Origin: a virus
Taxonomy: Duplodnaviria; Caudoviricetes
IMG/VR virus record: IMGVR_UViG_3300033076_001145
Location: 32,001-96,000 of that record
Reading direction: 5' to 3' (one strand)
DNA length: 64,000 bases
Shown: positions 1-64,000 of the stretch, one piece after another
Numbering within the stretch: position 1 is the stretch's first letter
Layout: each line of letters begins with the position of its first letter
The notes under the pieces: generated by a model
What the model was told of the DNA's origin: nothing
Database searches by the model: none
Seen by the model: the letters and a program-made list of their open reading frames with translations, nothing else
Made by a program: the position numbers and the translations under genes

Positions 1-2
1 GT

Positions 3-293
3 AATGTTATCGACAAGTTAGTAACTGTTGATATGAAAATGTGGGACAATCAAGAACTTTTGTATGAAATTAGAAGAATGAATTTTGAAGAATATAAAAA
101 TAAGTATTATTCGTCTGAAGATGGGGCTAAGAATCTTTGGGAGTGTTTAAAAAAAGCTTGTGATTTAAATGTTCAGAGAAACCAACTTATTAACGAAATT
201 GATGAAAAAATTATTGAGTTAGTAAACGCTAAGTTAAATGGTGAAGAATTAGACAACGGCAAATTTATACAAAGAAGTCACAAAACATATTAA
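3..293 (+). CDS. DUF4254-like helical protein, 5'-truncated at window edge
   Basis: Frame is open upstream of ATG33 (NVIDKLVTVDMKMW..Q); DLNxQRNxLIxEID motif; abuts the sugar gene cluster. Confidence 0.5.
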   Translation, partial: NVIDKLVTVDMKMWDNQELLYEIRRMNFEEYKNKYYSSEDGAKNLWECLKKACDLNVQRNQLINEIDEKIIELVNAKLNGEELDNGKFIQRSHKTY

Positions 294-294
294 A

Positions 295-1386
295 ATGATA
301 CCAATTTATAAGCCTTATTTGAATAATGCGTCATTAAAATATGCCCACGAATCATTAGATAGCGGTTGGATTTCATCTCAGGGTAAATATTTAGATTACT
401 CAAAAAATAAATTTAAAGAAATTATTAATTGTGATAAAGTAATATTAACTAATAATGGGACAACTGCAACTCATTTAATGTCGATAGCGTTAAAATATAA
501 GTATCCGAATATTAAAAAAATTATAGTCCCAAATAATGTATATGTCGCGGCTTGGAACTCGTTTTTATTTGATAAAAATTATGAGTTAATTCCAATTGAC
601 GCTAATTTAGACACGTGGAATTTTGAAATTGACGATATTGCAAAACACTTAGATGAGGACACTGCAATTTTAGTTGTACATAATATTGGTAATGTTATCA
701 ACGTGCCAGAATTAAAAAGAAAATTCCCAAATACTGTAATAATGGAAGATAATTGTGAAGGATTTTTAGGGAAATACGAATCCAAATATACTGGAACTGA
801 TAGTTTTGTTTCTTCAGTATCATTTTTTGCCAACAAAACCATAACCTCAGGTGAAGGAGGTGCATTTATTACGCATGATGAAGAAGTATTCGATTATATA
901 AACACAGTTAAAAATCAAGGACAATCTAATATTAAATTCATACATAACGTACTTGGATATAACTATAGGATGACAAATATACAAGCAGCAATACTGTATG
1001 GACAAATGGAAAATTTAAATGATATTATTGATAAAAAAAATGAAATATTTTATGAATATCATAAACAATTAAAAGATTTAGAATTTACTAAATTTCAAAA
1101 AATCGAAGACGGCACTGAACATTCAAAATGGATGTTTGGGGTTAGGTTTGACAATTTAAATAAGATTAAGAAAAAAGATTTAGAACTCTTTTTATTTGAA
1201 TCGGGGATTGATAACCGTCCCATGTTTTATGATATTACAAATCATGACTATTTGTCATACCATAAATGTGAAATTAAAAATGCTAAAAAATTACAAGAAC
1301 AATCTTTAATTTTACCGTCGTTTCCCGATTTAACTAAAAGTCAAATAATTTATATTACAAATAAAATTAAATCATTTTTTAAGTGA
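295..1386 (+). CDS. DegT/DnrJ/EryC1/StrS PLP aminotransferase (GDP-perosamine synthase-like)
   Basis: SGWISSQG, NGTTATHL, EDNCE, SFFANKTITSGEGG (PLP Lys), GYNYRMTNIQAA. Confidence 0.9.
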   Translation: MIPIYKPYLNNASLKYAHESLDSGWISSQGKYLDYSKNKFKEIINCDKVILTNNGTTATHLMSIALKYKYPNIKKIIVPNNVYVAAWNSFLFDKNYELIPIDANLDTWNFEIDDIAKHLDEDTAILVVHNIGNVINVPELKRKFPNTVIMEDNCEGFLGKYESKYTGTDSFVSSVSFFANKTITSGEGGAFITHDEEVFDYINTVKNQGQSNIKFIHNVLGYNYRMTNIQAAILYGQMENLNDIIDKKNEIFYEYHKQLKDLEFTKFQKIEDGTEHSKWMFGVRFDNLNKIKKKDLELFLFESGIDNRPMFYDITNHDYLSYHKCEIKNAKKLQEQSLILPSFPDLTKSQIIYITNKIKSFFK

Positions 1387-2357
1387 AAAAATCTTTAATA
1401 ACGGGCATTAATGGTCAAGATGGTTCTTATCTTGCAGAATTTTTATTAGATAAAGGTTATGAGGTCCATGGAATACTTAAAAGAAATTCCGTCGCTGAGA
1501 ATCAAACTGCAAGATTAGATAAAGTGTATGATAACATTACACTTCATTATGCGGATTTAACGGATATGTCGTCATTAATATCTGTCATACAAAAAATAAT
1601 GCCTGATGAAATATATAATTTAGCCGCACAATCACACGTTAGAATTTCATTTGACCAACCAATTTATACATCAAATGTTACAGGTATAGGCACTTTAAAC
1701 CTATTAGAAGCAGTTAAGTTAATTAAACCTAACACTAAAATATATCAAGCATCATCCTCAGAAATGTTTGGTAATTCCATAGATTCAGATGGTTATCAAA
1801 GAGAAACCACTCCTATGAATCCTGTTTCACCATATGGATGTGCAAAAGTATTTAGTTATAATATTTGTCGTAATTATAGAAATTCTTATGGAATGTTTAT
1901 TTCTAATGGTATTTTGTTTAATCACGAGTCACCAAGAAGAGGAACTAATTTTGTCACTAACAAAGTATGTAAAGAAGCTGTTAAAATTAAATTAGGATTA
2001 TCTAATGAATTAAAGTTAGGTAACTTGGACGCAACCCGTGATTGGGGACACGCTAAAGATTATGTAAAAGCAATGTGGGAGATATTACAATTAGAAACCC
2101 CTGATGACTTTGTTTGTTCAACAGGTATTTCACATTCAGTTAGAGAACTTTGTGACTATGTATTTTCATCATTAGGATTAGATTATAGAGAATATGTTAT
2201 ACAAGATGAAAAATTCCTAAGACCCGAAGAATTACATGATTTAAAAGGGGATTCGTCAAAATTAGTAAAATCAACGGGATGGTCACATGAATACACATTT
2301 GAAAGTATGTTAGATGAAATGATTAAATACTGGTTAAAATATTATGAAAAAATTTAA
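1383..2357 (+). CDS. gmd: GDP-mannose 4,6-dehydratase
   Basis: LITGINGQDGSYLAEFLL, YNLAAQSHV, YQASSSEMFG, NHESPRRG, RDWGHAKDYV. Confidence 0.95.
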   Translation: MKKSLITGINGQDGSYLAEFLLDKGYEVHGILKRNSVAENQTARLDKVYDNITLHYADLTDMSSLISVIQKIMPDEIYNLAAQSHVRISFDQPIYTSNVTGIGTLNLLEAVKLIKPNTKIYQASSSEMFGNSIDSDGYQRETTPMNPVSPYGCAKVFSYNICRNYRNSYGMFISNGILFNHESPRRGTNFVTNKVCKEAVKIKLGLSNELKLGNLDATRDWGHAKDYVKAMWEILQLETPDDFVCSTGISHSVRELCDYVFSSLGLDYREYVIQDEKFLRPEELHDLKGDSSKLVKSTGWSHEYTFESMLDEMIKYWLKYYEKI

Positions 2358-3264
2358 ATTCATTGTTTGTGGTGGCGCCGGATTTATTGGCTCAAACATG
2401 GTCGATTTTTTAATTGAATTGGGTCATAGTGTTGTTGTTGTAGATAATTTAAGTACAGGTATTCACACTAATCTTAATAAACATTGTATTTTTTATAATT
2501 TAGATTTATCAATTAAAGATAATATCAAAACATTAAAACATCTTTGTAATCATTACGATTATTTGATTCATATGGCAGCAAATCCAAATGTTCAAGGTTC
2601 AATTGATTTTCCGTTAGAAAGTAATGACAATAACTTTCAAACAACCTTAAATATTCTTGAGTCAATTCGAGACACTAAAATTAAAAAAATTGTATTTTCA
2701 AGTACATCCGCAGTATATGGAAATACTGAAAAATTCCCAACAGATGAAAAATCTGATTTGAATATATTATCACCATACGGTTTGCAAAAACTTATGTCTG
2801 AAAAATATATTGAACTGTATTCAAAAATATTTGGAATTAAAGGTGTTTGTTTAAGATATTTCAATGTATTTGGTAATCGTATGACAAATCACGGAGCCTA
2901 CAAATCGGTTATATCAATATTTCGAGAACAATATGGATTAGGTACCCCTCTAACAATAACTAATGACGGAAACCAACGAAGAGATTTTATACATGTTGGT
3001 GATGTTGTTATGGCAAATTATTTATCTTGTATTTCAGATACTGGTAATTTTGATATTTTTAACGTTGGGAGTGGTTCTAATATTTCAGTTAATGAAATTG
3101 CTAGTTACTTTTCACACCCTACCACTAACATTGGTCATAGAATTGAGCCGTTTATTTCACTTTGTGACAATTCTAAAATAAAAAAAATATTAGGGTGGGA
3201 ACCTAAAATAAATGTCCAAGATTGGTTAAAAAAAGAAATTAATGACAAGAAAGAAAACAACTAA
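2344..3264 (+). CDS. NAD-dependent epimerase/dehydratase (extended SDR)
   Basis: GGAGFIGS, SSTSAVYG, YxxxK (YGLQK), LRYFNVFG, RDFIHVGD. Confidence 0.9.
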   Translation: MKKFKFIVCGGAGFIGSNMVDFLIELGHSVVVVDNLSTGIHTNLNKHCIFYNLDLSIKDNIKTLKHLCNHYDYLIHMAANPNVQGSIDFPLESNDNNFQTTLNILESIRDTKIKKIVFSSTSAVYGNTEKFPTDEKSDLNILSPYGLQKLMSEKYIELYSKIFGIKGVCLRYFNVFGNRMTNHGAYKSVISIFREQYGLGTPLTITNDGNQRRDFIHVGDVVMANYLSCISDTGNFDIFNVGSGSNISVNEIASYFSHPTTNIGHRIEPFISLCDNSKIKKILGWEPKINVQDWLKKEINDKKENN

Positions 3265-3973
3265 GGACCCCGTAGATTACTCGGGAGAAATTAAGGTCTC
3301 AAAGAAAGACCAAATCTGTAGAATTATAAAAAAGGGTAAAGATAAATTCTTAACTCAAAGCCAAAGGGAGTATTACGATAAACTTAGAAGGAACCAAATT
3401 ACTGTTTGTTCAGGACCTGCAGGTGTTGGTAAGAGTTTCATTGCGATGAAGGCAGCCGTTGATTTGCTAGCGGAACATGACTCACCGTATGAGAAAATAA
3501 TTATTGTTCGTCCAGCGGTTGAAGCTGAGGAAAAATTAGGTTCACTACCTGGAAATGTTGAGGAAAAATTAGACCCTTATATTTTCCCATCTTATTATCT
3601 ACTAAACAAAATTATTGGTAAAGAAGCAAGAGAAAAATTAAAATCGTTAGAAGTTATCGAGGTGTTTGCATTGGCTTATATGAGAGGAATGAACATTGAC
3701 AATTCAATTTTAATTTTCGAGGAAGCTCAAAATGCAACTCCAAAACAAATGAAACTTCTTTTAACTCGTATTGGAACTGATAGTAAATTTTTTATATCAG
3801 GTGACTTAGAACAAACGGACCGATACAAAGACAAGAAACATTCAGGGTTGTGGGATGCTTTGGAAAGATTGAAAAATATGTCTGAGGTTGGTGTTCATCA
3901 TTTCGGAGATGAGGATGTTGTAAGAAATCCAATTATTACTGAATTACTTAAAAGATATGAAGATAGGGATTGA
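3242..3973 (+). CDS. phoH: PhoH-family ATPase
   Basis: GPAGVGKS, LGSLPG, AYMRG, EEAQN, GDLEQTD, DVVRNP. Confidence 0.93.
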   Translation: MTRKKTTKDPVDYSGEIKVSKKDQICRIIKKGKDKFLTQSQREYYDKLRRNQITVCSGPAGVGKSFIAMKAAVDLLAEHDSPYEKIIIVRPAVEAEEKLGSLPGNVEEKLDPYIFPSYYLLNKIIGKEAREKLKSLEVIEVFALAYMRGMNIDNSILIFEEAQNATPKQMKLLLTRIGTDSKFFISGDLEQTDRYKDKKHSGLWDALERLKNMSEVGVHHFGDEDVVRNPIITELLKRYEDRD

Positions 3974-4571
3974 AATTAATGGGGTTCTTCGTGACACAAT
4001 TGGAAAATTCAAAATGTGTTATGAGAAATTTCTAATGCCGAATGAATACAACTTAGAGGAAGTTCAGGATTTTGAATACAAGATATCTGAACCAATTGAC
4101 TCTTTGGATTTGAAAAAACACTTTTCATTTAATGATGATGAAGAGTTAATTGAATTTATGTACGAGGATTGTCCAATGGAAATTTTTGGTCATGCTATGT
4201 CTTCTGAAATGATGTCATTTAATTATCTAAATGATTTTTATAATGAACATAAATATGAAAATGAGATTTATATTATTTCTGATGAAGTTGGGAAGTCCAA
4301 ACCGGCAACTTTATTTTTCCTATCTAAATTTAGTTGTTTAATTGAAAATTATATTTTTTATAATGAAAAAAATAAAAATCAAATTTTATCTAATTTTGAT
4401 TTAGTTGTTACATCAAACCCAAACATTATCATTGACAAAAGAAATGAATTAAATATAATTAAATTTAATACCGAATATAATAAAGAAATAAACCACGAAT
4501 TTGAAATTTCCTCGTTATCCGAACTTTCAAATGTATTAAAAAAAATTACAGATGTTAAAACTATTCAATGA
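3957..4571 (+). CDS. HAD-fold 5'-nucleotidase-like protein with degenerate motif I
   Basis: N-terminus KIGIEINGVLRD resembles the NT5C-type xDxDGVLxD motif but reads ExN. Confidence 0.5.
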   Translation: MKIGIEINGVLRDTIGKFKMCYEKFLMPNEYNLEEVQDFEYKISEPIDSLDLKKHFSFNDDEELIEFMYEDCPMEIFGHAMSSEMMSFNYLNDFYNEHKYENEIYIISDEVGKSKPATLFFLSKFSCLIENYIFYNEKNKNQILSNFDLVVTSNPNIIIDKRNELNIIKFNTEYNKEINHEFEISSLSELSNVLKKITDVKTIQ

Positions 4572-4824
4572 CCACTATTACATCGACTTAGATGAAATAG
4601 AAAATGTGGTTAATTTAGAAATCGTACAATTATCAGGAGGGACTACTGAACAACAAATTAAATTTGTTAAGTATGATATAATTAAAATGATGTTAGAGAC
4701 TGTATTAACTGAAAGAGAAGAAGTGGATGATAATCTAGGTTTGTCATCCTCAAATGGTACAACAATCCCATTTAAAATTTCATTTAATACCTTACTACAA
4801 AATAAAATAATAAAAAAATACTAA
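4552..4824 (+). CDS. hypothetical protein
   Basis: 90-aa ORF tightly coupled to both neighbours. Confidence 0.7.
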   Translation: MLKLFNDHYYIDLDEIENVVNLEIVQLSGGTTEQQIKFVKYDIIKMMLETVLTEREEVDDNLGLSSSNGTTIPFKISFNTLLQNKIIKKY

Positions 4825-4825
4825 T

Positions 4826-5887
4826 ATGAGTGAAACAATACAAAAGTTAGAATCGTCGATTGAGAACTTAAAAAACAAGTCGGCAAGAATTTACTTCTTT
4901 GTAATGGATACAAAGGGAAATGCTAAAGCGTCAATGAAATACATTTATGATATGGCATTAACATTAAAAAATAATGGTTATAATTCAATTATTTTACATG
5001 AAAAATCAGACTACTTTGGGGTGAGTTCTTGGCTTGGTGAAGAATATATGACAAAATTACCTCATCAATATGTAGAGGGTCAAAATTTAGCCATTTCACC
5101 TGAGGATACAATTATTGTTCCTGAAATTTTTGGTTACGTAATGTCTCAGATTTCTAATTTACCTTGTGCTAAAGTAGTCTTATGTCAATCTTATGATTAT
5201 ATTTTTGAAACTTTGGAGCCAGGTCAAACATGGTCTCAGTTAGGATTTACTAAATGTATCACAACTAGTGAGAAACTAAAATCTCACATTTCTCAAATTA
5301 TGAGAAATGTTTCGATTGATATTATTGAGCCAGTTATTTCTGAAGAGTTTAAACCCTCTAAATTCCCACCAAAACCATCAGTTGCGGTTCATTCTAGAGA
5401 ACAAAGAGATACTGTTAATTTCATTAAACAATTCTACGTTAAGTATCCACAATATCGTTGGGTTTCTTTTAGGGATATGAGAGGTATGTCAATTAACCAA
5501 TTTGCAACTGCACTTAAAGAATCAATGGTTTCAATATGGATGGACAAACAAAGTAGTTTTGGCACGTTTCCATTAGAATCAATGTCTTGCGGAACACCTG
5601 TCGTTGGTATTGCTCCATCTATCCAGCCCGAATGGATGACAGAAGATAACGGAATATGGACACTAGAGCAAACAAGATTAGTAGATATGACTGCGGAATT
5701 TATTCAGAATTGGTTAGAAGATAATATTTCAGAAAAACTGTATGAAAAATCTATTGAGACTTCAAGTAAATTTCAAAACATGGATTTTTTTAAAAAAAGT
5801 GTGACATCAAATTTTGAAAGATATCAGGATATTAGAAGTTCAAATTTTCAAATGGAATTAAATAAAATTAAACAAGAAACTATATAA
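4826..5887 (+). CDS. GT-B fold glycosyltransferase (GT4-like)
   Basis: C-terminal SSFGTFPLESMSCGTPVVG matches the GT4 E.FG...EAM.CG.PVV motif; IVPEIFG in the N-domain. Confidence 0.75.
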   Translation: MSETIQKLESSIENLKNKSARIYFFVMDTKGNAKASMKYIYDMALTLKNNGYNSIILHEKSDYFGVSSWLGEEYMTKLPHQYVEGQNLAISPEDTIIVPEIFGYVMSQISNLPCAKVVLCQSYDYIFETLEPGQTWSQLGFTKCITTSEKLKSHISQIMRNVSIDIIEPVISEEFKPSKFPPKPSVAVHSREQRDTVNFIKQFYVKYPQYRWVSFRDMRGMSINQFATALKESMVSIWMDKQSSFGTFPLESMSCGTPVVGIAPSIQPEWMTEDNGIWTLEQTRLVDMTAEFIQNWLEDNISEKLYEKSIETSSKFQNMDFFKKSVTSNFERYQDIRSSNFQMELNKIKQETI

Positions 5888-5889
5888 TC

Positions 5890-6693
5890 ATGGAAAATAA
5901 ATTAGACATTTCGGTAATTTTACCTATTAAGAATAATAAAGAAAAAGATTTTACTGAATTTTTTACTAAATCAATTGAGTCTTTAAAATCTCAAGAAATA
6001 CAAGCAAGTGAATTAGTAATTGTCCATACAGGTGACGAAACTTTGGTTAGTTATTTAGAGTCTTTTGACTTTGGAGATTTAAATACTCAAATATTTAAAT
6101 ACGAAAATGAACCAAATTTTGGTAGTCAGGTAAATTTTGGTATTGAAAAATCATCATCAAAATGGGTAAGTATTTTAGAATTTGATGACGAATATTCTAA
6201 AATTTGGTTTAAGAATGTTAAAAAATATTCTGAAGTTTATTCTGATGTCGATGCGTTCTTACCTATCGTAGTTGATGTTGATGATAAACTGGTATTTGCA
6301 GGATTTACCAATGAAGCAACATTCGCAACTAATTTTTCTCAGGAATCAGGTATTTTAACCAATGATACATTACATCAATATCAAAATTTTCAAATCTCAG
6401 GAATGGTAATTAAAAAGTCATCTATTGAAGATTTTGGAGGGTTTAAACCATCAATGAAATTAACATTTGGATATGAGTTTTTATTAAGAATGACATATAA
6501 TTCGGTTAAAATTATGACCATTCCAAAATTAGGATACAAACACATCAATTTAAGACAAGATTCTTTATTTTGGGAATATAAAAACGGAACTCAAAAACTA
6601 ACAGATTCTGAGGTAAAGTTTTGGGTATCTACGGCTAAAAAAGAATACTTTTTTACATCTGATAGGGACATAAAATATACTGAAAATGTTTAA
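5890..6693 (+). CDS. GT-A fold glycosyltransferase (GT2-like)
   Basis: ISVILP start, N.G, LEFDD DxD-like motif, FGGF, EFLLR. Confidence 0.75.
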   Translation: MENKLDISVILPIKNNKEKDFTEFFTKSIESLKSQEIQASELVIVHTGDETLVSYLESFDFGDLNTQIFKYENEPNFGSQVNFGIEKSSSKWVSILEFDDEYSKIWFKNVKKYSEVYSDVDAFLPIVVDVDDKLVFAGFTNEATFATNFSQESGILTNDTLHQYQNFQISGMVIKKSSIEDFGGFKPSMKLTFGYEFLLRMTYNSVKIMTIPKLGYKHINLRQDSLFWEYKNGTQKLTDSEVKFWVSTAKKEYFFTSDRDIKYTENV

Positions 6694-7439
6694 TGATAGT
6701 AACTGCAACATCAATAAACGAAACAGTTCTCACTCTGAAAAAAGGTAAAAAAAAATCAGGTGAGAATTATTTTGATGTAAGGGAAGAGATGGCGGTCAGG
6801 ATGTACCTGACCGCAACTACTTTTGATGAAAAAAATAAGATTTATAACGACTTTTTAAGAGAGCCGTTAGATAAAATGATTTCGTCAATTATTCGAAGAT
6901 ATAAATTATATAGAAAGGACATGGACTTTATTGAAATTCATACCGATACTCATTCCTTTTTAATGACTAAAGTTGATAAATTTGTACCAAGTAAGGAAAA
7001 AAAAGCGTATTCATATTTTGGAACAATCTGTAAGAACTATCTTATGGGTCAAATATTAAAAGACCAAAAAGAAACAAATAGGAAAATATCTTACGAAGAC
7101 ATTAGTAGTGATTTAGAAAATAATCCAAACATGGTTTATTATTTAGATGATGAACCAAGTGAGGATATGAATTATATTCAAATTTTATTAGATAATGTGA
7201 AGGCGGTCTTAGATGAGGAAGATTTAAATGAGAATGAATATAAATTAGGACTATCATTATGTGAGATTTTTGAGAACTATAAGACTATATTTCCGGCAAC
7301 TGATAACAATAAATTTAATAAAAACGTAATCTTATTATCTCTTAGAGAGATGACAAATATGTCAACAAAAGAGATACGGTCATCAATGAAGAAATACAAA
7401 AAAATGTATTTAAATATCATTAAGATTGATGAAAATTAA
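6693..7439 (+). CDS. phage late sigma factor (T4 gp55-like)
   Basis: DKFVPSKEKKAYSYFGTICKNYL resembles the gp55 region F....NPFAYFTQI..NAF; size fits. Confidence 0.65.
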   Translation: MIVTATSINETVLTLKKGKKKSGENYFDVREEMAVRMYLTATTFDEKNKIYNDFLREPLDKMISSIIRRYKLYRKDMDFIEIHTDTHSFLMTKVDKFVPSKEKKAYSYFGTICKNYLMGQILKDQKETNRKISYEDISSDLENNPNMVYYLDDEPSEDMNYIQILLDNVKAVLDEEDLNENEYKLGLSLCEIFENYKTIFPATDNNKFNKNVILLSLREMTNMSTKEIRSSMKKYKKMYLNIIKIDEN

Positions 7440-7457
7440 AAAAAGATATTTATTGAT

Positions 7458-7823
7458 ATGAGTAAACCAAAAAGAAAAGAAATTAATTTTACTAAAGATT
7501 CTATTTTAACCCTAATGCAAGAAATTTATAATGAATTAGTCGAGCAAAGGTCAACGGCAATTAGAATCCAAAATAAAATGATTTCAATGATGAAAGAAGC
7601 GGAGGACATGACATTAATTGGTCCAGTAATTGAAAAACAACAAAAAATTATAAATGACTGTGTCGATAAAAAATTACAGTTGTCTAAATTACAATCATCA
7701 ATTTGGGAAAAACAAAGCTCACAAGACGAAGAATTCGATATTTCAGCAATGGATGATAATCTATTACAAGGTTTAATATCAAAGGATATCAATTCTGATA
7801 ATCAGAATTTTTCTATGAAGTAA
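7458..7823 (+). CDS. hypothetical coiled-coil protein
   Basis: ORF with TATTTAT 4 nt upstream of the ATG. Confidence 0.7.
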   Translation: MSKPKRKEINFTKDSILTLMQEIYNELVEQRSTAIRIQNKMISMMKEAEDMTLIGPVIEKQQKIINDCVDKKLQLSKLQSSIWEKQSSQDEEFDISAMDDNLLQGLISKDINSDNQNFSMK

Positions 7824-7824
7824 T

Positions 7825-9804
7825 ATGTCTTTAGATTTAAACGAAAGTTTTAATAGTGCAAATAAAAAAATAAAATCTTTTAATACTTACAAAGATTCCA
7901 GAAATGAAATCAAAAAACGTATTAAAGGGGCTAGTAGTGATGTTAAAGACGCAACTAACGATATAAAAAACTCGGTTGCGGTTAATAAGGGTGAATCGTT
8001 TTCTTACGCTAAGAATGAGGCAATGAATCAGTTGGATAGACTGATTAATATGTACACTAATTCTCAACAACCAGGACAAGCAACAATTTCTTTTATTTTA
8101 TCTAAATTTGTCAAATCATTTAAAATTCTAAAACCACAACTAAAGGATATTTTTATTAGTTGTATTTTAGAAAAGTTAAATTGTGATTATGAGTCTGAAT
8201 ATGTAATCGGGGATGATGACCCAACAAATCCTGATGGGAACTCAATACACGTTAGAGTTAAAGGATTTGATTTTCAACAAATTCTAAAGATTGAACCCAC
8301 ATCTCGTGCCGGTAAAGTGAAATATGAAAAAGTCCCATTTAATACAACACAAATAAATTCATCCCCTAAAAGTACTAATTATCTATTATGGAATTTATTA
8401 CAAAACAAAGATGTTTGGATGAGTTCATTATATAATGGAGTTTATAAAGGCACAAGTAACCAAAATTTATTTGATATTCGTTATGTTGATAACATTGACG
8501 GTCAAACTTTTGATGACTTTTTTGAGATAAAATTTAAGAAACCGATAAACGCTCAGGGTCAATATCAGAACAAAGGAAAGGTTTTTGATTTTTTAAAAAA
8601 TTATTACAACACTATTGATGTGTTTGATGTTAGGTTTTTCTTCAATGCTTTAATGGACAACCAATTTAATATATTAGACATTGATTTAAAATATGGTCAA
8701 AAAACCTTAACGGATAAAACTAAATTTGGATTGTTTGTTCAAAGGATGTTGGGTCAATGTTATGACAACGATGTTGAAATTTCAGTTGCGGGAAACTCAA
8801 AACTACCTGAATTAGATGACACATCCAATCGTTTTTTTGAATTAACTTTTAACCAAGAAATTTTTATTGAAGCCAAGAATGCAATAATAAGAAAACAAGT
8901 TGCAGTTTTTGAAAATTGTGATAAAGTGGAACTTCCAATTAGTGATGAACAATTGGATTATATGTACGCATTAAATGAATCTGTTACGGAAACTAATATT
9001 GAAAATTATCTTACCAACACGATTATTACAACTCTATCAACAGACCCCTCATGGTCTTTAACTTTCCCATACCCTAACAGATTAAAAATCTCATTTTTAA
9101 AACGAATAGTATCCGAGTTTCCACTTTCAGTTACAATGTCAGTAATGGGTCCAAAACAAATATTACCTTTATTTGTAATGTTAAAGGCACTTAACGTAAA
9201 TTTTCCTGAATTTCAAATCAATAGTCGAGTTGATTTTATGGTTAATTTTAGAAAATTTTTCGAATGTATTTCATCGAGTATTATGAGTCATTTCATTAAA
9301 ATATTATTTAATGAAATTAAAAAGGATTTGAAAAATTTAGTAAGAGTTTTATATATCGATATCTCAGGTGACGCTACCGCATCTATTTACATTATTGTTG
9401 AGAAATTAGTTACCATTACGTTAATTATTGCGGCATTAATTAAAGATTATAAAAGATGTAAAAGTATAATTGACGGTATTTTGGCTTTATTGAATTTAGC
9501 GAAAAACGCCGCCTCAAATTTTATACCTGCACCATTATTACTATTAAGTGATTTACTACCGGGGTTCTCACCAACAAGGGCGTTTATAAATCATATTGAG
9601 AACATGGAAAGTTTAGGATTACCTACCGGACCAGGTCCTGACGGTAGTCCGAATTTAGAACTAATGAAAGACTTCTCAATTATGAGTGCATTTCATAAAG
9701 AAATGATTGAAAATGGTAAAGTGTCAGGTGCATTTACGTTAAAAAACATTAACCCAACTGGAGGGGTTCCGGCAATTGTAACTGTAGGTGGTAAATTTCA
9801 TTAA
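7825..9804 (+). CDS. hypothetical protein, probably virion/baseplate-associated
   Basis: 659-aa ORF in a late unit; hydrophobic helix near the C-terminus. Confidence 0.6.
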   Translation: MSLDLNESFNSANKKIKSFNTYKDSRNEIKKRIKGASSDVKDATNDIKNSVAVNKGESFSYAKNEAMNQLDRLINMYTNSQQPGQATISFILSKFVKSFKILKPQLKDIFISCILEKLNCDYESEYVIGDDDPTNPDGNSIHVRVKGFDFQQILKIEPTSRAGKVKYEKVPFNTTQINSSPKSTNYLLWNLLQNKDVWMSSLYNGVYKGTSNQNLFDIRYVDNIDGQTFDDFFEIKFKKPINAQGQYQNKGKVFDFLKNYYNTIDVFDVRFFFNALMDNQFNILDIDLKYGQKTLTDKTKFGLFVQRMLGQCYDNDVEISVAGNSKLPELDDTSNRFFELTFNQEIFIEAKNAIIRKQVAVFENCDKVELPISDEQLDYMYALNESVTETNIENYLTNTIITTLSTDPSWSLTFPYPNRLKISFLKRIVSEFPLSVTMSVMGPKQILPLFVMLKALNVNFPEFQINSRVDFMVNFRKFFECISSSIMSHFIKILFNEIKKDLKNLVRVLYIDISGDATASIYIIVEKLVTITLIIAALIKDYKRCKSIIDGILALLNLAKNAASNFIPAPLLLLSDLLPGFSPTRAFINHIENMESLGLPTGPGPDGSPNLELMKDFSIMSAFHKEMIENGKVSGAFTLKNINPTGGVPAIVTVGGKFH

Positions 9805-9807
9805 ATC

Positions 9808-10011
9808 ATGGATAATAATATTATAAAAGAAACTATTTCAGATTATAAGAATAAATCTAATAAAGATTTAGAATACACCTTAAATGGATTAAGTTTAGAA
9901 TTTGAGGAGACAAAAAAATTAATCATTAAATTATCTAAACATTTAGATAATGTCGAATCAAATTATAATAATATTTTAAGGGAATACAAAAACAGAACAG
10001 GTAATGGATAA
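9808..10011 (+). CDS. small coiled-coil hypothetical protein
   Basis: 67-aa ORF coupled to neighbours. Confidence 0.65.
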   Translation: MDNNIIKETISDYKNKSNKDLEYTLNGLSLEFEETKKLIIKLSKHLDNVESNYNNILREYKNRTGNG

Positions 10012-11590
10012 AAGAATAATATATACTGGTAAGGTAAAACATATCCAAGATATTTTTGTCACAGGTTTAATTCGAATTATACCTGAAGACGCAGAGGATA
10101 TACAATCATTATTGAATGATTTTTTTAAAAGGTCGGGTCTGACGGAAAAACAATTTTTCAGTGATGATAAAAGAGACATAAATCCAAAACTTTATTACAC
10201 TAAAAACGACCCCTTTGTTTTTCAACAGTTCGGAACAACATCTTTAAGTTTTCAACCTGCGGTGAATGACCTTTGTTTATTAATTTATACCGACAAAGAA
10301 AATAATTCAGGAAGAAAAAATCAATATTATATTCCAGCACCAAAACACTCTATCTTCAATGTCGAATCTGAAAACTATAATAAAACCAAAGGAACACTAG
10401 CCGAGGGTATTAACTATAGTTCAAGAACTCCTTTAAAAAATGTTAATGGTGAATATAACAATAAAAAATATTCAGGATGTTTCGCAGAGCCTGAGGATAA
10501 CGCAATTTACGGTAAAGGAACCACAAATATCATTCTAAAAAAGAACGATATATTAGTTAGAGCTGGTAGTTGTTTAGACGTTTCAAATCCAAAATTTGAT
10601 GGTTTAAACAAAAAGATGGGATTCTTACAAGTGTCACACTTTGATGGGAACAAAATTAAAATAAAAGATAATGTTGTTGAGAATTCATTACCTGACACAA
10701 CTCCAATTGCGAAGATTGTCGAATATGACATAACTTCAGGGTTAGAAGATGGTGAGGATTTATATAATGGAAGTGTTAAAATATATAATGTTCCCCCACT
10801 AAAGGAACTTGCTCAAAATTTATTTGGATTTTTAACACCAATACCCGAACAAGTTAAAGTCCCAATTAAAGAATACACATTTACAGGTCTTCCAGCTTCA
10901 GGGGCTTCTGATTTTGTTAATACTATTTTACAAGGTCTTAATGATGGTAAAATTGAAATTGGAGGGACAACTTATACTCCAACTGAACCAATATTTCCGT
11001 TTTTTTATAGACCCGCAATAAATTTAAGAGGTATATTATCATCACTTGCAAATCCAACAAGTAATCCTTTGGATTTTTTGAAAAAGGCAAATACCATTTC
11101 AATATATAATGATATTAAACTTAGTGGTTCTCTTAATATATCAGGGTTTGGTTTAGTTAGAAGTAAGAATAAGTTTGGTCCTGGCACAAAAAAAGTTAAG
11201 GAACAGAATCCTGCTCATAAGTATGATAATAAACCAACAAGTTCAACTATTGTTGGTAGTAATTACATTTATTTATTGAGTTATAACTCTAAATTACCTG
11301 ACCAAAAAGATGCAATTAAATTAAAACGAGAAGACTATTACGGAATATCTTCGGATACGATTGTTGATGAGATACACCCAAAGACTCAATCAATGGTGAG
11401 AGGTGAGAGTTTAAAAGACTTATTAGACATGATTGTTTTTTATTTAATTAACCATTCTCATCCGTTTTCAATGATGCCCCCATACAATGAGGCTCAAAAT
11501 GAAAATTCCCAACTAACTAAATCGGATATCCAATCAGAACTAGCTCAATTCAATAGTAAGGTTTTGAATACAAATATTCGAATTAATTGA
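10004..11590 (+). CDS. putative baseplate hub/central spike protein (gp5/gpV-like)
   Basis: OB-like N-region (FQPAVNDLCLLIY), central beta-rich region, C-terminal VRGESLKDLL...HSHP with an HxH spike-tip-like motif. Confidence 0.5.
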   Translation: MDKRIIYTGKVKHIQDIFVTGLIRIIPEDAEDIQSLLNDFFKRSGLTEKQFFSDDKRDINPKLYYTKNDPFVFQQFGTTSLSFQPAVNDLCLLIYTDKENNSGRKNQYYIPAPKHSIFNVESENYNKTKGTLAEGINYSSRTPLKNVNGEYNNKKYSGCFAEPEDNAIYGKGTTNIILKKNDILVRAGSCLDVSNPKFDGLNKKMGFLQVSHFDGNKIKIKDNVVENSLPDTTPIAKIVEYDITSGLEDGEDLYNGSVKIYNVPPLKELAQNLFGFLTPIPEQVKVPIKEYTFTGLPASGASDFVNTILQGLNDGKIEIGGTTYTPTEPIFPFFYRPAINLRGILSSLANPTSNPLDFLKKANTISIYNDIKLSGSLNISGFGLVRSKNKFGPGTKKVKEQNPAHKYDNKPTSSTIVGSNYIYLLSYNSKLPDQKDAIKLKREDYYGISSDTIVDEIHPKTQSMVRGESLKDLLDMIVFYLINHSHPFSMMPPYNEAQNENSQLTKSDIQSELAQFNSKVLNTNIRIN

Positions 11591-11610
11591 TATTTATCTA
11601 ATAAAAGATA

Positions 11611-13119
11611 ATGTCAGTACATTTTTCGTATTTTAAAAAGAACAATACAATACTATATAATAGTTTTACTAACACTGGTAGAGCCCCATATACTCAATTG
11701 TATTTTGGTTCATATAACGATGGGATATCCTCACCAGGGTATAGTCGTTTTATTTTTGACTTAGACCTAACCGACTTAATTGACAAATATACAGGAACCA
11801 CAATTTCCACAGCTTGTACTCAAACACCAATGAGACACATCCTTAAAATGACCAATACTTCGTCATTTGATGATTCATTATTAAACAGTGAAACCTCAGA
11901 TGGTAGGTTGAGAGCAACATCATTTGATTTATTTTTATTTAGATTACCAAAAACTTCTGGTGACACTGGGACATATCAAAATTGGGATGAAGGAGTTGGT
12001 TCGGATTATTATGACGTTAAAAAAACAATTAATTCTTCTAACTCATTACTTACCCCAGTATTATTACCTGATAATAAAAGTTTTTCTCAAAGACCTTCCA
12101 ATTGGTATCACGCAACAACTATATCAGGATGGTCTCAAACAGGTATCTACTCCAATACAAATTCAGGGTTAGTAAATTATAGTGGATTAACAATCATTGA
12201 TACTCAACATTTCCAATTTGGTAATGAGAACATTGAGTTTGATATGACAAATGAAATTAACTCAATTCTTAACGGAACATTGACAGGTGTTACAGGGTGG
12301 GGAATTGCTTATCATCCTGATTTAGAAACAATGTCGGGATTAACGGCAAACTATTCTGTCGGGTTCTTTACAAGACATACTCAAACATTCTACGAACCAA
12401 AATTAGAAACAGTATATGATGATTACGTTAATGATAATAGAAATAATTTTTCTCAATATAAAGAAAATAAATTATATCTATACTCATATATCAATGGGGA
12501 ATTAACAAACTTAGATTCTCCTCCCATTTTTTCACTATTAGATAGTAATAATAACTTTGTTAATTTTGGTAATGGGGTAACTGAATTATCAACTTGTTTG
12601 AGGACAAAAGGAATCTACGAGGTAACAATACCGGCTTTAAGTGCTTCAGCTCCTTGTACATTCTACGATGTTTGGAGACCAATAAATTATAACGGAGTTC
12701 AATTACCTGAGATTGTTAATTCTGTAATTATGTATCCGTTTGAATCTTATTTTGATTTAGGATTTAAAAGTAAAACTCCGTCAATTTATGGGTTTGATTT
12801 TTATGGTCTAAAACAAGATGAAAAGATTGTTAATAACGACCTTAGAAAGGTTGGGGTTTCAATAAAGAAAGCGTATTCAACACAAGAAATCTTAAATGAT
12901 GTTTCGGCATATTATCGAGTATATGTTAAAGAAGGGACAACTGAAGTTGATGTTCAGGATTGGACTAAAATTAGTAAATCATCAAACGAATACTTCTTTT
13001 TCTTTGACACAAGAGACAAAATACCCAATGAGTATTTTATCGATTTAAAAGTTTTAAGTTCAGGAGAAGTTAATACATATAAACAACAAATAAGATTTCA
13101 AATAGTAAATCAAAAATGA
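11611..13119 (+). CDS. putative virion structural protein (S/T/G-rich, beta-rich)
   Basis: SRFIFDLDL, WDEGVG, FFTRHT..YEPKLE; TATTTAT upstream. Confidence 0.55.
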   Translation: MSVHFSYFKKNNTILYNSFTNTGRAPYTQLYFGSYNDGISSPGYSRFIFDLDLTDLIDKYTGTTISTACTQTPMRHILKMTNTSSFDDSLLNSETSDGRLRATSFDLFLFRLPKTSGDTGTYQNWDEGVGSDYYDVKKTINSSNSLLTPVLLPDNKSFSQRPSNWYHATTISGWSQTGIYSNTNSGLVNYSGLTIIDTQHFQFGNENIEFDMTNEINSILNGTLTGVTGWGIAYHPDLETMSGLTANYSVGFFTRHTQTFYEPKLETVYDDYVNDNRNNFSQYKENKLYLYSYINGELTNLDSPPIFSLLDSNNNFVNFGNGVTELSTCLRTKGIYEVTIPALSASAPCTFYDVWRPINYNGVQLPEIVNSVIMYPFESYFDLGFKSKTPSIYGFDFYGLKQDEKIVNNDLRKVGVSIKKAYSTQEILNDVSAYYRVYVKEGTTEVDVQDWTKISKSSNEYFFFFDTRDKIPNEYFIDLKVLSSGEVNTYKQQIRFQIVNQK

Positions 13120-13778
13120 GAAGGATTAAACTAACCGAAAATGACTTAATTAACATAGTTAAAAGATTAATTAACGAGTCGAAACACGAATTTCAAAATT
13201 ATGAAGATTCTATTTTAGATAAAATATCTTCAGATGGTTTTGAATCATTGTCAAACATTGAAAAAACGATACTAAATAATGTAAGTTCTGAGAATTTCGA
13301 CACAAAACCAATTATGTTAATGATTGCTAAAAAAATTGCAAGTAGAGAACAATTGACAGATATTGAAAAAATGTTTTATGACGAATATTCTGTTTCTCCT
13401 GTTGAAACTAAAGGTAGGGAGTTGGAACCCAATGTAATATATGATGCCGGAGATGATGAAATTCCAGCATCTGACGATAGGGAGAATAAATTCACATTTG
13501 AGGACCCAAAAGGACAAATTCCGTCAATGTCATTTGAACTTTCAAAAATATACTTCACAGATAAATATTTAATTTTCCAAGGTACATTAGAAGTTGGGGA
13601 TACTCAATATTACGGAAAGATATTTACAGACCCAAATGGGGAATATTTGGGTAATAAATTTAAAAGTGAAAGTCAAACATCTCCTAATGATGACTATGAA
13701 TCAACTCCGATTGACGCATTTTTAACAGTTGCAGCACAACAATTAAACCAAGATGACCAACAAAACAATGAATATTAA
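13116..13778 (+). CDS. leader-bearing hypothetical protein (putative head cargo)
   Basis: N-terminus MRRIKLTENDLINIVKRLINES. Confidence 0.7.
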   Translation: MRRIKLTENDLINIVKRLINESKHEFQNYEDSILDKISSDGFESLSNIEKTILNNVSSENFDTKPIMLMIAKKIASREQLTDIEKMFYDEYSVSPVETKGRELEPNVIYDAGDDEIPASDDRENKFTFEDPKGQIPSMSFELSKIYFTDKYLIFQGTLEVGDTQYYGKIFTDPNGEYLGNKFKSESQTSPNDDYESTPIDAFLTVAAQQLNQDDQQNNEY

Positions 13779-14292
13779 TGAAACAATAAAAAAGATTCTT
13801 AAAGAAGAATCTGAAAGATACATGTTCTTTAGTAATTTAGAACAAATGAGAAGACAATGTGACCTATTATTAGATTTAGACCGTAATATGGTTGAGGGAA
13901 TTTTATCCAATGGTCATGATTGGGCTCAGGACCACATTGCCGAAGCGAAGAACAATATGGACCAAGTATTTGATTTTTTAATGAACGAATTAAATGAAGG
14001 GAAATCTGATGAAATGATGGAAGATGTGGGGTTAGAAGATTTAGCAATTGCTGATGAGACTGACGGTAAAATGACTCCTGACCAAGCGGTTGCATTGTCA
14101 ATGACAGAAGGTCGTAAAAAAACGGGGACAAAACTATGCGCTCGTGGTAAATCAGCGGCTAAGTCAAAATTTAAGGTCTATCCCTCAGCCTATTCAAATG
14201 GTTACGGAGTCCAAGTCTGTAAAGGTAGAATGCCAGGACTTGATGGTAAAAAAAGATGTTCTCCACCATACTGTGGTTCTAAGAAAAAATAA
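13768..14292 (+). CDS. leader-bearing protein with basic Cys-rich C-terminal module
   Basis: MNINETIKKILKEES; after MTE: GRKK..CARGK.AAK.KFKVYPSAY.NG...C. Confidence 0.7.
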   Translation: MNINETIKKILKEESERYMFFSNLEQMRRQCDLLLDLDRNMVEGILSNGHDWAQDHIAEAKNNMDQVFDFLMNELNEGKSDEMMEDVGLEDLAIADETDGKMTPDQAVALSMTEGRKKTGTKLCARGKSAAKSKFKVYPSAYSNGYGVQVCKGRMPGLDGKKRCSPPYCGSKKK

Positions 14293-14337
14293 TTTTTTTA
14301 GTTTATCTTTCTATTGTTTATCCATATATTTATATGT

Positions 14338-14826
14338 ATGGATAAACAAAAAAAATGTAAAGTTTGTAACCTTGTAAAATCAGAAGATGAATTTTACAAA
14401 TCACAAAGGGGTTTGAAATGTAAGACCTGTGTATTAGAAATTACAAGAAAATATAAAAGAAATAAAAGAAAAGATATAGAATTCAGATTAAATGAAAGTG
14501 TCAAACAAAAAGAAAGGAGAGTTCGTCTGTGGCAAAATACTTTAATTCACGATTCAAAGTATAGAGGTGTTGAAAATACTTTAACGGTTAATGATATTAA
14601 TGAAATGTTTGAAAATCAAAATGGATTATGTTATTGGTTCAAAGTCCCATTAATACCGTCAAACAATAAAAAACACCCACAACAACCATCTTTAGATAGA
14701 ATTGATAGAAATAAAGGTTATACAAAAGATAATGTCGTTTTATCTTGTTACTCCGCAAATATTGGTAGAAATGAAACTGATATTGATGAGTGGGAAAAAT
14801 TTTTAAAAATATTGTTAGTTCAATAG
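14338..14826 (+). CDS. HNH/endoVII-like endonuclease with Zn ribbon (possible homing endonuclease)
   Basis: CKVC...CKTC; QNGLCYW...SLDRIDRNKGYTKDNVVLSC..AN; start reassigned to the ATG 4 nt after TATTTAT. Confidence 0.75.
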   Translation: MDKQKKCKVCNLVKSEDEFYKSQRGLKCKTCVLEITRKYKRNKRKDIEFRLNESVKQKERRVRLWQNTLIHDSKYRGVENTLTVNDINEMFENQNGLCYWFKVPLIPSNNKKHPQQPSLDRIDRNKGYTKDNVVLSCYSANIGRNETDIDEWEKFLKILLVQ

Positions 14827-14862
14827 TTTTACCATATCTTTGTGAATATATTCATTAATGAT

Positions 14863-15279
14863 ATGAACCCCCTGAAAAAACAATACTACAAACTTAGAAT
14901 CTTATTAAGAAATAATTTTTCTAGACCTGACCATGTTATCGAACAAAAGAAATATGAGTCATTATGTGTCAATGTTGCAAAGTCCCTAATAAAGGACAAA
15001 AATTCAATATTGGTCTATACCCCTAAAAGTTTCAAATACTATATTAAAAACCAAAATCATGGTGTTTATATGGTTATCTGTGATGCAGTTCTTTCAGTCA
15101 CAAACCACAAGTACTCCTACGAAATCAAATTAACCCCAAAAAACGAACGAAAACTAATTAATGTATTCGAGAACGAATTAGAAAAAAGAGGTGAAATTTA
15201 CGACACAGAAATGATTTTACAAATAAAAGATTCATTAACTGATATTTATAATAAAATAATAAGTGATGAACAACAGTGA
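14863..15279 (+). CDS. hypothetical protein
   Basis: ORF preceded by TATCTTTG; start uncertain (14842 GTG or 14863 ATG). Confidence 0.6.
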   Translation: MNPLKKQYYKLRILLRNNFSRPDHVIEQKKYESLCVNVAKSLIKDKNSILVYTPKSFKYYIKNQNHGVYMVICDAVLSVTNHKYSYEIKLTPKNERKLINVFENELEKRGEIYDTEMILQIKDSLTDIYNKIISDEQQ

Positions 15280-15457
15280 ATTAAAAAAAACAATTAGAAA
15301 ACATCTATTGGAAGGTTTTGCAAAATACTCTAAATTTGAAAGAGCTATGATAATCCAAGATGTTTTGGATAGAGTTGGCCAATATGAGGATGAGTATGTA
15401 AATGCTTTAAGAGAATTCAACTCTAACTTCCCATCAACAATGTATAAAAGAGATTAA
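15263..15457 (+). CDS. small leader-bearing hypothetical protein
   Basis: MNNSELKKTIRKHLLEG. Confidence 0.6.
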   Translation: MMNNSELKKTIRKHLLEGFAKYSKFERAMIIQDVLDRVGQYEDEYVNALREFNSNFPSTMYKRD

Positions 15458-15846
15458 TCAAAAATCTCTTTTTCTTTTTTCTTATTTTTTTTAATAAAAA
15501 GTTTTGTAACTTCTCCAGACTTCGCGTTTGCAAAATTTTCGGATTCCCCTCCAATATCCTTTCTATCTTTAATATTTAATTTTTCATGGTCATACGCATG
15601 AGCCCACTCGTGTGACAGAGTTCTTAATACATCCGCAAACATTCTCCCCTTAAATAAAATACGAATTCTGTCTTTACCATTATTATATGAACCTGTAGTC
15701 ATGTCTTTAGTTTTTTCGTCTAATAACATTATTTTTAAATCATTCTCTAATGGCATTTTAGTTTGTAATAATTTACAAAATTTTTTTAAAAGTTCGAGTT
15801 GAGTTTTTTTAACCGTATTTTTTTTATATTTAAAACAAATTTTCAT
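15454..15846 (-). CDS. zincin-like metallopeptidase (HExxH)
   Basis: VLRTLSHEWAH...SENFAN. Confidence 0.65.
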   Translation of the reverse strand: MKICFKYKKNTVKKTQLELLKKFCKLLQTKMPLENDLKIMLLDEKTKDMTTGSYNNGKDRIRILFKGRMFADVLRTLSHEWAHAYDHEKLNIKDRKDIGGESENFANAKSGEVTKLFIKKNKKKEKEIFD

Positions 15847-16540
15847 TTAAAGTCGATAATATTTTTTTTATCAAAATCTCTTCATTAGTCTTTTTCTTTT
15901 TGTAAGAAACCATTTTAGGCTTATTACCTGTACCACTCTTAGGATTGGTTTTTTCAGCTCTTCTTTTTTGAGCACAAGCGGCCTTTTTTTGAGAATCGGT
16001 CATTTTACCTGCAACTCCCGCAGCTCTACATTTAGGATAACCTTTATCTTTTGCTTCAGGTCTTCCACAAGGTGGATGTTTTCCATCTACTTTTCTACAA
16101 ATATTAACCCATGGACCTTTAGGTTGCTTACTACCCTTAGGTTTCTTTTTAGTTCCAAACCATACTCCTAAATCTTCATTAACAAATGGTTTAGATGCAT
16201 CTTTAATTTTTAAAGAATTACCATTATTTAATATATCCCCATCATCATCGTTTTGTATAGGGTGTTTTGACATGTAGTTACTAATTTTTTCAGATTTTTT
16301 CTCCATTTTTTTAATTTTATTTTTTGGAGTATCCATACTTCCATCATAACTATCATAAGCCAATTCCGAGTTATCATATTTTGATACTGGTTCATTGAAT
16401 GGGGATAACTGTGACTTTTTAAATTTTCTAAATCCCGGCATTATTGGAGCACTATAAGAACCTCTTCCTGCGGAGTCCGCAGTCGACTCATTTACAGGAC
16501 TAAATACCTTATTGATTATCTCATTAATATTTCTTATCAT
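15830..16540 (-). CDS. leader-bearing protein with basic Cys-containing module
   Basis: MIRNINEIINKVFSPVNES; after VNE: DLGVWF...WVNICRK...CGR....YPKCR. Confidence 0.7.
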   Translation of the reverse strand: MIRNINEIINKVFSPVNESTADSAGRGSYSAPIMPGFRKFKKSQLSPFNEPVSKYDNSELAYDSYDGSMDTPKNKIKKMEKKSEKISNYMSKHPIQNDDDGDILNNGNSLKIKDASKPFVNEDLGVWFGTKKKPKGSKQPKGPWVNICRKVDGKHPPCGRPEAKDKGYPKCRAAGVAGKMTDSQKKAACAQKRRAEKTNPKSGTGNKPKMVSYKKKKTNEEILIKKILSTLNENLF

Positions 16541-16560
16541 ATTAATAAATATTTGAAACT

Positions 16561-16806
16561 ATGGAACAAGACGGATTACTAAATCAAATACAAGAAAAAG
16601 TTAAAGAAATTACACCTGAAAAAAATGTATTTAATGCAATTTTTTATAATACTGATTCAGAATTAGACATGTTCATTATGAACTTAAATAATGAACAGGC
16701 CCTTTTTTGTTTAATTGAGGCTTGTAAAAAATCATATGAACGAGGTACATTTAATATGATTGAAAGTGAGATAGTTTCAAAATCAATCAGAATATTGGAA
16801 AAATAA
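16561..16806 (+). CDS. hypothetical protein
   Basis: 81-aa ORF ending at a bidirectional terminator. Confidence 0.65.
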   Translation: MEQDGLLNQIQEKVKEITPEKNVFNAIFYNTDSELDMFIMNLNNEQALFCLIEACKKSYERGTFNMIESEIVSKSIRILEK

Positions 16807-16832
16807 AAAAGGTCAGATTTCTCTGACCTTTT
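16805..16832. terminator. bidirectional intrinsic terminator
   Basis: A6-GGTCAGA-tttc-TCTGACC-T4 between convergent genes. Confidence 0.8.
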
Positions 16833-16852
16833 AATATTAACATTAAGATATA

Positions 16853-18721
16853 TTATCTTAACTCGTTTAAGTCGAATGTACGTACTCCATCAACTGTGAT
16901 ACGTCCGAAGAAACGGTTGTTAACCATCTTCTTAGCGTAACGTGTCATGATACCTTTGATAGGTGTGAAGTTGAATGGGTTGTACATAGTTGGTGTTAAT
17001 TGTAATGGTACGTATGGAGCGTAGATGTAACCAGTATCCAACAAAGAAGTACCTTTGTGACCAATCAAGATAGTGTTTGGTGGGAAGTATGGGTCACGAT
17101 ACACTTGGTAACGTCCACTCAATGTTCCAACTCTTTCAATACCCATGTTATATTGGTCTTGCTCAGGAGCTGCGTTTGATACGTGGAAGTATTGTAAATC
17201 ATCAAAAATCGCAGAGATTTCAGAAGATACAACAATCCAGTTAGCACCACCTCTCAAAGTAGACTTGTGGATTTGAGCTGAGATTTGGTTAATCGCAGTA
17301 ATCAAAGTTTGGTTCCAGTCTTTTTGAGTGTATGGAGTTGCTTGGTTATTCAGTCTCTTCCATCCGTTGTAATCCCAACGTAATGTCCAAGCCGCACCTT
17401 TACGTAAGTCACGTAAGATTTCACGGTCAATTTCAGCCGCAACTTGCTCTGACAATAATGCTGTCAATTCAGCTTCAGCATCGATGTTGTGGAATGCCGC
17501 AACGTCTTGAGCCAATTCAGGAGACCATTGTGCTCTTAACTTTCTTTCAGTTACAGAAACTGTTACTGACTCTAAGTTGAAAGAAACTTCACCAATTTTG
17601 TCTTCGAATTCTAATTCTTCATAACGTCTCCAAGCCGCTGTAATATTAGTAGTACCTGACCATACAGAGTTGGTTAATGTTGCTCCTGAATAACCGTCAG
17701 GTGTTGATTGAGAACATGCAATACATGCAGGAACTTGTGTGTCAATCTCTAAATAAATTACTCCCGCCGCATTACAAATGTTATAAAAACTACCACCATT
17801 ACCGTCAGTTGGATATGTAGTTTTTGTTTGAGTTCCGTAATCAACAATACCGCTACCGTATTTTTGAGTAACAACACGATAAAGTAGTGGAGTCGCAGTA
17901 GAAGTTCCTAAATTAGTCGCAGCTGCTGAAACATTTGTAAATAACACTAAATTAGACAAAAATGATTCAGTATCCATTTCTTGACCATCAGGACCTATTA
18001 ATTTTCCGTCCCCAACTGTGGTAAATCCAGATAAACCAACAATGATTTTTCTAAATTCTTTAGTTCCACTAGCGGCTTCACCATTTACAGTATAACCTGA
18101 AACAATCAAATTACCATTACTCCAAGCAACTGTTTGAGTAAGTGCGGTCATTACTGTAAATCTTCCTTTAGAATAATCAAATAAACCAGCAGGATTTAAT
18201 CCAGGTTCAGTACCTTCATAGAACAAATCGTAAAGATTTTTAGCATATGGAGTACCAACATTTGACCCAGGATAACCAGCATTTGCATCTCCACCATAAT
18301 TCCCTGGAGAACCTTGTGGTGCGAAATGGTCACCTGAATTAGTATTTCCTCCGGGATATAGAGCGTTTGTTGAAGCTCCAGTATATCCTTGGATTTGAGG
18401 TACGAAGTAGAACAATTTACCGATTGGTAAGTTCATAGCTTGTACAGAAACGATGTCATTCGCTAACAATTTAGAGAATACACGTCTGATGATTGGGAAT
18501 ACAACAGTTTCAAATGAACCTGAATCCGCAGTTGATGATGACTCGTTGATTAAGTGAGAAGCTTGGTTCTCATACAACTGTGCAACATTTTCTTTTAGGT
18601 GGCCTCTAAGACCTTCTAGGAACCCTAATTTGTCCCATTTGCTTATAGTGTCTTCTTTGATAACTTTAAGGTGCTTAAGACCGATGTTACCAACTAATCC
18701 ACTTTCTAATAATGCTCCCAT
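16853..18721 (-). CDS. major capsid protein (T4 gp23-like) with large insertion
   Basis: IRRVF..L.A.DIVSVQAM..P.G..F, RKLRAQWSPELAQD...H.IDAEAEL..LLSEQVAAEIDREI, YAPYVPL, TRY. Confidence 0.97.
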   Translation of the reverse strand: MGALLESGLVGNIGLKHLKVIKEDTISKWDKLGFLEGLRGHLKENVAQLYENQASHLINESSSTADSGSFETVVFPIIRRVFSKLLANDIVSVQAMNLPIGKLFYFVPQIQGYTGASTNALYPGGNTNSGDHFAPQGSPGNYGGDANAGYPGSNVGTPYAKNLYDLFYEGTEPGLNPAGLFDYSKGRFTVMTALTQTVAWSNGNLIVSGYTVNGEAASGTKEFRKIIVGLSGFTTVGDGKLIGPDGQEMDTESFLSNLVLFTNVSAAATNLGTSTATPLLYRVVTQKYGSGIVDYGTQTKTTYPTDGNGGSFYNICNAAGVIYLEIDTQVPACIACSQSTPDGYSGATLTNSVWSGTTNITAAWRRYEELEFEDKIGEVSFNLESVTVSVTERKLRAQWSPELAQDVAAFHNIDAEAELTALLSEQVAAEIDREILRDLRKGAAWTLRWDYNGWKRLNNQATPYTQKDWNQTLITAINQISAQIHKSTLRGGANWIVVSSEISAIFDDLQYFHVSNAAPEQDQYNMGIERVGTLSGRYQVYRDPYFPPNTILIGHKGTSLLDTGYIYAPYVPLQLTPTMYNPFNFTPIKGIMTRYAKKMVNNRFFGRITVDGVRTFDLNELR

Positions 18722-18754
18722 TTTATTTTTTAGGTTTTATTATTTTATTGTTTA

Positions 18755-20245
18755 TTATTTTATTATTTTTGACATAATGTCTTTCATTCTCAGGAATTGA
18801 GGATTTTCATATGTTTTTGATTCAATCAAATTAACTGATGAACCTGACTTTTGGTCGGTATCAATAATTCTTTCAATTGATTCAGTAACAGGTTTTCTCA
18901 CATCTTCTCCTGACAACTCATCTTTAATTGTTTTATAAAGAGCTTTAGACTCTTTAATAGTTTCTGCAGAATCAAATCTTCTCAAAATGTTAATTTTTTC
19001 TTGCTTAGACGTTGAATGTTCTGTGAACAATCTTGTAGCATATGCCAAATTAGAATTAAATATAGCAACTTCGTTAAGTTTATCTCTAAACATATTTAGA
19101 GCCTTTCTATATTCTTCATTTTTAGCCTTTAACGTTTCGACTTCTCTTTGAACTGACTCGGTGTGTGTTCTCGCACTTTCTTGTCCTGCTCTTGCACCTT
19201 TTTTCAAAGCTCCTTTTCTCCAACCTGTACCATAAGTACGAGCCGCTTCGGTAGCTTCTTCTTTAGATAATTTGATACCTGTTCTACTTGGCATTTCAAA
19301 AGTTTCACCTTCTTTAAATTCGAATTTCGCTTTACCCATACCAACACCTTTAGTACCTTGTTTCATCTTTTCTTTGAATCCTCCTGTAGATTTTTTATAT
19401 GAGAATTTAGAAGCCGAACCTGTCTTAGCTCCTTTACCTACTTTAGGTTTAGAAGATAATTTAGATTCATAAACGTTATCCATTTCTTCTAACTCGTCTT
19501 CATCATTGTCATCATCTGTAGCGTCCAAAGCAATTTCATAAATTGTTTCATCCATTTCTTCTTCTGACCATGACTCATCCATTTCATCATACTCTGATTC
19601 ATACATTTCTTCTGAATCCTCTTCCATTTCGTCTTCTTCGTGCATTTTTGACTTAGGAACAAACATTGCGTCTTTTGTATTTGACTTTACTTCTTTTTCT
19701 TTCTTCTCTGATTTTTCTTCGAATAATGAATCATCCATATCATCAAAATCTTCTTCGTCTTGGATTATGTATTCTACGTCTTCAGAATCATCAGTTAAAT
19801 GAATATAATCACCGTCTTTTGTTACTGTGATTTCATCTTCAGCTGACATTGCTTTGAAAACTTTCAATACTTCCTCGTCAGAAGCGTCAGTTAAGTCAAT
19901 GGTTTCATCATCCATATCAATGTCCATGTCATTCATACCCATGTCGTCAGAATCGTCATCGTCCATGTCCATGTTATCCATGTCCATTTCTAATTCGTCT
20001 TCATCATCACCTGAGATTTCCATGTCATCCACATCAATTTCGTCAGAATCTTCATCTTTGTCGATATCAATCATTTCGATATCGTCTGATTGTTCATTAG
20101 TCTCATTTTTCATAGACTCTTTTACTAATTCGCTAATTTCTTCCTTCATTGTAGAAGCAAGTATTTCTTTTGCGTTTTCGTTAATAACCTCTTCCAAATT
20201 TTGAATTTGGATTAATGTTTCTTCAACTAAATTTTTTTCTGCCAT
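18755..20245 (-). CDS. prohead scaffold/core protein
   Basis: Directly upstream of the MCP; very acidic centre, coiled-coil C-terminus, many [ILVM]-x-E sites. Confidence 0.8.
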   Translation of the reverse strand: MAEKNLVEETLIQIQNLEEVINENAKEILASTMKEEISELVKESMKNETNEQSDDIEMIDIDKDEDSDEIDVDDMEISGDDEDELEMDMDNMDMDDDDSDDMGMNDMDIDMDDETIDLTDASDEEVLKVFKAMSAEDEITVTKDGDYIHLTDDSEDVEYIIQDEEDFDDMDDSLFEEKSEKKEKEVKSNTKDAMFVPKSKMHEEDEMEEDSEEMYESEYDEMDESWSEEEMDETIYEIALDATDDDNDEDELEEMDNVYESKLSSKPKVGKGAKTGSASKFSYKKSTGGFKEKMKQGTKGVGMGKAKFEFKEGETFEMPSRTGIKLSKEEATEAARTYGTGWRKGALKKGARAGQESARTHTESVQREVETLKAKNEEYRKALNMFRDKLNEVAIFNSNLAYATRLFTEHSTSKQEKINILRRFDSAETIKESKALYKTIKDELSGEDVRKPVTESIERIIDTDQKSGSSVNLIESKTYENPQFLRMKDIMSKIIK

Positions 20246-20308
20246 TTTGCATTTTTTTAATAAATATGTAGATATTCTAAAAAATACGTTTTATGGGGAT
20301 AAAAAAAC

Positions 20309-20334
20309 AAAAAAGGGAACTTTCGTTCCCTTTT
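20309..20334. terminator. intrinsic terminator
   Basis: A6-GGGAAC-tttc-GTTCCC-T4. Confidence 0.75.
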
Positions 20335-20355
20335 GTTAAATGGTTAATAATTTTT

Positions 20356-20571
20356 TTATTCGAAAATCTCATCGATTTTACTTTCAGCAACTGAAGTAAT
20401 TCTCCAATCATAACTAAAAGATTCGTAAGCCTTTGTAACCTTTGCCTCCACATCTGTTACATTGTAACCCTTAACGAGTTTTTCTTCTCTTACTTTTTTA
20501 ATTTTTCCTGAGTTTTCATCTGGCAAATCATATTGAACTTTTGCCACAAAGTATTTTTCGTCCATTTCCAT
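20356..20571 (-). CDS. DUF4494-like small protein (Bacteroidetes family)
   Basis: YFVAKVQY....GKIKKVREEKLV..YNVTDVEAKV. Confidence 0.6.
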   Translation of the reverse strand: MEMDEKYFVAKVQYDLPDENSGKIKKVREEKLVKGYNVTDVEAKVTKAYESFSYDWRITSVAESKIDEIFE

Positions 20572-20577
20572 AATTGA

Positions 20578-21297
20578 TTATTTTCCTAAATAATCGTTTA
20601 ATTTATTCATTAAATCAAGTGATTTTAATCCACCTCTCTCTAAATTTTGTAATTTTTCCTCTTGTAGATTTTCCTCAAATTTGTATTGGTCATCTTTTTC
20701 TTTGAATAGGTACGCTCCAGGTGTGGATGGTGCTTGGACTAAGTCAAAACAGATTAATTCAAAGTCGTCCTGAACTTCGTTTTGTTCTCCCACTTTTTTT
20801 AATGAACCAACACCTCGAGATGATATACCCAAAGTGACACCAAGTCTTAATAGATTAGCCGCTTGGTCTCCCTTTGTAGATACAATACCTCTTTCATGAA
20901 ATCCTGGTGACGTTAATAATTTTAATTTACCAATTAAAATATTTTTATCCCACCAAATATCAGTTATAATATGAGATACTCTATCCAAATCAATTAATGA
21001 TGATTCGGGGTGATTAAGTTCAGACAATGCTGTATTTTTCTTAATATAATTTTTAGTATAGTTATCTGCTTCTCTTTTTAATACTCTTTCAGGATATATT
21101 CTACCATTTCTATTCGGGGTATTAAACTTTTGTAACACCGCATAAAACTCAAATGGTTTAGAATAATCACCCACTTCGAATGATTCTTTTATTATTCTAT
21201 CATTAGAGAATTCAATGGGTGACACATACCCTGCGTCATATTCAACAAGAATTCCCTTACCCGTATCTTTTGGCCCTAAAATTTTATAATTTTGCAT
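20578..21297 (-). CDS. prohead protease (T4 gp21-like)
   Basis: NRNGRIYP, ELNHP, LDRVSHII, GISSRGVGS, FDLV..PS.PGA. Confidence 0.95.
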   Translation of the reverse strand: MQNYKILGPKDTGKGILVEYDAGYVSPIEFSNDRIIKESFEVGDYSKPFEFYAVLQKFNTPNRNGRIYPERVLKREADNYTKNYIKKNTALSELNHPESSLIDLDRVSHIITDIWWDKNILIGKLKLLTSPGFHERGIVSTKGDQAANLLRLGVTLGISSRGVGSLKKVGEQNEVQDDFELICFDLVQAPSTPGAYLFKEKDDQYKFEENLQEEKLQNLERGGLKSLDLMNKLNDYLGK

Positions 21298-21322
21298 TTT
21301 GAAAGTTTATTAATAAATAGTA

Positions 21323-21775
21323 TTAAATTTCTATTTTAACTTTCTTATCAGTTTTTGTTAGGTGAAATGTAAATAATTCATTATTCCTCATTATCTCTTT
21401 GGAGATTGAATCGATAATTTCTTTTACTGAGTTTTTAATTTTAGTGGATTTGAAATCGGTTTCTCCTTTAATAAAGAGAGTTATTTCTAAATTCATAAAT
21501 GACTTTTTATTCAGACAAATCCCGCTAGAACGTAAATCCAAATCAATTATAATTTTGTTTTCATATAAAAATTGATTTAATATTTCGTAAATGTGATTTT
21601 TAACTTTTTTATTAAATAATGACACGGGTCGTTCCCAATTTTCATTATATATTTTTGGTTTCACCCAAGATTGTATGTTTATATAGATTGATTTTAAATT
21701 TTTAGCATCTACCGTACCGTAACTACATTTAAAATTTCGATATCCCTTTATCACACAGGATTTCCCTTTTTTCAT
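21323..21775 (-). CDS. hypothetical protein
   Basis: 150-aa ORF within the head module. Confidence 0.65.
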   Translation of the reverse strand: MKKGKSCVIKGYRNFKCSYGTVDAKNLKSIYINIQSWVKPKIYNENWERPVSLFNKKVKNHIYEILNQFLYENKIIIDLDLRSSGICLNKKSFMNLEITLFIKGETDFKSTKIKNSVKEIIDSISKEIMRNNELFTFHLTKTDKKVKIEI

Positions 21776-21841
21776 TTTTGACTCATATCAAAGTTTATTA
21801 TTAATATAAATCTACCAAAAATTAACCATAATGTCAAAAAT

Positions 21842-21866
21842 AAAAAGTCCGTAATATACGGACTTT
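21842..21866. terminator. intrinsic terminator
   Basis: A5-GTCCGTA-ata-TACGGAC-T3. Confidence 0.65.
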
Positions 21867-21891
21867 AGATAAAATATAAAAATAATTTTTA

Positions 21892-22593
21892 TTATTTTTT
21901 TAAACCTTCATTTAGAGTTAAAAGTTTAACATATTCCTTTTTAGAAAATTCTGTGTTTTCTATTTTTTTAACAGTCTCAGACAATGTAGATTTTACCGAT
22001 TCATCAGATTCACTAATCATACTATTAATTGTTGAGATGGTATTTTCTTTTAACTCTTTGAATTTTTCTTTTAAAATGTCCTCAGATTTTAAAACTTCCA
22101 TTACTTTCTCTCTGTCAGATTCATTTAAAGTATCCAAGTGTTTTTTAATTGTGTTATTTGCAACTTTCACTAAAGAACTAATAGGTAATTTAACTGACTC
22201 TTTAATCTTTGGTTTTTTTGATAATCCCTCAACAATACCTTTTTTTATTTTAAATTTTTTCTCAAAATCATCAGAAGTAATGAACTCATCAATATCTGAA
22301 TACTTATTCTCACATTGAATTCCTTTTGACCATTTTAAAATAGTCTGAATTGTCGATTCTTTTAATGTTATACTTTTTAAATCAGAGATAATTTCATCGA
22401 ACATAAATGTTGCAACGTCTTTATCATACCCTTTATTTTCCAATAAAGAGTCGTATTTCATCATCATTTTTCCAAATGATTTATCTTCTTTGATTATCTT
22501 ATTGAAAACCTTTAAATCGCTCTTTAATTCATTTTTTATAAATGAGTCAACCAATTTGTTTTCTACTATTGTTTTTAATTCTCCAAATTTCAT
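21892..22593 (-). CDS. putative prohead core protein
   Basis: Between portal and protease; repeated IVE, LLE, LKE, IKE, LNE, ISE sites. Confidence 0.55.
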   Translation of the reverse strand: MKFGELKTIVENKLVDSFIKNELKSDLKVFNKIIKEDKSFGKMMMKYDSLLENKGYDKDVATFMFDEIISDLKSITLKESTIQTILKWSKGIQCENKYSDIDEFITSDDFEKKFKIKKGIVEGLSKKPKIKESVKLPISSLVKVANNTIKKHLDTLNESDREKVMEVLKSEDILKEKFKELKENTISTINSMISESDESVKSTLSETVKKIENTEFSKKEYVKLLTLNEGLKK

Positions 22594-22615
22594 CTTATTA
22601 ATTTATTAATAAATA

Positions 22616-24430
22616 TTAATCATTTAACAAGTTTTTCAAAGTACTGTCCATTTCGAGTAATGTTTTTTTGGCTTTACTCAAATCTATCTCCTCATTGTCA
22701 TTCGCCCAATCACCTTCCAATATAATATTTAGTTTGGTTTCCATTGATTCGGGGGCTAATCCAGGTCCTCCTGCCGGTTCAGATGGAGGTGCCGGAGATT
22801 CAGATGGTGGTGGTGGGGTAAATCCTCCACCTATATCACCACCAGGTGTTTCTCCACCTTCAGCAGGTGCTGCGGGTTGTTCTCCTTCTTTCTTACCATA
22901 TAATCTATCTAAATTATCAAATAAACCTGTATGTGTAATAACCTGAGCAGTATTTGTTAATTCTGCCCCTACCGCCTTTTCAATTCTTTGTTGTTGTAAA
23001 TCCAACTTAATTTCTTCATCAGAAAATCCTAAAATATGTTTCTTAGCCCATGATATTGATGTAGGAGCAATTCCTTCAATCGGAGAAACCATGTCTTTAT
23101 ATAGTAGAATCTTTTCTTTCCATACATCAACTCCCAACAAATCAGCTTGTTTTGATGGGTTAGTTAATGACAATGTAAAGTTGGATATTTCATCTTCAAA
23201 TCCAAGTAAGAATAAATGTACAATAGCAATTTTATTCAATTCCTGTAACATACTTTTTTGTATTCTATTGATAGTTCTCGCAAAACGTATGTCCATAAGT
23301 GCTAAGTTCTTACCGTCACCAACAGACTCCTCAAATCCTAAAAATCCTTTAGGTACTCTTAACGCTGTTAATAATTTCTTTTGGATGTACTCAATATCCG
23401 CAATTTCAGAAAGGTTTTGAGCTCCAGGTAGTGTCTCAATTGGAGATGCTTGTGACGGGTCACGAACAGGAACAAAATAATCTTGGTCGACGGCCATTTG
23501 ATTAAATCTCATATCCACATTTCCACTTTGTGGGTCAACGGTTTGAGACCTTTTGAATTTATTTGCAAATCTTTGGATATATGGTTCAACATCCGCATCA
23601 TCCATATTACCAACAAATACCTTAAATACCCTTCTTTCAGGTGCTCTTGATGTTCTATAAATTAACATCGCATCTTCAGACAATAATAACTGTTTCCAAA
23701 TTCTTCTCGCCTTTTCCAACATAGAAGTCCCATATGGTAATCTTCTATCGTCACCTAACAATCTAAAGTGAGCAATTTCCCAAGAATTGAATTCCATATC
23801 CTTTTGTTTCCATTTGAATTTTAGAACTCTTTTAGATGGGTCAGTTTCAGGGTCAGTTTTCTTAACGCCCATTCCCGCCTCATGTCTTTCAATCTCAATG
23901 TTTGGTAATTGCATACATCCAACAACTCCCTTTTCAGGATTCAATTTTAAGAATACAAAGTTGTCACCATACTTACATGTGTTTCGAGTCCACATTGGTA
24001 AGTTGGTATTGATGTCCAAAGAATTAATAAATAAATCGACTAATATTGATTTGATTCGTTTTGAATCAGAATAGATTTGTAGGATGTGTCCATCTTGGTT
24101 AGATGTAGTCGATTCTTCAGCATATATATCCAACGCCGCTGAAATCTCAGGAGTAAATTCCATCGATTCATAATCATAAAAAGATGCCAATCTTGTTGGT
24201 TCATAATATACCGCTTGGGTATAAAGATTGTTTTCAATCCTCCCCCATTGGTTTGCCAAATAGTATGTTTGTCTGGCTTCTAATTTTTCTTTTTCATATT
24301 CTTGTTTAGAAGTTGTCTTTAAAAGTTCTTTCTTATCGAATGAATACGTTGGGTAATCTTGTCCCAATAGTGAATTAGGTCCAAATGCCTGTGATAACCT
24401 TTGCCAAACTGTTAAATTTTTTTCACTCAT
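22616..24430 (-). CDS. portal protein (T4 gp20-like)
   Basis: EDAMLIYRTSRAPERRVFKVFVGNM, DYFVPVR, IETLPG, DIEYIQKKL..AL.VP, RFARTINRIQ. Confidence 0.95.
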   Translation of the reverse strand: MSEKNLTVWQRLSQAFGPNSLLGQDYPTYSFDKKELLKTTSKQEYEKEKLEARQTYYLANQWGRIENNLYTQAVYYEPTRLASFYDYESMEFTPEISAALDIYAEESTTSNQDGHILQIYSDSKRIKSILVDLFINSLDINTNLPMWTRNTCKYGDNFVFLKLNPEKGVVGCMQLPNIEIERHEAGMGVKKTDPETDPSKRVLKFKWKQKDMEFNSWEIAHFRLLGDDRRLPYGTSMLEKARRIWKQLLLSEDAMLIYRTSRAPERRVFKVFVGNMDDADVEPYIQRFANKFKRSQTVDPQSGNVDMRFNQMAVDQDYFVPVRDPSQASPIETLPGAQNLSEIADIEYIQKKLLTALRVPKGFLGFEESVGDGKNLALMDIRFARTINRIQKSMLQELNKIAIVHLFLLGFEDEISNFTLSLTNPSKQADLLGVDVWKEKILLYKDMVSPIEGIAPTSISWAKKHILGFSDEEIKLDLQQQRIEKAVGAELTNTAQVITHTGLFDNLDRLYGKKEGEQPAAPAEGGETPGGDIGGGFTPPPPSESPAPPSEPAGGPGLAPESMETKLNIILEGDWANDNEEIDLSKAKKTLLEMDSTLKNLLND

Positions 24431-24469
24431 AATTTAAATAATAACTAATAATAAATAGTAAGAAATAGT

Positions 24470-25768
24470 TTAGCAACCTTTTAGTTTTATAAATGATGGA
24501 ACTTGGTCACCATTTTCAAACTCATTCAACGAACCCCTAAGAAAATATCCACCATTATTTGATTTATATATAAAATTAGTTGGAATAGTCCGTGCGGGGG
24601 GAGTAACAAAATTTTCAATGTTAAATGTTTCATCAACACTACCATCTGAATTTAGTCTAACATATGTTTGTACGGTGCCAATATTTACATTATTGTAAGA
24701 CACAATAATTTTACCATCTGAATCCAAACTTATTGATGTTACTGGTCCTTTAATGTCAGGATTAACAAAATCAGTATCAACAATACCGAATCCTCCATTA
24801 CCGTTCGTGTCATATCTTAAAATATAATCATATCCTTCAATATTTGTAAAATACCCTCCAATTAATAACATACCATTTCCAACATGTTTTATTGACGTGA
24901 TTGGTTTTGTAATATCTGTAAATGGAGAATATCTTTCATCATCAATACCTCCAATTTGGTCTATTGAACAAAAATTTATTATTGGTAATTCTTGGTATTC
25001 ATTAAATGAACCTCCAATATATACTTTATAATTTTCAGGACTATTTGTAGGTATTATTTCCATACAAGTAACATAGGATTGTGAAGCTGGAAAAAATTGT
25101 GTTGTTGAACTAAATCCAAAAGTTTGTTGGTTGTAAAAATTTAAATCAATACCATTTATTAAATCTAATTTATAGATTTGTTGGAAGTATTGAAGGGTGG
25201 ATAGATAACCGACTTTAAATGGAGTTGCTCCCCCTTTTAAATAAATAATCACTTTATTGTCGGGCGTATAAATTGAAACTCCTTTCGTTATACTATTTTG
25301 CTTATTAAAATTTGTATAGAAACTATTATCTATTGTTAAATCAGGATTAACTTTTTTAACAAAGGTTGGAAAATTTCCAGTGATAAGATATTGATTAAGT
25401 GGTAATTGTATAACTGATGTTACTGCTGATAATGAACTGTTATTATATATTAATTCTCCATTCCTACTATCAACTACAGAGGTCCCAAGATTCCTACCTA
25501 AAATTAATTTATTTTTACCATAAAATGGATTTTCATCAATACATACATTTACTAACCCTGTTTGTTGATATCTAAAATTATCATCATATAACCCCTCATT
25601 CGTAGTACATGGAATAAAATTATTCTCATCGGTTGGTAATTGTCGGTATTGATTAGTGTCCGAAAATTCGTTTTTAGGAACAATGGTTGAGGATACCCCA
25701 ATATTATTTGTTACCATTTTGGTTCCGTTAAATCTTCTATTTGTTCTTTTTCTATTACTTAATCCCAT
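24470..25768 (-). CDS. beta-propeller protein with delta-60/DUF5122-like repeats (possible adsorption or decoration protein)
   Basis: Repeated YIGGSF/LIGGYF, RLNSDGSVDETF, DGKIIV; start ATG overlaps the terminase stop (TAATG). Confidence 0.6.
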   Translation of the reverse strand: MGLSNRKRTNRRFNGTKMVTNNIGVSSTIVPKNEFSDTNQYRQLPTDENNFIPCTTNEGLYDDNFRYQQTGLVNVCIDENPFYGKNKLILGRNLGTSVVDSRNGELIYNNSSLSAVTSVIQLPLNQYLITGNFPTFVKKVNPDLTIDNSFYTNFNKQNSITKGVSIYTPDNKVIIYLKGGATPFKVGYLSTLQYFQQIYKLDLINGIDLNFYNQQTFGFSSTTQFFPASQSYVTCMEIIPTNSPENYKVYIGGSFNEYQELPIINFCSIDQIGGIDDERYSPFTDITKPITSIKHVGNGMLLIGGYFTNIEGYDYILRYDTNGNGGFGIVDTDFVNPDIKGPVTSISLDSDGKIIVSYNNVNIGTVQTYVRLNSDGSVDETFNIENFVTPPARTIPTNFIYKSNNGGYFLRGSLNEFENGDQVPSFIKLKGC

Positions 25769-27519
25769 TATCTCATTCCTCCAAATAACCACGAATGGTT
25801 CATATAATCTTGTTTAGTTGGTTGATTTGTCTTATAAGTATTTTCACCGATAGTTGGGTTAAAGTAGTTTGATGGTTTCTGTGTATTAGTATTAATCTGC
25901 CAAGAATCAATCATTGCCTTAGTATGTTCAGTAACCTTTGTCATGGATGTGAAAGAGTTTTCCCCCACATATATTGCCATTGCGGTCGACATAATTAAAT
26001 CATCATGGTGTCCCTTTTGGTGGTCAGGTCTTCCATTTACATACACAAAAGTCGACATTTCATTAAGTAATCTTGCCGAATATACTTTAAATCCGTGTCT
26101 AAGATATTCCTCAAATGTTGCAATGATTTGAACTCGTTTCGCGTTAAAGTTAATTCCAGGTATTTTATCATTAACTTTTGGGTCGTATTTCCATTTGTTT
26201 TGATAATCAACACCATCCACATATAAGTTCCTATATCCCAATTCTTGTAGTTTCCTCGAGGTTGTAACTCCCATACCACCAGTAATATCAACGACAATAA
26301 ATGCAGAATACATATTCCCCCATTTGTAACATATCTCAGCAAGTGTGTCAGGTGGAATTTTTCCAATATACTCAGCAACTTGTTCCCTTGTATCAAAATC
26401 TAAAATTTGAAATGTTGAGAAGTCCTCACTATCCCCTCTACTAACATCGACACCCATTATATATTTGTGACCAATTTCAGGTTCCTTCCAAATCCATAAT
26501 GAACCTCCCATAAATTTATTTTGAGGTTCTTTGACACCATTTACACGGATATTATCGAGAGTGTTATTATCAAATACATTGTCCCCTGAACCTAAAAACG
26601 CACATTCCAATTCCTGATTAACCTTTCTCCTATCATATTTAAGTTTTTTAACCATTGACTCATACCAAGATGAGTGAGGTTTATATCCTTGGGATATTAA
26701 TAGTTTTATATCAGTGTAGTCTCGTTCTCTCGGAGGGATGTTTTCATAGTCTATTATTTCAACATCGTTATACTCATCACGATTTAAGTAATAATGTATT
26801 ATGTCATTAACTTTAATTAATTTAAAATCTTTTGTATAACGAGGGTCTTTAAACCAAACCATTTCCGAGATTTTAAACTCGTTCATGTTCTTTAACGCTT
26901 GGTCATAAATTTCATAATAAATTGGGTCATACCCGTTTGGTGTTGATACAACGATTACTTTACCTCCTGTAGATAAAGACGCCATACAAGCCGCCCAAAA
27001 GTCTCCGTCGGCCTCAATATATGCAGCTTCGTCAAATACAAGTATCGTTGGTGTGTAACCGCGAAGAGCATCCTTTGATGTTGCAACCGCCTTAACCTCA
27101 CACCCATTTGTTAATTTAAAATGCCTTTGTGAATTCTTTTCAGATGAAAATGTAACACCGACCCATTTTGGCCATTGTTCAGTGAAACCTCTAATTTTAT
27201 TTGCCATTTCCACCGCAGTATCCAATTTGTTGGCAATGATTAGAATTTTTTCAGGTTTGTTTTTTCTAGCAAAAACCAATCTTTTTGATGTCCAAGCAGC
27301 GGTTACAGTTGATACTCCAGCTTGACGATACTTTAACGCAATGTTTTCATTGTAGTTCTCATAATCCTCCAATAAACTTATTTGGTCAGGGAATAATTCC
27401 AATGGAACATACTTTGATACTGTGTTGTCGTAAGTTTGTAAATAGGTTTTAAGTGCATACTCTGTTGATTTCATGCACTTACCATACTCGATTAAAACTT
27501 GTTCTTTTGTTAAACTCAT
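25768..27519 (-). CDS. terminase large subunit (T4 gp17-like)
   Basis: LKYRQAGVST Walker A variant, LVFDEAAYI, VSTPNG, QELEC.FLGS, GVDVSRG..DFS, HDDLIM. Confidence 0.95.
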   Translation of the reverse strand: MSLTKEQVLIEYGKCMKSTEYALKTYLQTYDNTVSKYVPLELFPDQISLLEDYENYNENIALKYRQAGVSTVTAAWTSKRLVFARKNKPEKILIIANKLDTAVEMANKIRGFTEQWPKWVGVTFSSEKNSQRHFKLTNGCEVKAVATSKDALRGYTPTILVFDEAAYIEADGDFWAACMASLSTGGKVIVVSTPNGYDPIYYEIYDQALKNMNEFKISEMVWFKDPRYTKDFKLIKVNDIIHYYLNRDEYNDVEIIDYENIPPRERDYTDIKLLISQGYKPHSSWYESMVKKLKYDRRKVNQELECAFLGSGDNVFDNNTLDNIRVNGVKEPQNKFMGGSLWIWKEPEIGHKYIMGVDVSRGDSEDFSTFQILDFDTREQVAEYIGKIPPDTLAEICYKWGNMYSAFIVVDITGGMGVTTSRKLQELGYRNLYVDGVDYQNKWKYDPKVNDKIPGINFNAKRVQIIATFEEYLRHGFKVYSARLLNEMSTFVYVNGRPDHQKGHHDDLIMSTAMAIYVGENSFTSMTKVTEHTKAMIDSWQINTNTQKPSNYFNPTIGENTYKTNQPTKQDYMNHSWLFGGMR

Positions 27520-27547
27520 ATATATGATATAAATACTTAGAAAAAAT

Positions 27548-27571
27548 AAACCCCTCAACTTGGAGGGGTTT
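27548..27571. terminator. intrinsic terminator
   Basis: AAA-CCCCTC-aacttg-GAGGGG-TTT. Confidence 0.7.
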
Positions 27572-27580
27572 AATGTTATT

Positions 27581-29125
27581 TTAAAGTCCTAAACTCGAGA
27601 GATAATCATCTTCTCCCTCGTCACTCTTATATTTTTTCTTTTCCATGTATGATGGATTCTGTTGCATTTTTTTCTGTAACCCTCTCGATTTTTCAACCAA
27701 GTTTGACACATAATTATCTGCGAAATCAGGGTCAGATAATCCAAGAGTAAATAAAGATTTTGCCAACTCTACCAAAGTGTCATACTTTTCTTCCGAAATG
27801 AACTTCAACATAAATGGAGTTAAATCTCTTTGTTCTTGTGTGTTAGGAACTAACTTATTGAATATCTTATAGAATTCAGTGTAAAACTTTTCACCATACA
27901 CTAAGTCATAAGCCTCGATTTCTAATGAACTTGCTTGTTGTTTTGCAAGTCTTCCTTTTTCAGACTTTTCTCCACCTGCAGATGTGAAAAACATAATAAC
28001 ACCCTTAACCAATTCATGAACAAGTAACGGTAATGTCATCGCTCTTGCTCTGATTGTAAATGCGTTAGAATTTTCTTGTGGCTGTTCTTCTTGTTGTTGT
28101 GGTTCCTCTTCATTCTCATCCTCATCTTCTTCCTCATTATTGTCATCACTTCCACTACTCTTTGGTGGGACAACTTCGATTTGACCAATTTGACCCCCTC
28201 CTGATGTTCCGATTGAACCAATGTCTGGGAATAACCAATACATATGTAACATAATTGGTTGTAATATGTTTGATAATTGTAAAATTCTTTCTCCGTCAGG
28301 TAACTCTTCAATTTTTTCACTACAAATATCATAAGCATTTGCATAATAAAGAGACATTCCTCGTCTGAATAAATTAACAATCATTCTTCTCGATACTTCA
28401 TCAGAAAATTCCTTTTTTGCCTTCTCAGCCGTTTCAGGAGAAATTTCGAAATTTGATTCAATCGCTTCTTTTGCCTTCTCTTCGTCAAATTCAACTCCCA
28501 TACTTTCAAACTCATCTCTCATTTGCTCGAGTTGTTCTTGTTTCTCTTTATCAACACTTGCAAATTTCTTCATAATTTCTTCGTCAGAAATATTATCAAC
28601 TTTAGCCTTCATCCCTTTTAGTTTGGATAAAAACCCTTGTGTGAATTTTCCGTCTAATTGTAATTTCTTGGCGAAAAACTCTCTATCAATACCCATTGCC
28701 TTTTCAACTGACTCATTAGCAATTTCTTCTAATTCAACTCTGTTTCTATTTTGCAATTGGATGAGTTCTTGTAACAACATTCCAACTAATTGGTATAAAC
28801 CAGCAAATGCAGTTTGAGCGTCTCTTTTAAGTGATTGGTTACCGGCAACTAATCTTCTATCGATTCCTGAATATCTATCAAATAATCTTTCTAATCTTAC
28901 AACAGAATCTTTAAAAGCCTGTGATGTATAAAAATCAACTTGAGCTTGTGTCAAACCAAATTTACTTAATGGTAACTCACCCTTTTCAATCTTACCTTGT
29001 AGTTTAGGAGCCGGTCTTGCACCTCCTAAATCAGGGTCAAAACTCATCGGGGGAGCTTCGTTGATTAAAGATTTAAATCTCTCAACTAAAATGTCTTCTT
29101 TTTTTGTATTACTCTTTAATCTCAT
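27581..29125 (-). CDS. hypothetical protein with INE site after N-terminal leader
   Basis: 514 aa; LVERFKSLINEAP; LLVHELVKG. Confidence 0.7.
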   Translation of the reverse strand: MRLKSNTKKEDILVERFKSLINEAPPMSFDPDLGGARPAPKLQGKIEKGELPLSKFGLTQAQVDFYTSQAFKDSVVRLERLFDRYSGIDRRLVAGNQSLKRDAQTAFAGLYQLVGMLLQELIQLQNRNRVELEEIANESVEKAMGIDREFFAKKLQLDGKFTQGFLSKLKGMKAKVDNISDEEIMKKFASVDKEKQEQLEQMRDEFESMGVEFDEEKAKEAIESNFEISPETAEKAKKEFSDEVSRRMIVNLFRRGMSLYYANAYDICSEKIEELPDGERILQLSNILQPIMLHMYWLFPDIGSIGTSGGGQIGQIEVVPPKSSGSDDNNEEEDEDENEEEPQQQEEQPQENSNAFTIRARAMTLPLLVHELVKGVIMFFTSAGGEKSEKGRLAKQQASSLEIEAYDLVYGEKFYTEFYKIFNKLVPNTQEQRDLTPFMLKFISEEKYDTLVELAKSLFTLGLSDPDFADNYVSNLVEKSRGLQKKMQQNPSYMEKKKYKSDEGEDDYLSSLGL

Positions 29126-29126
29126 A

Positions 29127-29945
29127 TTATTTTCTTTTTTTCTTAATCAATCCAGCATTTTTTACTTTTGACATAAACCAATCTAATCCTTTTGAACTTG
29201 CTTCAGGTTGGTCATCTGGGTCGGGTGAAATAAATGGGTCAAAATTTGGGTCAGTTGTCGGTGATGGTTTGGTACCAGGTTTTGGTTTTGTAATTGGTTC
29301 AGGAGAATTTGCTTCAGGTTGGTCATCTGGGTCAGGAGAAATAAATGGGTCAAAATCCGTGTCAGGTTTTACACCAGGTTTTGGTTTTGTTGCTGGTTTT
29401 GCCGGAGCAGGTTGCTCATTCAATTTCTTCATTCTAATTGCCTCCATTAAATCTTTCTTTGAAATTTTTGGAGACAGGTGTTTTTCAACAATTTCAGACA
29501 TTTTTTGTTCAATCAAAAATTCGTAAGGATTTCTTCCTTCCTCAATAGTTTTCTTCACACCTTTCACACATCTTTCATATTTGTTCATTTGACCTTTAGT
29601 CCATTCACTTCTTTCAGATGTTCCGAATTCGTCAGATAAACTAGAAGTGCAGATAGCCCATGGGTTTTTCTTACTTGTTTTTTTCTTAGTTTCACCTAAT
29701 TCACCTTCTTTAGTAACTACAACATTATTATTAGCATCTAACGCCACTGAAGAACCTCCAGGTATTGAACCTTTACTTTTAATTTCTTGTGGTGTATAAA
29801 TTTTTTGAGTAGTTGTTTTAGTAGTCTCCTCATTTACCAATCTTTTGTGTAATGCATTTACCTGAGACTCAGTCATTAAAGAAAGGGTTTTCTTACTGAA
29901 ACCCAACTTCATTATATCTCCGATTTTTTGATTGTGTGTTTTCAT
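29127..29945 (-). CDS. leader-bearing multi-module protein (NPWAIC module plus Pro-rich repeat)
   Basis: MTESQVNALHKRLVNE; KKNPWAICTSS...YERC; duplicated FDPFISPDPDDQPEA. Confidence 0.7.
   Translation of the reverse strand: MKTHNQKIGDIMKLGFSKKTLSLMTESQVNALHKRLVNEETTKTTTQKIYTPQEIKSKGSIPGGSSVALDANNNVVVTKEGELGETKKKTSKKNPWAICTSSLSDEFGTSERSEWTKGQMNKYERCVKGVKKTIEEGRNPYEFLIEQKMSEIVEKHLSPKISKKDLMEAIRMKKLNEQPAPAKPATKPKPGVKPDTDFDPFISPDPDDQPEANSPEPITKPKPGTKPSPTTDPNFDPFISPDPDDQPEASSKGLDWFMSKVKNAGLIKKKRK
29198..29356. repeat. intragenic direct repeat, 48 bp x2 (29198-29245, 29309-29356), 111-bp period
   Basis: ttgcttcaggttggtcatctgggtc(g/a)gg(t/a)gaaataaatgggtcaaaat, 2 mismatches. Confidence 0.9.
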
Positions 29946-30328
29946 AATTCAAATTCTTTATAAAATTCTAATATTATATCTTTTTCATATAATTTATCTT
30001 TCACCTCTTGTTCTGTCATACCATAATGAAAAACAAGTCTATTTTCCAAATCTTTATCCTCTTCCCATGCAAGGGCTACGACTTTATCTACCGCATCCTT
30101 CATACAAAAAAAATCAGAGTTCTGAACGAGTTCCATTTCAATACCCTCTCTGTTCAATACTCCGACCTTTTCAATTTCACTTATGTCTGGTGTTGTTGGG
30201 TTTCCGTTTGCCGGATTTGTATCCCAATCATCACCCCACACATCATTATCTTTTGAGAACACAAACTCGTAAGTTTTGTTCCCCTTATAGTTAGCACCTA
30301 ATCCATTTACAAACACTAAATAACTCAT
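29942..30328 (-). CDS. hypothetical protein
   Basis: 128-aa ORF with ATGA overlaps at both ends. Confidence 0.7.
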   Translation of the reverse strand: MSYLVFVNGLGANYKGNKTYEFVFSKDNDVWGDDWDTNPANGNPTTPDISEIEKVGVLNREGIEMELVQNSDFFCMKDAVDKVVALAWEEDKDLENRLVFHYGMTEQEVKDKLYEKDIILEFYKEFEL

Positions 30329-31569
30329 AGTATCTGTCCATTAGGTGTGACTTTCAATTGCTTATTTTTATTTTCAAATACCAAATTACCTTTATTTGTT
30401 TTTCCTACAAAGGTAACCTCTGGAAAGTTATTAATCACCTTCTCAGCAACATTTTTTTGTTTTAAACTTTCTGAAAGTCTGATGATTTCTTTTAAATCAT
30501 TTTTCTTTTTACCTTCAATGAAAGTTTTTTTAACTTTTTTCTTGTTTTCAACAAATTTCTTTTCACTTTCTGAAATCATAAAATATTTTGATAATACTTT
30601 ATCTACTTTAGACTCTTTGAAAACTCTATCCATTGCCGATGACAAGAATTTCTCAGTCATTTCACCTTCAGTTGGTTCTTCCATTGATAAGTCTTCGTCA
30701 CCACTTGTTTCGTCACCAGTTGGTTCCATATCATCCATTGGCATATCTTCGTCACCCATGTCTGTCTCATCTCCACTCATACCTTCTTCTTCACCTTCCA
30801 ACTTAGAGATAATATCCATCTTATCGTCTTCTTCCAAATTATCTTCCAATGCCGATAAAATAGAATTGATTACATATTTTGCATCCTTTGATGAGATTTC
30901 TTGTCCCTCATCTTCCATTGCTCTAATTTTTTGACCAAGTTTTCCTGTTAATTTCTGAATTACTTTAAATGTAACTCCTTCTCCATCGGTTTCAGTATCA
31001 GAGTCCATTTCATCTCCCATGTCGTCAGCTGGCATGTCAGGAGCCATATCGTCAGCTGGCATATCTGAATCAGGTTCTGTCGGAATGTCCATCTCAGGAG
31101 TTGTATCCATAGGAGGTTCTGGCATGTCTGATGGTGCAGGTGGAACATCCTCAATTGGAGCCGTGTCCTCAGCTGGTGGTAACTCAGCCTTAGGAGTCTT
31201 CAAATAATATTTCTTCTGTTCAGTAAATAATGAAATTCCTTCCTCAACACCATGTAACTGATTAATGTCTTTTGCCATTAAATTTAACGACTTCATAGCG
31301 TCAGCATATGAATTAAAATACTTTCTATTTTTCATAGGAGAAGTATATTCATTAACACCTTCACTGATTTGTTTTTTAATGATGTAACCCATTTTTTCCT
31401 TGTCGATAACATATACATTACCGTCGGCTAATTTAGTTTCATAATCAGTTTTAACAGTTTCGTTTACGGGGTTAGGTGTTACTTCTTTATAGTGAGCAAT
31501 TTCTAAAATTCTTTTGATTTTTTCATCACCTTGTAATTTTTCACTTCCTATTGGTCTTAATCCACTCAT
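30325..31569 (-). CDS. acidic putative head-internal/core protein
   Basis: EKIKRILE..VNE leader; D/E/P/M-rich spacers; many x-x-E sites (FTE, MTE, FKE, ISE, LSE). Confidence 0.65.
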   Translation of the reverse strand: MSGLRPIGSEKLQGDEKIKRILEIAHYKEVTPNPVNETVKTDYETKLADGNVYVIDKEKMGYIIKKQISEGVNEYTSPMKNRKYFNSYADAMKSLNLMAKDINQLHGVEEGISLFTEQKKYYLKTPKAELPPAEDTAPIEDVPPAPSDMPEPPMDTTPEMDIPTEPDSDMPADDMAPDMPADDMGDEMDSDTETDGEGVTFKVIQKLTGKLGQKIRAMEDEGQEISSKDAKYVINSILSALEDNLEEDDKMDIISKLEGEEEGMSGDETDMGDEDMPMDDMEPTGDETSGDEDLSMEEPTEGEMTEKFLSSAMDRVFKESKVDKVLSKYFMISESEKKFVENKKKVKKTFIEGKKKNDLKEIIRLSESLKQKNVAEKVINNFPEVTFVGKTNKGNLVFENKNKQLKVTPNGQIL

Positions 31570-31585
31570 TTTTTTGTTGATTTTT

Positions 31586-31768
31586 TTAATTATTTAATCC
31601 GTTAAACCCTCCAAGAGTCACAGCGTTTAATTGTACGACAGTATTTGATGAATTTGTTATATCATTATAAATTGGGTGTGGTTGTAATGTAGAAGTACAA
31701 GTTACACAATTACCAGATGTTGGATTTATTACAACATAAGTGTAAGTTCCCGAAGATAATACTGCCAT
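31586..31768 (-). CDS. small S/T-rich protein, possibly structural
   Basis: CxxC, PHP, TLGGFNGLN; TATTTAT upstream. Confidence 0.55.
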   Translation of the reverse strand: MAVLSSGTYTYVVINPTSGNCVTCTSTLQPHPIYNDITNSSNTVVQLNAVTLGGFNGLNN

Positions 31769-31807
31769 AATATTTTTTCTTTATAAATATATCGTTTATT
31801 TGTTATT

Positions 31808-32563
31808 TTAAAAAATTGTATTCAATTCTTTTAATGAAAGATTCTTATCTAATAATTTATCTCTCATTTCTAACAGTTTTCCAATATATCCATTCCTACG
31901 TAAGAATTTAAAAACCAAATTTTCAATCGAAAACTCCCCACCTTCCTCCAATCCTGACTGACGATATTTTTTGATTTTTTTGTAACATTTTTTCAATGTC
32001 TCCTGAGAATCTTCCAAATTTTGTTCTTTAGCCTGTTCAATACATTCATCAATAATTCTCATCCATTGGTTAGATTTTGTTTTAACCAATTCTTTATTGA
32101 TTTGTTTAATTCCTTTCTTTGGTTTGCTGATAAACTCATCATTCATTAATGAATAAACTCCGTCACTATAAGCCTCTGAGTTCTCATCCTGTAAATAAAG
32201 TTCAACATCATACCCTTTTATTTTAATGTCGTGTTTTAAATTAAAAAGGGTTTTCTTCAAATCAAAAAATTCAGTATATAATTCAATTTGTTCTTTAGGA
32301 TATTGTTCGTAATCTGCAATAATATGTAAATCAAAGTCTGAAAAGTTCGACCAGTTATAATTTACCAAAGAACCCATTAATACTATGTCAGAAATGATTA
32401 CATCAACCTCAACAAAATAAAGGAATTCTTTAGCCGCTAATAATAAATTTTCTCGAATACTTTCTTTTAACTTTGCTTTACTGATATCATCATAGTTATC
32501 CCATACTTTGGGATTCAAAGTCTTTTGAATGTTAAAACTGTTTAGAATTTCACTGTGACTCAC
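31808..32563 (-). CDS. Pol-beta-superfamily nucleotidyltransferase
   Basis: GSLVNYNWS..SDFDLH (hGS...DxD) plus VELYLQD third acidic strand. Confidence 0.8.
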   Translation of the reverse strand: MSHSEILNSFNIQKTLNPKVWDNYDDISKAKLKESIRENLLLAAKEFLYFVEVDVIISDIVLMGSLVNYNWSNFSDFDLHIIADYEQYPKEQIELYTEFFDLKKTLFNLKHDIKIKGYDVELYLQDENSEAYSDGVYSLMNDEFISKPKKGIKQINKELVKTKSNQWMRIIDECIEQAKEQNLEDSQETLKKCYKKIKKYRQSGLEEGGEFSIENLVFKFLRRNGYIGKLLEMRDKLLDKNLSLKELNTIF

Positions 32564-32583
32564 ATATATAAATACTAAAAAAA

Positions 32584-32826
32584 TTATAACTTTCTAAACT
32601 TATATTTTTTTGAAATATTTTTTCCAAAATACGACCCCTGTGATTCTGATTTTCTAAATCCTACATAGGTAGTTAATGGAACTTCATCATATTCGTATTG
32701 TAATCCGTTGTTAAATTCCACAACCAATTTTCTTGTTTCAGTGTCGTAATCAGTTTTCTTAATATTACTCGACTTTACCTCACAAATTATATGAGTCCCT
32801 TTGATTTCTTCTTTAGTAATTGCCAT
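32584..32826 (-). CDS. KTSC domain protein
   Basis: SSNI...YD....LVVEF.NG..YEY..VP......S.GSYF..NI. Confidence 0.85.
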   Translation of the reverse strand: MAITKEEIKGTHIICEVKSSNIKKTDYDTETRKLVVEFNNGLQYEYDEVPLTTYVGFRKSESQGSYFGKNISKKYKFRKL

Positions 32827-32899
32827 AATCTTTTTTTCATTAAGGTTAATAGTTGAATTTTTAAAATTAAATAGTTAGTTTTACTAAAAACACAAAAGT

Positions 32900-34948
32900 A
32901 TGATAGAATCAATTGACGACGGAGGAAAAGGTAAAAAAGCAACCACAAGTTCTCAAACACCTGTTTTAGATAATTTTAGTCGTGACTTAATTAAACTTGC
33001 CGAAGAAGGTAAATTAGACCCTGTAGTTGGTAGGGAAAATGAGATTATTAGAATTGCTCAAATTTTGTCTCGTAGAAAGAAAAATAACCCAATTATTATT
33101 GGAGAACCTGGATGTGGAAAAACCGCAATCGTTGAGGGTCTTGCAATGAAAATTTTTGATGGGGATTGCCCAAGAAACTTATTAGAAAAAAGAATTTTGT
33201 CTTTGGATTTGAACTCAATAGTCGCTGGTACAAAATACAGAGGACAATTTGAGGAGAGGTTAAAGGTTATTTTGGAGGAATTACAGACAAATCCAAACAT
33301 CATTTTATTTATTGACGAAATTCACACCATTGTTGGGGCGGGTAATGCATCGGGTTCATTAGATGCTTCAAACATATTAAAACCAGCCCTTTCTCGTGGA
33401 GAAATTCAATGTATTGGAGCAACTACTTTAGACGAATACAAAAAACAAATTGAAAAAGATGGAGCTTTGGACCGAAGATTTCAAAAGGTTATTGTTTCTC
33501 CAGCATCCACAGATGAGACTTTAATTATTTTACAAAATGTAAAAGATAAGTATGAGAATTACCACAAGGTTAATTACTCTGATGAGGTATTGAAAACTTG
33601 TGTTGAACTTGCAGATAGATATATCACAGACCGAGAGTTCCCTGACAAGGCATTCGATATTTTGGATGAAGTAGGGGCAAGAGCTCAGGTCGATGTTAAA
33701 AATCCTGAGGTAATTGAGGAACTTAAAAAAGAATCTCAGGAAATTAAAGAACAAAAACTTTTAGTAGTTAAGAAACAAAACTATGAAATGGCCGCTGAAC
33801 TTAGAGACCGAGAAAAGAAAGTTTTGGGTAAGTTAGAGGTTGAGAAAAAGAAATTTGAAGAGGAATTAATTACCAAGAAAAAAGACATCGCAATTGAGTT
33901 AGTTTATGAAGTGGTTGCAAACATGACAAAGATTCCTGTAACCAAATTATCTTTAGATGATACAAAGAACTTAATCGATTTAGAGGATAGTCTTTCTGAT
34001 TCAGTAATTGGTCAAAAAGAGGCGGTTACCAAAATTGCAAAGGCGATTAGAAGAAATCGTTTGGGAATTAAAGACCCAAACAAACCAATCGGTTCATTTA
34101 TCTTCTTAGGTTCAACAGGGGTTGGTAAAACATTATTGGCAAAAGAACTTGCAAAACAAATATTTGGAAGTGAGGACAATTTAATTAGAGTGGATATGAG
34201 TGAGTTCCAAGAGAAACATTCTGTATCGAGATTAATTGGTTCTCCTCCCGGATATGTTGGGTATGATGAGGGAGGTCAATTGACTGAACAAGTTAAAAAC
34301 AAACCATATTCAGTAGTGTTATTCGATGAAGTTGAGAAAGCTCACAGAGATATTTTCTCATCATTACTACAAGTTTTGGATGAGGGTTATTTGACCGACA
34401 GTTTTGGAAGAAAAGTTAATTTTAAAAACTGTTTAATCATTATGACCTCAAACATCGGGGTTAGAAAATTACAGGAATTTGGTGCTGGCGTCGGATTTGG
34501 AACCTCAAACAATGTATATAAAAATGAAGAGGCGAAGAAATCGATTTTGATGAAAGAACTTAAATCTTATTTCGCACCTGAATTTGTAAATCGATTGGAT
34601 GAAATTATTGTATTCAACACATTAGGTGACGATGATGTTAAGAAAATTGTCAATGTTGAGATGAACAAGTTGGTGTCTCGTTTGACTAAGTTAAAGTATG
34701 ATATTACATTTGACCAAACTTGTATTGATTACATCTCCAAGGTTGGGTTTGATGAACAATACGGAGCCCGACCATTAAAGAGAGCAATACAAGAGAAATT
34801 TGAGGACTTTATCTCGGATGAAGTATTAAGAGAAAATATTTTAATTGAACAAAAATACACTATTTACATAGAAGATGAAACTGTTCAGATAAGACAAGAA
34901 CAACTCGAACAAAAAACAAAAAAACCAAGAAAAAAGAAGGGGGAATAA
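32900..34948 (+). CDS. clpC: ClpC-like AAA+ unfoldase lacking the N-terminal repeat domain
   Basis: Two AAA modules (GEPGCGKT/FIDEIH; GSTGVGKT/LFDEVEK), UVR-type middle domain (YEMAAELRD), VGF ClpP-docking loop. Confidence 0.9.
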   Translation: MIESIDDGGKGKKATTSSQTPVLDNFSRDLIKLAEEGKLDPVVGRENEIIRIAQILSRRKKNNPIIIGEPGCGKTAIVEGLAMKIFDGDCPRNLLEKRILSLDLNSIVAGTKYRGQFEERLKVILEELQTNPNIILFIDEIHTIVGAGNASGSLDASNILKPALSRGEIQCIGATTLDEYKKQIEKDGALDRRFQKVIVSPASTDETLIILQNVKDKYENYHKVNYSDEVLKTCVELADRYITDREFPDKAFDILDEVGARAQVDVKNPEVIEELKKESQEIKEQKLLVVKKQNYEMAAELRDREKKVLGKLEVEKKKFEEELITKKKDIAIELVYEVVANMTKIPVTKLSLDDTKNLIDLEDSLSDSVIGQKEAVTKIAKAIRRNRLGIKDPNKPIGSFIFLGSTGVGKTLLAKELAKQIFGSEDNLIRVDMSEFQEKHSVSRLIGSPPGYVGYDEGGQLTEQVKNKPYSVVLFDEVEKAHRDIFSSLLQVLDEGYLTDSFGRKVNFKNCLIIMTSNIGVRKLQEFGAGVGFGTSNNVYKNEEAKKSILMKELKSYFAPEFVNRLDEIIVFNTLGDDDVKKIVNVEMNKLVSRLTKLKYDITFDQTCIDYISKVGFDEQYGARPLKRAIQEKFEDFISDEVLRENILIEQKYTIYIEDETVQIRQEQLEQKTKKPRKKKGE

Positions 34949-34963
34949 ATCCCCCTTTTTTTT
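34937..34963. terminator. bidirectional terminator
   Basis: AAGGGGGA-ataaa-TCCCCC-T8 between convergent genes. Confidence 0.75.
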
Positions 34964-35777
34964 ATAAGTTATATTTTGAAACATGGTCAAATTTATATTT
35001 TTTATGACCTAGTTTTTCAATTAGTTTTTGACCAGTTCTTGTTCCCGCAAACACCTCATCAACCACCACATATTCATTTTTGGTGTGGTAGTTATGGTAA
35101 CCAACTGAAAAGTTAATACACGAAAAATCAAATTTCTTTTTTAACTGCCAAACATCTGTATATGGATGTTGCATGAATTTTGGTGAGGATAACATACCCT
35201 CAGTTAAAACTTCTCTTGCCGACTGATGAAATTCAGAATCAGTTTCAAATAGTTTCACACCAAAACAATACTCTGTAACCATATAGTCGTCAGGGGCGTC
35301 AAACTGAATTGCGTAACCAACATTTTCGAAGAACTTGGGGTCGGCTTCTTTTGACCCAATACAACCAACTTCTTCTGAAACAAAAAACGCAGCCTTTAAC
35401 ACATCAAATTCTTCGAGTAACTGAAGACATGCAAAGACACCACACTTGTCATCACCTCCAATCCCTGTTGGTTCCCCAAAGTCATTATATGCCTTTAAGG
35501 AATAACTTTTTTCTCCTTTTGAGTCGGGTAAAGATTCTTCTCTAATATTAATGGTGTCTAATGGATGAACAGTGTCGGTGTGAGCAACAACACAGGGGTA
35601 GAATTCTCCCTCACCAATAGTTCCTTTAGTAACATAAATGTTACCCAAATTATCAATATGGAAATCGTATTTTTTTTCCAACAAATAATCTGTTAGAAAT
35701 TCAATCATTTTGTCCTCATGAAATGAGTGGGTAGGAATAGATAAAACCTTCTTTAAAAAGTCAATATTTTCAATCAT
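34962..35777 (-). CDS. M20/M28-family zinc peptidase
   Basis: AHTDTV, GGDDKCG, SEEVGCIGS, QFD, GYHNYHT. Confidence 0.85.
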   Translation of the reverse strand: MIENIDFLKKVLSIPTHSFHEDKMIEFLTDYLLEKKYDFHIDNLGNIYVTKGTIGEGEFYPCVVAHTDTVHPLDTINIREESLPDSKGEKSYSLKAYNDFGEPTGIGGDDKCGVFACLQLLEEFDVLKAAFFVSEEVGCIGSKEADPKFFENVGYAIQFDAPDDYMVTEYCFGVKLFETDSEFHQSAREVLTEGMLSSPKFMQHPYTDVWQLKKKFDFSCINFSVGYHNYHTKNEYVVVDEVFAGTRTGQKLIEKLGHKKYKFDHVSKYNL

Positions 35778-35806
35778 AAAAACAAAGGTAATAAAAAAAT
35801 TAAATA

Positions 35807-36850
35807 TTAGAACAATTCAGGGTGAAATAAAAAATTTTTAAAATCTTCTAAATTCATTTTCATTTTTTGATTAGAAACCACAACAATAATTTTACCGTCT
35901 TCAACTTTACCTAACCTAAAAGTTTCACCAGTTTTAGTTCCGTAATTTTTTTCTTTAGGGAAATTATATGTCCGACCAAAATCATATCCCAATTTTCTAA
36001 CATAATTAATCAATTCAAAATTTTTCTGTAAGGAACCTTCTTCCAAATCATCAGTTAGTTTTTCATAAATTTTTTCTAACTCTCTTTCAACCTCTCTTTG
36101 GAAACCTTCATCATCAAAATTTTTGTCATCATAATACGCATAATAATCCTCATATAAATCATCATCAAAATATAAATCATTATCTTCGACATATTTTTTA
36201 AGACATTCTAGCATACTTTCGGAATCTTTATTAATATCATTTTCATCAAAGAAATCAATTAGTGCTTGAACGGTTGTAATATATGACTCGGCACATGTTT
36301 TTTCAAAAAAGTTAAGGTAGAAAAATTTATTACACAGTTTGGAAACCACATATTCTCTCATACCCCTAACTAATGCGATATCGTAATAAGACGCCCATTC
36401 ATAAGCAATTTGACTACAAGAATATTCATTAAGTTGTATTAATACCTTAGCAATTTCAGAATGGTCATCCGTTTTTTTAATATTTAAATCAGGTGATACC
36501 ATATCCAAAATCTTTTGGACAGTTTTATCATTTTCTTTATTAAAATATCTAAATATATATCCTTCTCTAAAATCATCGTCCGCATAACTAGAATCAATAA
36601 ATACATTATCACTATATCCATATCTTGAAAAGGCGACATTAATTAAGAATCTATTTTGGTCATATTCATTGTCAGGCATAAAAAGTCTAACATAATCCTC
36701 TTCATAAAAACTAAGTAATACAATACTTTTTCCGAGACTTTTTTCATTAACATGTGTGATTCGAACTACTCTGTCATCATCCGAATGTTTAACAGATATT
36801 TCATCGGCTTCACCTTTTATGAATAATTCTAATTCTTTATATATTGACAC
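35807..36850 (-). CDS. hypothetical acidic protein
   Basis: 347-aa ORF, GTG start, TATTTAT upstream. Confidence 0.7.
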   Translation of the reverse strand: MSIYKELELFIKGEADEISVKHSDDDRVVRITHVNEKSLGKSIVLLSFYEEDYVRLFMPDNEYDQNRFLINVAFSRYGYSDNVFIDSSYADDDFREGYIFRYFNKENDKTVQKILDMVSPDLNIKKTDDHSEIAKVLIQLNEYSCSQIAYEWASYYDIALVRGMREYVVSKLCNKFFYLNFFEKTCAESYITTVQALIDFFDENDINKDSESMLECLKKYVEDNDLYFDDDLYEDYYAYYDDKNFDDEGFQREVERELEKIYEKLTDDLEEGSLQKNFELINYVRKLGYDFGRTYNFPKEKNYGTKTGETFRLGKVEDGKIIVVVSNQKMKMNLEDFKNFLFHPELF

Positions 36851-36890
36851 AATAAAAGTTTTTTAATAAATACTTGTGTATTAGAGAATA

Positions 36891-36904
36891 TATTTATATA
36901 TTTG
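36891..36904 (+). promoter_or_regulatory. overlapping TATTTAT and TAnnTTTG motifs upstream of the tmRNA
   Basis: TATTTATATATTTG, about 25 nt before the mature 5' end. Confidence 0.55.
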
Positions 36905-37020
36905 TAAAACAATAGTTCTTTGATTTATGGGGATGTTTTTGGCTTTGACAGGAATGGATTAGTCATAAAACGCACGTCGGGGCTAAGCTAACCCTGTTTA
37001 ACTGGCTTGAATTTTTAAAC

Positions 37021-37086
37021 GGCAACGTAATCAACAAACTTTCTACAATCGGTTTAATCCGTACTGAAGAAGTATCTGTAGCTTAA
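37021..37086 (+). other. tmRNA tag reading frame (A)GNVINKLSTIGLIRTEEVSVA*
   Basis: Resume codon GGC follows pk1 and TAAAC; ends GCT TAA. Confidence 0.75.
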
Positions 37087-37302
37087 TCTAGGATTAACCT
37101 ACTAGGGGTCGGCAGACATATAACCTTGCAACAGAAGTCGTAGTTGTGGTGTGGTTTCTACCCAAAAAGAAACAAAGTGGAGGATTAGTTCTCAGTAAAC
37201 CGAACCACTATAAAATAAGGGAATTGTGAAGTTTCGGATTGTTTAGAAAAACAATGACCTAAGCGTGTAGTGTTTTATGTCAGACTTTTTTGGACCCGGG
37301 TT

Positions 37303-37530
37303 TAATGTTGGACCCATAACATAGTAATGTGTTATTAAAAATCGGAAGAATTCAGTGGACTCTTAACAGGTAATGCTGATGACAATACTGAGCCGAGCCT
37401 CGCAGGAAGAGGAAGGTGCAGAGACTAGTGGGATTTAGACGCTTCTAATGTAATACCACACAAGAATCCGACACCCTACATTTGAGGGTGATGATATAGT
37501 CCAGTTAGTAAGGAAACTTATTATGTTTAG
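37303..37530 (+). mobile_element. group I intron (228 nt, no ORF) in the tmRNA T-loop
   Basis: P1 GGGUU/GACCC with U.G at the 5' splice site; P10 GUUG/CGAC; R element CAGAGACTA; S element GATATAGTCC; terminal G37530. Confidence 0.92.
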
Positions 37531-37554
37531 CGACCCCCGGCATCTCCACCATTT

Positions 37555-37586
37555 AATAAAGGGACTTCGGTCCCTTTATTTTTTTT
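37555..37586 (+). terminator. terminator after the tmRNA
   Basis: AATAAAGGGAC-ttcg-GTCCCTTTATT-T6. Confidence 0.85.
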
Positions 37587-37613
37587 CATATATTTTAATA
37601 TTTAATATTATAT

Positions 37614-38447
37614 ATGGACGCAGACAAAGTATTTAAAATTGCAAAAAAGATGTCAGATGACGAATTTGAAGGTTACACACCAACTGAGGTATTTCGTTAT
37701 TTCGTATCAACAAGTGAGGAAACAATAGTTTATGATTTCCTAACACCAAAAGAATTTATTCTATTTTGTTTTTTAGTCCATAGAATTTCTAACAAACTAA
37801 GTGTTACTGATGTAAATAATAATTTTGATAGACTAATTGCATATTCTTATATTGAAATTACTGAATTAGACCCAGAAGTAGAGTGTGAGCATTGTGATGG
37901 TTCAGGTGAAGTGAGTTGTAGTGATTGTAGCGGCAGTGGAAATGAATATTGTGATGAATGTAATGGAAATGGAGGTGTGGATTGTGATGAATGTGATGGT
38001 ACTGGAGAAGATGAAGAAGGTAACACATGTCGAAACTGTGATGGTGATGGTTCCGTTGATTGTAAAGAATGTGGGGGTAGTGGTAGTTTTTCTTGTCAAG
38101 AATGTGGGGGTAGTGGCGAAGAGAAATGTTATAAATGTGACGATGGTTATATAACTAAGGACGGATATTACTCGGCTACTCAGTTTTTTGTAGTAACGAT
38201 AGACCCAAAAATTTTTTCAGATATTGTCTATTATGAAAAAATGGATGTTTTACCTGAATCATTGTTACCGTCAACAAACATTAATTCAATTTTGGTTAAA
38301 CAAGATAATCATTCACCATGTGATGATATTGAAGAAGAAATAGAAACAGGTGATTTATATTTTATAGGTTCAGATACTGATACTAACATATCAATGTATA
38401 AAACACGCAGAGGTATAGATATTGCAACTATAGAAGATATCTGTTAA
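37614..38447 (+). CDS. DnaJ-like cysteine-rich zinc-finger protein (no J domain)
   Basis: Seven CxxCxGxG repeats plus CYKCDDG; no HPD motif. Confidence 0.8.
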   Translation: MDADKVFKIAKKMSDDEFEGYTPTEVFRYFVSTSEETIVYDFLTPKEFILFCFLVHRISNKLSVTDVNNNFDRLIAYSYIEITELDPEVECEHCDGSGEVSCSDCSGSGNEYCDECNGNGGVDCDECDGTGEDEEGNTCRNCDGDGSVDCKECGGSGSFSCQECGGSGEEKCYKCDDGYITKDGYYSATQFFVVTIDPKIFSDIVYYEKMDVLPESLLPSTNINSILVKQDNHSPCDDIEEEIETGDLYFIGSDTDTNISMYKTRRGIDIATIEDIC

Positions 38448-38456
38448 GAAAACTAG

Positions 38457-38530
38457 TACCCCCGACACGATTCGAACGTGTGACCCACAACTTAGAAGGT
38501 TGTTGCTCTATCCAGCTGAGCTACGAGGGC
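38457..38530 (-). tRNA. tRNA-Arg(UCU), CCA not encoded
   Basis: GCCCTCG TAGCTCAGCTGGATAGAGC ACAAC-CTTCTAA-GTTGT ... ACACG-TTCGAAT-CGTGT CGGGGGT A; A20 present; TATCTTTG upstream. Confidence 0.95.
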
Positions 38531-38568
38531 ATTTTTGTTCTACAAAGATAATATAAATTTAGATATTA

Positions 38569-38742
38569 TCAAATTTTTTTGATAACATATCTATAACCTG
38601 AGTCAGAATTCATTTGAAGAATACTACACATTTCATTAGCTTGTTCTTCCTTTTCAAATTCCAAAACTTCATCTTGTGAGTTTAGAATGATTACAGGTAA
38701 TTCTTTTTTATCTATCTTGATATATTTTACAATACAGTACAT
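38569..38742 (-). CDS. 57-aa hypothetical protein (not in the ORF track)
   Basis: MYCIVKYIKIDKKELPVIILNSQDEVLEFEKEEQANEMCSILQMNSDSGYRYVIKKI*. Confidence 0.55.
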   Translation of the reverse strand: MYCIVKYIKIDKKELPVIILNSQDEVLEFEKEEQANEMCSILQMNSDSGYRYVIKKI

Positions 38743-38745
38743 ATT

Positions 38746-38856
38746 TTATCCTATTGAATATTCACTATTAAAATTATCCCATTCGTCCTCAGTCCAATGT
38801 GGTCTGTTCTCAACCTGATTATTTATCATTTCTTGGTCTTTAACTTTCGGGTCCAT
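38746..38856 (-). CDS. 36-aa hypothetical peptide (not in the ORF track)
   Basis: MDPKVKDQEMINNQVENRPHWTEDEWDNFNSEYSIG*; stops 3 nt before the next ATG. Confidence 0.4.
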   Translation of the reverse strand: MDPKVKDQEMINNQVENRPHWTEDEWDNFNSEYSIG

Positions 38857-38980
38857 AATAATACTTAAATATGTGAATTTTATTCTTTATTGTCAATGTA
38901 CTGATATAAATAATTATTGATAAATAAAAAAATAAAAAAAAATTTGTCAATTAATAAATTATTTTGTAATTTTACATATT

Positions 38981-39472
38981 ATGACACAAGGTGTATTGGT
39001 TTTAAATTCAGATTTCAGTCCTATTAATGTAACAACCCTACATAGAGGTTTCGCATTAGTTTATAAAGGAAAGGCGGAGATTCTCAAATCTTCCGATGAG
39101 CCAATAGTATGCGGAATTAAACAATATATAAGACCACTAATCATACGATTACTTTCTTATGTTAGTTTTAAGAGAAGAAAAATAAGAGTAAATCGACATA
39201 GAATTATGAGACGAGATGGATACTCTTGTGTTTATTGTGGTAGTAAAAAAGATTTAACAATTGACCATGTTATTCCAAAGTCAAAAGGTGGTGATAACAC
39301 TTGGAAGAATCTTGTAACATGTTGTAGTCCTTGTAATTTAAAAAAGGGTGATAAATTATTACATGAGACAAATATGAATATGATAAAAAAACCCACAGAA
39401 CCTAATATATTTTCGGACTCTGCGGGTCAATATTTACAGAAAGTTTGGAATGAATTCCAAAATAGTTTTTAA
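38981..39472 (+). CDS. HNH endonuclease (McrA-like)
   Basis: VLVLN.DF.P, RDGYSCVYCG...LTIDHVIPKSKGG..TWKNLVTCC..CN..KGD. Confidence 0.9.
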   Translation: MTQGVLVLNSDFSPINVTTLHRGFALVYKGKAEILKSSDEPIVCGIKQYIRPLIIRLLSYVSFKRRKIRVNRHRIMRRDGYSCVYCGSKKDLTIDHVIPKSKGGDNTWKNLVTCCSPCNLKKGDKLLHETNMNMIKKPTEPNIFSDSAGQYLQKVWNEFQNSF

Positions 39473-40866
39473 ACTAAATCGTCTGAACCTAAGATTTGAG
39501 GAATAACACTATTTCTCATATCTTGGGACAGAGACGTTACATTATCCATTGTATTTGTTAAAATAGGACAAACAATTTGAGATATTTTAACCATTAATGT
39601 TTCTTTGGTGTTCTGTGATTGAATTTGTTGAGTTAAAACATTTTGAACAACACCCATTAAATCATCTCCAGTTGTTGTTGGAAATTCAGAAATGATTGTT
39701 GGAGCAATTGCTGAAACTATAACATTTGAAACGGCATTACAATCAAAGAAAACATCAACAACTTTATCATCTGGCGTTGACATTAATTCATCCTTAATTG
39801 TTTTACCAATATCAGATGTCGTTGAGACATTTAGTTTAGACAAAAGGTTATCAATGTACTTTTCTTTGAACCCTCCTTCCAATCCTGCATAAACTACTGA
39901 AAATGCATTTTTGAACGTGGAGTCAACACTCTCATTTAAAGATGAATTAACGACAAATTTTCCCATTGATTTGTAAAATTTATTATATCTTCTGCCTTCA
40001 AAATCCTCATTCATTTTAAAAAGAGTTCTGACCATTTTAACTTCATCAATCTTTTTATTATTTTTTATTTTTTTCAATTTTTCAACAATTGTGTTTTTCA
40101 TAACTTTTCCTTCTTTAATTGTTTTTAATTTCTTTGTTAAAGTTTCTTTGACAGTCTCTTTAATCTCATTTGGGAATTTTAATTTGTCTTCATTAAAGAA
40201 AACTTCACCTCTAGTTTGATTATTCATAACGTTTTTTTTGATTAGGAAATTGACCGCCGGCATCTCATGTAATCTCCAACCTTCAGGTGATTTTTGTAAT
40301 CCTCCCGTATACATAGCCCACAATGTTTTTTCATCACATTGCTCATCCATTATTCTACCAAAATCCCAAACATTGCCAAATCGTTTAATAAAATAATCCA
40401 AAAACCTTTTTGCGGCTTTATCCAAAAACTCATCTTTATAATGTGTTTTGAAAAAATTCTCGGGAGATGTGTCAGGATAACAAGTAATTGGAACTGTTTT
40501 ACTTTTATAATCAACTTTAACTGCGGGTTGTATTTCAGCCTTTGGTTTTTCAGGGGCGGTTTTTGGTGTTTCAGGTTGAGTCTTGCCATCAACCTTTTTT
40601 TTAGATTCATCTTTGGATTTATGAGTATCATTTAAAGTTTGTAATGTTTCCGGCTTCCATGTACTATTTCCAATTTTAAAATTATTACCTTCCCATTTCC
40701 AGCTACCTGTATTACCATCTTTTACCGCTCTTGTGTCATCAAATATTTTATATATTTTTGATTTATCACTTTTAGCAAAATGAAAGTCATATTGAGTATC
40801 ACTTTTTTTTTCAAAAGTACCAGGGTACTTTTTGAATTTTCTAATATCGTCAACTTTAAATGCCAT
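39469..40866 (-). CDS. hypothetical protein with internal leader-like segment
   Basis: IKETVKETL..IKEG...LNES sites in the centre. Confidence 0.65.
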   Translation of the reverse strand: MAFKVDDIRKFKKYPGTFEKKSDTQYDFHFAKSDKSKIYKIFDDTRAVKDGNTGSWKWEGNNFKIGNSTWKPETLQTLNDTHKSKDESKKKVDGKTQPETPKTAPEKPKAEIQPAVKVDYKSKTVPITCYPDTSPENFFKTHYKDEFLDKAAKRFLDYFIKRFGNVWDFGRIMDEQCDEKTLWAMYTGGLQKSPEGWRLHEMPAVNFLIKKNVMNNQTRGEVFFNEDKLKFPNEIKETVKETLTKKLKTIKEGKVMKNTIVEKLKKIKNNKKIDEVKMVRTLFKMNEDFEGRRYNKFYKSMGKFVVNSSLNESVDSTFKNAFSVVYAGLEGGFKEKYIDNLLSKLNVSTTSDIGKTIKDELMSTPDDKVVDVFFDCNAVSNVIVSAIAPTIISEFPTTTGDDLMGVVQNVLTQQIQSQNTKETLMVKISQIVCPILTNTMDNVTSLSQDMRNSVIPQILGSDDLV

Positions 40867-40872
40867 TTTTTA

Positions 40873-42456
40873 TTATTTTGTTTTAAGTGAATCAACTTTT
40901 TGTTTTATGTTTTCTTCCACACCATCGACCCATTGTTTGAATTTGTCATAACTACTTGACGCAATTTCAAATTCAATCGGGGGTTTATCTTTAACTCTAT
41001 ACCAATCTGATAAAGTTTCTGTTGGAGTTTCATTTCCCTCAGCATCCATAACCATCTCAGATTTAATAAATCTTACAACCATTGCTCCACCTAATTTTTC
41101 ATCTGAATAGAAAGAACTTTGAATTTGATTATTTATTGTGTAACCCGTTGGTGAGAATTGGAGACTTCTCCTCTTAGCAGCTTCTTCTATTTTTGACATT
41201 AATTCATTTCTATCATCTTCATCTTCAATATCATTATAATAAACAGAATTATCAAACCCATCAGCAATTGCTTCTCCTGCCGCTGACATTCCATCGTTAA
41301 CTACTTCTTTTGTAACTCCAAAAATTTCAAATATGTTAATTTTTCCATCAGATAAGTCATAAACTAATCCACCAATAACAGTAATACCCAAAACATAAGC
41401 TAAATAACATCCAAGTTTTTCTTTTTTTACAACGTCCCCGCTTTTTTGTGTTGCCAAACTAAAACCGGTCCAAGTTTTTACAGAGCTTTGTGTCACTTGT
41501 TCCCTAACAGTACAACCCAATTTAGTTGTTACCCTTTCCAAATTACTTAAATCAATACCATTTAATTTTGCAAATTTGTCAATCTCAGCTGGAAAGTCAA
41601 ATCCATATCCACCTTTCGATGTTTTAGAAGCACCCTCGAGCCAATTTTTTAATCTATCAAAATCTTCAATATTTTTACCATCTTTAAAATAATTATAAAT
41701 TTTAGGGTCACGATTGTATTTTATAAGTTGGTCTAAAATCCCCAATGGATTTTTTTTATTAATTTCTTCTTGTATTTTTAACCACATCTCCTCTAATAAT
41801 TTTTCTAAGTCCCCACCAACAACTATAGTTTCTCCGGTTTTAAAATGTTTGTTTAAATAATTGTTAGTATCTGTACTTGTAACTTTTTCCGCATATTCAT
41901 CAACTATAATGTCAGGTATTCCAAATTGAGTTTTTAAGTTATCTAAAAAATTAGTCCATTCAGTAATTTTGTCTACCGTTGAGATTTCTTTTGACATCTC
42001 TTTCTTTTGTAAGAATTCCCATTTTTTCGCAATAACGTCATACAATTTGAATTGTTTTCCTGAGAAATCGATGATGGTTTCCCCAATTTTTATTGCGGAT
42101 GATTCAAGAACTTCTCTAAATGCAGGGTTTTTTAACAAAAATGACAACATTTCTTCTAATTCTACCGAAGATTTACTTTCAACTTTTTCAAAAAATTCAA
42201 CTAAAACTTCGTTAGTTGTTCTCGGATTTGACTTTGACGAATTGGTCGCAATTTTATCAGCCAATGATTCTCCCTCCACAGTAAATTTTCCAGGGTTATC
42301 CCTAAAATATTTTTCAATTTCATCTTCACTTTTTTTATCAAATAATGCGTCTAAAATTTTTTCCCAAGTTTTATTCACTGCCGCCGCTTCGGTTATAACT
42401 TTAAGCCCCATTAATTCTCTGTACCTATTTATTTCTGTTAAAATTTTTTTATTCAT
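40873..42456 (-). CDS. leader-bearing protein with one TM-like segment
   Basis: MNKKILTEINRYRELMGLKVITE; YLAYVLGITVIGGLVY. Confidence 0.7.
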   Translation of the reverse strand: MNKKILTEINRYRELMGLKVITEAAAVNKTWEKILDALFDKKSEDEIEKYFRDNPGKFTVEGESLADKIATNSSKSNPRTTNEVLVEFFEKVESKSSVELEEMLSFLLKNPAFREVLESSAIKIGETIIDFSGKQFKLYDVIAKKWEFLQKKEMSKEISTVDKITEWTNFLDNLKTQFGIPDIIVDEYAEKVTSTDTNNYLNKHFKTGETIVVGGDLEKLLEEMWLKIQEEINKKNPLGILDQLIKYNRDPKIYNYFKDGKNIEDFDRLKNWLEGASKTSKGGYGFDFPAEIDKFAKLNGIDLSNLERVTTKLGCTVREQVTQSSVKTWTGFSLATQKSGDVVKKEKLGCYLAYVLGITVIGGLVYDLSDGKINIFEIFGVTKEVVNDGMSAAGEAIADGFDNSVYYNDIEDEDDRNELMSKIEEAAKRRSLQFSPTGYTINNQIQSSFYSDEKLGGAMVVRFIKSEMVMDAEGNETPTETLSDWYRVKDKPPIEFEIASSSYDKFKQWVDGVEENIKQKVDSLKTK

Positions 42457-42476
42457 ACTGATAAATATTCTTAATT

Positions 42477-44138
42477 TTATTGTTTTACCTTTGTTGTGTC
42501 ACTCCCAACTAAATAATCTACAAAATCATCTCCAAAAATTGCAATTAATTCTTCTTTAGGTGTTGAATTAATTTTTTGTTGTACCAATTCAGATTGTCTG
42601 TTTATTAAATCTTGTGTAATTTTTACTGCGTTTTTATATTCTTCACTATTTTTATCTGAATTATAACCGTCTATTATAGATTTTGCAACAATTTCTCTTG
42701 ATTCTTCAGGAATCTCACTCAAAAATATATAAACAGTATATTCCTCAATCGGAGTTAATTCAGAACCCTTTATTTTAGTTAATACATCCCCTAACTGGTG
42801 TATTAAAGTGATGTCCATAGCTAAAGTAGAAGCGAATTTAGCTAATCTTTTACCTGATACTAAAGTTGCCTTGGGTAAATTCTTAATAGAACCGGATAAT
42901 AATGTACTAAATAATCCTCTTACAGTTTCAATCTTTATTCCATTTTTCTGTATTTCCTGAGAGGCCAATTTAACTATTGACTCATACATACTTTTTATTT
43001 CACTTGTTTTTAATTGTGAAACAGACGCCAAAATTTCTTTTAATTCAGGTTTTAAACTTTGATACAATTCACCCCACTCTGAACCTGTTTTTGGTGATTT
43101 TTGAATAATTAATTCGGAAAGTTCTTGACATAATTTTGTAAATTTATCTTTTCCAAATTTTTTTACAACCTCATCCAAAACCGGAGAATATATTTTTCCA
43201 TGTATTAACGGTAACATTGCAAAAAATACATTAAATGCGGTCGCCTTTGGGTCGTCCCATATTTTCCATTGTACCGCACCTACTGTTAAATTAAAAACCG
43301 CATTAGCGGCATATGCACACATTACAACGTATGGGCCGCACGCAATACTCGCAACGTCTAAAACTATTTGAACGACCATTTCAATATGTAATCCAAAGTC
43401 ATCCCAAAAAACTTTTGAGGGGGTTCTCTTATCTATAAATGTCTGGGGGTTATAACTTGTCCATTTGGATGGGTCTTGTTTATCCTGGGTAAATACACTT
43501 TTTTTAACTACCCATCCTCTAGAATTTTCTTTTGGATTAATTGACATATCTCTATTTTCTACAGGTAATTCAAATAATTTAACAAAGTCAACGTCTTCCG
43601 GTAACTCAGATAAAAAATGTTCATCTAAATTAAAATCAAACCATCCTGTTTTTTCTTCTCTTAAAACTTTTGTTCCTTTTGGTATTTTGAAACCGATGAA
43701 GTCAGTTAAACCTTGCCCATCTTCCCAGCTTGGGTCAGGGTAGTACAGTTTTGTATTTTCATCCACATTTGAAAAGATTCTATTATTACCAATCCTTTGT
43801 CTTATAGTTTTAACGTAATTATATCTTCCCTTATCGTCAATTCCATCATATTTTAACCCTTTAATAAATGATTCACTATTATTAGGAGCAATTCCTACCG
43901 CACTCTGAGGTACTTCGTATTTTTCATTACCAATAGTTATCGTTTTATATGGGGTAATAGGTCCTTCATTTTCTAATTGTTTAAAAAAGTTATCGGAAAC
44001 ATTTGGTTCTGTCGCCAAACTTGGATACATTTGACCATATTGTTCTAATAAAAATTCTAAATTTTCAGTAAGAGTGGTTTTATTATCGTATTTCATCAAT
44101 AACAAAACTCTTTCTAATATTTCTTTCTTATCACTCAT
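42477..44138 (-). CDS. leader-bearing protein with hydrophobic hairpin
   Basis: MSDKKEILERVLLLMKY..TLTEN..LLEQ; VVQIVLDVASIACGPYVVMCAYAANAVFNLTVGAV. Confidence 0.7.
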   Translation of the reverse strand: MSDKKEILERVLLLMKYDNKTTLTENLEFLLEQYGQMYPSLATEPNVSDNFFKQLENEGPITPYKTITIGNEKYEVPQSAVGIAPNNSESFIKGLKYDGIDDKGRYNYVKTIRQRIGNNRIFSNVDENTKLYYPDPSWEDGQGLTDFIGFKIPKGTKVLREEKTGWFDFNLDEHFLSELPEDVDFVKLFELPVENRDMSINPKENSRGWVVKKSVFTQDKQDPSKWTSYNPQTFIDKRTPSKVFWDDFGLHIEMVVQIVLDVASIACGPYVVMCAYAANAVFNLTVGAVQWKIWDDPKATAFNVFFAMLPLIHGKIYSPVLDEVVKKFGKDKFTKLCQELSELIIQKSPKTGSEWGELYQSLKPELKEILASVSQLKTSEIKSMYESIVKLASQEIQKNGIKIETVRGLFSTLLSGSIKNLPKATLVSGKRLAKFASTLAMDITLIHQLGDVLTKIKGSELTPIEEYTVYIFLSEIPEESREIVAKSIIDGYNSDKNSEEYKNAVKITQDLINRQSELVQQKINSTPKEELIAIFGDDFVDYLVGSDTTKVKQ

Positions 44139-44139
44139 T

Positions 44140-44394
44140 TTACCAAATCTGATTTGCAATTCCTCTTGTTAATCCTGTTGACCATTTTTCACCGGCTTTA
44201 CCCAACATATTTGCCTTACCTCTTTTAGTTTGATAAAACTCTTCCCACTTTGGGACTTTTGGATACCCTTCAGTGGAACCTCCCCCACCTCCTGACGGAG
44301 CCGCTTCACCTTGTTCTGACAACTCACCATCAACAGAACTTGGGTTGGATAAACTTCTCAACAAGTTAATGTATAAATCAATATTATATTCCAT
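44140..44394 (-). CDS. small late protein with LSE site
   Basis: GELSEQ...KWE...RGKANML; TATTTAT upstream. Confidence 0.65.
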   Translation of the reverse strand: MEYNIDLYINLLRSLSNPSSVDGELSEQGEAAPSGGGGGSTEGYPKVPKWEEFYQTKRGKANMLGKAGEKWSTGLTRGIANQIW

Positions 44395-44440
44395 TATAAT
44401 ATAAATACTTGCTAAGAAATAATAATACTATTTTTTGATT

Positions 44441-44791
44441 TTAGAATAGTTGAGGTTCAGGTAATTCATTGTCACCTGAGGAGTAATATTCATTTAGAAA
44501 TAGTTTTAGTTCGGTCTCGTCGATGATATCCTCCTCGTCAGTTTCATCATCAAAAATAAATTCGTCAGTTTCTTCTTCGTAACTAAAGTTAAATTCATCT
44601 GAATCAAAATCACTATTATCTAAAAGTAAAAATCCGTAGTCTTCCGCTACGGATAATTCAAATTCAGTTTCACGAATATATTCGTCAGAATCCCCTTTTA
44701 CTCTAAATGATACTTTAACAGTTTCTATTTTACTGTTATAATAATAATCAACTATTTCTTTGATTAACATTAGATTAGTCTTTTGAACCAA
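44441..44791 (-). CDS. acidic hypothetical protein
   Basis: ORF; true start may be ATG at about 44770. Confidence 0.65.
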   Translation of the reverse strand: MVQKTNLMLIKEIVDYYYNSKIETVKVSFRVKGDSDEYIRETEFELSVAEDYGFLLLDNSDFDSDEFNFSYEEETDEFIFDDETDEEDIIDETELKLFLNEYYSSGDNELPEPQLF

Positions 44792-45195
44792 TTCAATGAC
44801 TCATTAATTTCTTTAACTACTGAGTCTTTTTTGCTTTTTATTTTGATGCTTTCTTCAATTTGTTCTTCTGAATACATTCCAGTACCACATTCGTTACACT
44901 CATCTTCCATCATTTCTTTTTCTTCACCACACTCACACATGTCGCCTTCATATAAGTTACCACACTCATTACATCTTGATTTCATAGGTTGGTTAATTCC
45001 AGTGTTTTTGTATTCTGTAACATCACCTTTAGCACTAACAGTGATACCGCCAGAATCCTGAGCCAAGTTCTCAACTTGTAACGGAGTCATATTACCTTTT
45101 GGTTGCATAACCTGATAACCGTCATATTGTTCTCTATGTTTTTCTGTGATAGATTTTTTCTCTTCTTCAGATATGTTTAAAAAATAAGCTTTCAT
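44770..45195 (-). CDS. leader-bearing protein with CxECG repeats
   Basis: MKAYFLNISEEEKKSITEKH; CNECG/CECG/CNECG. Confidence 0.7.
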   Translation of the reverse strand: MKAYFLNISEEEKKSITEKHREQYDGYQVMQPKGNMTPLQVENLAQDSGGITVSAKGDVTEYKNTGINQPMKSRCNECGNLYEGDMCECGEEKEMMEDECNECGTGMYSEEQIEESIKIKSKKDSVVKEINESLNWFKRLI

Positions 45196-45267
45196 AATTT
45201 GTTTTTGCAATAAATATATTGTCAATATCATTTGACAAAAAAAAGTATTATTATTAAATTTAATCTT

Positions 45268-45768
45268 ATGACACCTGAATTATCAAAACAACCAATATTT
45301 AAAGACCACAGAGGTTCTTTCACCCCAATTAAATTATCTGAAAAATGGGTCCAATCAAATGTTAGTATCAATGACGATATAATGGTCTTTAGAGGGTTAC
45401 ACCTACAGAAACACCCAAAGTCACAAGCAAAACAAGTAATGATTCTTCAGGGACGAGTTTTGGATTTTTGTGTTTGTGTTGATAAACTAAATCCTAACTT
45501 TGGTAAGACTTTTGAGTTTATGATGAGTGAAGGTGATAGTTTATATGTTCCTCATGGATATGCTCACGGATTTTTAACTTTGCAAAGTGGAACTATTGTT
45601 ACTTATTTGGTTGATGAGGAATATTCACCTGAACACGAAGTATCAATCAAATGGGAAAGTGTGGAGGATGTTAAAGAATCAATTACAAAAATTACATCAG
45701 GATTTATTTTCAAATTAAAAATGAGTGATAAGGACCGTGATGGTATTGAACTTTCTGAACTACTATGA
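45268..45768 (+). CDS. rmlC: dTDP-4-dehydrorhamnose 3,5-epimerase-like cupin
   Basis: FKDHRGSF, QSNVS, RGLHLQ, QAK, YVPHGYAHGFLTL. Confidence 0.85.
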   Translation: MTPELSKQPIFKDHRGSFTPIKLSEKWVQSNVSINDDIMVFRGLHLQKHPKSQAKQVMILQGRVLDFCVCVDKLNPNFGKTFEFMMSEGDSLYVPHGYAHGFLTLQSGTIVTYLVDEEYSPEHEVSIKWESVEDVKESITKITSGFIFKLKMSDKDRDGIELSELL

Positions 45769-46025
45769 TTGACTATATAAATGAACACGCCGAAGGCGCG
45801 GTATTATTAACAGGATTCGACAACTGTATTGTTGGGGTCGTTGAAGAATTTGGTGGTAACCGAGTATTATATTCAAAAGAAAAAATAATTCAAAAACTCA
45901 TGGAAGACATGAGTGAAGAGGAGGCTTACGAGTATTTTGATTATAATATTATTGGTGGATACTTTGGGGACCAAAATCCTGTTTTTTTATCAAAACTCTT
46001 TCATTCGTTGTCTCATCCAAAATGA
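45765..46025 (+). CDS. small phage protein
   Basis: GFDNCIVG...YS..KII..LM...EEA.EYFDYNIIGGYFG..NPVF. Confidence 0.7.
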   Translation: MIDYINEHAEGAVLLTGFDNCIVGVVEEFGGNRVLYSKEKIIQKLMEDMSEEEAYEYFDYNIIGGYFGDQNPVFLSKLFHSLSHPK

Positions 46026-46649
46026 GGTAATTACAGAGTCAAATCTTTTTAACCATCTATTGATATTTTCGGCGGAAACTTCTTTATCATTTTCCTCCAA
46101 ATAAGAAATAACTCCATTAACCATATATTGTTGTGATTTGTCGGACATTTCTAACATATGGTCATATTCATCATTATCCTCAACATATGCATGAAACTTA
46201 TTAATGTTATTTTTACCCATCCATAGATATGGCGCAGCTTGGAGCATATTAATTATTCCAGACCTTCTTAAAGCAGTCAAAAAATCATAGAAATAATCCA
46301 TTCCATCTTCACCGAAATAGTCATAAAGTTCTGTTATTTTTTCCATATCCTTCATGTCCATTGACTCGGTAATGACATTAAGTGAATCCTCACCAAATTC
46401 TTCAATAAAGTCTGATTCAAGCATCCACATATCTTTTTGGTCTTTTTTATTTGACTCGTCAATTAATGCTAAATCCGACCCATTATCCCATTTCACATTA
46501 ATTTGAGTCCAAGAACCACCAATATCTTCGACACGAGTTACAGTACCAGTGTCACCAAAAGTCACAGAGGTTTCACCTCCCATAATTAAACAAACCACCC
46601 TATCACCTTTTTTTAAATTCGTAGGGTTAGTATTAATATTGTTTCTCAT
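45990..46649 (-). CDS. DUF4314-like SH3 domain joined to a DUF5049-like helical domain
   Basis: GDRV...GTV..V.D.G..I.VKWDNGS.LAL; L.ALRRSGIINM; ITE site in the linker. Confidence 0.55.
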   Translation of the reverse strand: MRNNINTNPTNLKKGDRVVCLIMGGETSVTFGDTGTVTRVEDIGGSWTQINVKWDNGSDLALIDESNKKDQKDMWMLESDFIEEFGEDSLNVITESMDMKDMEKITELYDYFGEDGMDYFYDFLTALRRSGIINMLQAAPYLWMGKNNINKFHAYVEDNDEYDHMLEMSDKSQQYMVNGVISYLEENDKEVSAENINRWLKRFDSVITSFWMRQRMKEF

Positions 46650-46650
46650 A

Positions 46651-46662
46651 TATTTATAAATA
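46651..46662. promoter_or_regulatory. bidirectional palindromic TATTTATAAATA element
   Basis: Fills the 15-bp gap between divergent ATGs at 46649 and 46665. Confidence 0.7.
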
Positions 46663-46664
46663 CT

Positions 46665-47294
46665 ATGAAAATTTTAATTTCCGAATCCACAAATAAGATG
46701 ATTTTAACCGAATCAGTCTTAGATGATATTAAAACCACATTAAAGTCCGCAAAAGAAGTTGCAATTGAGACAATCAAAAACACCTCAAAACAATTAAATA
46801 TGGACTTAAAGTTCCTCTTAACTTGGGGAGCGTCAATCGGTGGGATTATGGGTCCTTTAATGGATTATATTAACGGAAATTATCCTGAATTAGACAAAGC
46901 ATCTGCATACTCTTTGGTTGTCGGGGCAGTTAGTATCGTTTTTTATAATAACGGAAAACAAATTGTAAGACTTATCGAAGAAATTAAAGAAAAAGGATTA
47001 AGTGATATTTTTAGTGATGTCTTAGAAAAGACAAAGGAATTAAAAAATTCATTATCAGATTTTGTTGAGTCTTTGGGGGTAACAGTAAATCAAGTTGGGA
47101 ATATTATCTCTTACGCATTTTTAATACCTGTAATACCAATGATAATTAGTTTAATTAACGATGTTAATCCTGACACATCAGTGATTGTTGGGAAAATAAC
47201 AAAAAGTCTATTGTCTTCAGGTGGAGTTGCTTTAAGTGCAAATCTTTTGAAGGTTTTACTTACGAAAATAGTTGATAGGATTAGACAAAATTAA
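46665..47294 (+). CDS. leader-bearing membrane protein
   Basis: MKILISESTNKMILTES; 3-4 hydrophobic segments. Confidence 0.7.
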   Translation: MKILISESTNKMILTESVLDDIKTTLKSAKEVAIETIKNTSKQLNMDLKFLLTWGASIGGIMGPLMDYINGNYPELDKASAYSLVVGAVSIVFYNNGKQIVRLIEEIKEKGLSDIFSDVLEKTKELKNSLSDFVESLGVTVNQVGNIISYAFLIPVIPMIISLINDVNPDTSVIVGKITKSLLSSGGVALSANLLKVLLTKIVDRIRQN

Positions 47295-47547
47295 TCTTAA
47301 TTTTCAAATCCCCGTTTCCCTTAATTGTCCTGTGATAAATTCCTTCGGGTATAAAGTATTTTTCACCTACCTTCATTTCAACAGGTAACTCATTGTCCAA
47401 TTGTAACATCCATCCATTCCCTTCCAAAATTTCAACTTCTCTATCTTCTCTGTCTCTATGCCAATGAAGCTCTCCTGAATCAACATTTGATTCAAATATT
47501 CTGATTTTTGATTTTTCTGAAATTTGTGAGTCTAAGTATGGTTTCAT
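47281..47547 (-). CDS. small cupin
   Basis: WHRDREDR...IPEGIYHRTIKG. Confidence 0.75.
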   Translation of the reverse strand: MKPYLDSQISEKSKIRIFESNVDSGELHWHRDREDREVEILEGNGWMLQLDNELPVEMKVGEKYFIPEGIYHRTIKGNGDLKIKINFV

Positions 47548-47548
47548 A

Positions 47549-48151
47549 TTACCAAAAACCTGGATAAGTTCGTCCTCCCCAGAGGTGACCGAATCGATTG
47601 AGGCGACACGCCCAGTAACCGGCTTTCATTCTATCATTTTTCTTATCACATTGGTGTCTCGAAGCAAATGCTTTACGAGCCTTTGGGTTAGATACCTTAG
47701 CAGTAAGACCACCTTTAACATCTCCAAAAGAAATTTTCTTAACTCTTCCTGTTGATGGGTTTTTTACATATACCACATATTTTTTACCTCCACCAGTGTT
47801 TCTTCTTGGTTTTCCAAGTTCAACTTTTTTACCGTTATATTCTGCTTCGGCAATAAATTCCTCAGCAAGTGGGATATCTAAATAAACTTCCTTTCCGTTT
47901 TTAAGAGTAACTTTATTACCCAAATCACTTTCAACAAGTTCAATCTCCTCCTCGGATAGTTCCATATATCCTTCATTATATAACTCTCTAACCTCATTAA
48001 TTAAGTCAAAGAATTTTTGTGAATGTGGTCTAAACACATTTTCCATTAATGATAATTCATTATCCAAATGAAATCTTAAACTTTCCGAAACCAAAATTTC
48101 AGGTTCAGAATGTTCCAATAAAGTTTTTCTTAAAATTTTTTCAATGTTCAT
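47549..48151 (-). CDS. leader-bearing protein with basic C-terminal module
   Basis: MNIEKILRKTLLE; IAE-AEY.GKKVELGKP...KKYVVYV...FGD...AF.SRHQC...AGYWAC. Confidence 0.7.
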   Translation of the reverse strand: MNIEKILRKTLLEHSEPEILVSESLRFHLDNELSLMENVFRPHSQKFFDLINEVRELYNEGYMELSEEEIELVESDLGNKVTLKNGKEVYLDIPLAEEFIAEAEYNGKKVELGKPRRNTGGGKKYVVYVKNPSTGRVKKISFGDVKGGLTAKVSNPKARKAFASRHQCDKKNDRMKAGYWACRLNRFGHLWGGRTYPGFW

Positions 48152-48351
48152 TTTTTCTCACGAAATAAGAAATACAATCCAAAAAATGATAGTGCAATAC
48201 CATAGAAAATACCTGTGGTAGTCCAATAGGAATTCGTAGCATTTAATATCATTTTGAAAATGATGTCGAATCCTAAAGGGTTGAAAAACATTCCAGCCAT
48301 TAGACAGAAAGTTGCTATATTTTTGCGGAATATTTGTCTCCAAGTCATCAC
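48148..48351 (-). CDS. small two-TM membrane protein
   Basis: Two hydrophobic segments, basic C-terminus. Confidence 0.6.
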   Translation of the reverse strand: MMTWRQIFRKNIATFCLMAGMFFNPLGFDIIFKMILNATNSYWTTTGIFYGIALSFFGLYFLFREKK

Positions 48352-48471
48352 TATCCATTTATTTGGGTTTAAAGTTTATGAATCTGAATAAATCAAATTC
48401 TTTTTCATAAATATTTTGTGGGAATGAATATTTTATATATATTTGTAGAAATAATTAAAAAGTCAATAACT

Positions 48472-49032
48472 ATGAAAAACTTAATTTCAACTATTGTATT
48501 TGTTTTGGCGAGTTTGTTCTCTGTTGGTCAGTATGTAAAACCTAAATTAGTTAATACTACTTATGTTGAAGCAACTGAAATTGAAAAATTGGTGTTGGAT
48601 GAAGTAAATAAACAAAGAAAGTTACATGGGTTAGTTGCATGCATCTTTAGTCCTCAGGCCAAAGAAATGTCGAAATATCACGCAATTTATTTATCAGATT
48701 ATAATTCAGAGTTATCACATGATGAACCCAATGATGTTAAAAATTTTATTGAGTTGTCGTTTGAAGAAAGAGCCGATAAATTTTTAAAGGGTAAAGATGT
48801 TGGAGAATGCGCTCAGGATAACTCCCTAACTAATTTCAATAATGTTCCAAATTGGAACAATGTAATTAGTAAAGAAATTGTTACTCGATGGATGAACTCC
48901 CCAAGACATAAAGCAATAATGCTAAACCCAAACTATAGATATTTTGCAGTATCTGTTTTGGATGTTATTCATCACATGGATAACAATGATGATTATCACT
49001 ATTCATCCCCAGTTTTGGTTCTATACAAATAA
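48472..49032 (+). CDS. CAP/SCP domain protein with signal peptide
   Basis: VNKQRK.HGL, HA.YL, SH, GEC, WMNSPRH..IML; N-terminal MKNLISTIVFVLASLFSVG. Confidence 0.85.
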   Translation: MKNLISTIVFVLASLFSVGQYVKPKLVNTTYVEATEIEKLVLDEVNKQRKLHGLVACIFSPQAKEMSKYHAIYLSDYNSELSHDEPNDVKNFIELSFEERADKFLKGKDVGECAQDNSLTNFNNVPNWNNVISKEIVTRWMNSPRHKAIMLNPNYRYFAVSVLDVIHHMDNNDDYHYSSPVLVLYK

Positions 49033-49059
49033 AAAAAGGGATTTAAAATCCCTTTTTTT
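49031..49059. terminator. bidirectional terminator
   Basis: A7-GGGATTT-a-AAATCCC-T7. Confidence 0.75.
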
Positions 49060-49984
49060 ATTGTTGTGGTTTAACTTGTTCTTTTCCAGGGGTAATCTGA
49101 TTATTATATATTTTCTCGGCCCTAGGTAAGAAAACATTTTTATAAACACTTGGTAATTTTTCCAAAGCCAATTTAAACTCGTCTAATGATAAATCGGTAA
49201 TTAATTTTTCATTACGATAATAAGGTCTTGGAGAATTGGTAACTTTACCCGTATTTGGGTTAATTAATTTAAATGCGGGATTTACTGGTGAAGGGGTAGG
49301 TAAATAATATTTTGTTGGAGGGTCGGTTCGGTTATCTATTAAATAACCTAAAACAACATTTCGAGTATCCGGAGTTGATTTCTCAAAAGCTCGATACTCA
49401 ACGGGGGTTAGTTCCCAATCCGCAGTAGTTAATTCTATCGTATACGGCTCCAATTTACTCTTTTGTTTAATTTCTACCGGAACATCTTTTTGTCGATATT
49501 CAGCATTTAATTTTATTCTAAAATACTGATACTTAACACCTTCACCTTGTTGTATTTTTTTATCCTCAGTAATTGTGATGTTTTTTAATATTTCAGGATT
49601 AATTTTTTGATTTAATAATCCCATGATATAATTTTTTGCCGATACTAATCTCTCGTTAGCTAATTCTGCATTTCTTTGTTTTGAACCGCTTGTTGATGTT
49701 GAAGCTTCAATGGTCATATTAATTTTTTTATTTTCCCATTTATTGTCTTCTAAAATTTTTGACATCTCATCAACCTTTTTATTCAACACATCCAATTGTT
49801 CTTTTGGTAAATCACTAATTTGACCTTTATTTGTTGGAAAATATGCTGGTATTACTCCACTATCCCAATTTTTTACCGTTTCAACTTCCTTTTGTTCATT
49901 CAAATAAAATTTCTTGGTCGCATCGATATGCATACCCAATATTCTTTGTTTCTCACTTTCATTTATCTCAAATAAATTTTTCAT
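49058..49984 (-). CDS. leader-bearing protein with OmpA-C-like domain
   Basis: MKNLFEINESEKQRILGMH..LNEQ; YF......I.IEAST...G...N.ELA..R......Y. Confidence 0.55.
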   Translation of the reverse strand: MKNLFEINESEKQRILGMHIDATKKFYLNEQKEVETVKNWDSGVIPAYFPTNKGQISDLPKEQLDVLNKKVDEMSKILEDNKWENKKINMTIEASTSTSGSKQRNAELANERLVSAKNYIMGLLNQKINPEILKNITITEDKKIQQGEGVKYQYFRIKLNAEYRQKDVPVEIKQKSKLEPYTIELTTADWELTPVEYRAFEKSTPDTRNVVLGYLIDNRTDPPTKYYLPTPSPVNPAFKLINPNTGKVTNSPRPYYRNEKLITDLSLDEFKLALEKLPSVYKNVFLPRAEKIYNNQITPGKEQVKPQQ

Positions 49985-50051
49985 ATAAAATATTTTATTA
50001 ATAAATATTAACGGAAAATAAAAATGAAATACTTATTGCAAAATAAAAGAT

Positions 50052-50192
50052 ATGGCAGCAAAAGTAGCAAAAGGTTCAGGGTCAGCTAAAATTAGTTTTG
50101 GCTCAAAAAAAGTAGGTAAATTCTCTAAGAAACAATCACCAAACAAAAGGTCGAAAAACTACAAAAAACCTTATAGAGGACAGGGAAGATAA
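50052..50192 (+). CDS. 46-aa highly basic peptide ending YRGQGR (not in the ORF track)
   Basis: MAAKVAKGSGSAKISFGSKKVGKFSKKQSPNKRSKNYKKPYRGQGR*; TACTTAT upstream. Confidence 0.75.
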   Translation: MAAKVAKGSGSAKISFGSKKVGKFSKKQSPNKRSKNYKKPYRGQGR

Positions 50193-50678
50193 TTATCTTT
50201 TTTTAATAGGTTCTGGCTCACCATAAGTAACATCAGTAGTTTCTTGGTCACCGACGTGAGTATCAATATGTCTTCCTTCCCAAACAGAGACATCTCCCAT
50301 AGTTTCTCGATACTGGAATTTTGGTTTTACAGTATCTTCTGAATATGACGAAACCCTATGTCTATAAATCACCATTTGCCAAACCGTCTCATGAGCGTTG
50401 GTATCCAAATAATATTCCTCAGCTTCAGGTCTATTCAACGGACCATTAAAATCCTCATCTTCTAAATCTCTTTCATTTAACTTTATTACATTATAAAGAT
50501 AATCAATATCAATCGATTCAGACCCAATACCTAATACTTTAATATTTTCTTCGTAAGTGTCATAATCTGATTCACTTTCAAATGGGTTGTAGTCAGCACC
50601 ATTAAATTCCTCAAGTATTTGTTTACAGACATAAACTAAAACTTTATCATCAATATTTTCTAAATTGGATTTTTCCAT
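50193..50678 (-). CDS. acidic hypothetical protein
   Basis: 161-aa ORF; TATTTAT upstream on the minus strand. Confidence 0.7.
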   Translation of the reverse strand: MEKSNLENIDDKVLVYVCKQILEEFNGADYNPFESESDYDTYEENIKVLGIGSESIDIDYLYNVIKLNERDLEDEDFNGPLNRPEAEEYYLDTNAHETVWQMVIYRHRVSSYSEDTVKPKFQYRETMGDVSVWEGRHIDTHVGDQETTDVTYGEPEPIKKR

Positions 50679-50725
50679 TTTATTGGTATTTATATATTAT
50701 ATAAATATAAAAAATATTTTTTAAA

Positions 50726-51472
50726 ATGACAAAAGAACAAAAAGTCGAGAAGGTATTGAAAATGATAACTGAAGGTAAGGAAGAATTACTTACCGAAAAC
50801 CCTCTCATTGCCGGTTTATTAAGAATGGGATTAATGAAGTATCTTTTTGGAGATACTGTTGATAAGATAGTTGATAAAGTTAAAGGGTCCGATTCTGAGT
50901 CATCTGCTTCAGATATACTTAAAAAGGCAGGATTAGATGTTAAAGCAAAGGATGATGAAGAAATTGAAGATTATTTAAAAGATGATAAATTGTCCGACGA
51001 TGAATTGGAAGAATTGGGTGTTGATGTTGAGGATGTTTCAGACTTCACATCTGAGGAAGACTTTAATTTTTACACAAAAGTTTTAAGAGGCTTAGGAGTT
51101 CCTTTATCGAGAAGTAACTATTTTTTCTTATATGGAATTGCGCAAACTGAATCGACTAAGGCAAGATTTAATCCGTTTGCAACAACTATGAAAATGCCAA
51201 ATTCTAAGTTATTTGGTAATAATACCGCAGGTGTTCAATCATACTCAACCGAAAACGAAGGAGTTAAAGCGACTGTTGATACTATGAAATTAAAATACTA
51301 CAAAGGTATTGTAGATGCTATGAAAGATAATGATGGTAGTGACTTCGAAAATGAAATTGAGAATGTTGCTGAAATGTGGGTAGTCAGTCCATGGGGAACA
51401 AAAACTTTAATGCCAACTATCCATGGTTATATCTCAGGAAACGACCCCAAACCAAAACCAATTAGTCGATAA
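50726..51472 (+). CDS. leader-bearing lysozyme/transglycosylase-like protein
   Basis: Leader ..MITEG..LLTEN; AQTES.KARFNPFATT...N.AGVQSY....GV.AT.....Y..I...SPWGT. Confidence 0.5.
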   Translation: MTKEQKVEKVLKMITEGKEELLTENPLIAGLLRMGLMKYLFGDTVDKIVDKVKGSDSESSASDILKKAGLDVKAKDDEEIEDYLKDDKLSDDELEELGVDVEDVSDFTSEEDFNFYTKVLRGLGVPLSRSNYFFLYGIAQTESTKARFNPFATTMKMPNSKLFGNNTAGVQSYSTENEGVKATVDTMKLKYYKGIVDAMKDNDGSDFENEIENVAEMWVVSPWGTKTLMPTIHGYISGNDPKPKPISR

Positions 51473-51668
51473 TTTTATATTTTTCAAATTTAAGGTTTAA
51501 CTGATTTTTTAAAAAATCATAAGTAAGAGACAAATCAACATCGTTTGTCTCTTCTTTATTTATATACTTCTCGTAAAATAATTCCAATAACTTCTCACAA
51601 CAAATAACGTGTTGGTAGTTCTTACAACTTTTGATAGTCTTCAAAACTTTTTCAAAGTCTTGGTCCAT
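51462..51668 (-). CDS. hypothetical protein
   Basis: KTIKSC...Q.......LF..KY. Confidence 0.6.
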   Translation of the reverse strand: MDQDFEKVLKTIKSCKNYQHVICCEKLLELFYEKYINKEETNDVDLSLTYDFLKNQLNLKFEKYKIID

Positions 51669-52009
51669 TATAAATAATTTAAATAGTTTTGATTTTTTTG
51701 TTTGAAAACTTCTAACATTATCCTTGGTTCCTCTCCATTAGTTTTTACTTTTCTTCTTTTAGAAAATAAATTAACCCAATGTGTTGATATCTGTTCTAAA
51801 ATTTGATTTAAACTTTGTTCAAATGTAAGGACTTTAATTTGAGTTAGTCCTTGCATGTTGTTAAATTTTTTAACATTCTTATTAAGTAAAATAACCTCAA
51901 TATTTGCATTTATTGGGTGAGATGAACTACAGAATCTTACAAACTCGTGTAATATTTTATTTGACATTTGGTCTAAACCTGAGCCGTTATCGATTAATCT
52001 TAGTTCCAT
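51668..52009 (-). CDS. degenerate paralog of the zincin at 15454-15846
   Basis: Start 4 nt after TATTTAT; aligns by eye but lacks HExxH. Confidence 0.55.
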   Translation of the reverse strand: MELRLIDNGSGLDQMSNKILHEFVRFCSSSHPINANIEVILLNKNVKKFNNMQGLTQIKVLTFEQSLNQILEQISTHWVNLFSKRRKVKTNGEEPRIMLEVFKQKNQNYLNYL

Positions 52010-52064
52010 ACTGATAAATATTTGAATAATCAAACATAATTGATTATATTTGAATTGTAAAATT

Positions 52065-52418
52065 ATGGATAGAGAAAGTTTTTTCAAAAATCTAATAACT
52101 GAGTTTTTAACTGAAAACTACCCATTCATTGTTGGTGTGGGAGATGTATCATTTAAGTTAGTCCGTGATGAAAAAATGTCAGTTAATATGGTTTTAAAAA
52201 TAGATTATCTTAAAACCAAAACATTAATAGGTGAAACATTATACGATACATTATTCTCAGAGTCCAAAGTAAAAGACATATTCTCAGTTAGATGGTTTTT
52301 AAAAGATTATATTGATTTAAACCTGATAAGAGATGAGATAAAAAATCATTATAAAATGCTGTTTTCTGAAAGGATAAATGACTTTACAATTAACTTGGAG
52401 GTTGTTAATGAGAACTGA
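52065..52418 (+). CDS. hypothetical protein
   Basis: ORF. Confidence 0.6.
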   Translation: MDRESFFKNLITEFLTENYPFIVGVGDVSFKLVRDEKMSVNMVLKIDYLKTKTLIGETLYDTLFSESKVKDIFSVRWFLKDYIDLNLIRDEIKNHYKMLFSERINDFTINLEVVNEN

Positions 52419-52674
52419 ATTAGAAAAATTAATCAACATTATGAATGATGAGGATATTCCTACTCTTTTTGGTGAAGGGAGTAAAATCGTTATTGACGGT
52501 TTTGATTTTTCAGATTATCAGGGAGTTTATTATATTTCAATAAGACTGACAAATTGTATCCCCGAAATTGCGGTAGATGTATTTCCAGATGCTTTGGAAA
52601 TTTTATTCCATGACATATGGGTTTGTCTCCCCGCAAAACATAACTATATATTAACCTGCGCAATGAATCATTAA
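52408..52674 (+). CDS. hypothetical protein
   Basis: ORF overlapping the upstream stop. Confidence 0.6.
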   Translation: MRTELEKLINIMNDEDIPTLFGEGSKIVIDGFDFSDYQGVYYISIRLTNCIPEIAVDVFPDALEILFHDIWVCLPAKHNYILTCAMNH

Positions 52675-52675
52675 T

Positions 52676-53029
52676 ATGGCACATCCAATCTTACACTCAA
52701 AATCATCGGCAAAACAATTTGGAGGAAAATGGGAAGATTATATTCATCTACACGAATGGTTAGATGAAACAAAGTCTTGGTATGGACATTCATTGCATAG
52801 ACTATGGAGACATCACTCTGAGGGAATCTTTGAGATGGAACAAAGGTTTGGGTCTCATTTTGAAAATAGTGACGGTAAAACCGTTTATACGAGGTATATT
52901 GGGGAACAACATGTAAGAGAAGATTGTAATAACTACATACCAACGGCAAAGGAATGGTTGGATGCCATTTCATCAAAAGAACGACCAATTTGGATGTTAA
53001 AAACTATGAAAATAGAAATAAACGACTAA
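52676..53029 (+). CDS. DUF6915-like His-rich protein
   Basis: MAHP..HSKSSA..FGG..EDY..LH.W.D.TK.....HR..RHHSEGIF...IGEQHV.ED. Confidence 0.75.
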   Translation: MAHPILHSKSSAKQFGGKWEDYIHLHEWLDETKSWYGHSLHRLWRHHSEGIFEMEQRFGSHFENSDGKTVYTRYIGEQHVREDCNNYIPTAKEWLDAISSKERPIWMLKTMKIEIND

Positions 53030-53040
53030 TATTTATTAAT

Positions 53041-53778
53041 ATGACAAATGTTTCAGAAGAAATTTTAAATTTTATAAATTCAGAGTATTCAAAAGAGGTT
53101 CTACCTGATATTGCAGTCATTACTGAAATGAGAGGTAGTGATAGTATAAGACAATCAATTGATGTTTATAACTACGGAGATGTCAATTATTATTATTCTC
53201 CATATTTTGACACGGGGTCAAACAAAGATTTAGATGTTGGTTATATAAAATCATATTTAGACTCCCTTTATAACACAATTATCAATAACGACCCATTTTT
53301 CAGAGACGAGTTATATAAAGAATATGGTGATGATGTCAAATACTTTTCAATTACTATAGTTTTGAATTTTGAAACAAAAAAATTGGAGCTTAGTGGTTAC
53401 GGTATTGAGGACTCAACAGATTATTCTCAAAGTGAGTTTGAATTTACCGAAAATGATGACAAAGAAATATACGATGTGTTAGAAAATTATCTCAATCAAG
53501 GATATGAATATATTACTGTCAATTTTTCAGGTGGAGGTGATTCAGGTCAATTAGATGGTTTTTATTCCGGAGGGTATCCGATTGAAGAGAATGGAGTATT
53601 GGAGGATGCTCTTTACACCCTATTAAATCAACATCAAGGAGGATGGGAAATTAACGAAGGTTCTCAAGGAGAATTCGATATTAATTGTAAGGATAAGACA
53701 ATAGTTCTAAACTTCGGAATGAACTACGAAAGAGAGATTGATTTTGATAATGATTGGGAAATAGATTTAGATTTTTAA
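53041..53778 (+). CDS. DUF6878-like protein
   Basis: V.FSGGGDSGQ...GGWEINEGSQGEF; start 4 nt after TATTTAT. Confidence 0.65.
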   Translation: MTNVSEEILNFINSEYSKEVLPDIAVITEMRGSDSIRQSIDVYNYGDVNYYYSPYFDTGSNKDLDVGYIKSYLDSLYNTIINNDPFFRDELYKEYGDDVKYFSITIVLNFETKKLELSGYGIEDSTDYSQSEFEFTENDDKEIYDVLENYLNQGYEYITVNFSGGGDSGQLDGFYSGGYPIEENGVLEDALYTLLNQHQGGWEINEGSQGEFDINCKDKTIVLNFGMNYEREIDFDNDWEIDLDF

Positions 53779-54101
53779 AAAATCTGAATTGTTCTTTGTG
53801 GTCTGTCGTCACCAAAGTCAGGACAAAAATAAATATTCTTAGCATCGTGGTAGATTGTTCCACCAATTCCATTTGGAATTTTGTGTTTTTCCATGAACTT
53901 ATCATCAACATCAATTTGGTGATTGCCGTCATGAACTACAAAACATTTGTTCTCAAAAGAACAATGATATTGTTGTGATTTATTTTTTTCTCTGAAAAAC
54001 TCTTCAGGAGACATAACATATCTTGCAACATTTTCATTCATCAATTTCTTAACAACTTTCTCTAACTGACTCTCAGTTATATTGATAATTTTCTTTTTCA
54101 T
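53775..54101 (-). CDS. leader-bearing small protein
   Basis: MKKKIINITESQLEKVVKKLMNE. Confidence 0.7.
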   Translation of the reverse strand: MKKKIINITESQLEKVVKKLMNENVARYVMSPEEFFREKNKSQQYHCSFENKCFVVHDGNHQIDVDDKFMEKHKIPNGIGGTIYHDAKNIYFCPDFGDDRPQRTIQIF

Positions 54102-54124
54102 ATACTATAAATACTTTCAATTTT

Positions 54125-56074
54125 TTATTTCCAACCGTTTTTATAAATATTAAATTCTTTAATTCTTCTTTTTAGATTCGCCCAATTGGTTGTAAAATAC
54201 TTCTCAACCGAATTACTATTAGGATTTTTTTGAATTACTTTTGCCAAATTAGAGTTACGATATCCCCCAAGCCCTGCATTATAAACCAAAGAAAGTAATG
54301 CGTCTAATTGATTTTGTTTTAATTTATCATGGTTAGGAAGACTAAGTAATCTCGGTAATAAATTATCTAGTTTTTTTGTAACTAAATTATGAGCTTGTTG
54401 TTTATTTACCTTACATTCAATATCCTTTACTCCAATTTTTTTCTCTTCACCATATGTTCTACCACAAAACTGTGCCCCTTTTGGTATATATACAGTCCCA
54501 TATCCGATAGTTAAAGTTCCTTTAGGGTTTGTTCCAGGTTTATAACATTTAGGTGGGTAGTATCCATCATCATAAACACAAGGAACAAATTCCTCAACTG
54601 CCTTTAAATAATTCACAAGATTAGATGAGTATGTCTTTGCGTTTCCAACTGGTTTAGATGTTAATTTTAACATCTCATCTCTCGTATAAACTTTTCCTGT
54701 CTTATCGTTCCACAATCCTGCCTGTTTTAACCAATTAGTGTCAATATCATTCTTTGTCCCGACATTGGTCCCTTCTTCCACCGCCATCCAAAAACGAGTA
54801 AAGTTTTGTTTTGCCTTATCCCAACCATATTTTTTAACACTTGCATTAAACCAAGTTTTCCAATCGGCAAATTTCCACCAACTATCTGGACCCCAATCAT
54901 CTAAATCGGGATGTGAATCTGGGTTTTTAGGGTCGGCGCCTTCTGTTTCATTTAAATGGTTTATAGACTCAGTAGTTTCAGGTTTCAAAACCGTCATGGC
55001 TTCAGGAAAATCTTTATCCAAAACTTCTTTGTTTTTATTCTCATATGGTATGTTTTGTAAAACATATCTAATAGCATTTAACCCTGAAACTCTCTTATCA
55101 TTTGCATCCAAAATAACCCATGGATGATTTACAGTTGATGTTTTATCAAAAAGTTTTTGTTTAAATTCCGAGAATCTGTCCCACATATCTTGCATTTTCT
55201 CGTCATTAGGAGAGTATTTCCAATACTTTATGGGTGATTGTTGTCTCATTTGGAATCTCTTAGCCTGAGTCTCCTTATCAATAGAAAACCATAACTTAAA
55301 CAGATAATCTCCGTCTTTTACAAGGTCTTTTTCAAAATCTTCAACATTATTCATGAAATCCTCATATTCCTCAGGTGTTCCATAACCCATAACAGGTTCA
55401 ACAAGGCCTCTATTATACCAACTTCTATCAAAAAAGTTAATCATACCTTTTTGAATTTGGTTTCTATATCTATCCCACCAAGCCTTTCTCTCCTCAGGTG
55501 TTGGAATACCTAACGCAATGATATTATAGTATCTTGGATTAAGATTTTCTGTGAATTTTTTTATTGTGGACCCCTTTCCTGCTGAGTCTCTTCCTTCAAA
55601 AACAATAATAACAGTCTTACCTGTTTTCTTTATCCACTCTTGCATTTTTAACAACTCAACTTGTAAGTAGTATAATTCTTTATTATACACTTTTTTCTTA
55701 ATCATTGAGGGTTCCTGAGGTTCAAATGTAAATTCTTCAGGTTCTGGTTCCCCATCTTCAAAATCTTGTTTGTTTCTTTTTTTAAGAGTTTTTAAAATGG
55801 TTTGAAGATATTTTGTAATGTTCTTTTTTTTGTCACCTTTTTTCATTAAAATATTACGGACACCTCTTTCCAATAAATCAAAGTTGATTGGGTGTTCATA
55901 TCCTTGGTCTAGTATTTCATATAATAATACCTCGACATCCTTGGTGTATAATTTATTCTGTTTTAAAATATTTGATATTACAAATTCATAATCCTCTGCG
56001 GATTTAACATCTTCGTTTATTTTTACACCTAATAAACTTCTAAACCTATTAACTTCTGAAATTAATTTTTTCAT
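54125..56074 (-). CDS. ppk2: leader + polyphosphate kinase 2 + Trp-rich domain + GH24 lysozyme fusion
   Basis: LQVELLKMQ, EGRDSAGKGSTIK, FDRSWYNR, R...P.K.WK.SPND; C-terminal E..VPCVYDD, TIGYGT, QNQLDAL.SLVYN.G, L.RR..E. Confidence 0.88.
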   Translation of the reverse strand: MKKLISEVNRFRSLLGVKINEDVKSAEDYEFVISNILKQNKLYTKDVEVLLYEILDQGYEHPINFDLLERGVRNILMKKGDKKKNITKYLQTILKTLKKRNKQDFEDGEPEPEEFTFEPQEPSMIKKKVYNKELYYLQVELLKMQEWIKKTGKTVIIVFEGRDSAGKGSTIKKFTENLNPRYYNIIALGIPTPEERKAWWDRYRNQIQKGMINFFDRSWYNRGLVEPVMGYGTPEEYEDFMNNVEDFEKDLVKDGDYLFKLWFSIDKETQAKRFQMRQQSPIKYWKYSPNDEKMQDMWDRFSEFKQKLFDKTSTVNHPWVILDANDKRVSGLNAIRYVLQNIPYENKNKEVLDKDFPEAMTVLKPETTESINHLNETEGADPKNPDSHPDLDDWGPDSWWKFADWKTWFNASVKKYGWDKAKQNFTRFWMAVEEGTNVGTKNDIDTNWLKQAGLWNDKTGKVYTRDEMLKLTSKPVGNAKTYSSNLVNYLKAVEEFVPCVYDDGYYPPKCYKPGTNPKGTLTIGYGTVYIPKGAQFCGRTYGEEKKIGVKDIECKVNKQQAHNLVTKKLDNLLPRLLSLPNHDKLKQNQLDALLSLVYNAGLGGYRNSNLAKVIQKNPNSNSVEKYFTTNWANLKRRIKEFNIYKNGWK

Positions 56075-56138
56075 ATATAATAAATATTACAAAAAATAAT
56101 TGATACTTTTTTAAATTACACTATATTTAATTAAAAAT

Positions 56139-56206
56139 ATGACCAATAAACTGCGAAACATAGAAATATTATTTAGGAAGTCCTGACAATTGTCAGGATT
56201 TTTTTT
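56139..56206 (+). promoter_or_regulatory. putative attenuator: 15-codon leader ORF overlapping a terminator hairpin
   Basis: MTNKLRNIEILFRKS* (56139-56186); perfect palindrome TCCTGACAATTGTCAGGA (56181-56198) followed by T8. Confidence 0.55.
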
Positions 56207-56241
56207 GCCCGTACATAAACAATAAAATAAAAATAAAAAAA

Positions 56242-57075
56242 ATGAAAGACACAAAAACTTACAACGAATTAGTTCAAAAAATGAGAACTTTTTTCCAATC
56301 AAAAGGATTTTTAGAAGTCCCAACTCAATCGAGATTATCAATCTTAGCCGCATGTGAGAATCCACATTCAATTACAACATTTAATTACAGTGGAGAAGTT
56401 TGGCCATTACCACAAACAGGTCAAATGTGGTTAGAATATGAACTATTAAAAAATCCTGAGTGGAATGGTGTGTATTGTATCTCAACTTCCTACAGACAAG
56501 AAAAAGAACCAATCCCTGGCAGACACTCATTAATTTTTCCAATGTTTGAGGTTGAGAGTAAGGGGACTATGTCCGACTTAATAAAATTAGAATCTGAACT
56601 TTTAGAATACTTAGGATTTGATTCTCCAATTAATTTAAAATACGATGATGTGTGTGAAGAGTATGGGAATGTTAGTATTTTAGAGCATGAACATGAGACC
56701 CGAATGTGGAAGGAAAAAGGTAATTCAGTATCTTTACAATTTTTCCCTTTAAGAACTAATCCGTTTTGGAATATGAAACGAAATGAAGATGGAACTTTCA
56801 ATAAAGTTGATGTTATTTTATATGGACAGGAAACAATAGGTTCAGCGGAAAGAAGTTGTGATGTTAATGAAATGAGAGAAATGTTTTATACTATTGAGGA
56901 TGGAAAATACTCAGAAAAACTTTTTGAATTATTTGGAAAAGAAAGAGTTGAGAGAGAACTTGAGGAATTCCTTTCAATGGATTTCTTCCCTCGTTTTGGG
57001 TGGGGATGTGGTCTAACTAGATTAGAAAGAGCGTATAAATTAATGTTAGAAGAAAAAGAAATTAATTTTGTTTAA
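56242..57075 (+). CDS. class IIb aaRS catalytic-core paralog lacking an anticodon domain (AsnRS-like/asparagine synthetase A-like)
   Basis: R.FF..KGFLEVPT, LPQTGQ..LE, motif 2 SYRQE....RH..IFPMFEVE, ETIGSAER, motif 3 FGWGCGLTRL. Confidence 0.8.
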   Translation: MKDTKTYNELVQKMRTFFQSKGFLEVPTQSRLSILAACENPHSITTFNYSGEVWPLPQTGQMWLEYELLKNPEWNGVYCISTSYRQEKEPIPGRHSLIFPMFEVESKGTMSDLIKLESELLEYLGFDSPINLKYDDVCEEYGNVSILEHEHETRMWKEKGNSVSLQFFPLRTNPFWNMKRNEDGTFNKVDVILYGQETIGSAERSCDVNEMREMFYTIEDGKYSEKLFELFGKERVERELEEFLSMDFFPRFGWGCGLTRLERAYKLMLEEKEINFV

Positions 57076-57089
57076 GTAATTTAAGAAAA

Positions 57090-57833
57090 TCATTTTGAAT
57101 TGATTTTAATGGACTTCAAAAATTTTAATTGTTCAATATGGTTTTCTTTTATTTTTTTTATTAGGAACATAGCGTCTTTTTTTTTCTGATTAGAAATTAA
57201 ATTGTAGTATTCTAGTACATTTTTATAACCATCAATCTCAATATTTTTACCGTTAATAACATCGAATAAAAAATATCTCACAGCGTTAGAATTTTTAGAA
57301 CCTTTTGACTTTTCTTTTAACTTTTCTTTAATTTTCAATAAAGTTTCTTTGGTTGATATTGATTGTTTAATTTTAGATTCTTCTGTCCTGATTCTACCTT
57401 TCATAATTTGTCTCATTTGCTCTCCAAAATTTTGAGGTTTTGGTTTTGACTTCCCTTTATTACCTTCAGATATTTTCATTTTTTGTTCATTAGTCATTGT
57501 TTTTCCTTTATGGGATTCAGAAATTTTCTTTTTTGACTCCTCACTTAAAACCCTGCCGTATGAACCCTCACCCCCGTCTGTCATGTTACATAAAATACCC
57601 GTGTTATTATTTTTTCTACCATAAAACTTAATCCAATATTGCTCGCGAATCATTGCATCACTCCAACTAAGATTATCTTCAATTATTTCCCTCTTAATTC
57701 CATGTTTTTTGACAATATTTATCCAAAATTTATTTCTAGATTTATTACTATCAATTCTTTGTTCATCAGAACCAATACCAATATAAAATACTTGATTATT
57801 ATCGGGTCTAACATGTTTATATACATATGCCAT
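57090..57833 (-). CDS. GIY-YIG homing endonuclease with NUMOD3 repeats
   Basis: YVY....FYIG.G...R, E..WI, N.T.GGEG, SEE.K.KISE.HKG. Confidence 0.85.
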   Translation of the reverse strand: MAYVYKHVRPDNNQVFYIGIGSDEQRIDSNKSRNKFWINIVKKHGIKREIIEDNLSWSDAMIREQYWIKFYGRKNNNTGILCNMTDGGEGSYGRVLSEESKKKISESHKGKTMTNEQKMKISEGNKGKSKPKPQNFGEQMRQIMKGRIRTEESKIKQSISTKETLLKIKEKLKEKSKGSKNSNAVRYFLFDVINGKNIEIDGYKNVLEYYNLISNQKKKDAMFLIKKIKENHIEQLKFLKSIKINSK

Positions 57834-57877
57834 TATATATAAATATCTCTATGTTTGAATTTGATTTTATTTTAAAT

Positions 57878-57907
57878 AAAAATCCCCCTTAATTGGGGGA
57901 TTTTTTT
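57878..57907. terminator. intrinsic terminator
   Basis: A5-TCCCCC-ttaatt-GGGGGA-T7. Confidence 0.7.
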
Positions 57908-58070
57908 ATTCCTTAATTTCAGACATCAATCGTCCCCACAAAAACATCTGTAAAATACCAAAGATAATACCGATGGTCAATACCGATTGATTAGGTGCGT
58001 TTAAGATTAATACTACGATTAATGCCAAGGCCATCATACAAGCGGTCATTTTAAGTTTCAAGTTTTTCAT
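57906..58070 (-). CDS. small two-TM membrane protein
   Basis: MKNLKLKMTACMMALALIVVLIL...IGIIFGILQMFLW; TATATTTG upstream. Confidence 0.6.
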   Translation of the reverse strand: MKNLKLKMTACMMALALIVVLILNAPNQSVLTIGIIFGILQMFLWGRLMSEIKE

Positions 58071-58094
58071 AGTTGTGTGGGGTTTTAATTGTTC

Positions 58095-58134
58095 TACAAA
58101 TATAAACAAAAAATCCCTCGAATGAGGGATTTTA
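58095..58134 (-). promoter_or_regulatory. terminator fused to a TAnnTTTG promoter
   Basis: AAAATCCCTC-gaat-GAGGGATTTT hairpin followed on the minus strand by GTTTATATTTGTA. Confidence 0.65.
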
Positions 58135-58153
58135 TAAAAAATATTTGTTAAAA

Positions 58154-58600
58154 TTATTTTCTCTTAGTCTTTCTTCTAACGATTGACTCTTCCATATAAT
58201 CTTTATAATGTCCATCAACATCACCGATTTTTTTACCATCTCTTCTTTTGTAATCGTCTTTGTTTCCTCCCCATTCTTCTTCCATCTCACCTTCCATTTC
58301 GTTACCACCTTTTGGTTGATTTTTCTCAACGAAATCTAAAATTTTCTGAGCTTTCTTTTCCTTACCTTGAGCCATTAATTCTTCGGCCATTGATTTTAAA
58401 TAATCATACCCTGCAATACCTAATAAACCAATCACTGTGCCAATGATAGTATAGATAGCGTCAGCTGTTTCCATTGCTTCAGGATTTACGAAATTTTCCA
58501 TTTCATTAATTCTTCCGCTTTTTGTATTTTTTGATTCTTTAACTACTTTTTTAATTATGTTAGTTAATTCACTTTCTGTTAATCTTACAACTTTTTTCAT
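58154..58600 (-). CDS. leader-bearing protein with one TM helix
   Basis: MKKVVRLTESELTNIIKKVVKES; AIYTIIGTVIGLLGIAGY. Confidence 0.72.
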   Translation of the reverse strand: MKKVVRLTESELTNIIKKVVKESKNTKSGRINEMENFVNPEAMETADAIYTIIGTVIGLLGIAGYDYLKSMAEELMAQGKEKKAQKILDFVEKNQPKGGNEMEGEMEEEWGGNKDDYKRRDGKKIGDVDGHYKDYMEESIVRRKTKRK

Positions 58601-58688
58601 TTTGAATTCTTTTATTATAAATACAACATTAGTCTAAAAAAAATTGACATATTAATTACTTTTTTTTACATTTTAAAAAAATAAGAAT

Positions 58689-59114
58689 ATGAATACAATT
58701 AAGAACGGAGATACTGTGTCCGTTAATTACACAGGGAAATTGGAAGATGGTTCAATATTTGACACATCATTACAAGAAGGTCGTGAGCCATTGACCGCAA
58801 CCTTAGGTCAAAATCAATTAATTCCTGGTTTTGAAAACGGACTCATTGGTATGTCTGTTGGTGAAACTAAAACAGTTGAAATTGAGCCAGAAAACGCTTA
58901 TGGGCAACATAATCCAATGCTAACACAAGAAATTGGTAAAGAACAAGTTCCTGCAGATGTTAAAGTTGGTGATATGTTACAAGGTATGTCTCAAAATGGC
59001 CCTATTAACGTTAAAATTGCCGAGGTAAAAGAATCAACAGTAGTTATTGATATGAACCACCCACTTGCAGGTCAAAAACTTATTTTTGATTTGGAAGTCA
59101 TTTCAATTAACTAA
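58689..59114 (+). CDS. FKBP-type peptidyl-prolyl isomerase (SlyD/SlpA-like)
   Basis: YTGKLEDG.IFDTS, LIPGFE..L, PENAYG, DMNHPLAG..L.FD. Confidence 0.93.
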   Translation: MNTIKNGDTVSVNYTGKLEDGSIFDTSLQEGREPLTATLGQNQLIPGFENGLIGMSVGETKTVEIEPENAYGQHNPMLTQEIGKEQVPADVKVGDMLQGMSQNGPINVKIAEVKESTVVIDMNHPLAGQKLIFDLEVISIN

Positions 59115-59117
59115 AAT

Positions 59118-59147
59118 AAAAAACCCCTCAAATAGAGGGGTTTTTTT
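59118..59147. terminator. bidirectional terminator
   Basis: A6-CCCCTC-aaata-GAGGGG-T7. Confidence 0.8.
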
Positions 59148-59152
59148 ATGTC

Positions 59153-59704
59153 TTACTGAACCATGGTTTGATATTTCCTACCACATATGAATAAATTATT
59201 CTTAAACCATTTTGCAATATCATTTGAATAATACTCATCCCCAACATCGGTTTGTCTCATTTTTGAAACTTTTTCACTTCCTTTAACTGTTGTATTGGTT
59301 ACACTGTCTTCAATCCCTGCGTAATCAGGATTTATTTTTGGTTTGTTTAATAATTTAAAAGTATTTGCCTGACAATCAAATTCAAACATTATTTCTCCAA
59401 GATATTTTGGGTTATCAGTCCCTTCCTCTAATGTTCCTGAGATTCTTACAGTTTGTAATCCTTTAGATGTGATGACTTCAACTTTTTTTAAATGAACATC
59501 CAAATTTTGTTCTCTGTTAAACATTCTTTTCTTCTCAATGAAACCATATTTAGGGTTTGTTTTTAATAACGAATTAATTCTATCAGTTCTTAACGTAGTT
59601 AATTGGTCCGCTTGTTCAGAAACCAATGATTGTTTCACTGCCGTTCTATGCATTTCGAGGATTCTATTTTTCTCGTTCTCTTCAACTAAAAATATTTTTT
59701 TCAT
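59153..59704 (-). CDS. leader-bearing protein; paralog of the C-terminal domain of 59726-60925
   Basis: MKKIFLVEENEKNRILEMH..LVSEQ. Confidence 0.72.
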   Translation of the reverse strand: MKKIFLVEENEKNRILEMHRTAVKQSLVSEQADQLTTLRTDRINSLLKTNPKYGFIEKKRMFNREQNLDVHLKKVEVITSKGLQTVRISGTLEEGTDNPKYLGEIMFEFDCQANTFKLLNKPKINPDYAGIEDSVTNTTVKGSEKVSKMRQTDVGDEYYSNDIAKWFKNNLFICGRKYQTMVQ

Positions 59705-59725
59705 TTTTTCTTTTATTGATAAATA

Positions 59726-60925
59726 TTATTGAGTTTTATTTAAACCACACAATTTTAAATTTGTTTTTAATAGTTTGTAAAAATCAGTATTTGCATATTC
59801 CCCAAATCTTTTTCCTAATGGTAATGATTTTTGGTCAACCACACCCGCATCAGTAACTAATTCGTTAGGATAATCCAAAAGTTCAAAATACCCAAATTCA
59901 TCGCATTTTAAAATTATTGCAACTTTATCTTTGTAATTAGTAAAATCTCCAATAACAACGCAACTATCTAACCCTTCATCCTTAGTGATTATTATGTTTT
60001 CAATTTTAACCTGAATATATTTTTGGGTATTATTTTTTTTCCTAAATGTTAATAATCTTTCAGTTTTTAATAGGTCCTCAATAATCTTATCCCTCCATCC
60101 TTTTTCTTTAGGTTTAGGGGGTTCAGGTTTATCTAATAATATTTTCATGGAGTTTATTCCACTAATTTGAACAGTTTTAGGATTATATCCTTCCTTTTTG
60201 ATTGTTATTGTAATTGGAAATTTGAAGTCGTTATTTTTGAAGGTGTCATTATTAATTATAATTTCTTCTCCATTATAATCGGCAACCACATTATTTATTT
60301 GTTGGTCTGTTACTTTATCATAAACTAAAATATTCAACGGTTTTAAATTAAATGAATATTCGATTGGGTCCCCATTGAAATCTATAAATTCAATTTCATA
60401 ACCTCTCTTCAAAATTTTTATTTCAGAATTTTTTTTGATTCCTGATTTTTTAAATTTTCCGTTTTCATCTGTCTCACCTATAATCTCTTTACCGTCGTTA
60501 CCTGTGTATATAATTTTTACTTTTGGTAATGGAGAACCCTTTTCATCATTAACCACTAAATTAATATCGTTTTGTTCCTGTATATCTAATGTTTTTAATT
60601 CGTCAGAAGTTAAAGTAATATTGTAATTTGTTTCAGTTGGACTTAATTCTTGTTGGTAGTTTTTATATCCGACAAATCCAACTCCAAATTTTGAACTTTG
60701 TGGTGTTGTGGTAATTGTTGCTTGTCCTTCACTATTTGTTGATGTTCCGTCAATCGCCTTTCCTTCTGAATTATAAATTATAACACTTGCACCGGGTATA
60801 GTCTCTCCATTATCTGATTTAACAGTAAATGTTACACTTTTATTGGATTGTTCATTCAACAAATTCTGATACAAATTCAGAATCTCTTGTCTTTCATTCT
60901 CAGTTATTAAAAATTTTTTAGACAT
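59726..60925 (-). CDS. leader + carboxypeptidase-regulatory-like (SusC N-terminal-like) repeats + C-terminal domain
   Basis: MSKKFLITENERQEILNLY..LLNEQ; GETIPGASV...GT.T..EG...FVGY; ETDENGKF...GYE. Confidence 0.72.
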   Translation of the reverse strand: MSKKFLITENERQEILNLYQNLLNEQSNKSVTFTVKSDNGETIPGASVIIYNSEGKAIDGTSTNSEGQATITTTPQSSKFGVGFVGYKNYQQELSPTETNYNITLTSDELKTLDIQEQNDINLVVNDEKGSPLPKVKIIYTGNDGKEIIGETDENGKFKKSGIKKNSEIKILKRGYEIEFIDFNGDPIEYSFNLKPLNILVYDKVTDQQINNVVADYNGEEIIINNDTFKNNDFKFPITITIKKEGYNPKTVQISGINSMKILLDKPEPPKPKEKGWRDKIIEDLLKTERLLTFRKKNNTQKYIQVKIENIIITKDEGLDSCVVIGDFTNYKDKVAIILKCDEFGYFELLDYPNELVTDAGVVDQKSLPLGKRFGEYANTDFYKLLKTNLKLCGLNKTQ

Positions 60926-60963
60926 ATATCTTATAAATACATATTTTATTGTAAATTTGTAGT

Positions 60964-61470
60964 ATGAATATTTTCTTTTTGGATTGGGATACTGAAAAAT
61001 GTGCGAAATATCATTGTGATAAACACGTGGTTAAGATGATATTGGAAACCGCTCAATTGTTATGTGGTGTCCATCATATGACCCCCCAAGTTACCCACCA
61101 AGTAACCCCCCAAGCGCCCTACAAGTTATCCCACAAGAATCATCCTTGTGCGATTTGGACACGTGAGTCACTGTCTAACTATTTGTATTTATGTGACCTT
61201 GGGTTGGAGTTGTGTAAGGAATACACTTACAGATACGGAAAAAGACATAAATCACAAGATGTGATTGAATGGTGTTTAAGTAATCGACCAAATATTCATG
61301 ATGTTGATTTCACCACCCCACCATTGGCGATGGGAGATGAGTTCAAAATTGGTGATGATGTTATTGAGTCTTACCGAAATTATTATCGAGAAGCCAAATC
61401 AGGGTTTGCTGTGTGGAAAAATAGGGAGGTTCCAAATTGGTTTATAACATCCCCTGAATTTCATTCATAA
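60964..61470 (+). CDS. pyrimidine-dimer DNA glycosylase (DenV/Pyr_excise)-like family protein
   Basis: MNIFFLD, HCDKHVVKMILE.AQLL, H.NHPC.IW, EYTYRYGK.H, YRNYY. Confidence 0.7.
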   Translation: MNIFFLDWDTEKCAKYHCDKHVVKMILETAQLLCGVHHMTPQVTHQVTPQAPYKLSHKNHPCAIWTRESLSNYLYLCDLGLELCKEYTYRYGKRHKSQDVIEWCLSNRPNIHDVDFTTPPLAMGDEFKIGDDVIESYRNYYREAKSGFAVWKNREVPNWFITSPEFHS

Positions 61471-61624
61471 TCACCATTAGTTGAGTGTTTAGTTTTGAAA
61501 TTCTTTGTTGTTGAGTTTCGTTTAAATCAATACTCTCACCTTTAATCGATTGGATTTGATTTGAGATTTTTGTATGTTCCCCTAACAGATAGTTATACCT
61601 TTGAGCCTTTTGTTCATTATTCAT
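61442..61624 (-). CDS. small coiled-coil hypothetical protein
   Basis: 60-aa ORF. Confidence 0.55.
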   Translation of the reverse strand: MNNEQKAQRYNYLLGEHTKISNQIQSIKGESIDLNETQQQRISKLNTQLMVIMNEIQGML

Positions 61625-61653
61625 GATACTATAATAATAAATTAATCTAAAAA

Positions 61654-61770
61654 TTAAATTTCTTTTTTAATTTCTTTCAACACTTCAAAGTTTTTTTGAA
61701 TCTGTTTCATTCTCTTTGCGAAATTTGCTCTGTTTCTTGTTTTGTTTTTTGGTTTTCTTGCCTTTGACAT
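61654..61770 (-). CDS. 38-aa basic peptide (not in the ORF track)
   Basis: MSKARKPKNKTRNRANFAKRMKQIQKNFEVLKEIKKEI*; TATTTAT upstream. Confidence 0.55.
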   Translation of the reverse strand: MSKARKPKNKTRNRANFAKRMKQIQKNFEVLKEIKKEI

Positions 61771-61808
61771 AATTTTCTTTTTTCGATAAATAGTGTTATA
61801 TTTGTATT

Positions 61809-62336
61809 ATGAAAGATTTGACTTTTAAAAAGAAAGGTATTACTCACTCACCATTACAGTTTTGGGAGATTGATAAAAAATATAAAATTGCAATTTATCA
61901 GGGAGGTAGAGGTGCTCGTCCTGATTTAGATTTTATTGTAAAATATAAAGAAGAAGGTAAAAGACTAAGAACTCCATCACACACTCATTGGATTGTTGAT
62001 TTAATTGCAAAAGCCCAATACGACAAAGGTAGAGTAAAGTCATATGTTGAGGATATGATTAAAGTTTATGATGAGTGTGAGCCATTTAAAAATGAGGAAG
62101 ATAGAAATTCATATAAATTACAATGTCCTACAAAGATGTGGGCTAACCACATTATGCTAGAGGATGTAGGTTATTATCCATTACAGGTTCTAACTGCCTT
62201 TATTGAACTATTCTCCAAATGTGAAAAACAAACTCCTGGTGCGTTTATGTTCAGAAATTTACTTGTGTTGGTAAAAGAATACTGTGAGGGTAAGAAAGAT
62301 TTTTATCAAATTGTAGGATACTCTAAAAGAGTTTAA
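61809..62336 (+). CDS. hypothetical protein
   Basis: TATATTTG 4 nt before the ATG; RLRTPSHTHWIVDL. Confidence 0.7.
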   Translation: MKDLTFKKKGITHSPLQFWEIDKKYKIAIYQGGRGARPDLDFIVKYKEEGKRLRTPSHTHWIVDLIAKAQYDKGRVKSYVEDMIKVYDECEPFKNEEDRNSYKLQCPTKMWANHIMLEDVGYYPLQVLTAFIELFSKCEKQTPGAFMFRNLLVLVKEYCEGKKDFYQIVGYSKRV

Positions 62337-62656
62337 TTATCAAAATTTTTGCGTTCATCATACCATCCTCTTGTTTTCTCATAATGTTCGACTGTTGAGT
62401 GACTTGAGATAACTCTTCCTGAAAAATTAAATGTTCTATTTACAGTCCTAACAAGTTCTCTACCCCAAGAGTGTAGGTTGTCAGATTCATCTTTAGAGAA
62501 TGGTTTTTTAAATAATATAGTTATGCGACACATAATACCATATTGACTTTCATACACATCAACAGCAGCACCTGCGTAATTATCACTCAAAGGATAATCA
62601 TCAAGATAAACTTCCACGAAGTTTTTTATTACCAATTCTAATTCTGTGGGTTCCAT
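62333..62656 (-). CDS. hypothetical protein
   Basis: ORF preceded by both motifs (TATATTTG-TATTTAT). Confidence 0.65.
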   Translation of the reverse strand: MEPTELELVIKNFVEVYLDDYPLSDNYAGAAVDVYESQYGIMCRITILFKKPFSKDESDNLHSWGRELVRTVNRTFNFSGRVISSHSTVEHYEKTRGWYDERKNFDN

Positions 62657-62666
62657 TTAATATAAA

Positions 62667-62710
62667 TACAAATATAAACAAAAAACCCCTCTTTATGTGT
62701 GAGGGGTTTT
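62667..62710 (-). promoter_or_regulatory. terminator fused to a TAnnTTTG promoter
   Basis: AAAACCCCTC...GAGGGGTTTT hairpin; 25-bp near-copy of 58095-58119. Confidence 0.65.
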
Positions 62711-62730
62711 CAAAAATGAATTTAAACTTA

Positions 62731-62880
62731 TTATTCGTTCTCAGACAATGGTTTAGCGTCTCCAAGTTTGGTATTAACAAGTTTATTAAAATTTTCAATC
62801 ATTATTTTTTTTCCTCCAGTGTGTTGTTCACGGATTCTATTTTTTTCTTCCTCAGAAAGGTCGTTCAATAAGTGTTTCAT
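62731..62880 (-). CDS. 49-aa leader-only gene (not in the ORF track)
   Basis: MKHLLNDLSEEEKNRIREQHTGGKKIMIENFNKLVNTKLGDAKPLSENE*; TATTTAT upstream, terminator downstream. Confidence 0.7.
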   Translation of the reverse strand: MKHLLNDLSEEEKNRIREQHTGGKKIMIENFNKLVNTKLGDAKPLSENE

Positions 62881-62921
62881 AGTATTTTTACTTTCTATAT
62901 AAATATATAGAAAAACAGAAA

Positions 62922-63422
62922 TTACTCCCCATCTTCATACTTATACTTTAGAAGAACAGGTGGAGTAAAACTCATATCATACTCCTCAAGTTGTTTTTTA
63001 TACTCATCAATTCTTTCACGAGAATAAATAGGGGCAAAAAGTGGTTGTCTATTAAACGGAACATTGTCTCGGTTTTCCCACTCCTCAAGTTCCTTTTCCA
63101 TTTCAGGAATACTATTTGTCAAATAATTCCATTCTTTCCAAGAATTATAATCATCTTCTGACTTGATGTAAAACACATTTCCATAGTTATACATATTCAA
63201 ATCAGGGTTGGTGGTATAAACATCCACAATTCCTTCTTCACCATCATAACGAATACATAATTCATTAACGGAATATGAATTTTCATGACGCTCAGTCCAA
63301 TTCCTACCATAAGAACGAACTTTACATATATACAAAAATCCATCAGGTGTGGAACGAAGGTAACTTTCAATCTCGTTTTTCAATTTTACGAGTTCGTCAA
63401 AGGTGTAGTCAGATAAATTCAT
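62922..63422 (-). CDS. hypothetical protein
   Basis: Start reassigned to the ATG 4 nt after TATATTTG. Confidence 0.7.
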   Translation of the reverse strand: MNLSDYTFDELVKLKNEIESYLRSTPDGFLYICKVRSYGRNWTERHENSYSVNELCIRYDGEEGIVDVYTTNPDLNMYNYGNVFYIKSEDDYNSWKEWNYLTNSIPEMEKELEEWENRDNVPFNRQPLFAPIYSRERIDEYKKQLEEYDMSFTPPVLLKYKYEDGE

Positions 63423-63438
63423 AGGGCAAATATATAAC

Positions 63439-63473
63439 AAAAATCCCCATCAATCAAATGACAGGGATTTTTT
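63439..63473. terminator. terminator adjacent to a TAnnTTTG promoter
   Basis: AAAAATCCC...GGGATTTTTT. Confidence 0.55.
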
Positions 63474-63474
63474 A

Positions 63475-63675
63475 TTAGTTAATTCCTTCGTTGAATTTTT
63501 CTTCAATTTCTTTTAGTTCTTCTTCGGTAAAATCATCATCGTGTTCAATTTCTTCAACCCAAGTGTTATGTCCATCATAACGAGCAACAATAGTAAATTC
63601 TCTACCGTCTTCAGTTGTCCCGTCATAACTTTTAAGACAGAACATCAATATTTCATTTTCAAAATCAATATTCAT
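63475..63675 (-). CDS. small acidic hypothetical protein
   Basis: 66-aa ORF. Confidence 0.6.
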   Translation of the reverse strand: MNIDFENEILMFCLKSYDGTTEDGREFTIVARYDGHNTWVEEIEHDDDFTEEELKEIEEKFNEGIN

Positions 63676-63677
63676 AA

Positions 63678-63956
63678 TTATTCAAAATTACATTCAAATT
63701 CATTGTTTGTAATTTTTTCTCGTATGATTTCAGCTTGATTACACTCTTCCCAAAGAGATTCATACCACTCTTCGTTGGTTGATTTCATATCACTCCAATT
63801 TTCTGAAATGTATTCTTGCATTTCTTCTTCGGTCATTCCGTTAAGTTCAGGATAATCTTCCACATTAATCTCAACGGGTTCTTTAACGAGCATTGTGTTG
63901 TAATACTCAACCATTCTCACGGAAATGGTTTTTGGTGTTTCTGTATTTTCTGGCAT
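63678..63956 (-). CDS. small acidic hypothetical protein
   Basis: 92-aa ORF. Confidence 0.65.
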   Translation of the reverse strand: MPENTETPKTISVRMVEYYNTMLVKEPVEINVEDYPELNGMTEEEMQEYISENWSDMKSTNEEWYESLWEECNQAEIIREKITNNEFECNFE

Positions 63957-64000
63957 AATATTATTTTTTATAAGTGTAAAAAACGGAAATTAATATGTCA

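Follow-up and report, generated by a model that had tools for sequence, protein, structure and literature searches.

An uncultured giant T4-like lake phage appears, from its predicted proteins, to carry a few kinds of swappable N-terminal tags on about 28 unrelated late proteins, and by analogy these leaders most likely represent the known capsid loading of phage T4 employed at a far larger scale. The stretch of DNA considered here (the window) comprises 64,000 nucleotides, positions 32,001 to 96,000 of the IMG/VR record IMGVR_UViG_3300033076_001145, and holds 13 of the 28 leader genes defined by HMMs in the 208,634-bp record (Table 1).

Leader classes and their cargos

An earlier note on this DNA had described about 20 unrelated proteins with short N-terminal leaders of four classes ending in [ILV]-x-E, and all the N-termini that it quoted were found where it had placed them, on the right strand. 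When the 40 N-terminal residues of 269 proteins were compared all versus all, 140 similar pairs were obtained, compared with 35 for internal and 37 for C-terminal segments. The four classes were borne out by class HMMs, with nine members in class A, four in B, two in C and 13 in D, a larger set than first described even though the record is estimated to be only 71% complete. When the record was scanned in six frames, these HMMs matched N-termini only, with no internal copies, and the cargos are indeed unrelated, kinship at E < 1e-3 being detected in a single cargo pair among the 28 members. The leaders begin at Met1 and are about 13-30 residues long; in classes A and D they have a marked amphipathic and basic character and a common core of the form hydrophobic, basic, basic, hydrophobic, hydrophobic, x, Glu. 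Among the cargo domains named in the earlier note, PPK2, phage lysozyme and the Ig-like domain are present, the OmpA match lies under the Pfam cut-off, and strong transmembrane segments were found in none of the HMM-defined members.

Of the listed leaders, those at 46665, 44138, 50726, 16540 and 62880 are below HMM significance. The leader at 16540 is nevertheless rescued by its orthologs, in which class D-type leaders occupy the corresponding position and stop at the same junction, the site being kept at 47% identity. Two further carriers, absent from that list, belong to the head module: the 272-aa protein at 29127-29945, already counted among the 13 as a class A match, and the 514-aa protein at 27581-29125, which matches no class HMM and whose L-I-N-E site is retained in orthologs of only 24-28% identity.

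The genome is AT-rich and Ile, Leu, Lys and Glu abound in its proteins, a composition from which the leaders could arise as a chance artefact. The loose [ILV]-x-E is present in 45% of random 35-residue windows, against 77% of the N-termini of TATTTAT-preceded genes, and some of the listed class D items are therefore weak; a stricter form with two hydrophobic residues occurs in 41% of these N-termini and in 14% of internal windows. However, an artefact does not account for class HMM matches confined to N-termini with E-values down to 1e-20, for thousands of external N-terminal matches, or for a DNA pattern found only 11 times in 596 Gb of cellular genomes and more than 119 times in viral contigs. 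Chance, to which we give practically no credence, is already disproved for the core of class D and for classes A, B and C, and could apply to single weak items only.

Table 1. Leader-bearing genes and head genes of the window, in window coordinates
Position	Strand	Protein	Leader or site	Support
13116..13778	+	Acidic 220-aa protein	Class A, 21 aa (13116-13178)	HMM E = 1e-12; TATTTAT unit
13768..14292	+	Conserved RYMFFSNL-family cargo	Class D (13768-13806)	Class HMM
15266..15457	+	63-aa protein	Weak, class D-like	HMM E = 0.02; TATTTAT directly upstream
15830..16540	-	Basic 236-aa protein, net charge +23	16487-16540, ends V-N-E	Directly downstream of capsid gene
16853..18721	-	T4 gp23-type major capsid protein	Candidate maturation site L-I-N-E, residues 57-60 (18542-18553)	PDB gp23 E = 3e-24
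18755..20245	-	Probable scaffold protein, acidic		Position of T4 gene 22
20578..21297	-	T4 gp21-type prohead protease (Peptidase_S77)		PHROG 207 E = 8e-46; PDB 5jbl E = 3.5e-16
22616..24430	-	T4 gp20-type portal protein		TATTTAT precedes
27581..29125	-	514-aa head-module protein	L-I-N-E ending at residue 23 (29057-29125)	
29127..29945	-	272-aa head-module protein	Class A, to residue 39 (29829-29945)	HMM E = 1e-11
40873..42456	-	527-aa protein	Class C (42388-42456)	Class HMM; TATTTAT at -11
42477..44138	-	553-aa protein	Weak candidate outside the classes	No HMM support; no Pfam match
44770..45195	-	141-aa Cys-rich protein	Class B-like	HMM E = 0.05
46665..47294	+	209-aa protein	Mini-leader, 7-8 residues	Two hydrophobic-x-Glu sites in residues 1-16; TATTTAT upstream
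47549..48151	-	200-aa protein	Class D (48113-48151)	HMM E = 6e-7
49058..49984	-	308-aa protein, weak OmpA-like match	Class B (49895-49984)	TATTTAT at -23
50726..51472	+	248-aa protein	Candidate without class support	
53775..54101	-	108-aa protein	Class A (54033-54101)	HMM E = 5e-11; TATTTAT at -12
54125..56074	-	649-aa PPK2 + phage-lysozyme fusion	Class C (56012-56074)	PPK2 E = 9e-72; Phage_lysozyme E = 5e-12
58154..58600	-	148-aa protein	Class A (58535-58600)	Class HMM; orthologs in L009, L010
59153..59704	-	183-aa protein	Class B (59615-59704)	HMM E = 3e-20
59726..60925	-	399-aa protein, Ig-like / CarboxypepD_reg domain	Class B (60851-60925)	Class HMM
62731..62880	-	49-aa ORF	Scarcely more than a class B-like leader	

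Portability among relatives

The claim that the tags are portable stands up in the relatives of this phage, in which BLAST sorts 199 class A cargos into 132 unrelated groups and an orthologous cargo may have either a class A or a class D leader. The RYMFFSNL family, for example, has a class D leader here (13768) and a class A leader in the orthologs of L020, L115 and L119, and the basic protein encoded beside the capsid gene bears an A-type or a D-type leader depending on the phage. The PPK2-lysozyme fusion has the same leader in its L009 and L010 orthologs. The location is nearly always N-terminal in the relatives (231 of 235 class A and all 35 class B matches). A class A profile gave 6,728 matches among 1.84 billion proteins, these being metagenome clusters without names, and the best 150 of the 6,728 are nearly all N-terminal, covering residues 1-25. 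In a comparison of the class A leader with 50,697 deposited phage records, the T-even phages included, no match was found.

Promoter linkage and the head module

The proposed link to TATTTAT is strong, as 25 of the 28 leader genes lie in TATTTAT-headed units compared with 120 of the remaining 339 genes (odds ratio 15, p = 2e-8), and none of the 28 lies in a TAnnTTTG unit, in keeping with the suggestion that genes behind that motif lack leaders. The same enrichment is seen in the relatives, with TATTTAT upstream of 188 of 304 leader ORFs and of 350 of 1,473 others (p = 2e-36). Judged by this promoter-motif association, the leader genes are probably co-regulated with the T4-type head genes and expressed late.

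The head module follows the T4 gene order and includes a gp21 homolog. The motif noted near residue 60 of the capsid protein is L-I-N-E, with residue 60 as its last; it is invariant in 14 relatives and reads L-L-N-E in a 65%-identical marine relative, and the sequence after the Glu varies. The predicted capsid propeptide is closed by the same type of motif as the leaders. In the probable scaffold protein, too, several hydrophobic-x-Glu sites with a Ser behind them are conserved; its role is taken from gene order, as the protein has no family match. Peptidase_S77 is encoded in all four complete leader-bearing contigs, in nine of the 10 that are at least half complete, and in the contig of the marine relative.

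It is rather improbable, though conceivable, that the tag is read not by the prohead but by other phage machinery, such as a modifying enzyme or the ClpC-like AAA+ unfoldase encoded at 32900-34948. The ClpC-like gene occurs in all four complete relatives and in the marine relative's contig, so its distribution fits as well as that of the protease, and since leader, protease and ClpC-like ATPase are traits of a single clade, their co-occurrence does not tell the partners apart. The Glu boundary and the capsid motif nonetheless favour the protease, and we know of no Clp degron that resembles the leaders. A leader for a radical SAM or RiPP-type maturase was rejected, as PF04055 gave no match in the record or in the four complete relatives, the control being positive in 14 of 14 named genomes; the cargos moreover include enzymes of 400-650 residues.

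The boundary of the leader and selection on the peptide

Conservation of class A ends at the Glu, which is 94% conserved in columns that were left unfixed by the search pattern, and is followed by a variable acidic linker; in class B the terminal Y-L-x-E has a Gln behind it. In polyprotein-like genes of the relatives, leader copies also occur internally, and 34 of 50 such copies have a hydrophobic-x-Glu at most 15 residues before them, compared with 35% of control windows. Within the cargos the cleavage motif is depleted, with an observed/expected value of 0.82 versus 1.13 in other genes (ratio 0.72, 95% CI 0.60-0.87), a difference that could stem from the different fold make-up of small cargos.

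These features bear on whether the leader is removed at all. It might instead be a retained functional helix that, as a shared docking or oligomerisation element, fastens late proteins to some other structure, for instance the tail, DNA, the cell membrane or a target in the host, an explanation that we regard as unlikely. It would suit the strongly amphipathic, basic character of classes A and D, the many cargos that are tiny proteins from paralog arrays, the one class A member that terminates in Lys-Lys rather than x-Glu, and two class A-like copies in gut or rumen Bacteroidales MAGs, which have a chromosomal-looking context and no S77 protease in the MAG. The last two observations, together with the chance-prone class D-type assignments, also speak against a capsid-targeting function. 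A retained helix, however, leaves unexplained why conservation breaks off so sharply behind the Glu, as well as the identical motif that closes the capsid propeptide, the hydrophobic-x-Glu ahead of internal copies and the depletion of the motif in cargos. On balance, the leaders are probably capsid-targeting propeptides of the T4 type.

A further alternative is that the conserved stretch acts as nucleic acid, either as a recombination handle for gene shuffling or as a translation requirement of nearly leaderless late mRNAs. The end of TATTTAT lies just 4-6 or 12-19 nt ahead of the start codon, as such a role might demand, and T4-like phages are known to have promoter-linked shuffling cassettes (PMC4122927). 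Third codon positions of the leader copies are, however, only 42% identical, and because 133 of 250 identical residues are encoded by different codons, selection acts on the peptide; a nucleic-acid role consequently appears highly improbable.

Proposed mechanism and comparison with known systems

For the leaders as capsid-targeting propeptides, the following sequence of events can be proposed, in which packaging into the prohead, cleavage and injection are modelled on the T4 precedent. The cargo genes would be transcribed late, from TATTTAT promoters like those of the head genes, and every product would be headed by a short, mostly amphipathic basic helix, which would dock the protein on the scaffolding core during prohead assembly. 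The gp21-type protease would then cut the leader after its terminal Glu, as well as the capsid protein after L-I-N-E (residue 60) and the scaffold, and the freed cargo inside the head would exit with the DNA at infection. In such a mechanism the address resides in a small N-terminal module and could therefore travel from gene to gene and be swapped for a tag of another class, and this mobility would equip each phage of the clade with a separate set of head-internal proteins, dozens in number.

In T4, capsid-targeting sequences of 10-19 residues are found on diverse internal proteins (PMC9026906; PMC3012670), and according to the accounts of Mullaney and Black (1996) given in PMC9026906 and PMC5694885, the tags of IPI, IPII, IPIII and Alt are removed by the prohead protease gp21. 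The likeness is extensive, as both systems place a short N-terminal leader ending in hydrophobic-x-Glu on unrelated proteins and combine it with a gp21-type protease, a gp23-type capsid protein and the same head gene order, late expression being indicated here by the promoter motif. The leaders differ from the T4 tag in that they have no detectable sequence similarity to it (class A having been compared formally), fall into at least four classes of 13-30 residues with A and D exchanged on orthologs, are carried by about 28 proteins in a partial genome versus four in T4, and are repeated internally in the polyprotein-like genes of relatives. The polymorphic internal-protein loci of T-even phages also hold diverse, fast-changing cargo in which only the targeting sequence is conserved, and which is thought to consist of injected anti-defence proteins (Repoila et al., 1994, as summarised in PMC3012670). 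In contrast to those loci, the cargo genes here are spread over many islands, the cargo includes the PPK2-lysozyme enzyme and Ig-like domains, and one tag matches thousands of protein clusters.

In the phiKZ-like giants 201phi2-1, phiKZ and SPN3US, many head-internal proteins are cut after Glu by a gp21-related protease, and the propeptides are mostly longer than 100 residues, with the motif Ser/Ala-x-Glu and several cleavage sites (PMC5694885; PMC7411985); SPN3US, besides multi-site propeptides, has a membrane segment in one of its ejection proteins (PMC5694885). Diverged phiKZ-like paralogs keep conserved N-termini, which is a further likeness, but their propeptides are not a small portable tag on unrelated proteins and belong to a different phage lineage. 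Head propeptides of the phiKZ type were rejected for the present leaders, which are 13-30 residues long with Ile, Leu or Val two positions before the Glu.

Significance

Should the capsid-targeting function fail, another explanation would still have to be found for a 22-residue peptide that hardly changes across thousands of unrelated late proteins. If it is true, the first 15-30 residues would tell which proteins travel in the capsid without proteomics, and the T4-type head would be seen to diversify its contents through tag swapping. Thousands of candidate injected effectors, among them anti-defence proteins, wall-degrading enzymes and nucleotide enzymes, would likewise become accessible from hosts that are hard to study. 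The T4 tag is already used for packaging foreign proteins into heads, and the leaders would provide new, longer tags for this use. More tentatively, and with slightly more doubt than belief on our part, T4-like jumbo phages of lakes and the sea may, as an entire clade, rely on a compact code of address peptides that can stand in for one another, and so load dozens of different proteins into every virion, drawn from a cargo pool of thousands of families that would include enzymes such as the PPK2-lysozyme fusion and polyproteins with excisable internal leaders between their modules. No known repertoire of phage-injected proteins would come near this one in size, and it would be legible directly from sequence.

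Classes and Reality of the Leaders

The short N-terminal leaders of this phage are, by analogy with T4, probably best explained as capsid-targeting propeptides of the T4 kind. The record analyzed, of which the window covers bases 32,001-96,000, is a single virus record of 208,634 bp with a G+C content of about 30% and a completeness of 71% (CheckV), whose closest deposited phages (a Microcystis phage, uncultured huge phages and Flavobacterium phage immuto) share about 37-45% capsid protein identity with it, immuto having 42% identity to the capsid protein of the window. The earlier note had proposed that unrelated proteins carry leaders ending in [ILV]-x-E, and all the N-termini it quoted were found in place, including that of a 49-residue ORF. 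A comparison of 269 proteins over their first 40 residues gave 140 similar pairs, whereas 35 pairs came from internal segments and 37 from C-terminal ones, and the N-terminal similarity far exceeds chance. The four proposed classes, A to D, were recovered by HMMs run on all predicted proteins, with 28 members, 13 of them inside the window, and when the whole record was scanned in six frames, matches fell at N-termini only; for these HMM-defined classes, a chance origin is rejected. Class A (nine members) has the consensus MKKVIRLTESDLxRIVKRVIxE among relatives, class B (four) combines an MKKFIITE-like start and a central RILxMH with a Y-L-x-E end, usually followed by Gln, class C has two members, and class D (13) is of the type MNLQESIRRILRE. 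The protein parts behind the leaders, or cargos, are indeed unrelated, with just one related pair among the HMM members. None of the leaders, and few of the cargos, could be assigned to a Pfam or PHROGs family, and a search of the ESM Atlas with the class C cargo of 527 residues came back empty.

The [ILV]-x-E rule alone proved too permissive, as 45% of random 35-residue windows satisfy it, compared with 77% of the N-termini behind TATTTAT, the motif that also heads the head-gene units; the two-hydrophobic form of the motif is enriched threefold there (41% of TATTTAT N-termini versus 14%). Two of the proposed carriers, starting at 44138 and 50726, found no support, the one starting at 16540 was rescued through orthologs, and that at 46665 bears a short leader form. 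Two carriers had been overlooked, one of them counted within the 13 (table).

Anatomy of the Leaders

In about 200 class A genes of relatives, conservation, judged only in the columns that the search pattern left free, runs to a Glu present in 94% of the sequences, and a variable, acidic linker follows. Classes A and D have a common core (hydrophobic, basic, basic, hydrophobic, hydrophobic, x, Glu) and are strongly amphipathic, with hydrophobic moments of 0.55-0.79 versus a control mean of 0.27. This amphipathic character agrees with an unlikely alternative in which the leader is a docking helix, retained and directed to some other destination, and so does the one member that ends without the Glu, but a helix of that kind leaves the Glu boundary itself unexplained. 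A hydrophobic-Thr/Ser-Glu element within the first 12 residues opens classes A, B and C as well as an 8-residue mini-leader (MKYIITE type), and its frequency is 16 of 76 among TATTTAT genes, 12 of 291 among the remaining genes and 3.5% among internal windows; this element may be a second cleavage site.

The target of selection is the leader peptide and not the DNA: class A copies use different codons at 133 of 250 identical residues, third positions being just 42% identical, and a nucleic-acid-level role is thereby rejected. A tag for a radical SAM maturase is also excluded, no such gene being present in this record or in the four complete relatives.

Portability and Exchange of Classes

The leaders had been described as portable, modular tags, a view borne out by the occurrence of one class on 132 cargo groups and by class exchange on orthologous cargo. 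Against 1.84 billion representative proteins, the class A profile retrieved 6,728 clusters at E <= 0.001, all of them unnamed metagenome proteins; in the best 150 of these clusters, nearly all matches fall within residues 1-25, the proteins being 29-751 residues in length, and one clear false positive is a repeat protein. Scanning with a degenerate nucleotide pattern of the class A core gave more than 119 stretches in IMG/VR, whereas 596 Gb of cellular genomes yielded only 11. Across 1.06 Mb of the viral loci so matched, N-terminal positions account for 231 of 235 class A and 35 of 35 class B matches, and BLAST sorts 199 class A cargos into 132 groups, including 98 singletons.

The RYMFFSNL family bears a class D leader here and class A in three relatives, and the basic protein encoded directly 3' of the capsid gene has assorted D-type leaders across its orthologs with one common end junction. 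Since orthologous cargos bear different classes in different phages, the leader is a separable module, and classes A and D look functionally equivalent. The same basic protein is a candidate for a major DNA-associated internal protein, comparable to the basic internal proteins of T4. The YLDxQDF paralogs, of about 100 residues, exist in three forms, namely bare, with the 8-residue mini-leader and with a full class A leader.

Link to the Head Genes, Protease and Promoter-Like Motifs

The head module follows the T4 gene order on the minus strand, at 15.8-31.8 kb (table). The product encoded between the terminase and portal genes is unusual for such a place in a T4-type head module.

Features of the window and of the remaining record (window positions unless marked)
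Feature	Position	Strand	Remarks
Portal	22616-24430	-	Head module, T4 gene order
Two small proteins	Between portal and gp21-type protease	-	Head module
gp21-type protease	20578-21297	-	PHROG 207, E = 8e-46; PDB 5jbl, E = 3.5e-16
Acidic protein, scaffold position	18755-20245	-	Gene order
gp23-type capsid protein	16853-18721	-	PDB gp23, E = 3e-24
Protein between terminase and portal genes	24470-25768	-	432 residues; beta-propeller repeat matches (DUF5122, Rax2)
Basic protein	15830-16540	-	236 residues, net charge +23, cleavable-looking leader
Class A gene	13116-13778	+	Residues 20-57, directly behind leader, match Pfam DUF6576 barely above cut-off
RYMFFSNL family gene	13768-14292		Class D leader
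Overlooked carrier	29127-29945		Class A HMM match
Overlooked carrier	27581-29125		Leader end at residue 23; no class HMM match
ClpC-like AAA+ ATPase	32900-34948	+	Begins at first ATPase domain, without N-terminal domain
46-codon ORF	50052-50192	+	Between two divergent late genes; extremely basic peptide, Lys/Gly/Ser-rich
49-residue ORF	62731-62880		N-terminus quoted in earlier note
YLDxQDF family (loci L003, L005, L006)	Genome 102034-103390, 152395-152802, 154889-159685		Outside window

TATTTAT heads the units of all head genes, and the proposed concentration of leaders in such units was upheld, with 25 of 28 leader genes versus 120 of the remaining 339 (odds ratio 15, p = 2e-8); in relatives, the link holds for 188 of 304 leader ORFs versus 350 of 1,473 others. 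None of the 28 was found behind TAnnTTTG, a Bacteroidota-type motif lying upstream of an RNA ligase gene and other early-looking genes. Throughout the window (e.g., 22616-24430, 54125-56074 and 62922-63440) both motifs are close to start codons, the distance to the ATG being 4-6 or 12-19 nt from the end of TATTTAT and about 4 nt from that of TAnnTTTG, so that many early and late mRNAs would be leaderless or almost so. Family searches did not confirm a late sigma factor at 6693-7439.

As had been noticed, the capsid protein carries the motif too: its N-terminal region closes with L-I-N-E at residue 60, which is invariant in 14 relatives and reads L-L-N-E in a marine relative (65% capsid identity), and the sequence turns variable immediately after the Glu. 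A conserved-site scan of head proteins discriminates poorly because their orthologs are 50-80% identical, and weight was given only to sites kept at 24-47% identity; the L-I-N-E site of the carrier without an HMM match is kept in orthologs at just 24-28% identity. In polyprotein-like relatives, hydrophobic-x-Glu stands at most 15 residues before 34 of 50 internal leader copies versus 35% of control windows, usually as hydrophobic-x-Glu-Asn/Ser and then Lys-Lys. Two-hydrophobic-x-Glu is depleted in cargo regions, with an observed/expected value of 0.82 versus 1.13 in other genes of the same phages (ratio 0.72, 95% CI 0.60-0.87; a size-matched control agrees), as is expected for proteins exposed to such a protease. 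A retained docking helix would leave both the capsid-protein motif and this depletion unexplained. The T4 protease is active only inside the prohead, and cleavage of the leaders would therefore imply packaging.

Peptidase_S77 is encoded in 21 of the 50 largest leader-bearing viral contigs, in nine of the ten at least half complete and in all four complete ones. The capsid proteins of leader-bearing contigs are 73-85% identical to this one, which indicates that leader-bearing phages form one clade with genomes of about 260-320 kb; per complete genome, class A genes number 8-14 and class D genes 3-12. The ClpC-like ATPase is kept in each of the four complete relatives, as well as in the marine one, and such conservation across the clade makes the distribution of the leaders compatible with their being tags for this ATPase, an explanation to which we give very little credence.

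Occurrence in Other Genomes

Among 50,697 deposited phage records, tblastn with the class A leader gave chance-level Enterococcus phage matches only, and class D had no match in Flavobacterium phage immuto. A 64-kb contig binned with a marine Prochlorococcus cell (contig 9 of the single-cell assembly; loci L154, L156, L162 and L163) belongs to a relative of this phage, with a 65% identical capsid protein, an S77 protease and its own class A and class D leaders, so that the clade includes a marine branch. Class A-like leaders are also present in one human-gut Bacteroidaceae MAG (L157:5837-6868) and one rumen Prevotellaceae MAG (L160:165-776), one adjoining housekeeping genes and the other a transposase; the S77 protease was not found in either MAG, and these two copies agree with the docking helix.

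Comparison With T4

The capsid-targeting tags carried by T4's internal proteins and by Alt have 10-19 residues and affinity for the scaffolding core, and they are removed by gp21 after Glu, the tag being conserved and the cargo highly varied (PMC9026906, PMC3012670, PMC5694885). No paper describing a leader expansion like the present one was found. The mechanism proposed for these putative capsid-targeting propeptides is the same as in T4, whereas the tags themselves have no detectable relation to the T4 tag, are longer, comprise at least four classes, of which A and D are seen exchanged, and also occur as internal repeats. Their scale differs as well: this genome, though partial, has 28 such genes, and a single class accounts for thousands of clusters. 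The cargos include a PPK2-lysozyme fusion. As with the T4 tags, the leader would dock its cargo protein to the scaffolding core, the gp21-type protease would cut it off after the Glu, and the cargo would be packaged in the head and later ejected.

Follow-up and report, generated by a model that had tools for sequence, protein, structure and literature searches.

How can a phage keep a gene for tmRNA, the RNA of trans-translation, when the T loop of its tRNA-like part is broken by more than two hundred inserted nucleotides, and is such a gene a working one, a dead one, or not a phage gene at all? The question is raised by a locus on the window, by which we mean the whole 64,000-nucleotide stretch of DNA analysed here, bases 32001-96000 of the 208,634-bp IMG/VR virus record IMGVR_UViG_3300033076_001145 (CheckV completeness 71%). 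A preliminary description, made from the letters of the window, read the locus as a phage tmRNA whose T loop is split by a group I intron lacking an endonuclease ORF, considered such cases to be rare, and proposed to check the insert with the Rfam group I model, by the folding of its P3-P7 core and by comparison with intron-less alleles of relatives. It also named Clostridium botulinum as the precedent for an intron in this place, and that is indeed where an intron-form tmRNA was first seen (PMC11915505). The supposed rarity is outdated, as 883 unique intron-form sequences are now catalogued from 21 bacterial phyla; the intron always occupies one of four subsites of the T loop, and endonuclease genes are present in only 4.1% of the cases (PMC11915505). 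One of these subsites, "position 3", is known from nine Bacteroidota genomes only, all of the class Bacteroidia (PMC11915505). RefSeq viruses were among the genomes collected for the catalogue, which does not mention phage intron forms and has a phylum table without virus rows (PMC11915505). Phages with an uninterrupted tmRNA are known from the huge phages, where the genes were found with ARAGORN (PMC7162821), and from mycobacteriophage DS6A, whose tmRNA is of the CDS-less form, as cited in the catalogue paper (PMC11915505). In the literature that we searched, no paper describing an intron-split phage tmRNA was found.

Results

Layout of the split gene

In the window, the Rfam tmRNA model (RF00023) matches positions 36938-37300 on the plus strand with 66.1 bits (E = 1.5e-23, above the gathering score), and the match ends before the 3' strand of the T arm and the acceptor. 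Abutting it on the same strand is a match of the group I intron model (RF00028, Intron_gpI) at 37293-37523, with 71.4 bits over a threshold of 50 and E = 3.8e-16, which covers model positions 1-253, that is, the whole model, so that the proposed Rfam check of the insert turned out positive. Both matches are far beyond chance. The gene lies about 69 kb inwards of the 208 kb of the record, and the coordinates of its parts and of its neighbours are collected in Table 1.

Excision in silico of 37303-37530 joins ...GGACCCGGGUU to CGACCCCCGGCAUCUCCACCA and, as the preliminary description had it, rebuilds the T arm and an alanine acceptor with CCA. The T stem becomes CCGGG (37296-37300) with CCCGG (37536-37540) and the T loop UU|CGACC, while the acceptor becomes GGGGAUG/CAUCUCC with the alanine identity pair G3.U70 formed by G36931 and U37545, followed by the discriminator A and CCA. 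The insertion point falls between bases 2 and 3 of the seven-base T loop, and no alternative boundary yields a loop of 7 nt together with a U at -1 and a terminal G. If the internucleotide sites 1-8 of the published catalogue are counted from the stem-loop junction, this subsite would be its "position 3" (PMC11915505).

About 30 bases upstream of the 5' end of the tmRNA (ATTTGTAA..TAGTTCTTTGATTTAT, window 36900-36928) are near-identical to positions 3060-3089 of the intron-less relative L107 described below. No promoter of the sigma-70 type was found in this stretch, which may hold a promoter of another type.

Table 1. Features of the split tmRNA locus and of its surroundings (window coordinates)
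Feature	Position	Strand	Remarks
Two-ring Clp/Hsp100 ATPase, ClpA/B/C-like	32900-34948	+	Pfam and NCBIfam; VGF loop at aa 531-533
M20-like peptidase	34962-35777		Upstream of tmRNA
tmRNA exon 1	36929-37302	+	Acceptor 5' strand, D-loop analogue, P2, PK1, tag frame, PK2-PK4 region, T-stem 5' strand, T-loop bases 1-2
PK1	36979-37009	+	GGGG/CCCU and UAAGCUA/UGGCUUG; 7 of 11 pairs change on both sides across the family
Tag frame	37021-37086	+	Resume codon GGC at 37021, 21 codons (GNVINKLSTIGLIRTEEVSVA), stop TAA at 37084-37086
Stop-codon hairpin	37078-37102	+	10 pairs, 5 with double changes
PK2-region motif	37106-37137	+	GGGTCG..ACCTNGNAACAGNAG; characteristic of the phage tmRNA family; found in at least 119 contigs of IMG/VR
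Group I intron	37303-37530	+	228 nt, ORF-less; RF00028, covariation and indel relative to L107
P1	37298-37315 (including exon)	+	G37298-U37302 pairs with G37311-C37315; splice-site pair U37302.G37311
P2	37316-37335	+	Intron helix
P3	37342-37346/37467-37471	+	Intron helix
P4-P6	37352-37416	+	Intron helices
P7	37423-37427/37497-37501	+	GACUA/UAGUC
P7.1-P7.2	37428-37459	+	Extra helices between P7 and P3'
P8	37472-37490	+	Intron helix
P9	37507-37522	+	Intron helix
omega-G	37530	+	Last intron base
tmRNA exon 2	37531-37551	+	Last five T-loop bases, T-stem 3' strand, acceptor 3' strand, ACCA
Intrinsic terminator	37555-37586	+	11-bp stem, UUCG loop, T run; 4 nt past CCA; kept in L107
Mobile cassette	37598-39475		1.9 kb: 277-aa CxxC zinc-finger ORF, tRNA-Arg(UCU) on the minus strand, HNH gene
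Free-standing HNH endonuclease	38981-39472	+	PHROG and Pfam HNH; 1.45 kb downstream of tmRNA

Relatives with the intron

We scanned IMG/VR with a pattern that describes the J8/7-P7 strand, the terminal G of the intron and the second exon of this subsite (GATATAGTC, then 15-45 bases, GCGA, 11 bases and TCCACCA). It matches in 25 contigs, all of the same split design, which hold 22 full-length genes of 604-644 nt, 19 of them distinct; since the pattern required the omega-G and the CCA, the conservation of both among the 19 homologues is by construction. By tblastx, 24 of the 25 contigs have neighbouring genes in common with the window phage, and we are therefore dealing with a clade of related large phages and not with scattered contamination. 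The same pattern gave 55 matches in 185,579 bacterial and archaeal species genomes, all of them chance matches in coding DNA, none with a P7 partner, a T arm or an acceptor stem, where about 34 chance matches are expected from the size of the collection.

The relatives vary in detail. In L108 and L167 the 5' splice site stands one base earlier, after GGGU; the second exon of L136 ends in ACCG, without a complete encoded CCA; L163 has an A at the terminal-G position of the intron; and in L139 the intron core is present, outside the mapping by the search patterns.

Fold of the intron

The structure of the intron from P1 to P9 was written from the Rfam alignment and by hand, and was tallied on the 19 tmRNA introns and two related tRNA introns. 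Over its 63 pairs 93.7% of the cells are paired, against 35-44% in slid controls; 34 of the pairs show double changes, the covariation score is 0.397 (0.06-0.10 in the slid controls), and none of 500 shuffles matches the structure on any of five measures. The core helices from P3 to P7, the folding of which had been proposed as a check, pair and covary in the homologues, with P7 and part of P3 and P6 invariant and so neutral as evidence. Folded alone by minimum free energy, the intron does no significantly better than its shuffles (z = -1.58), and the evidence for its fold is therefore comparative and not thermodynamic. Of the nine pairs in P7.1 and P7.2, six change on both sides, and the presence of these helices places the intron in subgroup IA.

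The landmarks on which the preliminary description relied, namely the splice-site pair U37302.G37311 in P1, a complementarity for P10, the P7 strands GACUA/UAGUC and the terminal G, are all found in the positions given for them. At -1 all 19 distinct rows, two tRNA introns included, have the U.G pair. The candidate P10, in which GUUG (37307-37310) would be able to pair with CGAC of the second exon (37531-37534), is plausible in this sequence, shows little covariation and has weak comparative support. No ORF within the intron is longer than 21 aa, in agreement with the earlier statement that the insert encodes no endonuclease.

Fold and tag of the mature tmRNA

The spliced RNA has what is expected of a tmRNA: the G3.U70 pair, PK1, a tag frame with a resume codon, and a stop codon in a hairpin. 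Tallied over 54 pairs of the acceptor, P2, PK1, the stop hairpin and the T stem, 81.8% of the cells are paired compared with 40-50% when the strands are slid, and 28 of the pairs carry compensatory (double) changes. The T stem, whose strands lie on the two sides of the intron, has standard pairs in 98.9% of the cells in 19 sequences, and two of its positions covary, giving the types GAGGG/CCCTC, CTGGG/CCCAG, GTGGG/CCCAC, CGGGG/CCCCG, GCGGG/CCCGC and CCGGG/CCCGG. The alanine identity pair is present in all 19 intron-bearing sequences.

The tag GNVINKLSTIGLIRTEEVSVA was called by ARAGORN on the intron-less L107 and on the in-silico-spliced L018. Among 57 distinct family members with a 21-codon tag, three residues never vary, namely G1, G11 and A21, each written with 2-4 codons; L12, V18 and V20, with 7-9 codons each, are almost constant; and the two other frames of the region hold stops in 53-55 of the 57 members. 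As the residues stay the same through varied codons and the other frames are closed, the frame is conserved as protein, and, judging from these codons, the 21-residue tag is under protein-level conservation across the phage tmRNA family. Two Bacteroidota MAG tmRNAs have tags of 9 residues (GNTQYAMAA and GNNNYALAA) and lack the PK2 motif of the family, which is present in none of 401 sampled Bacteroidota genomes. Among GenBank phages no relative of the first exon was found, only the intron core being matched. In the 208-kb record, of 71% completeness, a search for SmpB (PF01668) gave no match; the phage tmRNA presumably uses the SmpB of its host.

ARAGORN itself reported no tmRNA on the window, on the unspliced gene or on the spliced gene, lowered thresholds included, and with -ps60 only a spurious permuted call. 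We do not count this miss against the gene, because the same program calls its close relatives L018 and L107.

The intron-less allele and the distribution of the intron

A scan of IMG/VR with the exon motif GGGTCG..ACCTNGNAACAGNAG found the family in at least 119 viral contigs, and among the matches listed most are uninterrupted tmRNAs of the same family. The most instructive of them, L107 (IMGVR_UViG_3300032240_002466), has a first exon about 95% identical to that of the window, an identical tag, and a closely similar upstream flank and terminator. Aligned with the window, it shows a clean gap of 228 nt at GGGTT^CGA, the same point as the inferred insertion, so that the proposed comparison with an intron-less allele gave a difference of exactly the insert. 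As a complete tmRNA, L107 scores 138.3 bits (E = 5.8e-56) over the whole Rfam model and can serve as a proxy for the spliced product. Directly beside the insertion site the two alleles differ, with the T stem CGGGG/CCCCG and T loop UUCGAAC in L107 versus CCGGG/CCCGG and UUCGACC in the window.

On a maximum-likelihood tree of 68 distinct mature tmRNAs, well-supported branches force at least 8 gains or losses of the intron, and intron-bearing and intron-less sequences stand as sister rows (window and L018 vs L107, L032 vs L134, L012 vs L153, L030 vs L113). The sequence types of the intron track the exon clades. From this pattern, repeated precise loss and homing among near relatives are both possible.

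Relation to other introns and to other tmRNAs

The gene is like a bacterial intron-form tmRNA in being of one piece, in the interruption of the T loop, in the U.G at -1 of P1, in the terminal G, the P7.1 region and the lack, shared with most bacterial cases, of an endonuclease ORF, and unlike it in being phage-borne, with exons of a phage-only tmRNA family that has a 21-residue tag. It shares with the tmRNAs of huge phages and of DS6A that the phage carries its own trans-translation RNA, but it is split and was missed by ARAGORN. Group I introns in the anticodon loops of tRNAs, of which 21 classes are described (bioRxiv 10.1101/2020.01.27.920355), for example in cyanobacterial and plastid tRNA-Leu(UAA) and in tRNA-fMet, are likewise small, ORF-less and seated in a loop of a tRNA-shaped RNA, whereas the loop in our case is the T loop.

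The nearest relatives of the intron in GenBank phages are introns in the tRNA(CAU) of Klebsiella phage Muenster and E. coli phage Turkey5, with 70-74% identity over about 200 nt. They score 104 and 95 bits in Rfam, and their exons, uncalled by the intron mode of ARAGORN, were read by eye. In both phages (Muenster, L006 ~1440-1749, MT708547.1 ~302826-303135; Turkey5, L007, PQ471516.1) this tRNA(CAU) is unannotated, lies in a tRNA cluster and is split after the anticodon. An IA-type core is also common to the introns in protein genes of phages (T4 td, nrdB and nrdD; those of Staphylococcus phages Twort and K-like), and in the P3-P7 region the intron has 77-79% identity, over about 80 nt, with introns of Staphylococcus phages. 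Phage introns of the T4 and Twort type interrupt mRNAs, and introns in protein-coding genes of phages often carry ORFs for homing endonucleases; the intron of the window, by contrast, is ORF-less and interrupts a structural RNA.

A second group I intron of this phage, 198 nt long (54 bits in Rfam, called in the intron mode of ARAGORN), lies outside the window in a tRNA-Leu(UAA) gene (G000:C1:151062-151345, minus strand), where it follows U34, the classic cyanobacterial and plastid site. We considered the tmRNA intron as a close copy of it and rejected this idea, as only 36 nt of the core align, with 81% identity.

Genomic surroundings

Upstream of the tmRNA, about half of the related loci (at least 49-55 of the 104 fetched) have the order Clp/Hsp100 ATPase, M20-like peptidase, 347-aa ORF of unknown function and tmRNA (window 32900-36850), and the ATPase is present in 49 of the 104. 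The phage also has a gene for ClpP (G000:C1:167371-167898) and about 30 tRNA genes. This arrangement suggests a phage-run module of rescue and degradation with a private 21-residue tag, in which the tag would be linked to the Clp proteins. As a query for relatives, the 347-aa ORF gave no matches.

Downstream, the HNH gene that the preliminary description had placed 1.4 kb away is present (1.45 kb by our measure) and is the last gene of the 1.9-kb cassette of Table 1. The cassette is 96% identical in another record, L009 (IMGVR_UViG_3300011337_000716), with unrelated flanks and no tmRNA at that place, and is therefore a mobile cassette of its own. In the window it was apparently inserted directly behind the tmRNA terminator. 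With the 277-aa ORF as a query, only L009 was found, by way of the shared cassette and not of a tmRNA. HNH homologues stand 1.4-4.4 kb from the tmRNA in 7 of 26 intron-bearing loci vs 1 of 51 classified intron-less loci, counts that come from two or three clades and from unequal flanks. The sole intron-less locus with such a homologue is L107, where it is 4 kb away.

Discussion

From the analysis given above, the locus is very probably a working tmRNA gene of the one-piece kind, carried by an uncultured jumbo phage and interrupted in its T loop by a group I intron of type IA, 228 nt long and ORF-less, for which we propose self-splicing. The anatomy of the gene, the conserved and covarying fold of both intron and tmRNA, the covariation of the exons across the intron, the intron-less allele and the patchy distribution are observed, and the core of the preliminary description has been strengthened in this way by the Rfam matches, by covariation in 19 unique homologues and in the T stem, and by L107.

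We suggest that the gene would be transcribed as one unit, ending at the terminator 4 nt behind the CCA. The intron would then fold so that P1 presents U37302.G37311, P10 aligns the 3' exon and P7, as may be expected, binds guanosine, and it would excise itself, joining U37302 to C37531. The T arm and the acceptor stem would be formed only after splicing, and as both are absent before it, charging with alanine through G3.U70, binding of SmpB and entry into stalled ribosomes would depend on splicing. Inactivity of the unspliced RNA follows from the anatomy; the gating of tmRNA activity by splicing that the preliminary description proposed is a weaker supposition, if regulation is meant by it. 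The spliced RNA, served by factors of the host, would add the tag (A)GNVINKLSTIGLIRTEEVSVA.

That the intron is a decayed remnant which no longer splices, and the tmRNA gene a pseudogene, could be read from the relative L163, with its A in place of the omega-G, and from the failure of ARAGORN to see the gene. We hold this to be very unlikely, because compensatory changes maintain the core helices in 19 unique sequences, the exon halves covary across the insert with G3.U70 invariant, and the tag frame is open and conserved as protein, none of which is expected of a dead gene. Still less credit can be given to the view that the tmRNA belongs to a bacterial host and came into the record through a prophage end, a misassembly or misbinning. 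It is true that tmRNA genes are common integration sites, that the published T-loop introns of "position 3" are all assigned to Bacteroidia (PMC11915505), and that the tags of the Bacteroidota MAG tmRNAs likewise start with GN. The gene, however, is deep within a 208-kb virus record, with phage synteny on both sides in many contigs; true cases number 25 in viral contigs and none among the 55 chance matches in 185,579 species genomes; the PK2 motif was met in 0 of the 401 sampled Bacteroidota genomes; and the tag, with its 21 residues, does not resemble those of the two Bacteroidota MAGs examined, which have 9.

A different matter, which bears on mobility only and not on the identity of the element, is whether the intron spreads actively within this phage lineage, into the tmRNA alleles that lack it in co-infecting phages, aided in trans by a free-standing endonuclease, for which the neighbouring HNH gene is a candidate. 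Trans homing by a free-standing HNH enzyme is documented for mobE of T4 (PMC2790892). In keeping with such mobility are the tree of 68 tmRNAs, with its minimum of 8 gains or losses and its intron-bearing and intron-less sister rows, the differences in T stem and T loop beside the insertion site between the window and L107, which are such as a co-conversion tract would leave, and the more frequent HNH homologues at intron-bearing loci (7/26 against 1/51). On the other side, the HNH gene sits in a cassette that is found 96% identical in L009 without a neighbouring tmRNA, the intron-less L107 has an HNH homologue 4 kb away as well, the co-occurrence was counted over no more than two or three clades and over unequal flanks, and intron types that follow the exon clades would be explained equally well by vertical descent in which the intron was repeatedly and precisely lost. 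Active homing of this kind seems to us rather improbable on balance.

We may go even further and suppose that the T-loop intron after the second base is essentially phage-borne and is moved among co-infecting jumbo phages by free-standing nucleases that cut intron-less T-arm DNA, that the "Bacteroidia position 3" entries are phage contigs binned into MAGs, and that the adjacent ClpC-like unfoldase of the phage, together with the phage ClpP, recognizes the private tag of 21 residues in a phage-run route of tagging and degradation. Taken together, as one proposal, these suppositions are a long shot, and we put them forward as a speculation only.

Returning to the split phage tmRNA as such, the form of the gene is one known from bacteria, and its phage member is well supported. 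What is known of how such introns or tmRNAs work is unchanged by it. The intron-form tmRNA gene, catalogued so far in bacteria, is now seen in phages, and not as a single occurrence, since an entire lineage has it, represented by at least 25 contigs and by 19 distinct sequences. Standard annotation of phages overlooks genes of this kind, ARAGORN, the tool of the huge-phage survey, being blank here. Pairs of alleles of the type of the window and L107 provide a natural system for the invasion of a structured-RNA gene by a group I intron and for the exit from it, and they are also suited to asking whether free-standing nucleases drive these events. Finally, the rare "position 3" class in the tmRNA database may have its origin in phages.

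Follow-up and report, generated by a model that had tools for sequence, protein, structure and literature searches.

A kinase and a muramidase in one reading frame

The 64,000-nucleotide stretch of DNA from a giant lake phage analysed here (the window) raises the question of why a polyP-driven NDP kinase of the PPK2 type and a muramidase are encoded in one protein, and where the two enzymes would act. The protein, of 649 aa, is encoded by a single ORF without interruption (54125-56074, minus strand). The initial annotation had described in it a leader, a helical region, PPK2, a linker with LNE, a Trp-rich part and a lysozyme, and we found all of these elements. Searching for the architecture, as had also been suggested there, gave PF03976 and PF00959 in one ORF, and PPK2 fused to a cell-wall hydrolase on more than 40 further contigs (JGI, ENA and Logan). 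The exact query protein is present on two JGI contigs, and an independent ENA assembly (P0295) encodes a protein of 649 aa in the same gene neighbourhood, which is 97% identical to the query with no gaps. With 371 loci in IMG/VR the family is a large one, which makes the question relevant for ecology.

The PPK2 module

The PPK2 domain corresponds to residues 125-365 (54980-55702, minus strand), with a Pfam match over residues 125-349 that covers profile positions 2-228 of 229 (PF03976, E 8.7e-72, 241.8 bits against a cut-off of 22.3). It contains the sequences GRDSAGKG and FDRSWYNR. Among 38 phage and bacterial sequences, the invariant positions are G161, R162, D163, G166, K167 and G168 in the Walker A motif G161-R-D-x-x-G-K-G168 (GxDxxGKG), D216, R217, S218 and Y220 in the Walker B motif D216-R-S-x-Y220, and W285, K286 and D291 in the lid loop W-K-x-S-P-x-D. 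The catalytic motifs are intact, and a polyP-dependent NDP to NTP activity is predicted.

The best solved relatives are single-domain class I enzymes, namely Francisella FtPPK2 (5ll0/4yeg, 227 bits) and the S. meliloti polyP:ADP phosphotransferase (6dzg/3czq, 205 bits); against class III and AMP-phosphotransferase entries the scores are 62-94 bits. Judged by bit score, the domain is class I-like and probably closer to the single-domain NDP-phosphorylating enzymes than to class II or III. Like them it is a single domain of about 230 residues with Walker A/B and lid. The phage proteins differ in having, N-terminally, a cleavable-type leader and an added helical domain with its basic patch; some of them are also fused to a wall hydrolase. 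In the literature that we searched, phage PPK2 appears solely as an auxiliary gene from metagenomes, and we found there neither a lysin fusion nor a virion location.

The added helical domain is phage-specific and spans residues 22-124 (55703-56011, minus strand), with a basic patch at 75-104 and an acidic linker at 105-124 according to charge counts. It is predicted to form four helices (pLDDT 86-96) packed on PPK2, in a model with a pTM of 0.85. This domain is kept in the phage relatives and is absent from bacterial PPK2 matches, which align only from about residue 120.

The lysin module

The C-terminal part of the protein consists of a Trp-rich helical region and a GH24 muramidase domain. 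The Trp-rich region (residues 377-480; 54635-54946, minus strand) starts with TEGADPKNPDSHPD, a conserved 'mature' N-terminus, and its Trp-rich stretch, DDWGPDSWWKFADWKTWF, begins at residue 392. It is predicted as helices in the structure model, and no Pfam family or Atlas match was found for it. The GH24 domain (residues 481-649; 54128-54634, minus strand) has a Pfam match at 513-631 (PF00959 Phage_lysozyme, E 5e-12, 46.7 bits against a cut-off of 22.3). Its model (pLDDT 87.8) resembles the muramidases 9kbq, 9kbs and 6et6 (Foldseek TM 0.72-0.77) as well as P22 and T4 lysozyme (TM 0.68-0.69). In an alignment of 26 sequences, two residues of the catalytic set, E494 and T522, do not vary, and the third, D503, shows a conservation of at least 90%. 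The Glu-to-Asp spacing of 9 equals that of T4 lysozyme, and an insertion of about 13 residues with a Cys lies between the Asp and the Thr.

Two familiar roles for this lysin were considered and rejected. The first, a canonical lysis-cassette endolysin, does not agree with the presence elsewhere in the record of a separate leaderless PG_binding_1+GH19 endolysin (leaderless endolysins also occur in the complete relatives), nor with the lack of a holin adjacent to the fusion gene, the nearest two-TM ORF (57906-58109) being 1.8 kb off. The second, a baseplate hub lysozyme of the T4 gp5 type, was set aside on the Pfam result, which shows only PPK2 and Phage_lysozyme in the ORF. Two complete relatives, G002 and G003, keep leader-PPK2 and have no GH24 domain; the lysin would therefore be an accessory part of the cargo, not an enzyme on which entry depends.

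A conserved leader

The N-terminus of the protein is a leader of 21 residues, MKKLISEVNRFRSLLGVKINE (56012-56074, minus strand), ending with I-N-E at residues 19-21. An [LIVM]-x-E tripeptide ends at residues 14-32 in 110 of the 119 complete N-termini of relatives. The conservation is at the protein level, codon changes being synonymous. Structure prediction (pLDDT below 50) indicates a segment detached from the fold. Its charged and amphipathic character rules out a signal or SAR sequence. A function as a radical-SAM recognition tag was also rejected, since no Radical_SAM gene was found in the record or in two complete relatives, with controls found in 14 of 14 cases.

Using a strict leader HMM on the 208-kb record, we detected only two bearers, the query and a 527-aa protein of unknown family with the leader MNKKILTEINRYRELMGLKVITE (40873-42456, minus strand; leader HMM E 1.5e-6), which has a promoter-like motif at -12 and gave no match in Pfam and PHROG searches. 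Leader-like N-termini beyond these two belong to different leader classes. Two of the leader-bearing proteins have envelope-type domains, one OmpA-like (49058-49984) and one CarboxypepD_reg/Big_1 (59726-60925); the PHROG and Pfam searches returned nothing for the remaining ones. Downstream of the fusion gene, a conserved 108-aa gene (53775-54101, minus strand) carries another class of leader, MKKKIINITESQLEKVVKKLMNE, with [LIVM]NE at residues 21-23, and comes after the lysin or fusion gene in L002, L003, L006, L008 and the P0295 contig. Genome-wide, [LIVM]NE near N-termini is enriched only about two-fold, and this enrichment is consequently weak on its own.

Head genes, protease and a promoter-like motif

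We identified a T4-type head module comprising a major capsid protein of the Gp23 family (16853-18721, minus strand; PF07068, E 2e-73), a T4-type portal of the Gp20 family (22616-24430, minus strand; PF07230, E 2.9e-75) and a prohead protease of the T4 gp21 family (20578-21297, minus strand; PF03420 Peptidase_S77, E 1.1e-25), which also matches phrog_207 head maturation protease (E 8e-46). This S77 protease is the presumed processing enzyme. No other virion protease was recognised in the record, and all five long relatives tested that carry leader-PPK2 encode an S77 protease as well. In T4, gp21 cuts after L/I-x-E, and in this way the internal proteins and Alt lose their capsid-targeting propeptides; these proteins are ejected, and a foreign protein to which the T4 capsid-targeting sequence (CTS) is attached is packaged too (PMC9026906). 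The capsid protein of our phage has two propeptide candidates, LKE44/N and INE60/S (the slash marks the cut, here and below), both of which fit, and its residue 72 aligns with residue 28 of mature T4 gp23*.

No cultured phage matched the head region in a megablast search, and the nearest cultured capsid relatives, 37-45% identical, are from Microcystis phage Mel-JY01, Flavobacterium phage immuto and RM378. Membership in the published bS21 lake-phage group is unsupported, as a bS21 gene was not found.

A promoter-like motif, ATATTTATT (56079-56087, minus strand), lies 13 nt upstream of the ATG of the fusion gene. Of 303 ORFs, 51 have the pattern [AT]TATTTAT[ACT] in sense orientation at a distance of 12-26 nt upstream of their ATG, and the controls gave 14 occurrences in antisense, one at -46 to -90 and five inside ORF starts. 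It also precedes a scaffold-like gene, h233, h236 and the canonical endolysin, and near-variants are found before the protease and portal genes. Because non-structural genes such as a GIY-YIG endonuclease are also preceded by it, the motif only suggests a 'late' timing for the fusion gene.

The junction and its processing

Between the two modules lies the junction ETTESINHLNE (residues 366-376; 54947-54979, minus strand), where we place a putative cut at E376/T377. The linker ESINHLNE/TEG corresponds to residues 369-379, with LNE at 374-376, and the junction segment is predicted with a pLDDT below 50. The protein contains eleven [LIVM]-x-E tripeptides, and the only two in segments of pLDDT below 50 between folded domains are the two proposed sites. 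The tripeptide is short and common, which counts against a reading in terms of cleavage.

We then compared the query and its 120 closest relatives. An [LIVM]-x-E lies 15 residues or fewer from the PPK2 end in 43/43 fused forms versus 0/78 unfused ones. In the fused forms, it is present independently of the module that follows (GH24, PF18013, PF07486 or others), and the relatives with only PPK2 end at ...VLKP, with zero to six further residues and no motif. In more distant relatives PPK2 is found inside polyproteins of up to 1430 aa, flanked on both sides by the same motif.

A single syntenic locus occurs in three states among the relatives: fused (query, L008 and P0295), split into two overlapping genes (L006/L007) and lysin alone (L002 and L003). 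In the split state, the PPK2 gene overlaps with the lysin gene after it, whose product has a leader of its own, MNLVKILRNIILE/QKSDPKNP. In the lysin-only state, the protein starts with a PPK2-type leader ending ILNE/TEGADP or GLLE/TEGADP. All stand-alone lysins have their own leader ending in [LIV]-x-E and then the same mature start (...DPKNP...), and a leader followed by the conserved start is seen in P0122, P0174, P0270, P0274/5, P0278 and P0290.

Comparison among relatives gives strong support to a probable cleavage at the junction. The initial annotation had proposed that the prohead protease separates the modules at LNE; the leader and two-module layout, the S77 gene, the count at the joint, the leaders of the lysins and the flexible sites all speak for this, and the cut itself is what we infer from them.

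A proposed route from prohead to host

On balance, we lean towards a leader-tagged late cargo polyprotein of a T4-type Bacteroidota jumbo phage, which would be packed, cut in two and ejected with the DNA. Capsid loading, cutting and delivery with the DNA are probable because the leader and the joint fit the cutting rule of the head protease. The promoter-like motif in common with head genes and the existence of a separate leaderless endolysin also speak for this reading. The 21-residue leader would act like the T4 capsid-targeting sequence and bring the protein into the prohead core, and the S77 (gp21-type) protease would cut inside the head after I-N-E21 and L-N-E376. One product would be the class I-like PPK2 with the phage-specific helical domain, of about 41 kDa, and the other the Trp-rich region with the GH24 muramidase, of about 31 kDa. 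At infection, both products would exit the capsid together with the DNA; PPK2 may then convert NDP to NTP on host polyphosphate before any phage gene expression, and the muramidase may serve as an accessory wall-loosening enzyme. Head location, cleavage, ejection and both physiological roles are what we infer from the genes.

Several points count against this reading: the leader has 21 residues versus 10 in T4, the lysin module is missing from complete relatives that keep leader-PPK2, the virion lysozyme of known myoviruses is a baseplate component, and a muramidase has no substrate in the cytoplasm, where T4 head-ejected proteins arrive (PMC5380687). More tentatively, it is possible that freshwater Bacteroidota T4-type jumbo phages inject a head-packed polyP-driven NDP kinase that turns host polyP into NTP before phage genes are read, and in some lineages a muramidase as well.

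Alternative readings

The protein may instead stay whole in the cytoplasm as a late bifunctional enzyme, with PPK2 active during infection, GH24 released at lysis as a second endolysin, and the leader involved in oligomerisation, stability or translation. Swapping of C-terminal hydrolases (GH24, PF18013, PF07486) on one carrier is indeed typical of endolysins, and the small two-TM ORF lies 1.8 kb away. Moreover, T4 head-ejected proteins reach the cytoplasm, where a muramidase is without substrate (PMC5380687), and one sent there would be useless. We nevertheless consider this reading unlikely, as separate canonical endolysins exist and are leaderless, whereas the stand-alone versions of the fusion's lysin always bear a leader. 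The leader of the fusion protein is, in addition, neither a signal nor a SAR sequence. This reading also leaves unexplained why [LIVM]-x-E appears after PPK2 in every fused form and in none of those where PPK2 has no module behind it.

It is likewise improbable, in our view, that processing is real but that the destination is not the head interior (tail or baseplate for the lysin), or that a different protease cuts. In known myoviruses the virion lysozyme does sit on the baseplate (PMC5380687), and the envelope-type domains of other leader-bearing proteins point in the same direction. However, the sole recognised virion protease is a head protease, which acts inside proheads in T4, and a plausible role of PPK2 in a tail is hard to see. 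We know of no precedent for propeptide-directed tail assembly.

We give still less credence to the leader and the [LIV]-x-E joints being recombination scars at module-shuffling boundaries, with no proteolysis. Shuffling at these boundaries clearly occurs, because the stand-alone lysins of lineage 2 (PPK2 leader, KPNINE and lysin) look like a precise deletion of PPK2. Yet even where a joint has only four residues (EVNE, NINE), the hydrophobic-x-Glu is always present before the unrelated downstream modules, the leader is kept at the amino-acid level through synonymous changes, and P0295 retains LNE while three other junction residues differ.

Finally, an assembly chimera or frameshift artefact, for which we found no supporting evidence, is effectively refuted, because the independently assembled P0295 has the same full-length fusion in the same synteny, the exact protein recurs on the JGI contigs and dozens of relatives are fused.

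Possible significance

Most phage-injected proteins known so far target host transcription, restriction or the envelope. The principle of leader-tagged, T4-style cargo is known already; PPK2 and a lysin as cargo are new. If the protein is indeed packed, cut and ejected as we propose, an injected enzyme making NTP from polyP would add a new class to the take-over factors, and would tie phage success in lakes to the phosphorus and energy reserves of the host. It might, much as the initial annotation had suggested, give an energy jump-start in starved cells or counter ATP- or nucleotide-depleting defences. The muramidase would then be the first case of a wall hydrolase delivered from the head in a myovirus-type phage. 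The locus can be seen as a natural experiment, where the same modules occur in separate genes, joined or singly, and the motif is kept in each case, which points to [LIV]-x-E joints as modular connectors. Such joints could serve as a rule for recognising the head cargo of uncultured T4-type phages, and likewise for designing enzymes that are to be loaded into capsids.

Comparison with known ejected proteins

The closest parallel is provided by T4 IPI-III and Alt (PMC9026906), with which the system shares the T4-type head module (Gp23, Gp20, Peptidase_S77) and a propeptide ending in L/I-x-E. Like Alt, the presumed cargo is an enzyme, and like those of the T4 internal proteins, the genes are scattered outside the head cluster. 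The T4 CTS has 10 residues versus 21 here, and the likeness noted lies in the L/I-x-E end. In contrast to the T4 internal proteins, the proposed cargo combines two enzymes in a polyprotein that has a joint between them, and neither PPK2 nor a muramidase is among the known T4 cargo.

Other jumbo phages, phiKZ and SPN3US, also have a T4-related protease that cuts many head proteins after Glu, followed by ejection (PMC7411985, PMC10052503), but their head lineage and cleavage logo are different. In the literature searched on these giant-phage ejection sets, PPK2 or lysozyme cargo was not found.

A head-carried, ejected wall hydrolase that is accessory and not strictly essential, as predicted here, is known from the internal head proteins of podoviruses, T7/T3 gp16, SP6 gp36 and phiKMV gp36 (PMC5380687). 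Those proteins are very large (107-143 kDa), and in the short-tailed phages that carry them they form an extensible tail (PMC5380687), whereas the putative counterpart described here is a 31-kDa module of a T4-type phage, from a contractile-tail head lineage, with a proposed proteolytic release.

Organization of the PPK2-lysozyme fusion

The fusion gene is a single uninterrupted ORF (54125-56074 (-)) of 649 aa, in which we recovered every element listed in the initial annotation (leader, helical region, PPK2, linker, Trp-rich domain and lysozyme). By residue count, the leader (residues 1-21, ending in K-I-N-E) is followed by a helical region (22-124; residues 75-104 form a basic patch, 105-124 an acidic linker), a PPK2 core whose last residues are VLKP365, the junction ETTESINHLNE (366-376), a Trp-rich region beginning TEGADPKNPDSHPD at 377, and a GH24 domain from about residue 481. 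Pfam matches cover residues 125-349 (PPK2, E 8.7e-72) and 513-631 (Phage_lysozyme, E 5e-12), and PHROGs also indicate an endolysin-type C-terminus.

Among solved structures, those nearest to the PPK2 domain are single-domain enzymes of class I, FtPPK2 (5ll0/4yeg, 227 bits) and 6dzg/3czq. An alignment of 38 sequences, bacterial PPK2s among them, shows no variation at the Walker A, Walker B and lid residues of this domain. The fold predicted for the C-terminal module (pLDDT 87.8) matches GH24 muramidases with TM values of 0.72-0.77, and the Glu/Asp/Thr catalytic positions (E494, D503, T522) are conserved. Both enzymes look functional from these predictions. Our best reading of the sequence, which we hold to be moderately probable, is that the fusion would be a capsid-addressed, protease-jointed cargo polyprotein.

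Putative cleavage motifs at the module boundaries

Among the query and its 120 closest relatives, [LIVM]-x-E ends at residues 14-32 in 110 of 119 complete N-termini and lies at most 15 residues from the PPK2 end in all 43 proteins with a downstream module; it occurs in the short tail after PPK2 in none of the 78 PPK2-only proteins. The module after PPK2 differs among relatives (GH24, the PF18013 lysozyme, the SleB-type hydrolase PF07486, or unassigned domains). In distant relatives, PPK2 lies within polyproteins of up to 1430 aa with the motif flanking the module on both sides, e.g. LIKE/GFFD...RRELNE/QKE (a slash marks the proposed cut). These very long multi-module proteins, P0128 (1430 aa), P0129 (1116 aa) and P0130-P0133, are from distant jumbo phages; they carry [LIV]-x-E at module boundaries, and their other modules have no Pfam match except DUF4314 in some.

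The fold of residues 1-380 (pLDDT 85.7, pTM 0.85) shows the helical domain and PPK2 confidently predicted and packed against each other, with residues 1-22 and 368-380 below pLDDT 50. The fusion protein holds 11 [LIVM]-x-E tripeptides, and only INE19-21 and LNE374-376 fall in inter-domain flexible segments. Genome-wide, [LIVM]NE is enriched only about 2-fold near N-termini, and the shortness of the motif is a weak point of the cargo-polyprotein reading. We regard an unprocessed, bifunctional protein acting in the cytoplasm as unlikely.

The head module and the promoter-like motif

The window encodes a T4-type head module (Gp23 capsid protein, Gp20-type portal, large terminase and a Peptidase_S77 prohead protease of the gp21 family). 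The record is a 208,634-bp contig of 71% estimated completeness; complete relatives span 294-321 kb, and the S77-family protease is common to five of five long relatives tested. T4 gp21 cleaves after L/I-x-E and strips capsid-targeting propeptides off internal proteins and Alt, both of which are ejected into the host, and foreign proteins joined to this propeptide are packaged (PMC9026906). In the capsid protein, LKE44 and INE60 both lie in the region where T4 gp23 is cut, and either is a candidate site. In this protein (16853-18721 (-), 622 aa), about 250 extra residues separate the N-arm block (72-106) from the Gp23 core (from about 357) and look like a large insertion domain.

The leader is conserved at the protein level. 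The sequence ATATTTATT lies 13 nt upstream of the fusion-gene ATG (56079-56087 (-)). Across the whole record, 51 of 303 ORFs have (A/T)TATTTAT(A/C/T) in sense 12-26 nt upstream of the ATG (controls: 14 antisense, 1 further upstream, 5 inside ORFs), among them 18755-20245, 21892-22593, 15830-16540, 40873-42456 and 49058-49984. Genes behind the motif include the scaffold-like gene, two others of the head cluster and the canonical endolysin; near-variants stand before the protease and portal genes. The motif, reminiscent of TATAAATA of T4, may be a late promoter in this phage lineage; its distribution fits late co-expression with head genes, a timing that we infer.

A weak point is that a muramidase sent via a contractile tail to the cytoplasm would have no substrate there, and the head-internal wall hydrolases on record are all podoviral (PMC5380687). 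Processing that leads to a destination other than the head, or that is carried out by another protease, seems to us as improbable as the unprocessed cytoplasmic protein.

Three or more additional classes of N-terminal leader were seen, e.g. M..I.LTESEL..IIKKV..E and ..ENE[KR]..IL.[ML]H, most ending in [LIV]-x-E (13116-13778 (+), 53775-54101 (-), 58154-58600 (-), 49058-49984 (-), 59153-59704 (-), 59726-60925 (-)). The proteins behind them are otherwise unrelated and include OmpA-like and CarboxypepD_reg/Big_1 proteins. The leader as a radical-SAM recognition tag was rejected, since neither this record nor two complete relatives have a Radical_SAM gene. A 527-aa protein (40873-42456 (-)) has the exact PPK2-type leader; neither it nor its large neighbours (39469-40866 (-), 42477-44159 (-)) has a Pfam or PHROG match, and all three are candidates for further head cargo. 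By eye, we also noted a 682-aa Clp-type ATPase-like protein (32900-34948 (+)) and an FKBP-like prolyl isomerase (58689-59114 (+)); an FKBP_C gene is also kept near the locus in relatives.

One locus in three states

The protein family is large, with 1671 matches in a word-indexed search and 371 loci in IMG/VR. Three architectures share one syntenic position, with a class II aaRS-core-like gene on one side and 106-108-aa, DUF6878 and DUF6915 genes on the other. The fused state is found in the window, in a 298,572-bp contig (L008) and in the relative P0295. In the split state (loci L006, L007), PPK2 terminates in ...ILKPEN-stop and the next gene overlaps it (TAATG), encoding the N-terminus MNLVKILRNIILE/QKSDPKNPNSYP... 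and then lysozyme. In the lysin-alone state (loci L002, L003), a PPK2-type leader, ...GILNE/TEGADP or ...MGLLE/TEGADP, precedes the lysin. The residue following Glu is therefore identical in leader-preceded and PPK2-preceded lysins. The pattern recurs in a second lineage, which has fusions with ...VLKPNINE/QSVFDD and stand-alone lysins with MRNLLTEVSKIKSMMGL-KPNINE/QSVFDD. In the relative P0289, a leader of a different class precedes the same lysozyme. That the joints are mere recombination scars we consider still less probable than an unprocessed cytoplasmic protein. An assembly chimera, which the initial annotation asked to see excluded, is out of the question for practical purposes: P0295, from an independent ENA assembly and in the same 90% cluster, is 649 aa long, gap-free and 97% identical, with the same downstream order (108-aa gene, then DUF6878 and DUF6915 genes), and two JGI contigs carry the identical fusion protein.

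The aaRS-core gene (56242-57075 (+)), a divergent neighbour kept in relatives, encodes a 277-aa protein (tRNA-synt_2, E 4e-14) in which no anticodon-binding domain is obvious. An ORF resembling a GIY-YIG-type homing endonuclease (57090-57833 (-)), called by eye from its N-terminal sequence, separates the PPK2 locus from the leader-bearing gene that comes next; this ORF also has a TATTTAT motif upstream.

Separate endolysins

Outside the window, the phage's own record encodes a leaderless 278-aa PG_binding_1 and Glyco_hydro_19 (GH19) protein (G000:C1:189672-190508(-) = L004:673-1509). This candidate canonical endolysin is kept at 71% identity in two complete relatives, G002 and G003. In another relative, G001, the leader-tagged lysin is accompanied by a leaderless GH24 endolysin of 152 aa. 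On this predicted gene content, the lysin module of the fusion is not the endolysin. G002 and G003 have leader-PPK2 and no GH24; the tagged lysin is therefore accessory and variable, and PPK2 would be the more constant cargo. A holin-like membrane protein may be encoded 1.8 kb away from the fusion, by an ORF of 67 aa (57906-58109 (-)) whose product has two hydrophobic stretches.

Comparison with known systems

If delivered as cargo, PPK2 might plausibly jump-start NTP supply from polyphosphate or counter nucleotide depletion. We found no description of a PPK2-lysin fusion or of a virion PPK2 in the literature. The mechanism proposed for the fusion is the known one of the T4 capsid-targeting sequence and gp21; what is new is the proposed cargo, PPK2 together with a predicted head-addressed lysin in a T4-type phage, as well as the split, fused and alone series at one locus.

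Follow-up and report, generated by a model that had tools for sequence, protein, structure and literature searches.

A cargo-less 49-residue gene of an uncultured T4-like jumbo phage consists of a conserved N-terminal module found in front of many unrelated proteins

The ORF of 49 aa located at positions 62731..62880 (minus strand; the span includes the stop codon) belongs to an uncultured jumbo phage of the T4-like type and, judging from its conservation, is a real small gene that is translated. Its product is nothing but a 47-residue N-terminal module that in other proteins is followed by a large variety of unrelated bodies (cargoes). The window, i.e. the whole stretch of 64,000 nucleotides analysed, corresponds to bases 32001-96000 of a 208,634-bp IMG/VR virus record that has a GC content of ∼30% and a completeness, as estimated with CheckV, of 71%.

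Short homologues of the ORF were retrieved from a search of 5.8 billion proteins. They form 64 clusters (defined at 90% identity, and occurring on many contigs) of 47-83 aa that are 60-91% identical to it, align without gaps over residues 1-47, and then either end or continue into short, variable, charged tails of low complexity. The stop codons of these short forms were checked directly in contigs L003, L012, L027, L037 and L038. Values of dN/dS were computed over codons 1-43 for pairs in which both members were cargo-less. When the window was compared with L003, dS was 0.80 and dN 0.060, which renders a dN/dS of 0.074 (binomial p 1.2e-5); for L027 and L038, the values were dS 0.80, dN 0.029 and dN/dS 0.036 (binomial p 5e-7). 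Pooled pS/pN values were 0.69/0.14 for short-short pairs and 0.68/0.15 for long-long pairs. Identity at the protein level was 88-93% across phages with near-saturated synonymous sites; since the latter are close to saturation, it is the protein that is under constraint rather than an element of the RNA or DNA. Lack of conservation, one of the outcomes that a preliminary description of the region had named as refuting its reading, was not observed: there are 64 short clusters, and purifying selection acts within the short-form lineages (dN/dS 0.04-0.07). The 49-aa protein matched zero Pfam-A families at E≤1 and zero PHROGs v4 families at E≤0.1, and its neighbours in the ESM Atlas were unnamed viral clusters only. 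Among 50,697 phage records, megablast of positions 60000-64000 gave no true match and tblastn of the 49-aa peptide gave only noise (E ∼5-8) in Microbacterium phage terminases, the module being absent from every cultured phage in this collection; no relatives were found in 185,579 prokaryote species genomes.

The gene bears its own expression signals. The ATG at 62880 is the sole start codon in the stop-to-stop frame, and the coding sequence finishes with the TAA at 62731; the C-terminus reads ...G-D-A-K-P-L-S-E-N-E, and the two-residue tail N-E together with the tandem stops TAA TAA occupies 62728..62739 (minus strand). The TATTTAT sequence noticed earlier upstream of the gene is part of a promoter-like motif, TATTTATA, located at 62898..62905 (minus strand), 17 nt 5′ of the ATG. 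Its enrichment is orientation-specific: genome-wide, 44 out of 65 copies lie 0-40 nt 5′ of a start codon on the same strand, as compared to 12 out of 65 in the reverse orientation. Of 30 distinct alleles of the 49-aa gene family, 27 have TATTTAT at a distance of 11-19 nt from the start codon on its 5′ side, and the same upstream motif precedes the genes for the scaffold-like protein, the prohead protease, the portal and the large terminase, as well as many leader-bearing genes. Over the whole record, the spacing between TATTTAT(A) and the ATG falls into two classes, 3-7 nt and 11-20 nt (examples are found in the window at 62656-62670, 42456 and 54101). The 11-20 nt class occurs at head genes and at genes with leaders of the type termed class B; the 3-7 nt class, to which the next gene belongs (62333-62656; TATTTAT(A) only 4-5 nt before its ATG), implies leaderless or near-leaderless mRNAs.

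The downstream hairpin mentioned in the preliminary description was located 20 nt past the stop, at 62681..62711 (minus strand). It has the features of an intrinsic terminator, with a CCCCTC...GAGGGG core, an 11-bp stem (-15.7 kcal/mol; z = -3.55 relative to shuffled sequences) and a T6 run thereafter. GC-rich terminator hairpins of differing sequence follow five out of six short alleles; those equivalent to the hairpin in the window lie 3′ of the short alleles of L003, L027, L037 and L038. The interval between stop and terminator contains no cargo remnant. Read-through or frameshifting into a downstream body was rejected in view of the TAA TAA stops, the terminator and the fact that only ∼75 nt separate the ORF from the next gene. 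Gene fission, in which the downstream 107-aa gene would be a detached cargo, was rejected as well, the 107-aa gene and its neighbours matching none of 292 cargo bodies. An antisense ORF of 58 aa (62695-62871, plus strand) overlaps the leader gene; it is conserved at 57-67%, as compared with 88-93% in the leader frame, and can therefore be considered a shadow of the real gene.

AlphaFold2, run with the family alignment, predicted with modest confidence (pLDDT 68, pTM 0.25) two helices, spanning residues 10-21 and 29-39, and a disordered tail. The first predicted helix lies in the segment of residues 8-21 (L-S-E-E-E-K-N-R-I-R-E-Q-H; 62818..62859, minus strand), which also holds a first hydrophobic-x-Glu (h-x-E) motif, LSE, at residues 8-10. 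The second one (residues 29-39, E-N-F-N-K-L-V-N-T-K-L; 62764..62796, minus strand) comes after a break at the invariant G22-G23. Residues 38-47 (K-L-G-D-A-K-P-L-S-E; 62740..62769, minus strand), disordered in the model, form a putative recognition and cut cassette for the prohead protease, with the cut expected after E47. When the conservation of each position was measured over 280 distinct leaders, K13, N14, I16, R17, E18, Q19, H20, G22, G23, F31, L34 and G40 were at least 98% conserved, and K38, K43 and P44 were 91-95% conserved; at position 50, conservation had dropped to 19%.

Four other proteins of the window, with start codons at 45195, 49984, 59704 and 60925, have the N-terminal motif h-x-E-x-E-K-x-R-I-x-x-x-H; no further copy was found in the 208-kb record. 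All four are encoded on the minus strand and carry the first-helix part of the leader. They comprise a protein of 141 aa counted from a MKAYF start (44770..45195), one of 308 aa in which the leader ends in YLNE and is followed by an OmpA-like body (49058..49984), one of 183 aa with a leader ending in LVSE (59153..59704), and one of 399 aa with a leader ending in LLNE and followed by CarboxypepD_reg/Big-like domains (59726..60925). PLSE as such was not found in the other leaders of this genome, their common feature being hydrophobic-x-E. The preliminary description regarded the ORF as purely a class-B leader. It is indeed a leader alone, ending in KPLSE-NE, but the match to the class-B paralogues concerns only residues ∼8-20, that is, the first-helix region. 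The label does not suit the leader as a whole, since the conserved module comprises residues 1-47 and its second half resembles another leader type. An HMM of the first half of the module matched two paralogues of the window, of 153 and 183 aa, at their N-termini (E = 0.003 and 0.009, marginal), and one of the second half matched the N-terminus of a 199-aa protein encoded 58-657 nt past the end of the window (G000:C1:96058-96657, minus strand; E = 0.007, marginal), the segment recognized being R-F-F-N-L-M-E-S-T-I-G-D-V-R-P-L-I-T-E. The half-module matches have marginal scores, yet each lies at the correct position, and the module looks composite.

A total of 455 longer proteins of 87-2000 aa open with the module. 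Over their first 45-49 residues they reach 98% identity with the ORF, the identity over the ∼47-aa module being 80-98%. An exhaustive HMMER profile search of 1.84 billion representatives retrieved 711 clusters at 50% identity, 666 of them with E≤1e-10. Among the 150 proteins listed, almost every profile match started at residue 1; those in which it started later look like cases of upstream start-codon calls. No relationship remains between the sequences beyond the boundary, K-P-h-(x)-x-E: 292 cargo bodies were distributed into at least 96 families with no BLAST relationship among them. The cargoes are folded domains of 50-270 aa, and ∼95% of the bodies have no Pfam domain. Among 146 leader-bearing proteins from metagenomes, the Pfam matches were to tRNA-synt_2 (one protein, 2.9e-15), Annexin (one), Tudor-like (one) and PG_binding_1 (two); the body of P0200 we take, by eye, to be lytic transglycosylase-like. 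The leader was 87-100% identical in cases where homologous cargoes were 39-78% identical, and nucleotide identity was ∼78% in the module and fell to background directly after it. The preliminary description had suggested looking for orthologues that run into cargo after PLSE, and more than 450 longer homologues do so, with many different downstream domains following KP-h-x-E. Since the ORF is conserved under purifying selection and its homologues are fused to many bodies, the leader can be regarded as an autonomous module, as had been proposed.

The hydrophobic-x-Glu motif at the boundary between module and cargo (positions 45-48; L-S-E at residues 45-47 in the window ORF) was present in 239 out of 240 cargo forms, as compared to 34 out of 53 short forms (Fisher p = 6e-15). 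Being near-invariant in the presence of a cargo and less so in its absence, it appears to be tied to having something to release, although h-x-E is a short motif and its near-invariance with cargo could reflect some other role at a domain junction. The cut motif was degraded in the remaining 19 of the 53 short forms, i.e. 36%, which indicates that cleavage is not essential to whatever the short alleles do. The cassette K-L-G-D-x-K-P-L-x-x-E recurs between the domains of three larger relatives (P0185, P0186 and P0241), which is what a portable cut site would show. In a 593-bp ENA contig, a single frame (P0128) joins a signal peptide and a CarboxypepD_reg domain to residues 8-49 of precisely the ORF of the window, including K-P-L-S-E-N-E. 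Its front part is the N-terminus of a TonB-dependent receptor, typical of Bacteroidota; P0128 is most likely an assembly chimera, though it could hint at the phylum of the host.

In related contigs, the leader gene is found just downstream of the orthologue of the 166-aa gene of the window (62922-63422), in a slot whose content varies. It holds a 143-aa cargo form in L006-L008 and L014-L015, a 147-aa cargo form in L025, a 152-aa cargo form in L031-L035, and a short form of 48-49 aa in L027, L038 and, after an insertion of three genes, in L003-L005. Gene content around the slot is rearranged between related phages. The leaders of L006 and L014 share 89% identity with that of the window, while the neighbouring 166-aa protein shares only 52-59%. 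L038 carries two leader genes, a 134-aa cargo copy and a cargo-less 49-aa copy; they lie at 1026-1430 and 4001-4150, flanking the 166-aa gene and three further small genes. Genes in the vicinity start with other recurrent leaders (MKKIVKLSESD... and MKIIITESQ...). The cargo of L025 is 47% identical, over 96 aa, to the C-terminal half of the 199-aa protein adjacent to the window, whose leader differs. Homology to a body located behind a different leader indicates that cargoes move between leader types.

The head genes of the phage (16.8-24.4 kb), which lie about 40 kb from the 49-aa gene, are arranged as in T4. The portal gene (phrog_213) is followed by two small ORFs (233 and 150 aa), the gene for a gp21-family protease, that for an acidic scaffold-like protein, and that for a gp23-type capsid protein (phrog_138). 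The relatives of this capsid protein belong to T4-superfamily phages, Flavobacterium phages among them. The T4 gp21-type prohead protease (Peptidase_S77; 20578..21297, minus strand), presumed to be the processing enzyme, matches PF03420 with 90.6 bits, over the cut-off, and phrog_207 (8e-46). The capsid protein contains L-I-N-E followed by S-S-S-T-A-D-S-G, ∼35 residues before a V-Q-A-M-N motif. This is mirrored in a very basic 236-aa protein encoded directly downstream of the capsid gene (15830-16540, minus strand), in which V-N-E is followed by S-T-A-D-S-A-G; this protein has four hydrophobic-x-E sites, contains an internal K-P-F-V-N-E cassette, and resembles either an internal (ejected) protein of the T4 kind or a protein of the core. 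The scaffold-like protein (18755-20245, minus strand) has at least 7,997 homologous clusters, which shows this phage clade to be very abundant; its C-terminal 130 residues, almost invariant, are a candidate docking surface for the leaders.

The explanation we favour, at roughly even confidence, is that the module is a long, composite capsid-targeting propeptide similar to the CTS of T4, which in this gene is produced on its own and probably serves as a small peptide of the prohead core or as a filler. The two helices would dock the precursor into the assembling prohead core, and the gp21-type protease would cut after the Glu of the h-x-E cassette (E47 in this case, possibly also E10), an event that would release the cargo inside the head. 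The cargo-less product, whose gene has a late-type TATTTATA motif in front and a terminator of its own, would enter the core and lose at most its last two residues. It would act as a small, transient core or filler peptide, and also as a rival of the cargo-bearing leaders for loading sites. Docking at the prohead, the cut after E47 and what the cargo-less product does are what we infer from these features. The tie between the boundary motif and the presence of cargo, the recurrence of the cassette and the fact that the late-type motif is common to head genes support the T4-CTS-like model. A more far-reaching version, which we put forward only tentatively, is that an abundant clade of uncultured T4-like jumbo phages possesses a polymorphic head-cargo delivery system based on one highly constrained 47-aa composite leader, made up of docking helices and a portable protease-site cassette. 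In this system, hundreds of unrelated, mostly orphan effector domains would be loaded into the capsid for ejection into the host, and the conserved tag-only genes would provide trans-acting stuffers or competitors that determine the amount of cargo taken up, or else minimal core subunits. Three options had been offered in the preliminary description for the lone leader. That of a small core peptide seems to fit best. That of an acceptor cassette agrees with the variable slot, yet can only be a by-product and not the selected function. That of a remnant left after cargo loss is disfavoured by the dN/dS values and by the promoter-like motif and terminator kept in four independent short alleles.

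A related possibility is that the gene is an emptied allele, that is, a leader-cargo gene that lost its cargo, by deletion or recombination, in a hypervariable slot and persists without function, either because it is harmless or as a substrate for recombination (an acceptor cassette). The cargo-bearing alleles present in the same slot of related phages and the rearranged gene content around it would agree with this, as would the short, variable, low-complexity tails; degradation of the cut motif in over a third of the short forms is also what would be expected if there were no cargo to release. However, within lineages that are already short, the first 43 codons evolve at dN/dS 0.04-0.07 with dS ∼0.8, and the pooled pN and pS values are the same as in the cargo forms. 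The abundance of short clusters on many contigs, the upstream motif and terminator conserved in the four independent alleles, and the clean interval between stop and terminator speak against it too, and we consider such a functionless allele unlikely. A similarly low probability can be assigned to the module being an N-terminal adaptor unrelated to the capsid, which would recruit variable effectors to another conserved partner (for instance a phage chaperone, a protein of the host, or a site on the tail or baseplate), the cargo-less form acting as a regulator or competitor. Polymorphic effectors in general combine an invariable N-terminal part with a C-terminal part that varies, no known CTS approaches the module in length or conservation, and some cargoes are directed to the cell wall (PG_binding_1, and P0200 with its transglycosylase-like appearance) and could equally sit on a tail. 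Nevertheless, the boundary motif is of the class for which the gp21-type protease encoded by this phage would be specific and is near-invariant only with cargo, the same cassette occurs inside the basic protein adjoining the capsid gene, and the upstream motif is common to head genes.

Two further readings carry little weight. The pattern L-S-x-x-E...I...G-G superficially resembles that of double-glycine leaders and, in a small ORF with its own promoter-like motif and terminator, might point to the precursor of a bacteriocin or a small RiPP in which the short C-terminal part is the core peptide. This was rejected, and is very improbable, because conservation runs 25 residues past the invariant G22-G23 and cargo divergence starts only after residue 47-48, instead of directly after G-G. 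In the double-glycine consensus, the spacing of hydrophobic residues before GG does not match that of the module; furthermore, the other leader paralogues have no GG, the cargoes are folded domains rather than short peptides, and prokaryote genomes yielded no relative. As for an untranslated frame that is open by chance in AT-rich intergenic DNA, the ORF is short, lacks Pfam and PHROG matches and is overlapped by an antisense ORF, but its protein-level conservation across phages with near-saturated synonymous sites, the low dN/dS and the much lower conservation of the antisense frame exclude this for practical purposes.

If the module is a capsid-loading tag, the several hundred proteins that bear it can be listed as candidates for ejection (effectors against host defence, for the cell wall or for takeover of the host), most of them without a known domain, from a very abundant group of uncultured jumbo phages that, to judge from the names of the metagenome samples, may be of marine origin. 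It would also provide, beside the T4 CTS, a second, longer and better-defined targeting-and-release cassette for packaging foreign proteins in phage heads. The way in which proteins reach the scaffolding core in T4-type phages is still called mysterious (PMC9958956), and a nearly invariant docking module of 47 residues would be a better handle on this process than a 10-residue tag. The cargo-less genes pose the question of whether the protein content of the head is tuned by a tag-only peptide acting as competitor or filler.

Several known systems combine a constant tag with variable cargoes. The cargo-loading peptides of encapsulins are short conserved tags that send many unrelated cargoes into a shell with the HK97 fold; they are C-terminal and uncleaved, operate in cellular compartments, and are not homologous to the module. 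Polymorphic toxins, also not homologous to it, have a constant delivery part and a variable payload and act via secretion systems. If the more far-reaching version of our reading is correct, the tag-only genes would represent a class of stand-alone capsid-targeting peptide; to our knowledge, no stand-alone CTS-only gene has been described for T4, nor do we know of a description of conserved tag-only genes. In phiKZ-like giant phages, the N-terminal propeptides of ejection and inner-body proteins (phiKZ gp175 and SPN3US gp245) are long, sometimes have several x-E sites, and are cleaved at S/A/G-x-E or A-x-E (PMC5694885). As in the present case, there are paralogues with identical N-termini and diverging bodies (PMC5694885), and the protease is a distant relative of gp21. 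That protease, however, belongs to subfamily S80 and prefers small rather than hydrophobic residues at P3, and a single portable module fronting ∼100 cargo families, or a gene without cargo, is not known among these propeptides. T4 gp67 and gp68 are small prohead proteins, incorporated into the scaffolding core in hundreds of copies; gp21 degrades or clips them, after which they exit from the head (PMC9958956, PMC5694885). A small core protein is the role proposed here for the cargo-less product; nevertheless, the 49-aa protein has no sequence similarity to them (no PHROG or Pfam match), and its gene is not placed between those of the portal and the protease but far from the head module.

The closest parallel is the CTS of the T4 proteins IPI, IPII, IPIII and Alt (Mullaney & Black 1996, as cited in PMC3012670, PMC9958956 and PMC8442874). 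It consists of 10 residues, MKTYQEFIAE, is removed by gp21, and the proteins tagged with it compete for packaging (PMC8442874). The protease cuts after Glu in hydrophobic-x-Glu contexts (PMC8442874, PMC5694885), Alt being cleaved at ITE-6 and LTE-619 (PMC5694885). The internal proteins of T-even phages are diverse, with the CTS as their sole common part (PMC3012670), and their loci are polymorphic (Repoila et al. 1994, as cited in PMC3012670). The module differs from the T4 CTS in being 47 rather than 10 residues long, with two predicted helices and a separate cut cassette, and in showing no demonstrable sequence homology with it; the T-even CTS, moreover, serves a handful of cargoes, whereas at least 96 families and 666 clusters are involved here. 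The first ten residues of both fit M-K-x5-(I/L)-x-E, a stretch too short for statistics. Like the T4 CTS, the module is an N-terminal tag common to unrelated, fast-evolving cargoes in hypervariable slots, and its last residues form a hydrophobic-x-Glu site such as proteases of the gp21 family cleave, an enzyme of this family being encoded by the phage of the window.
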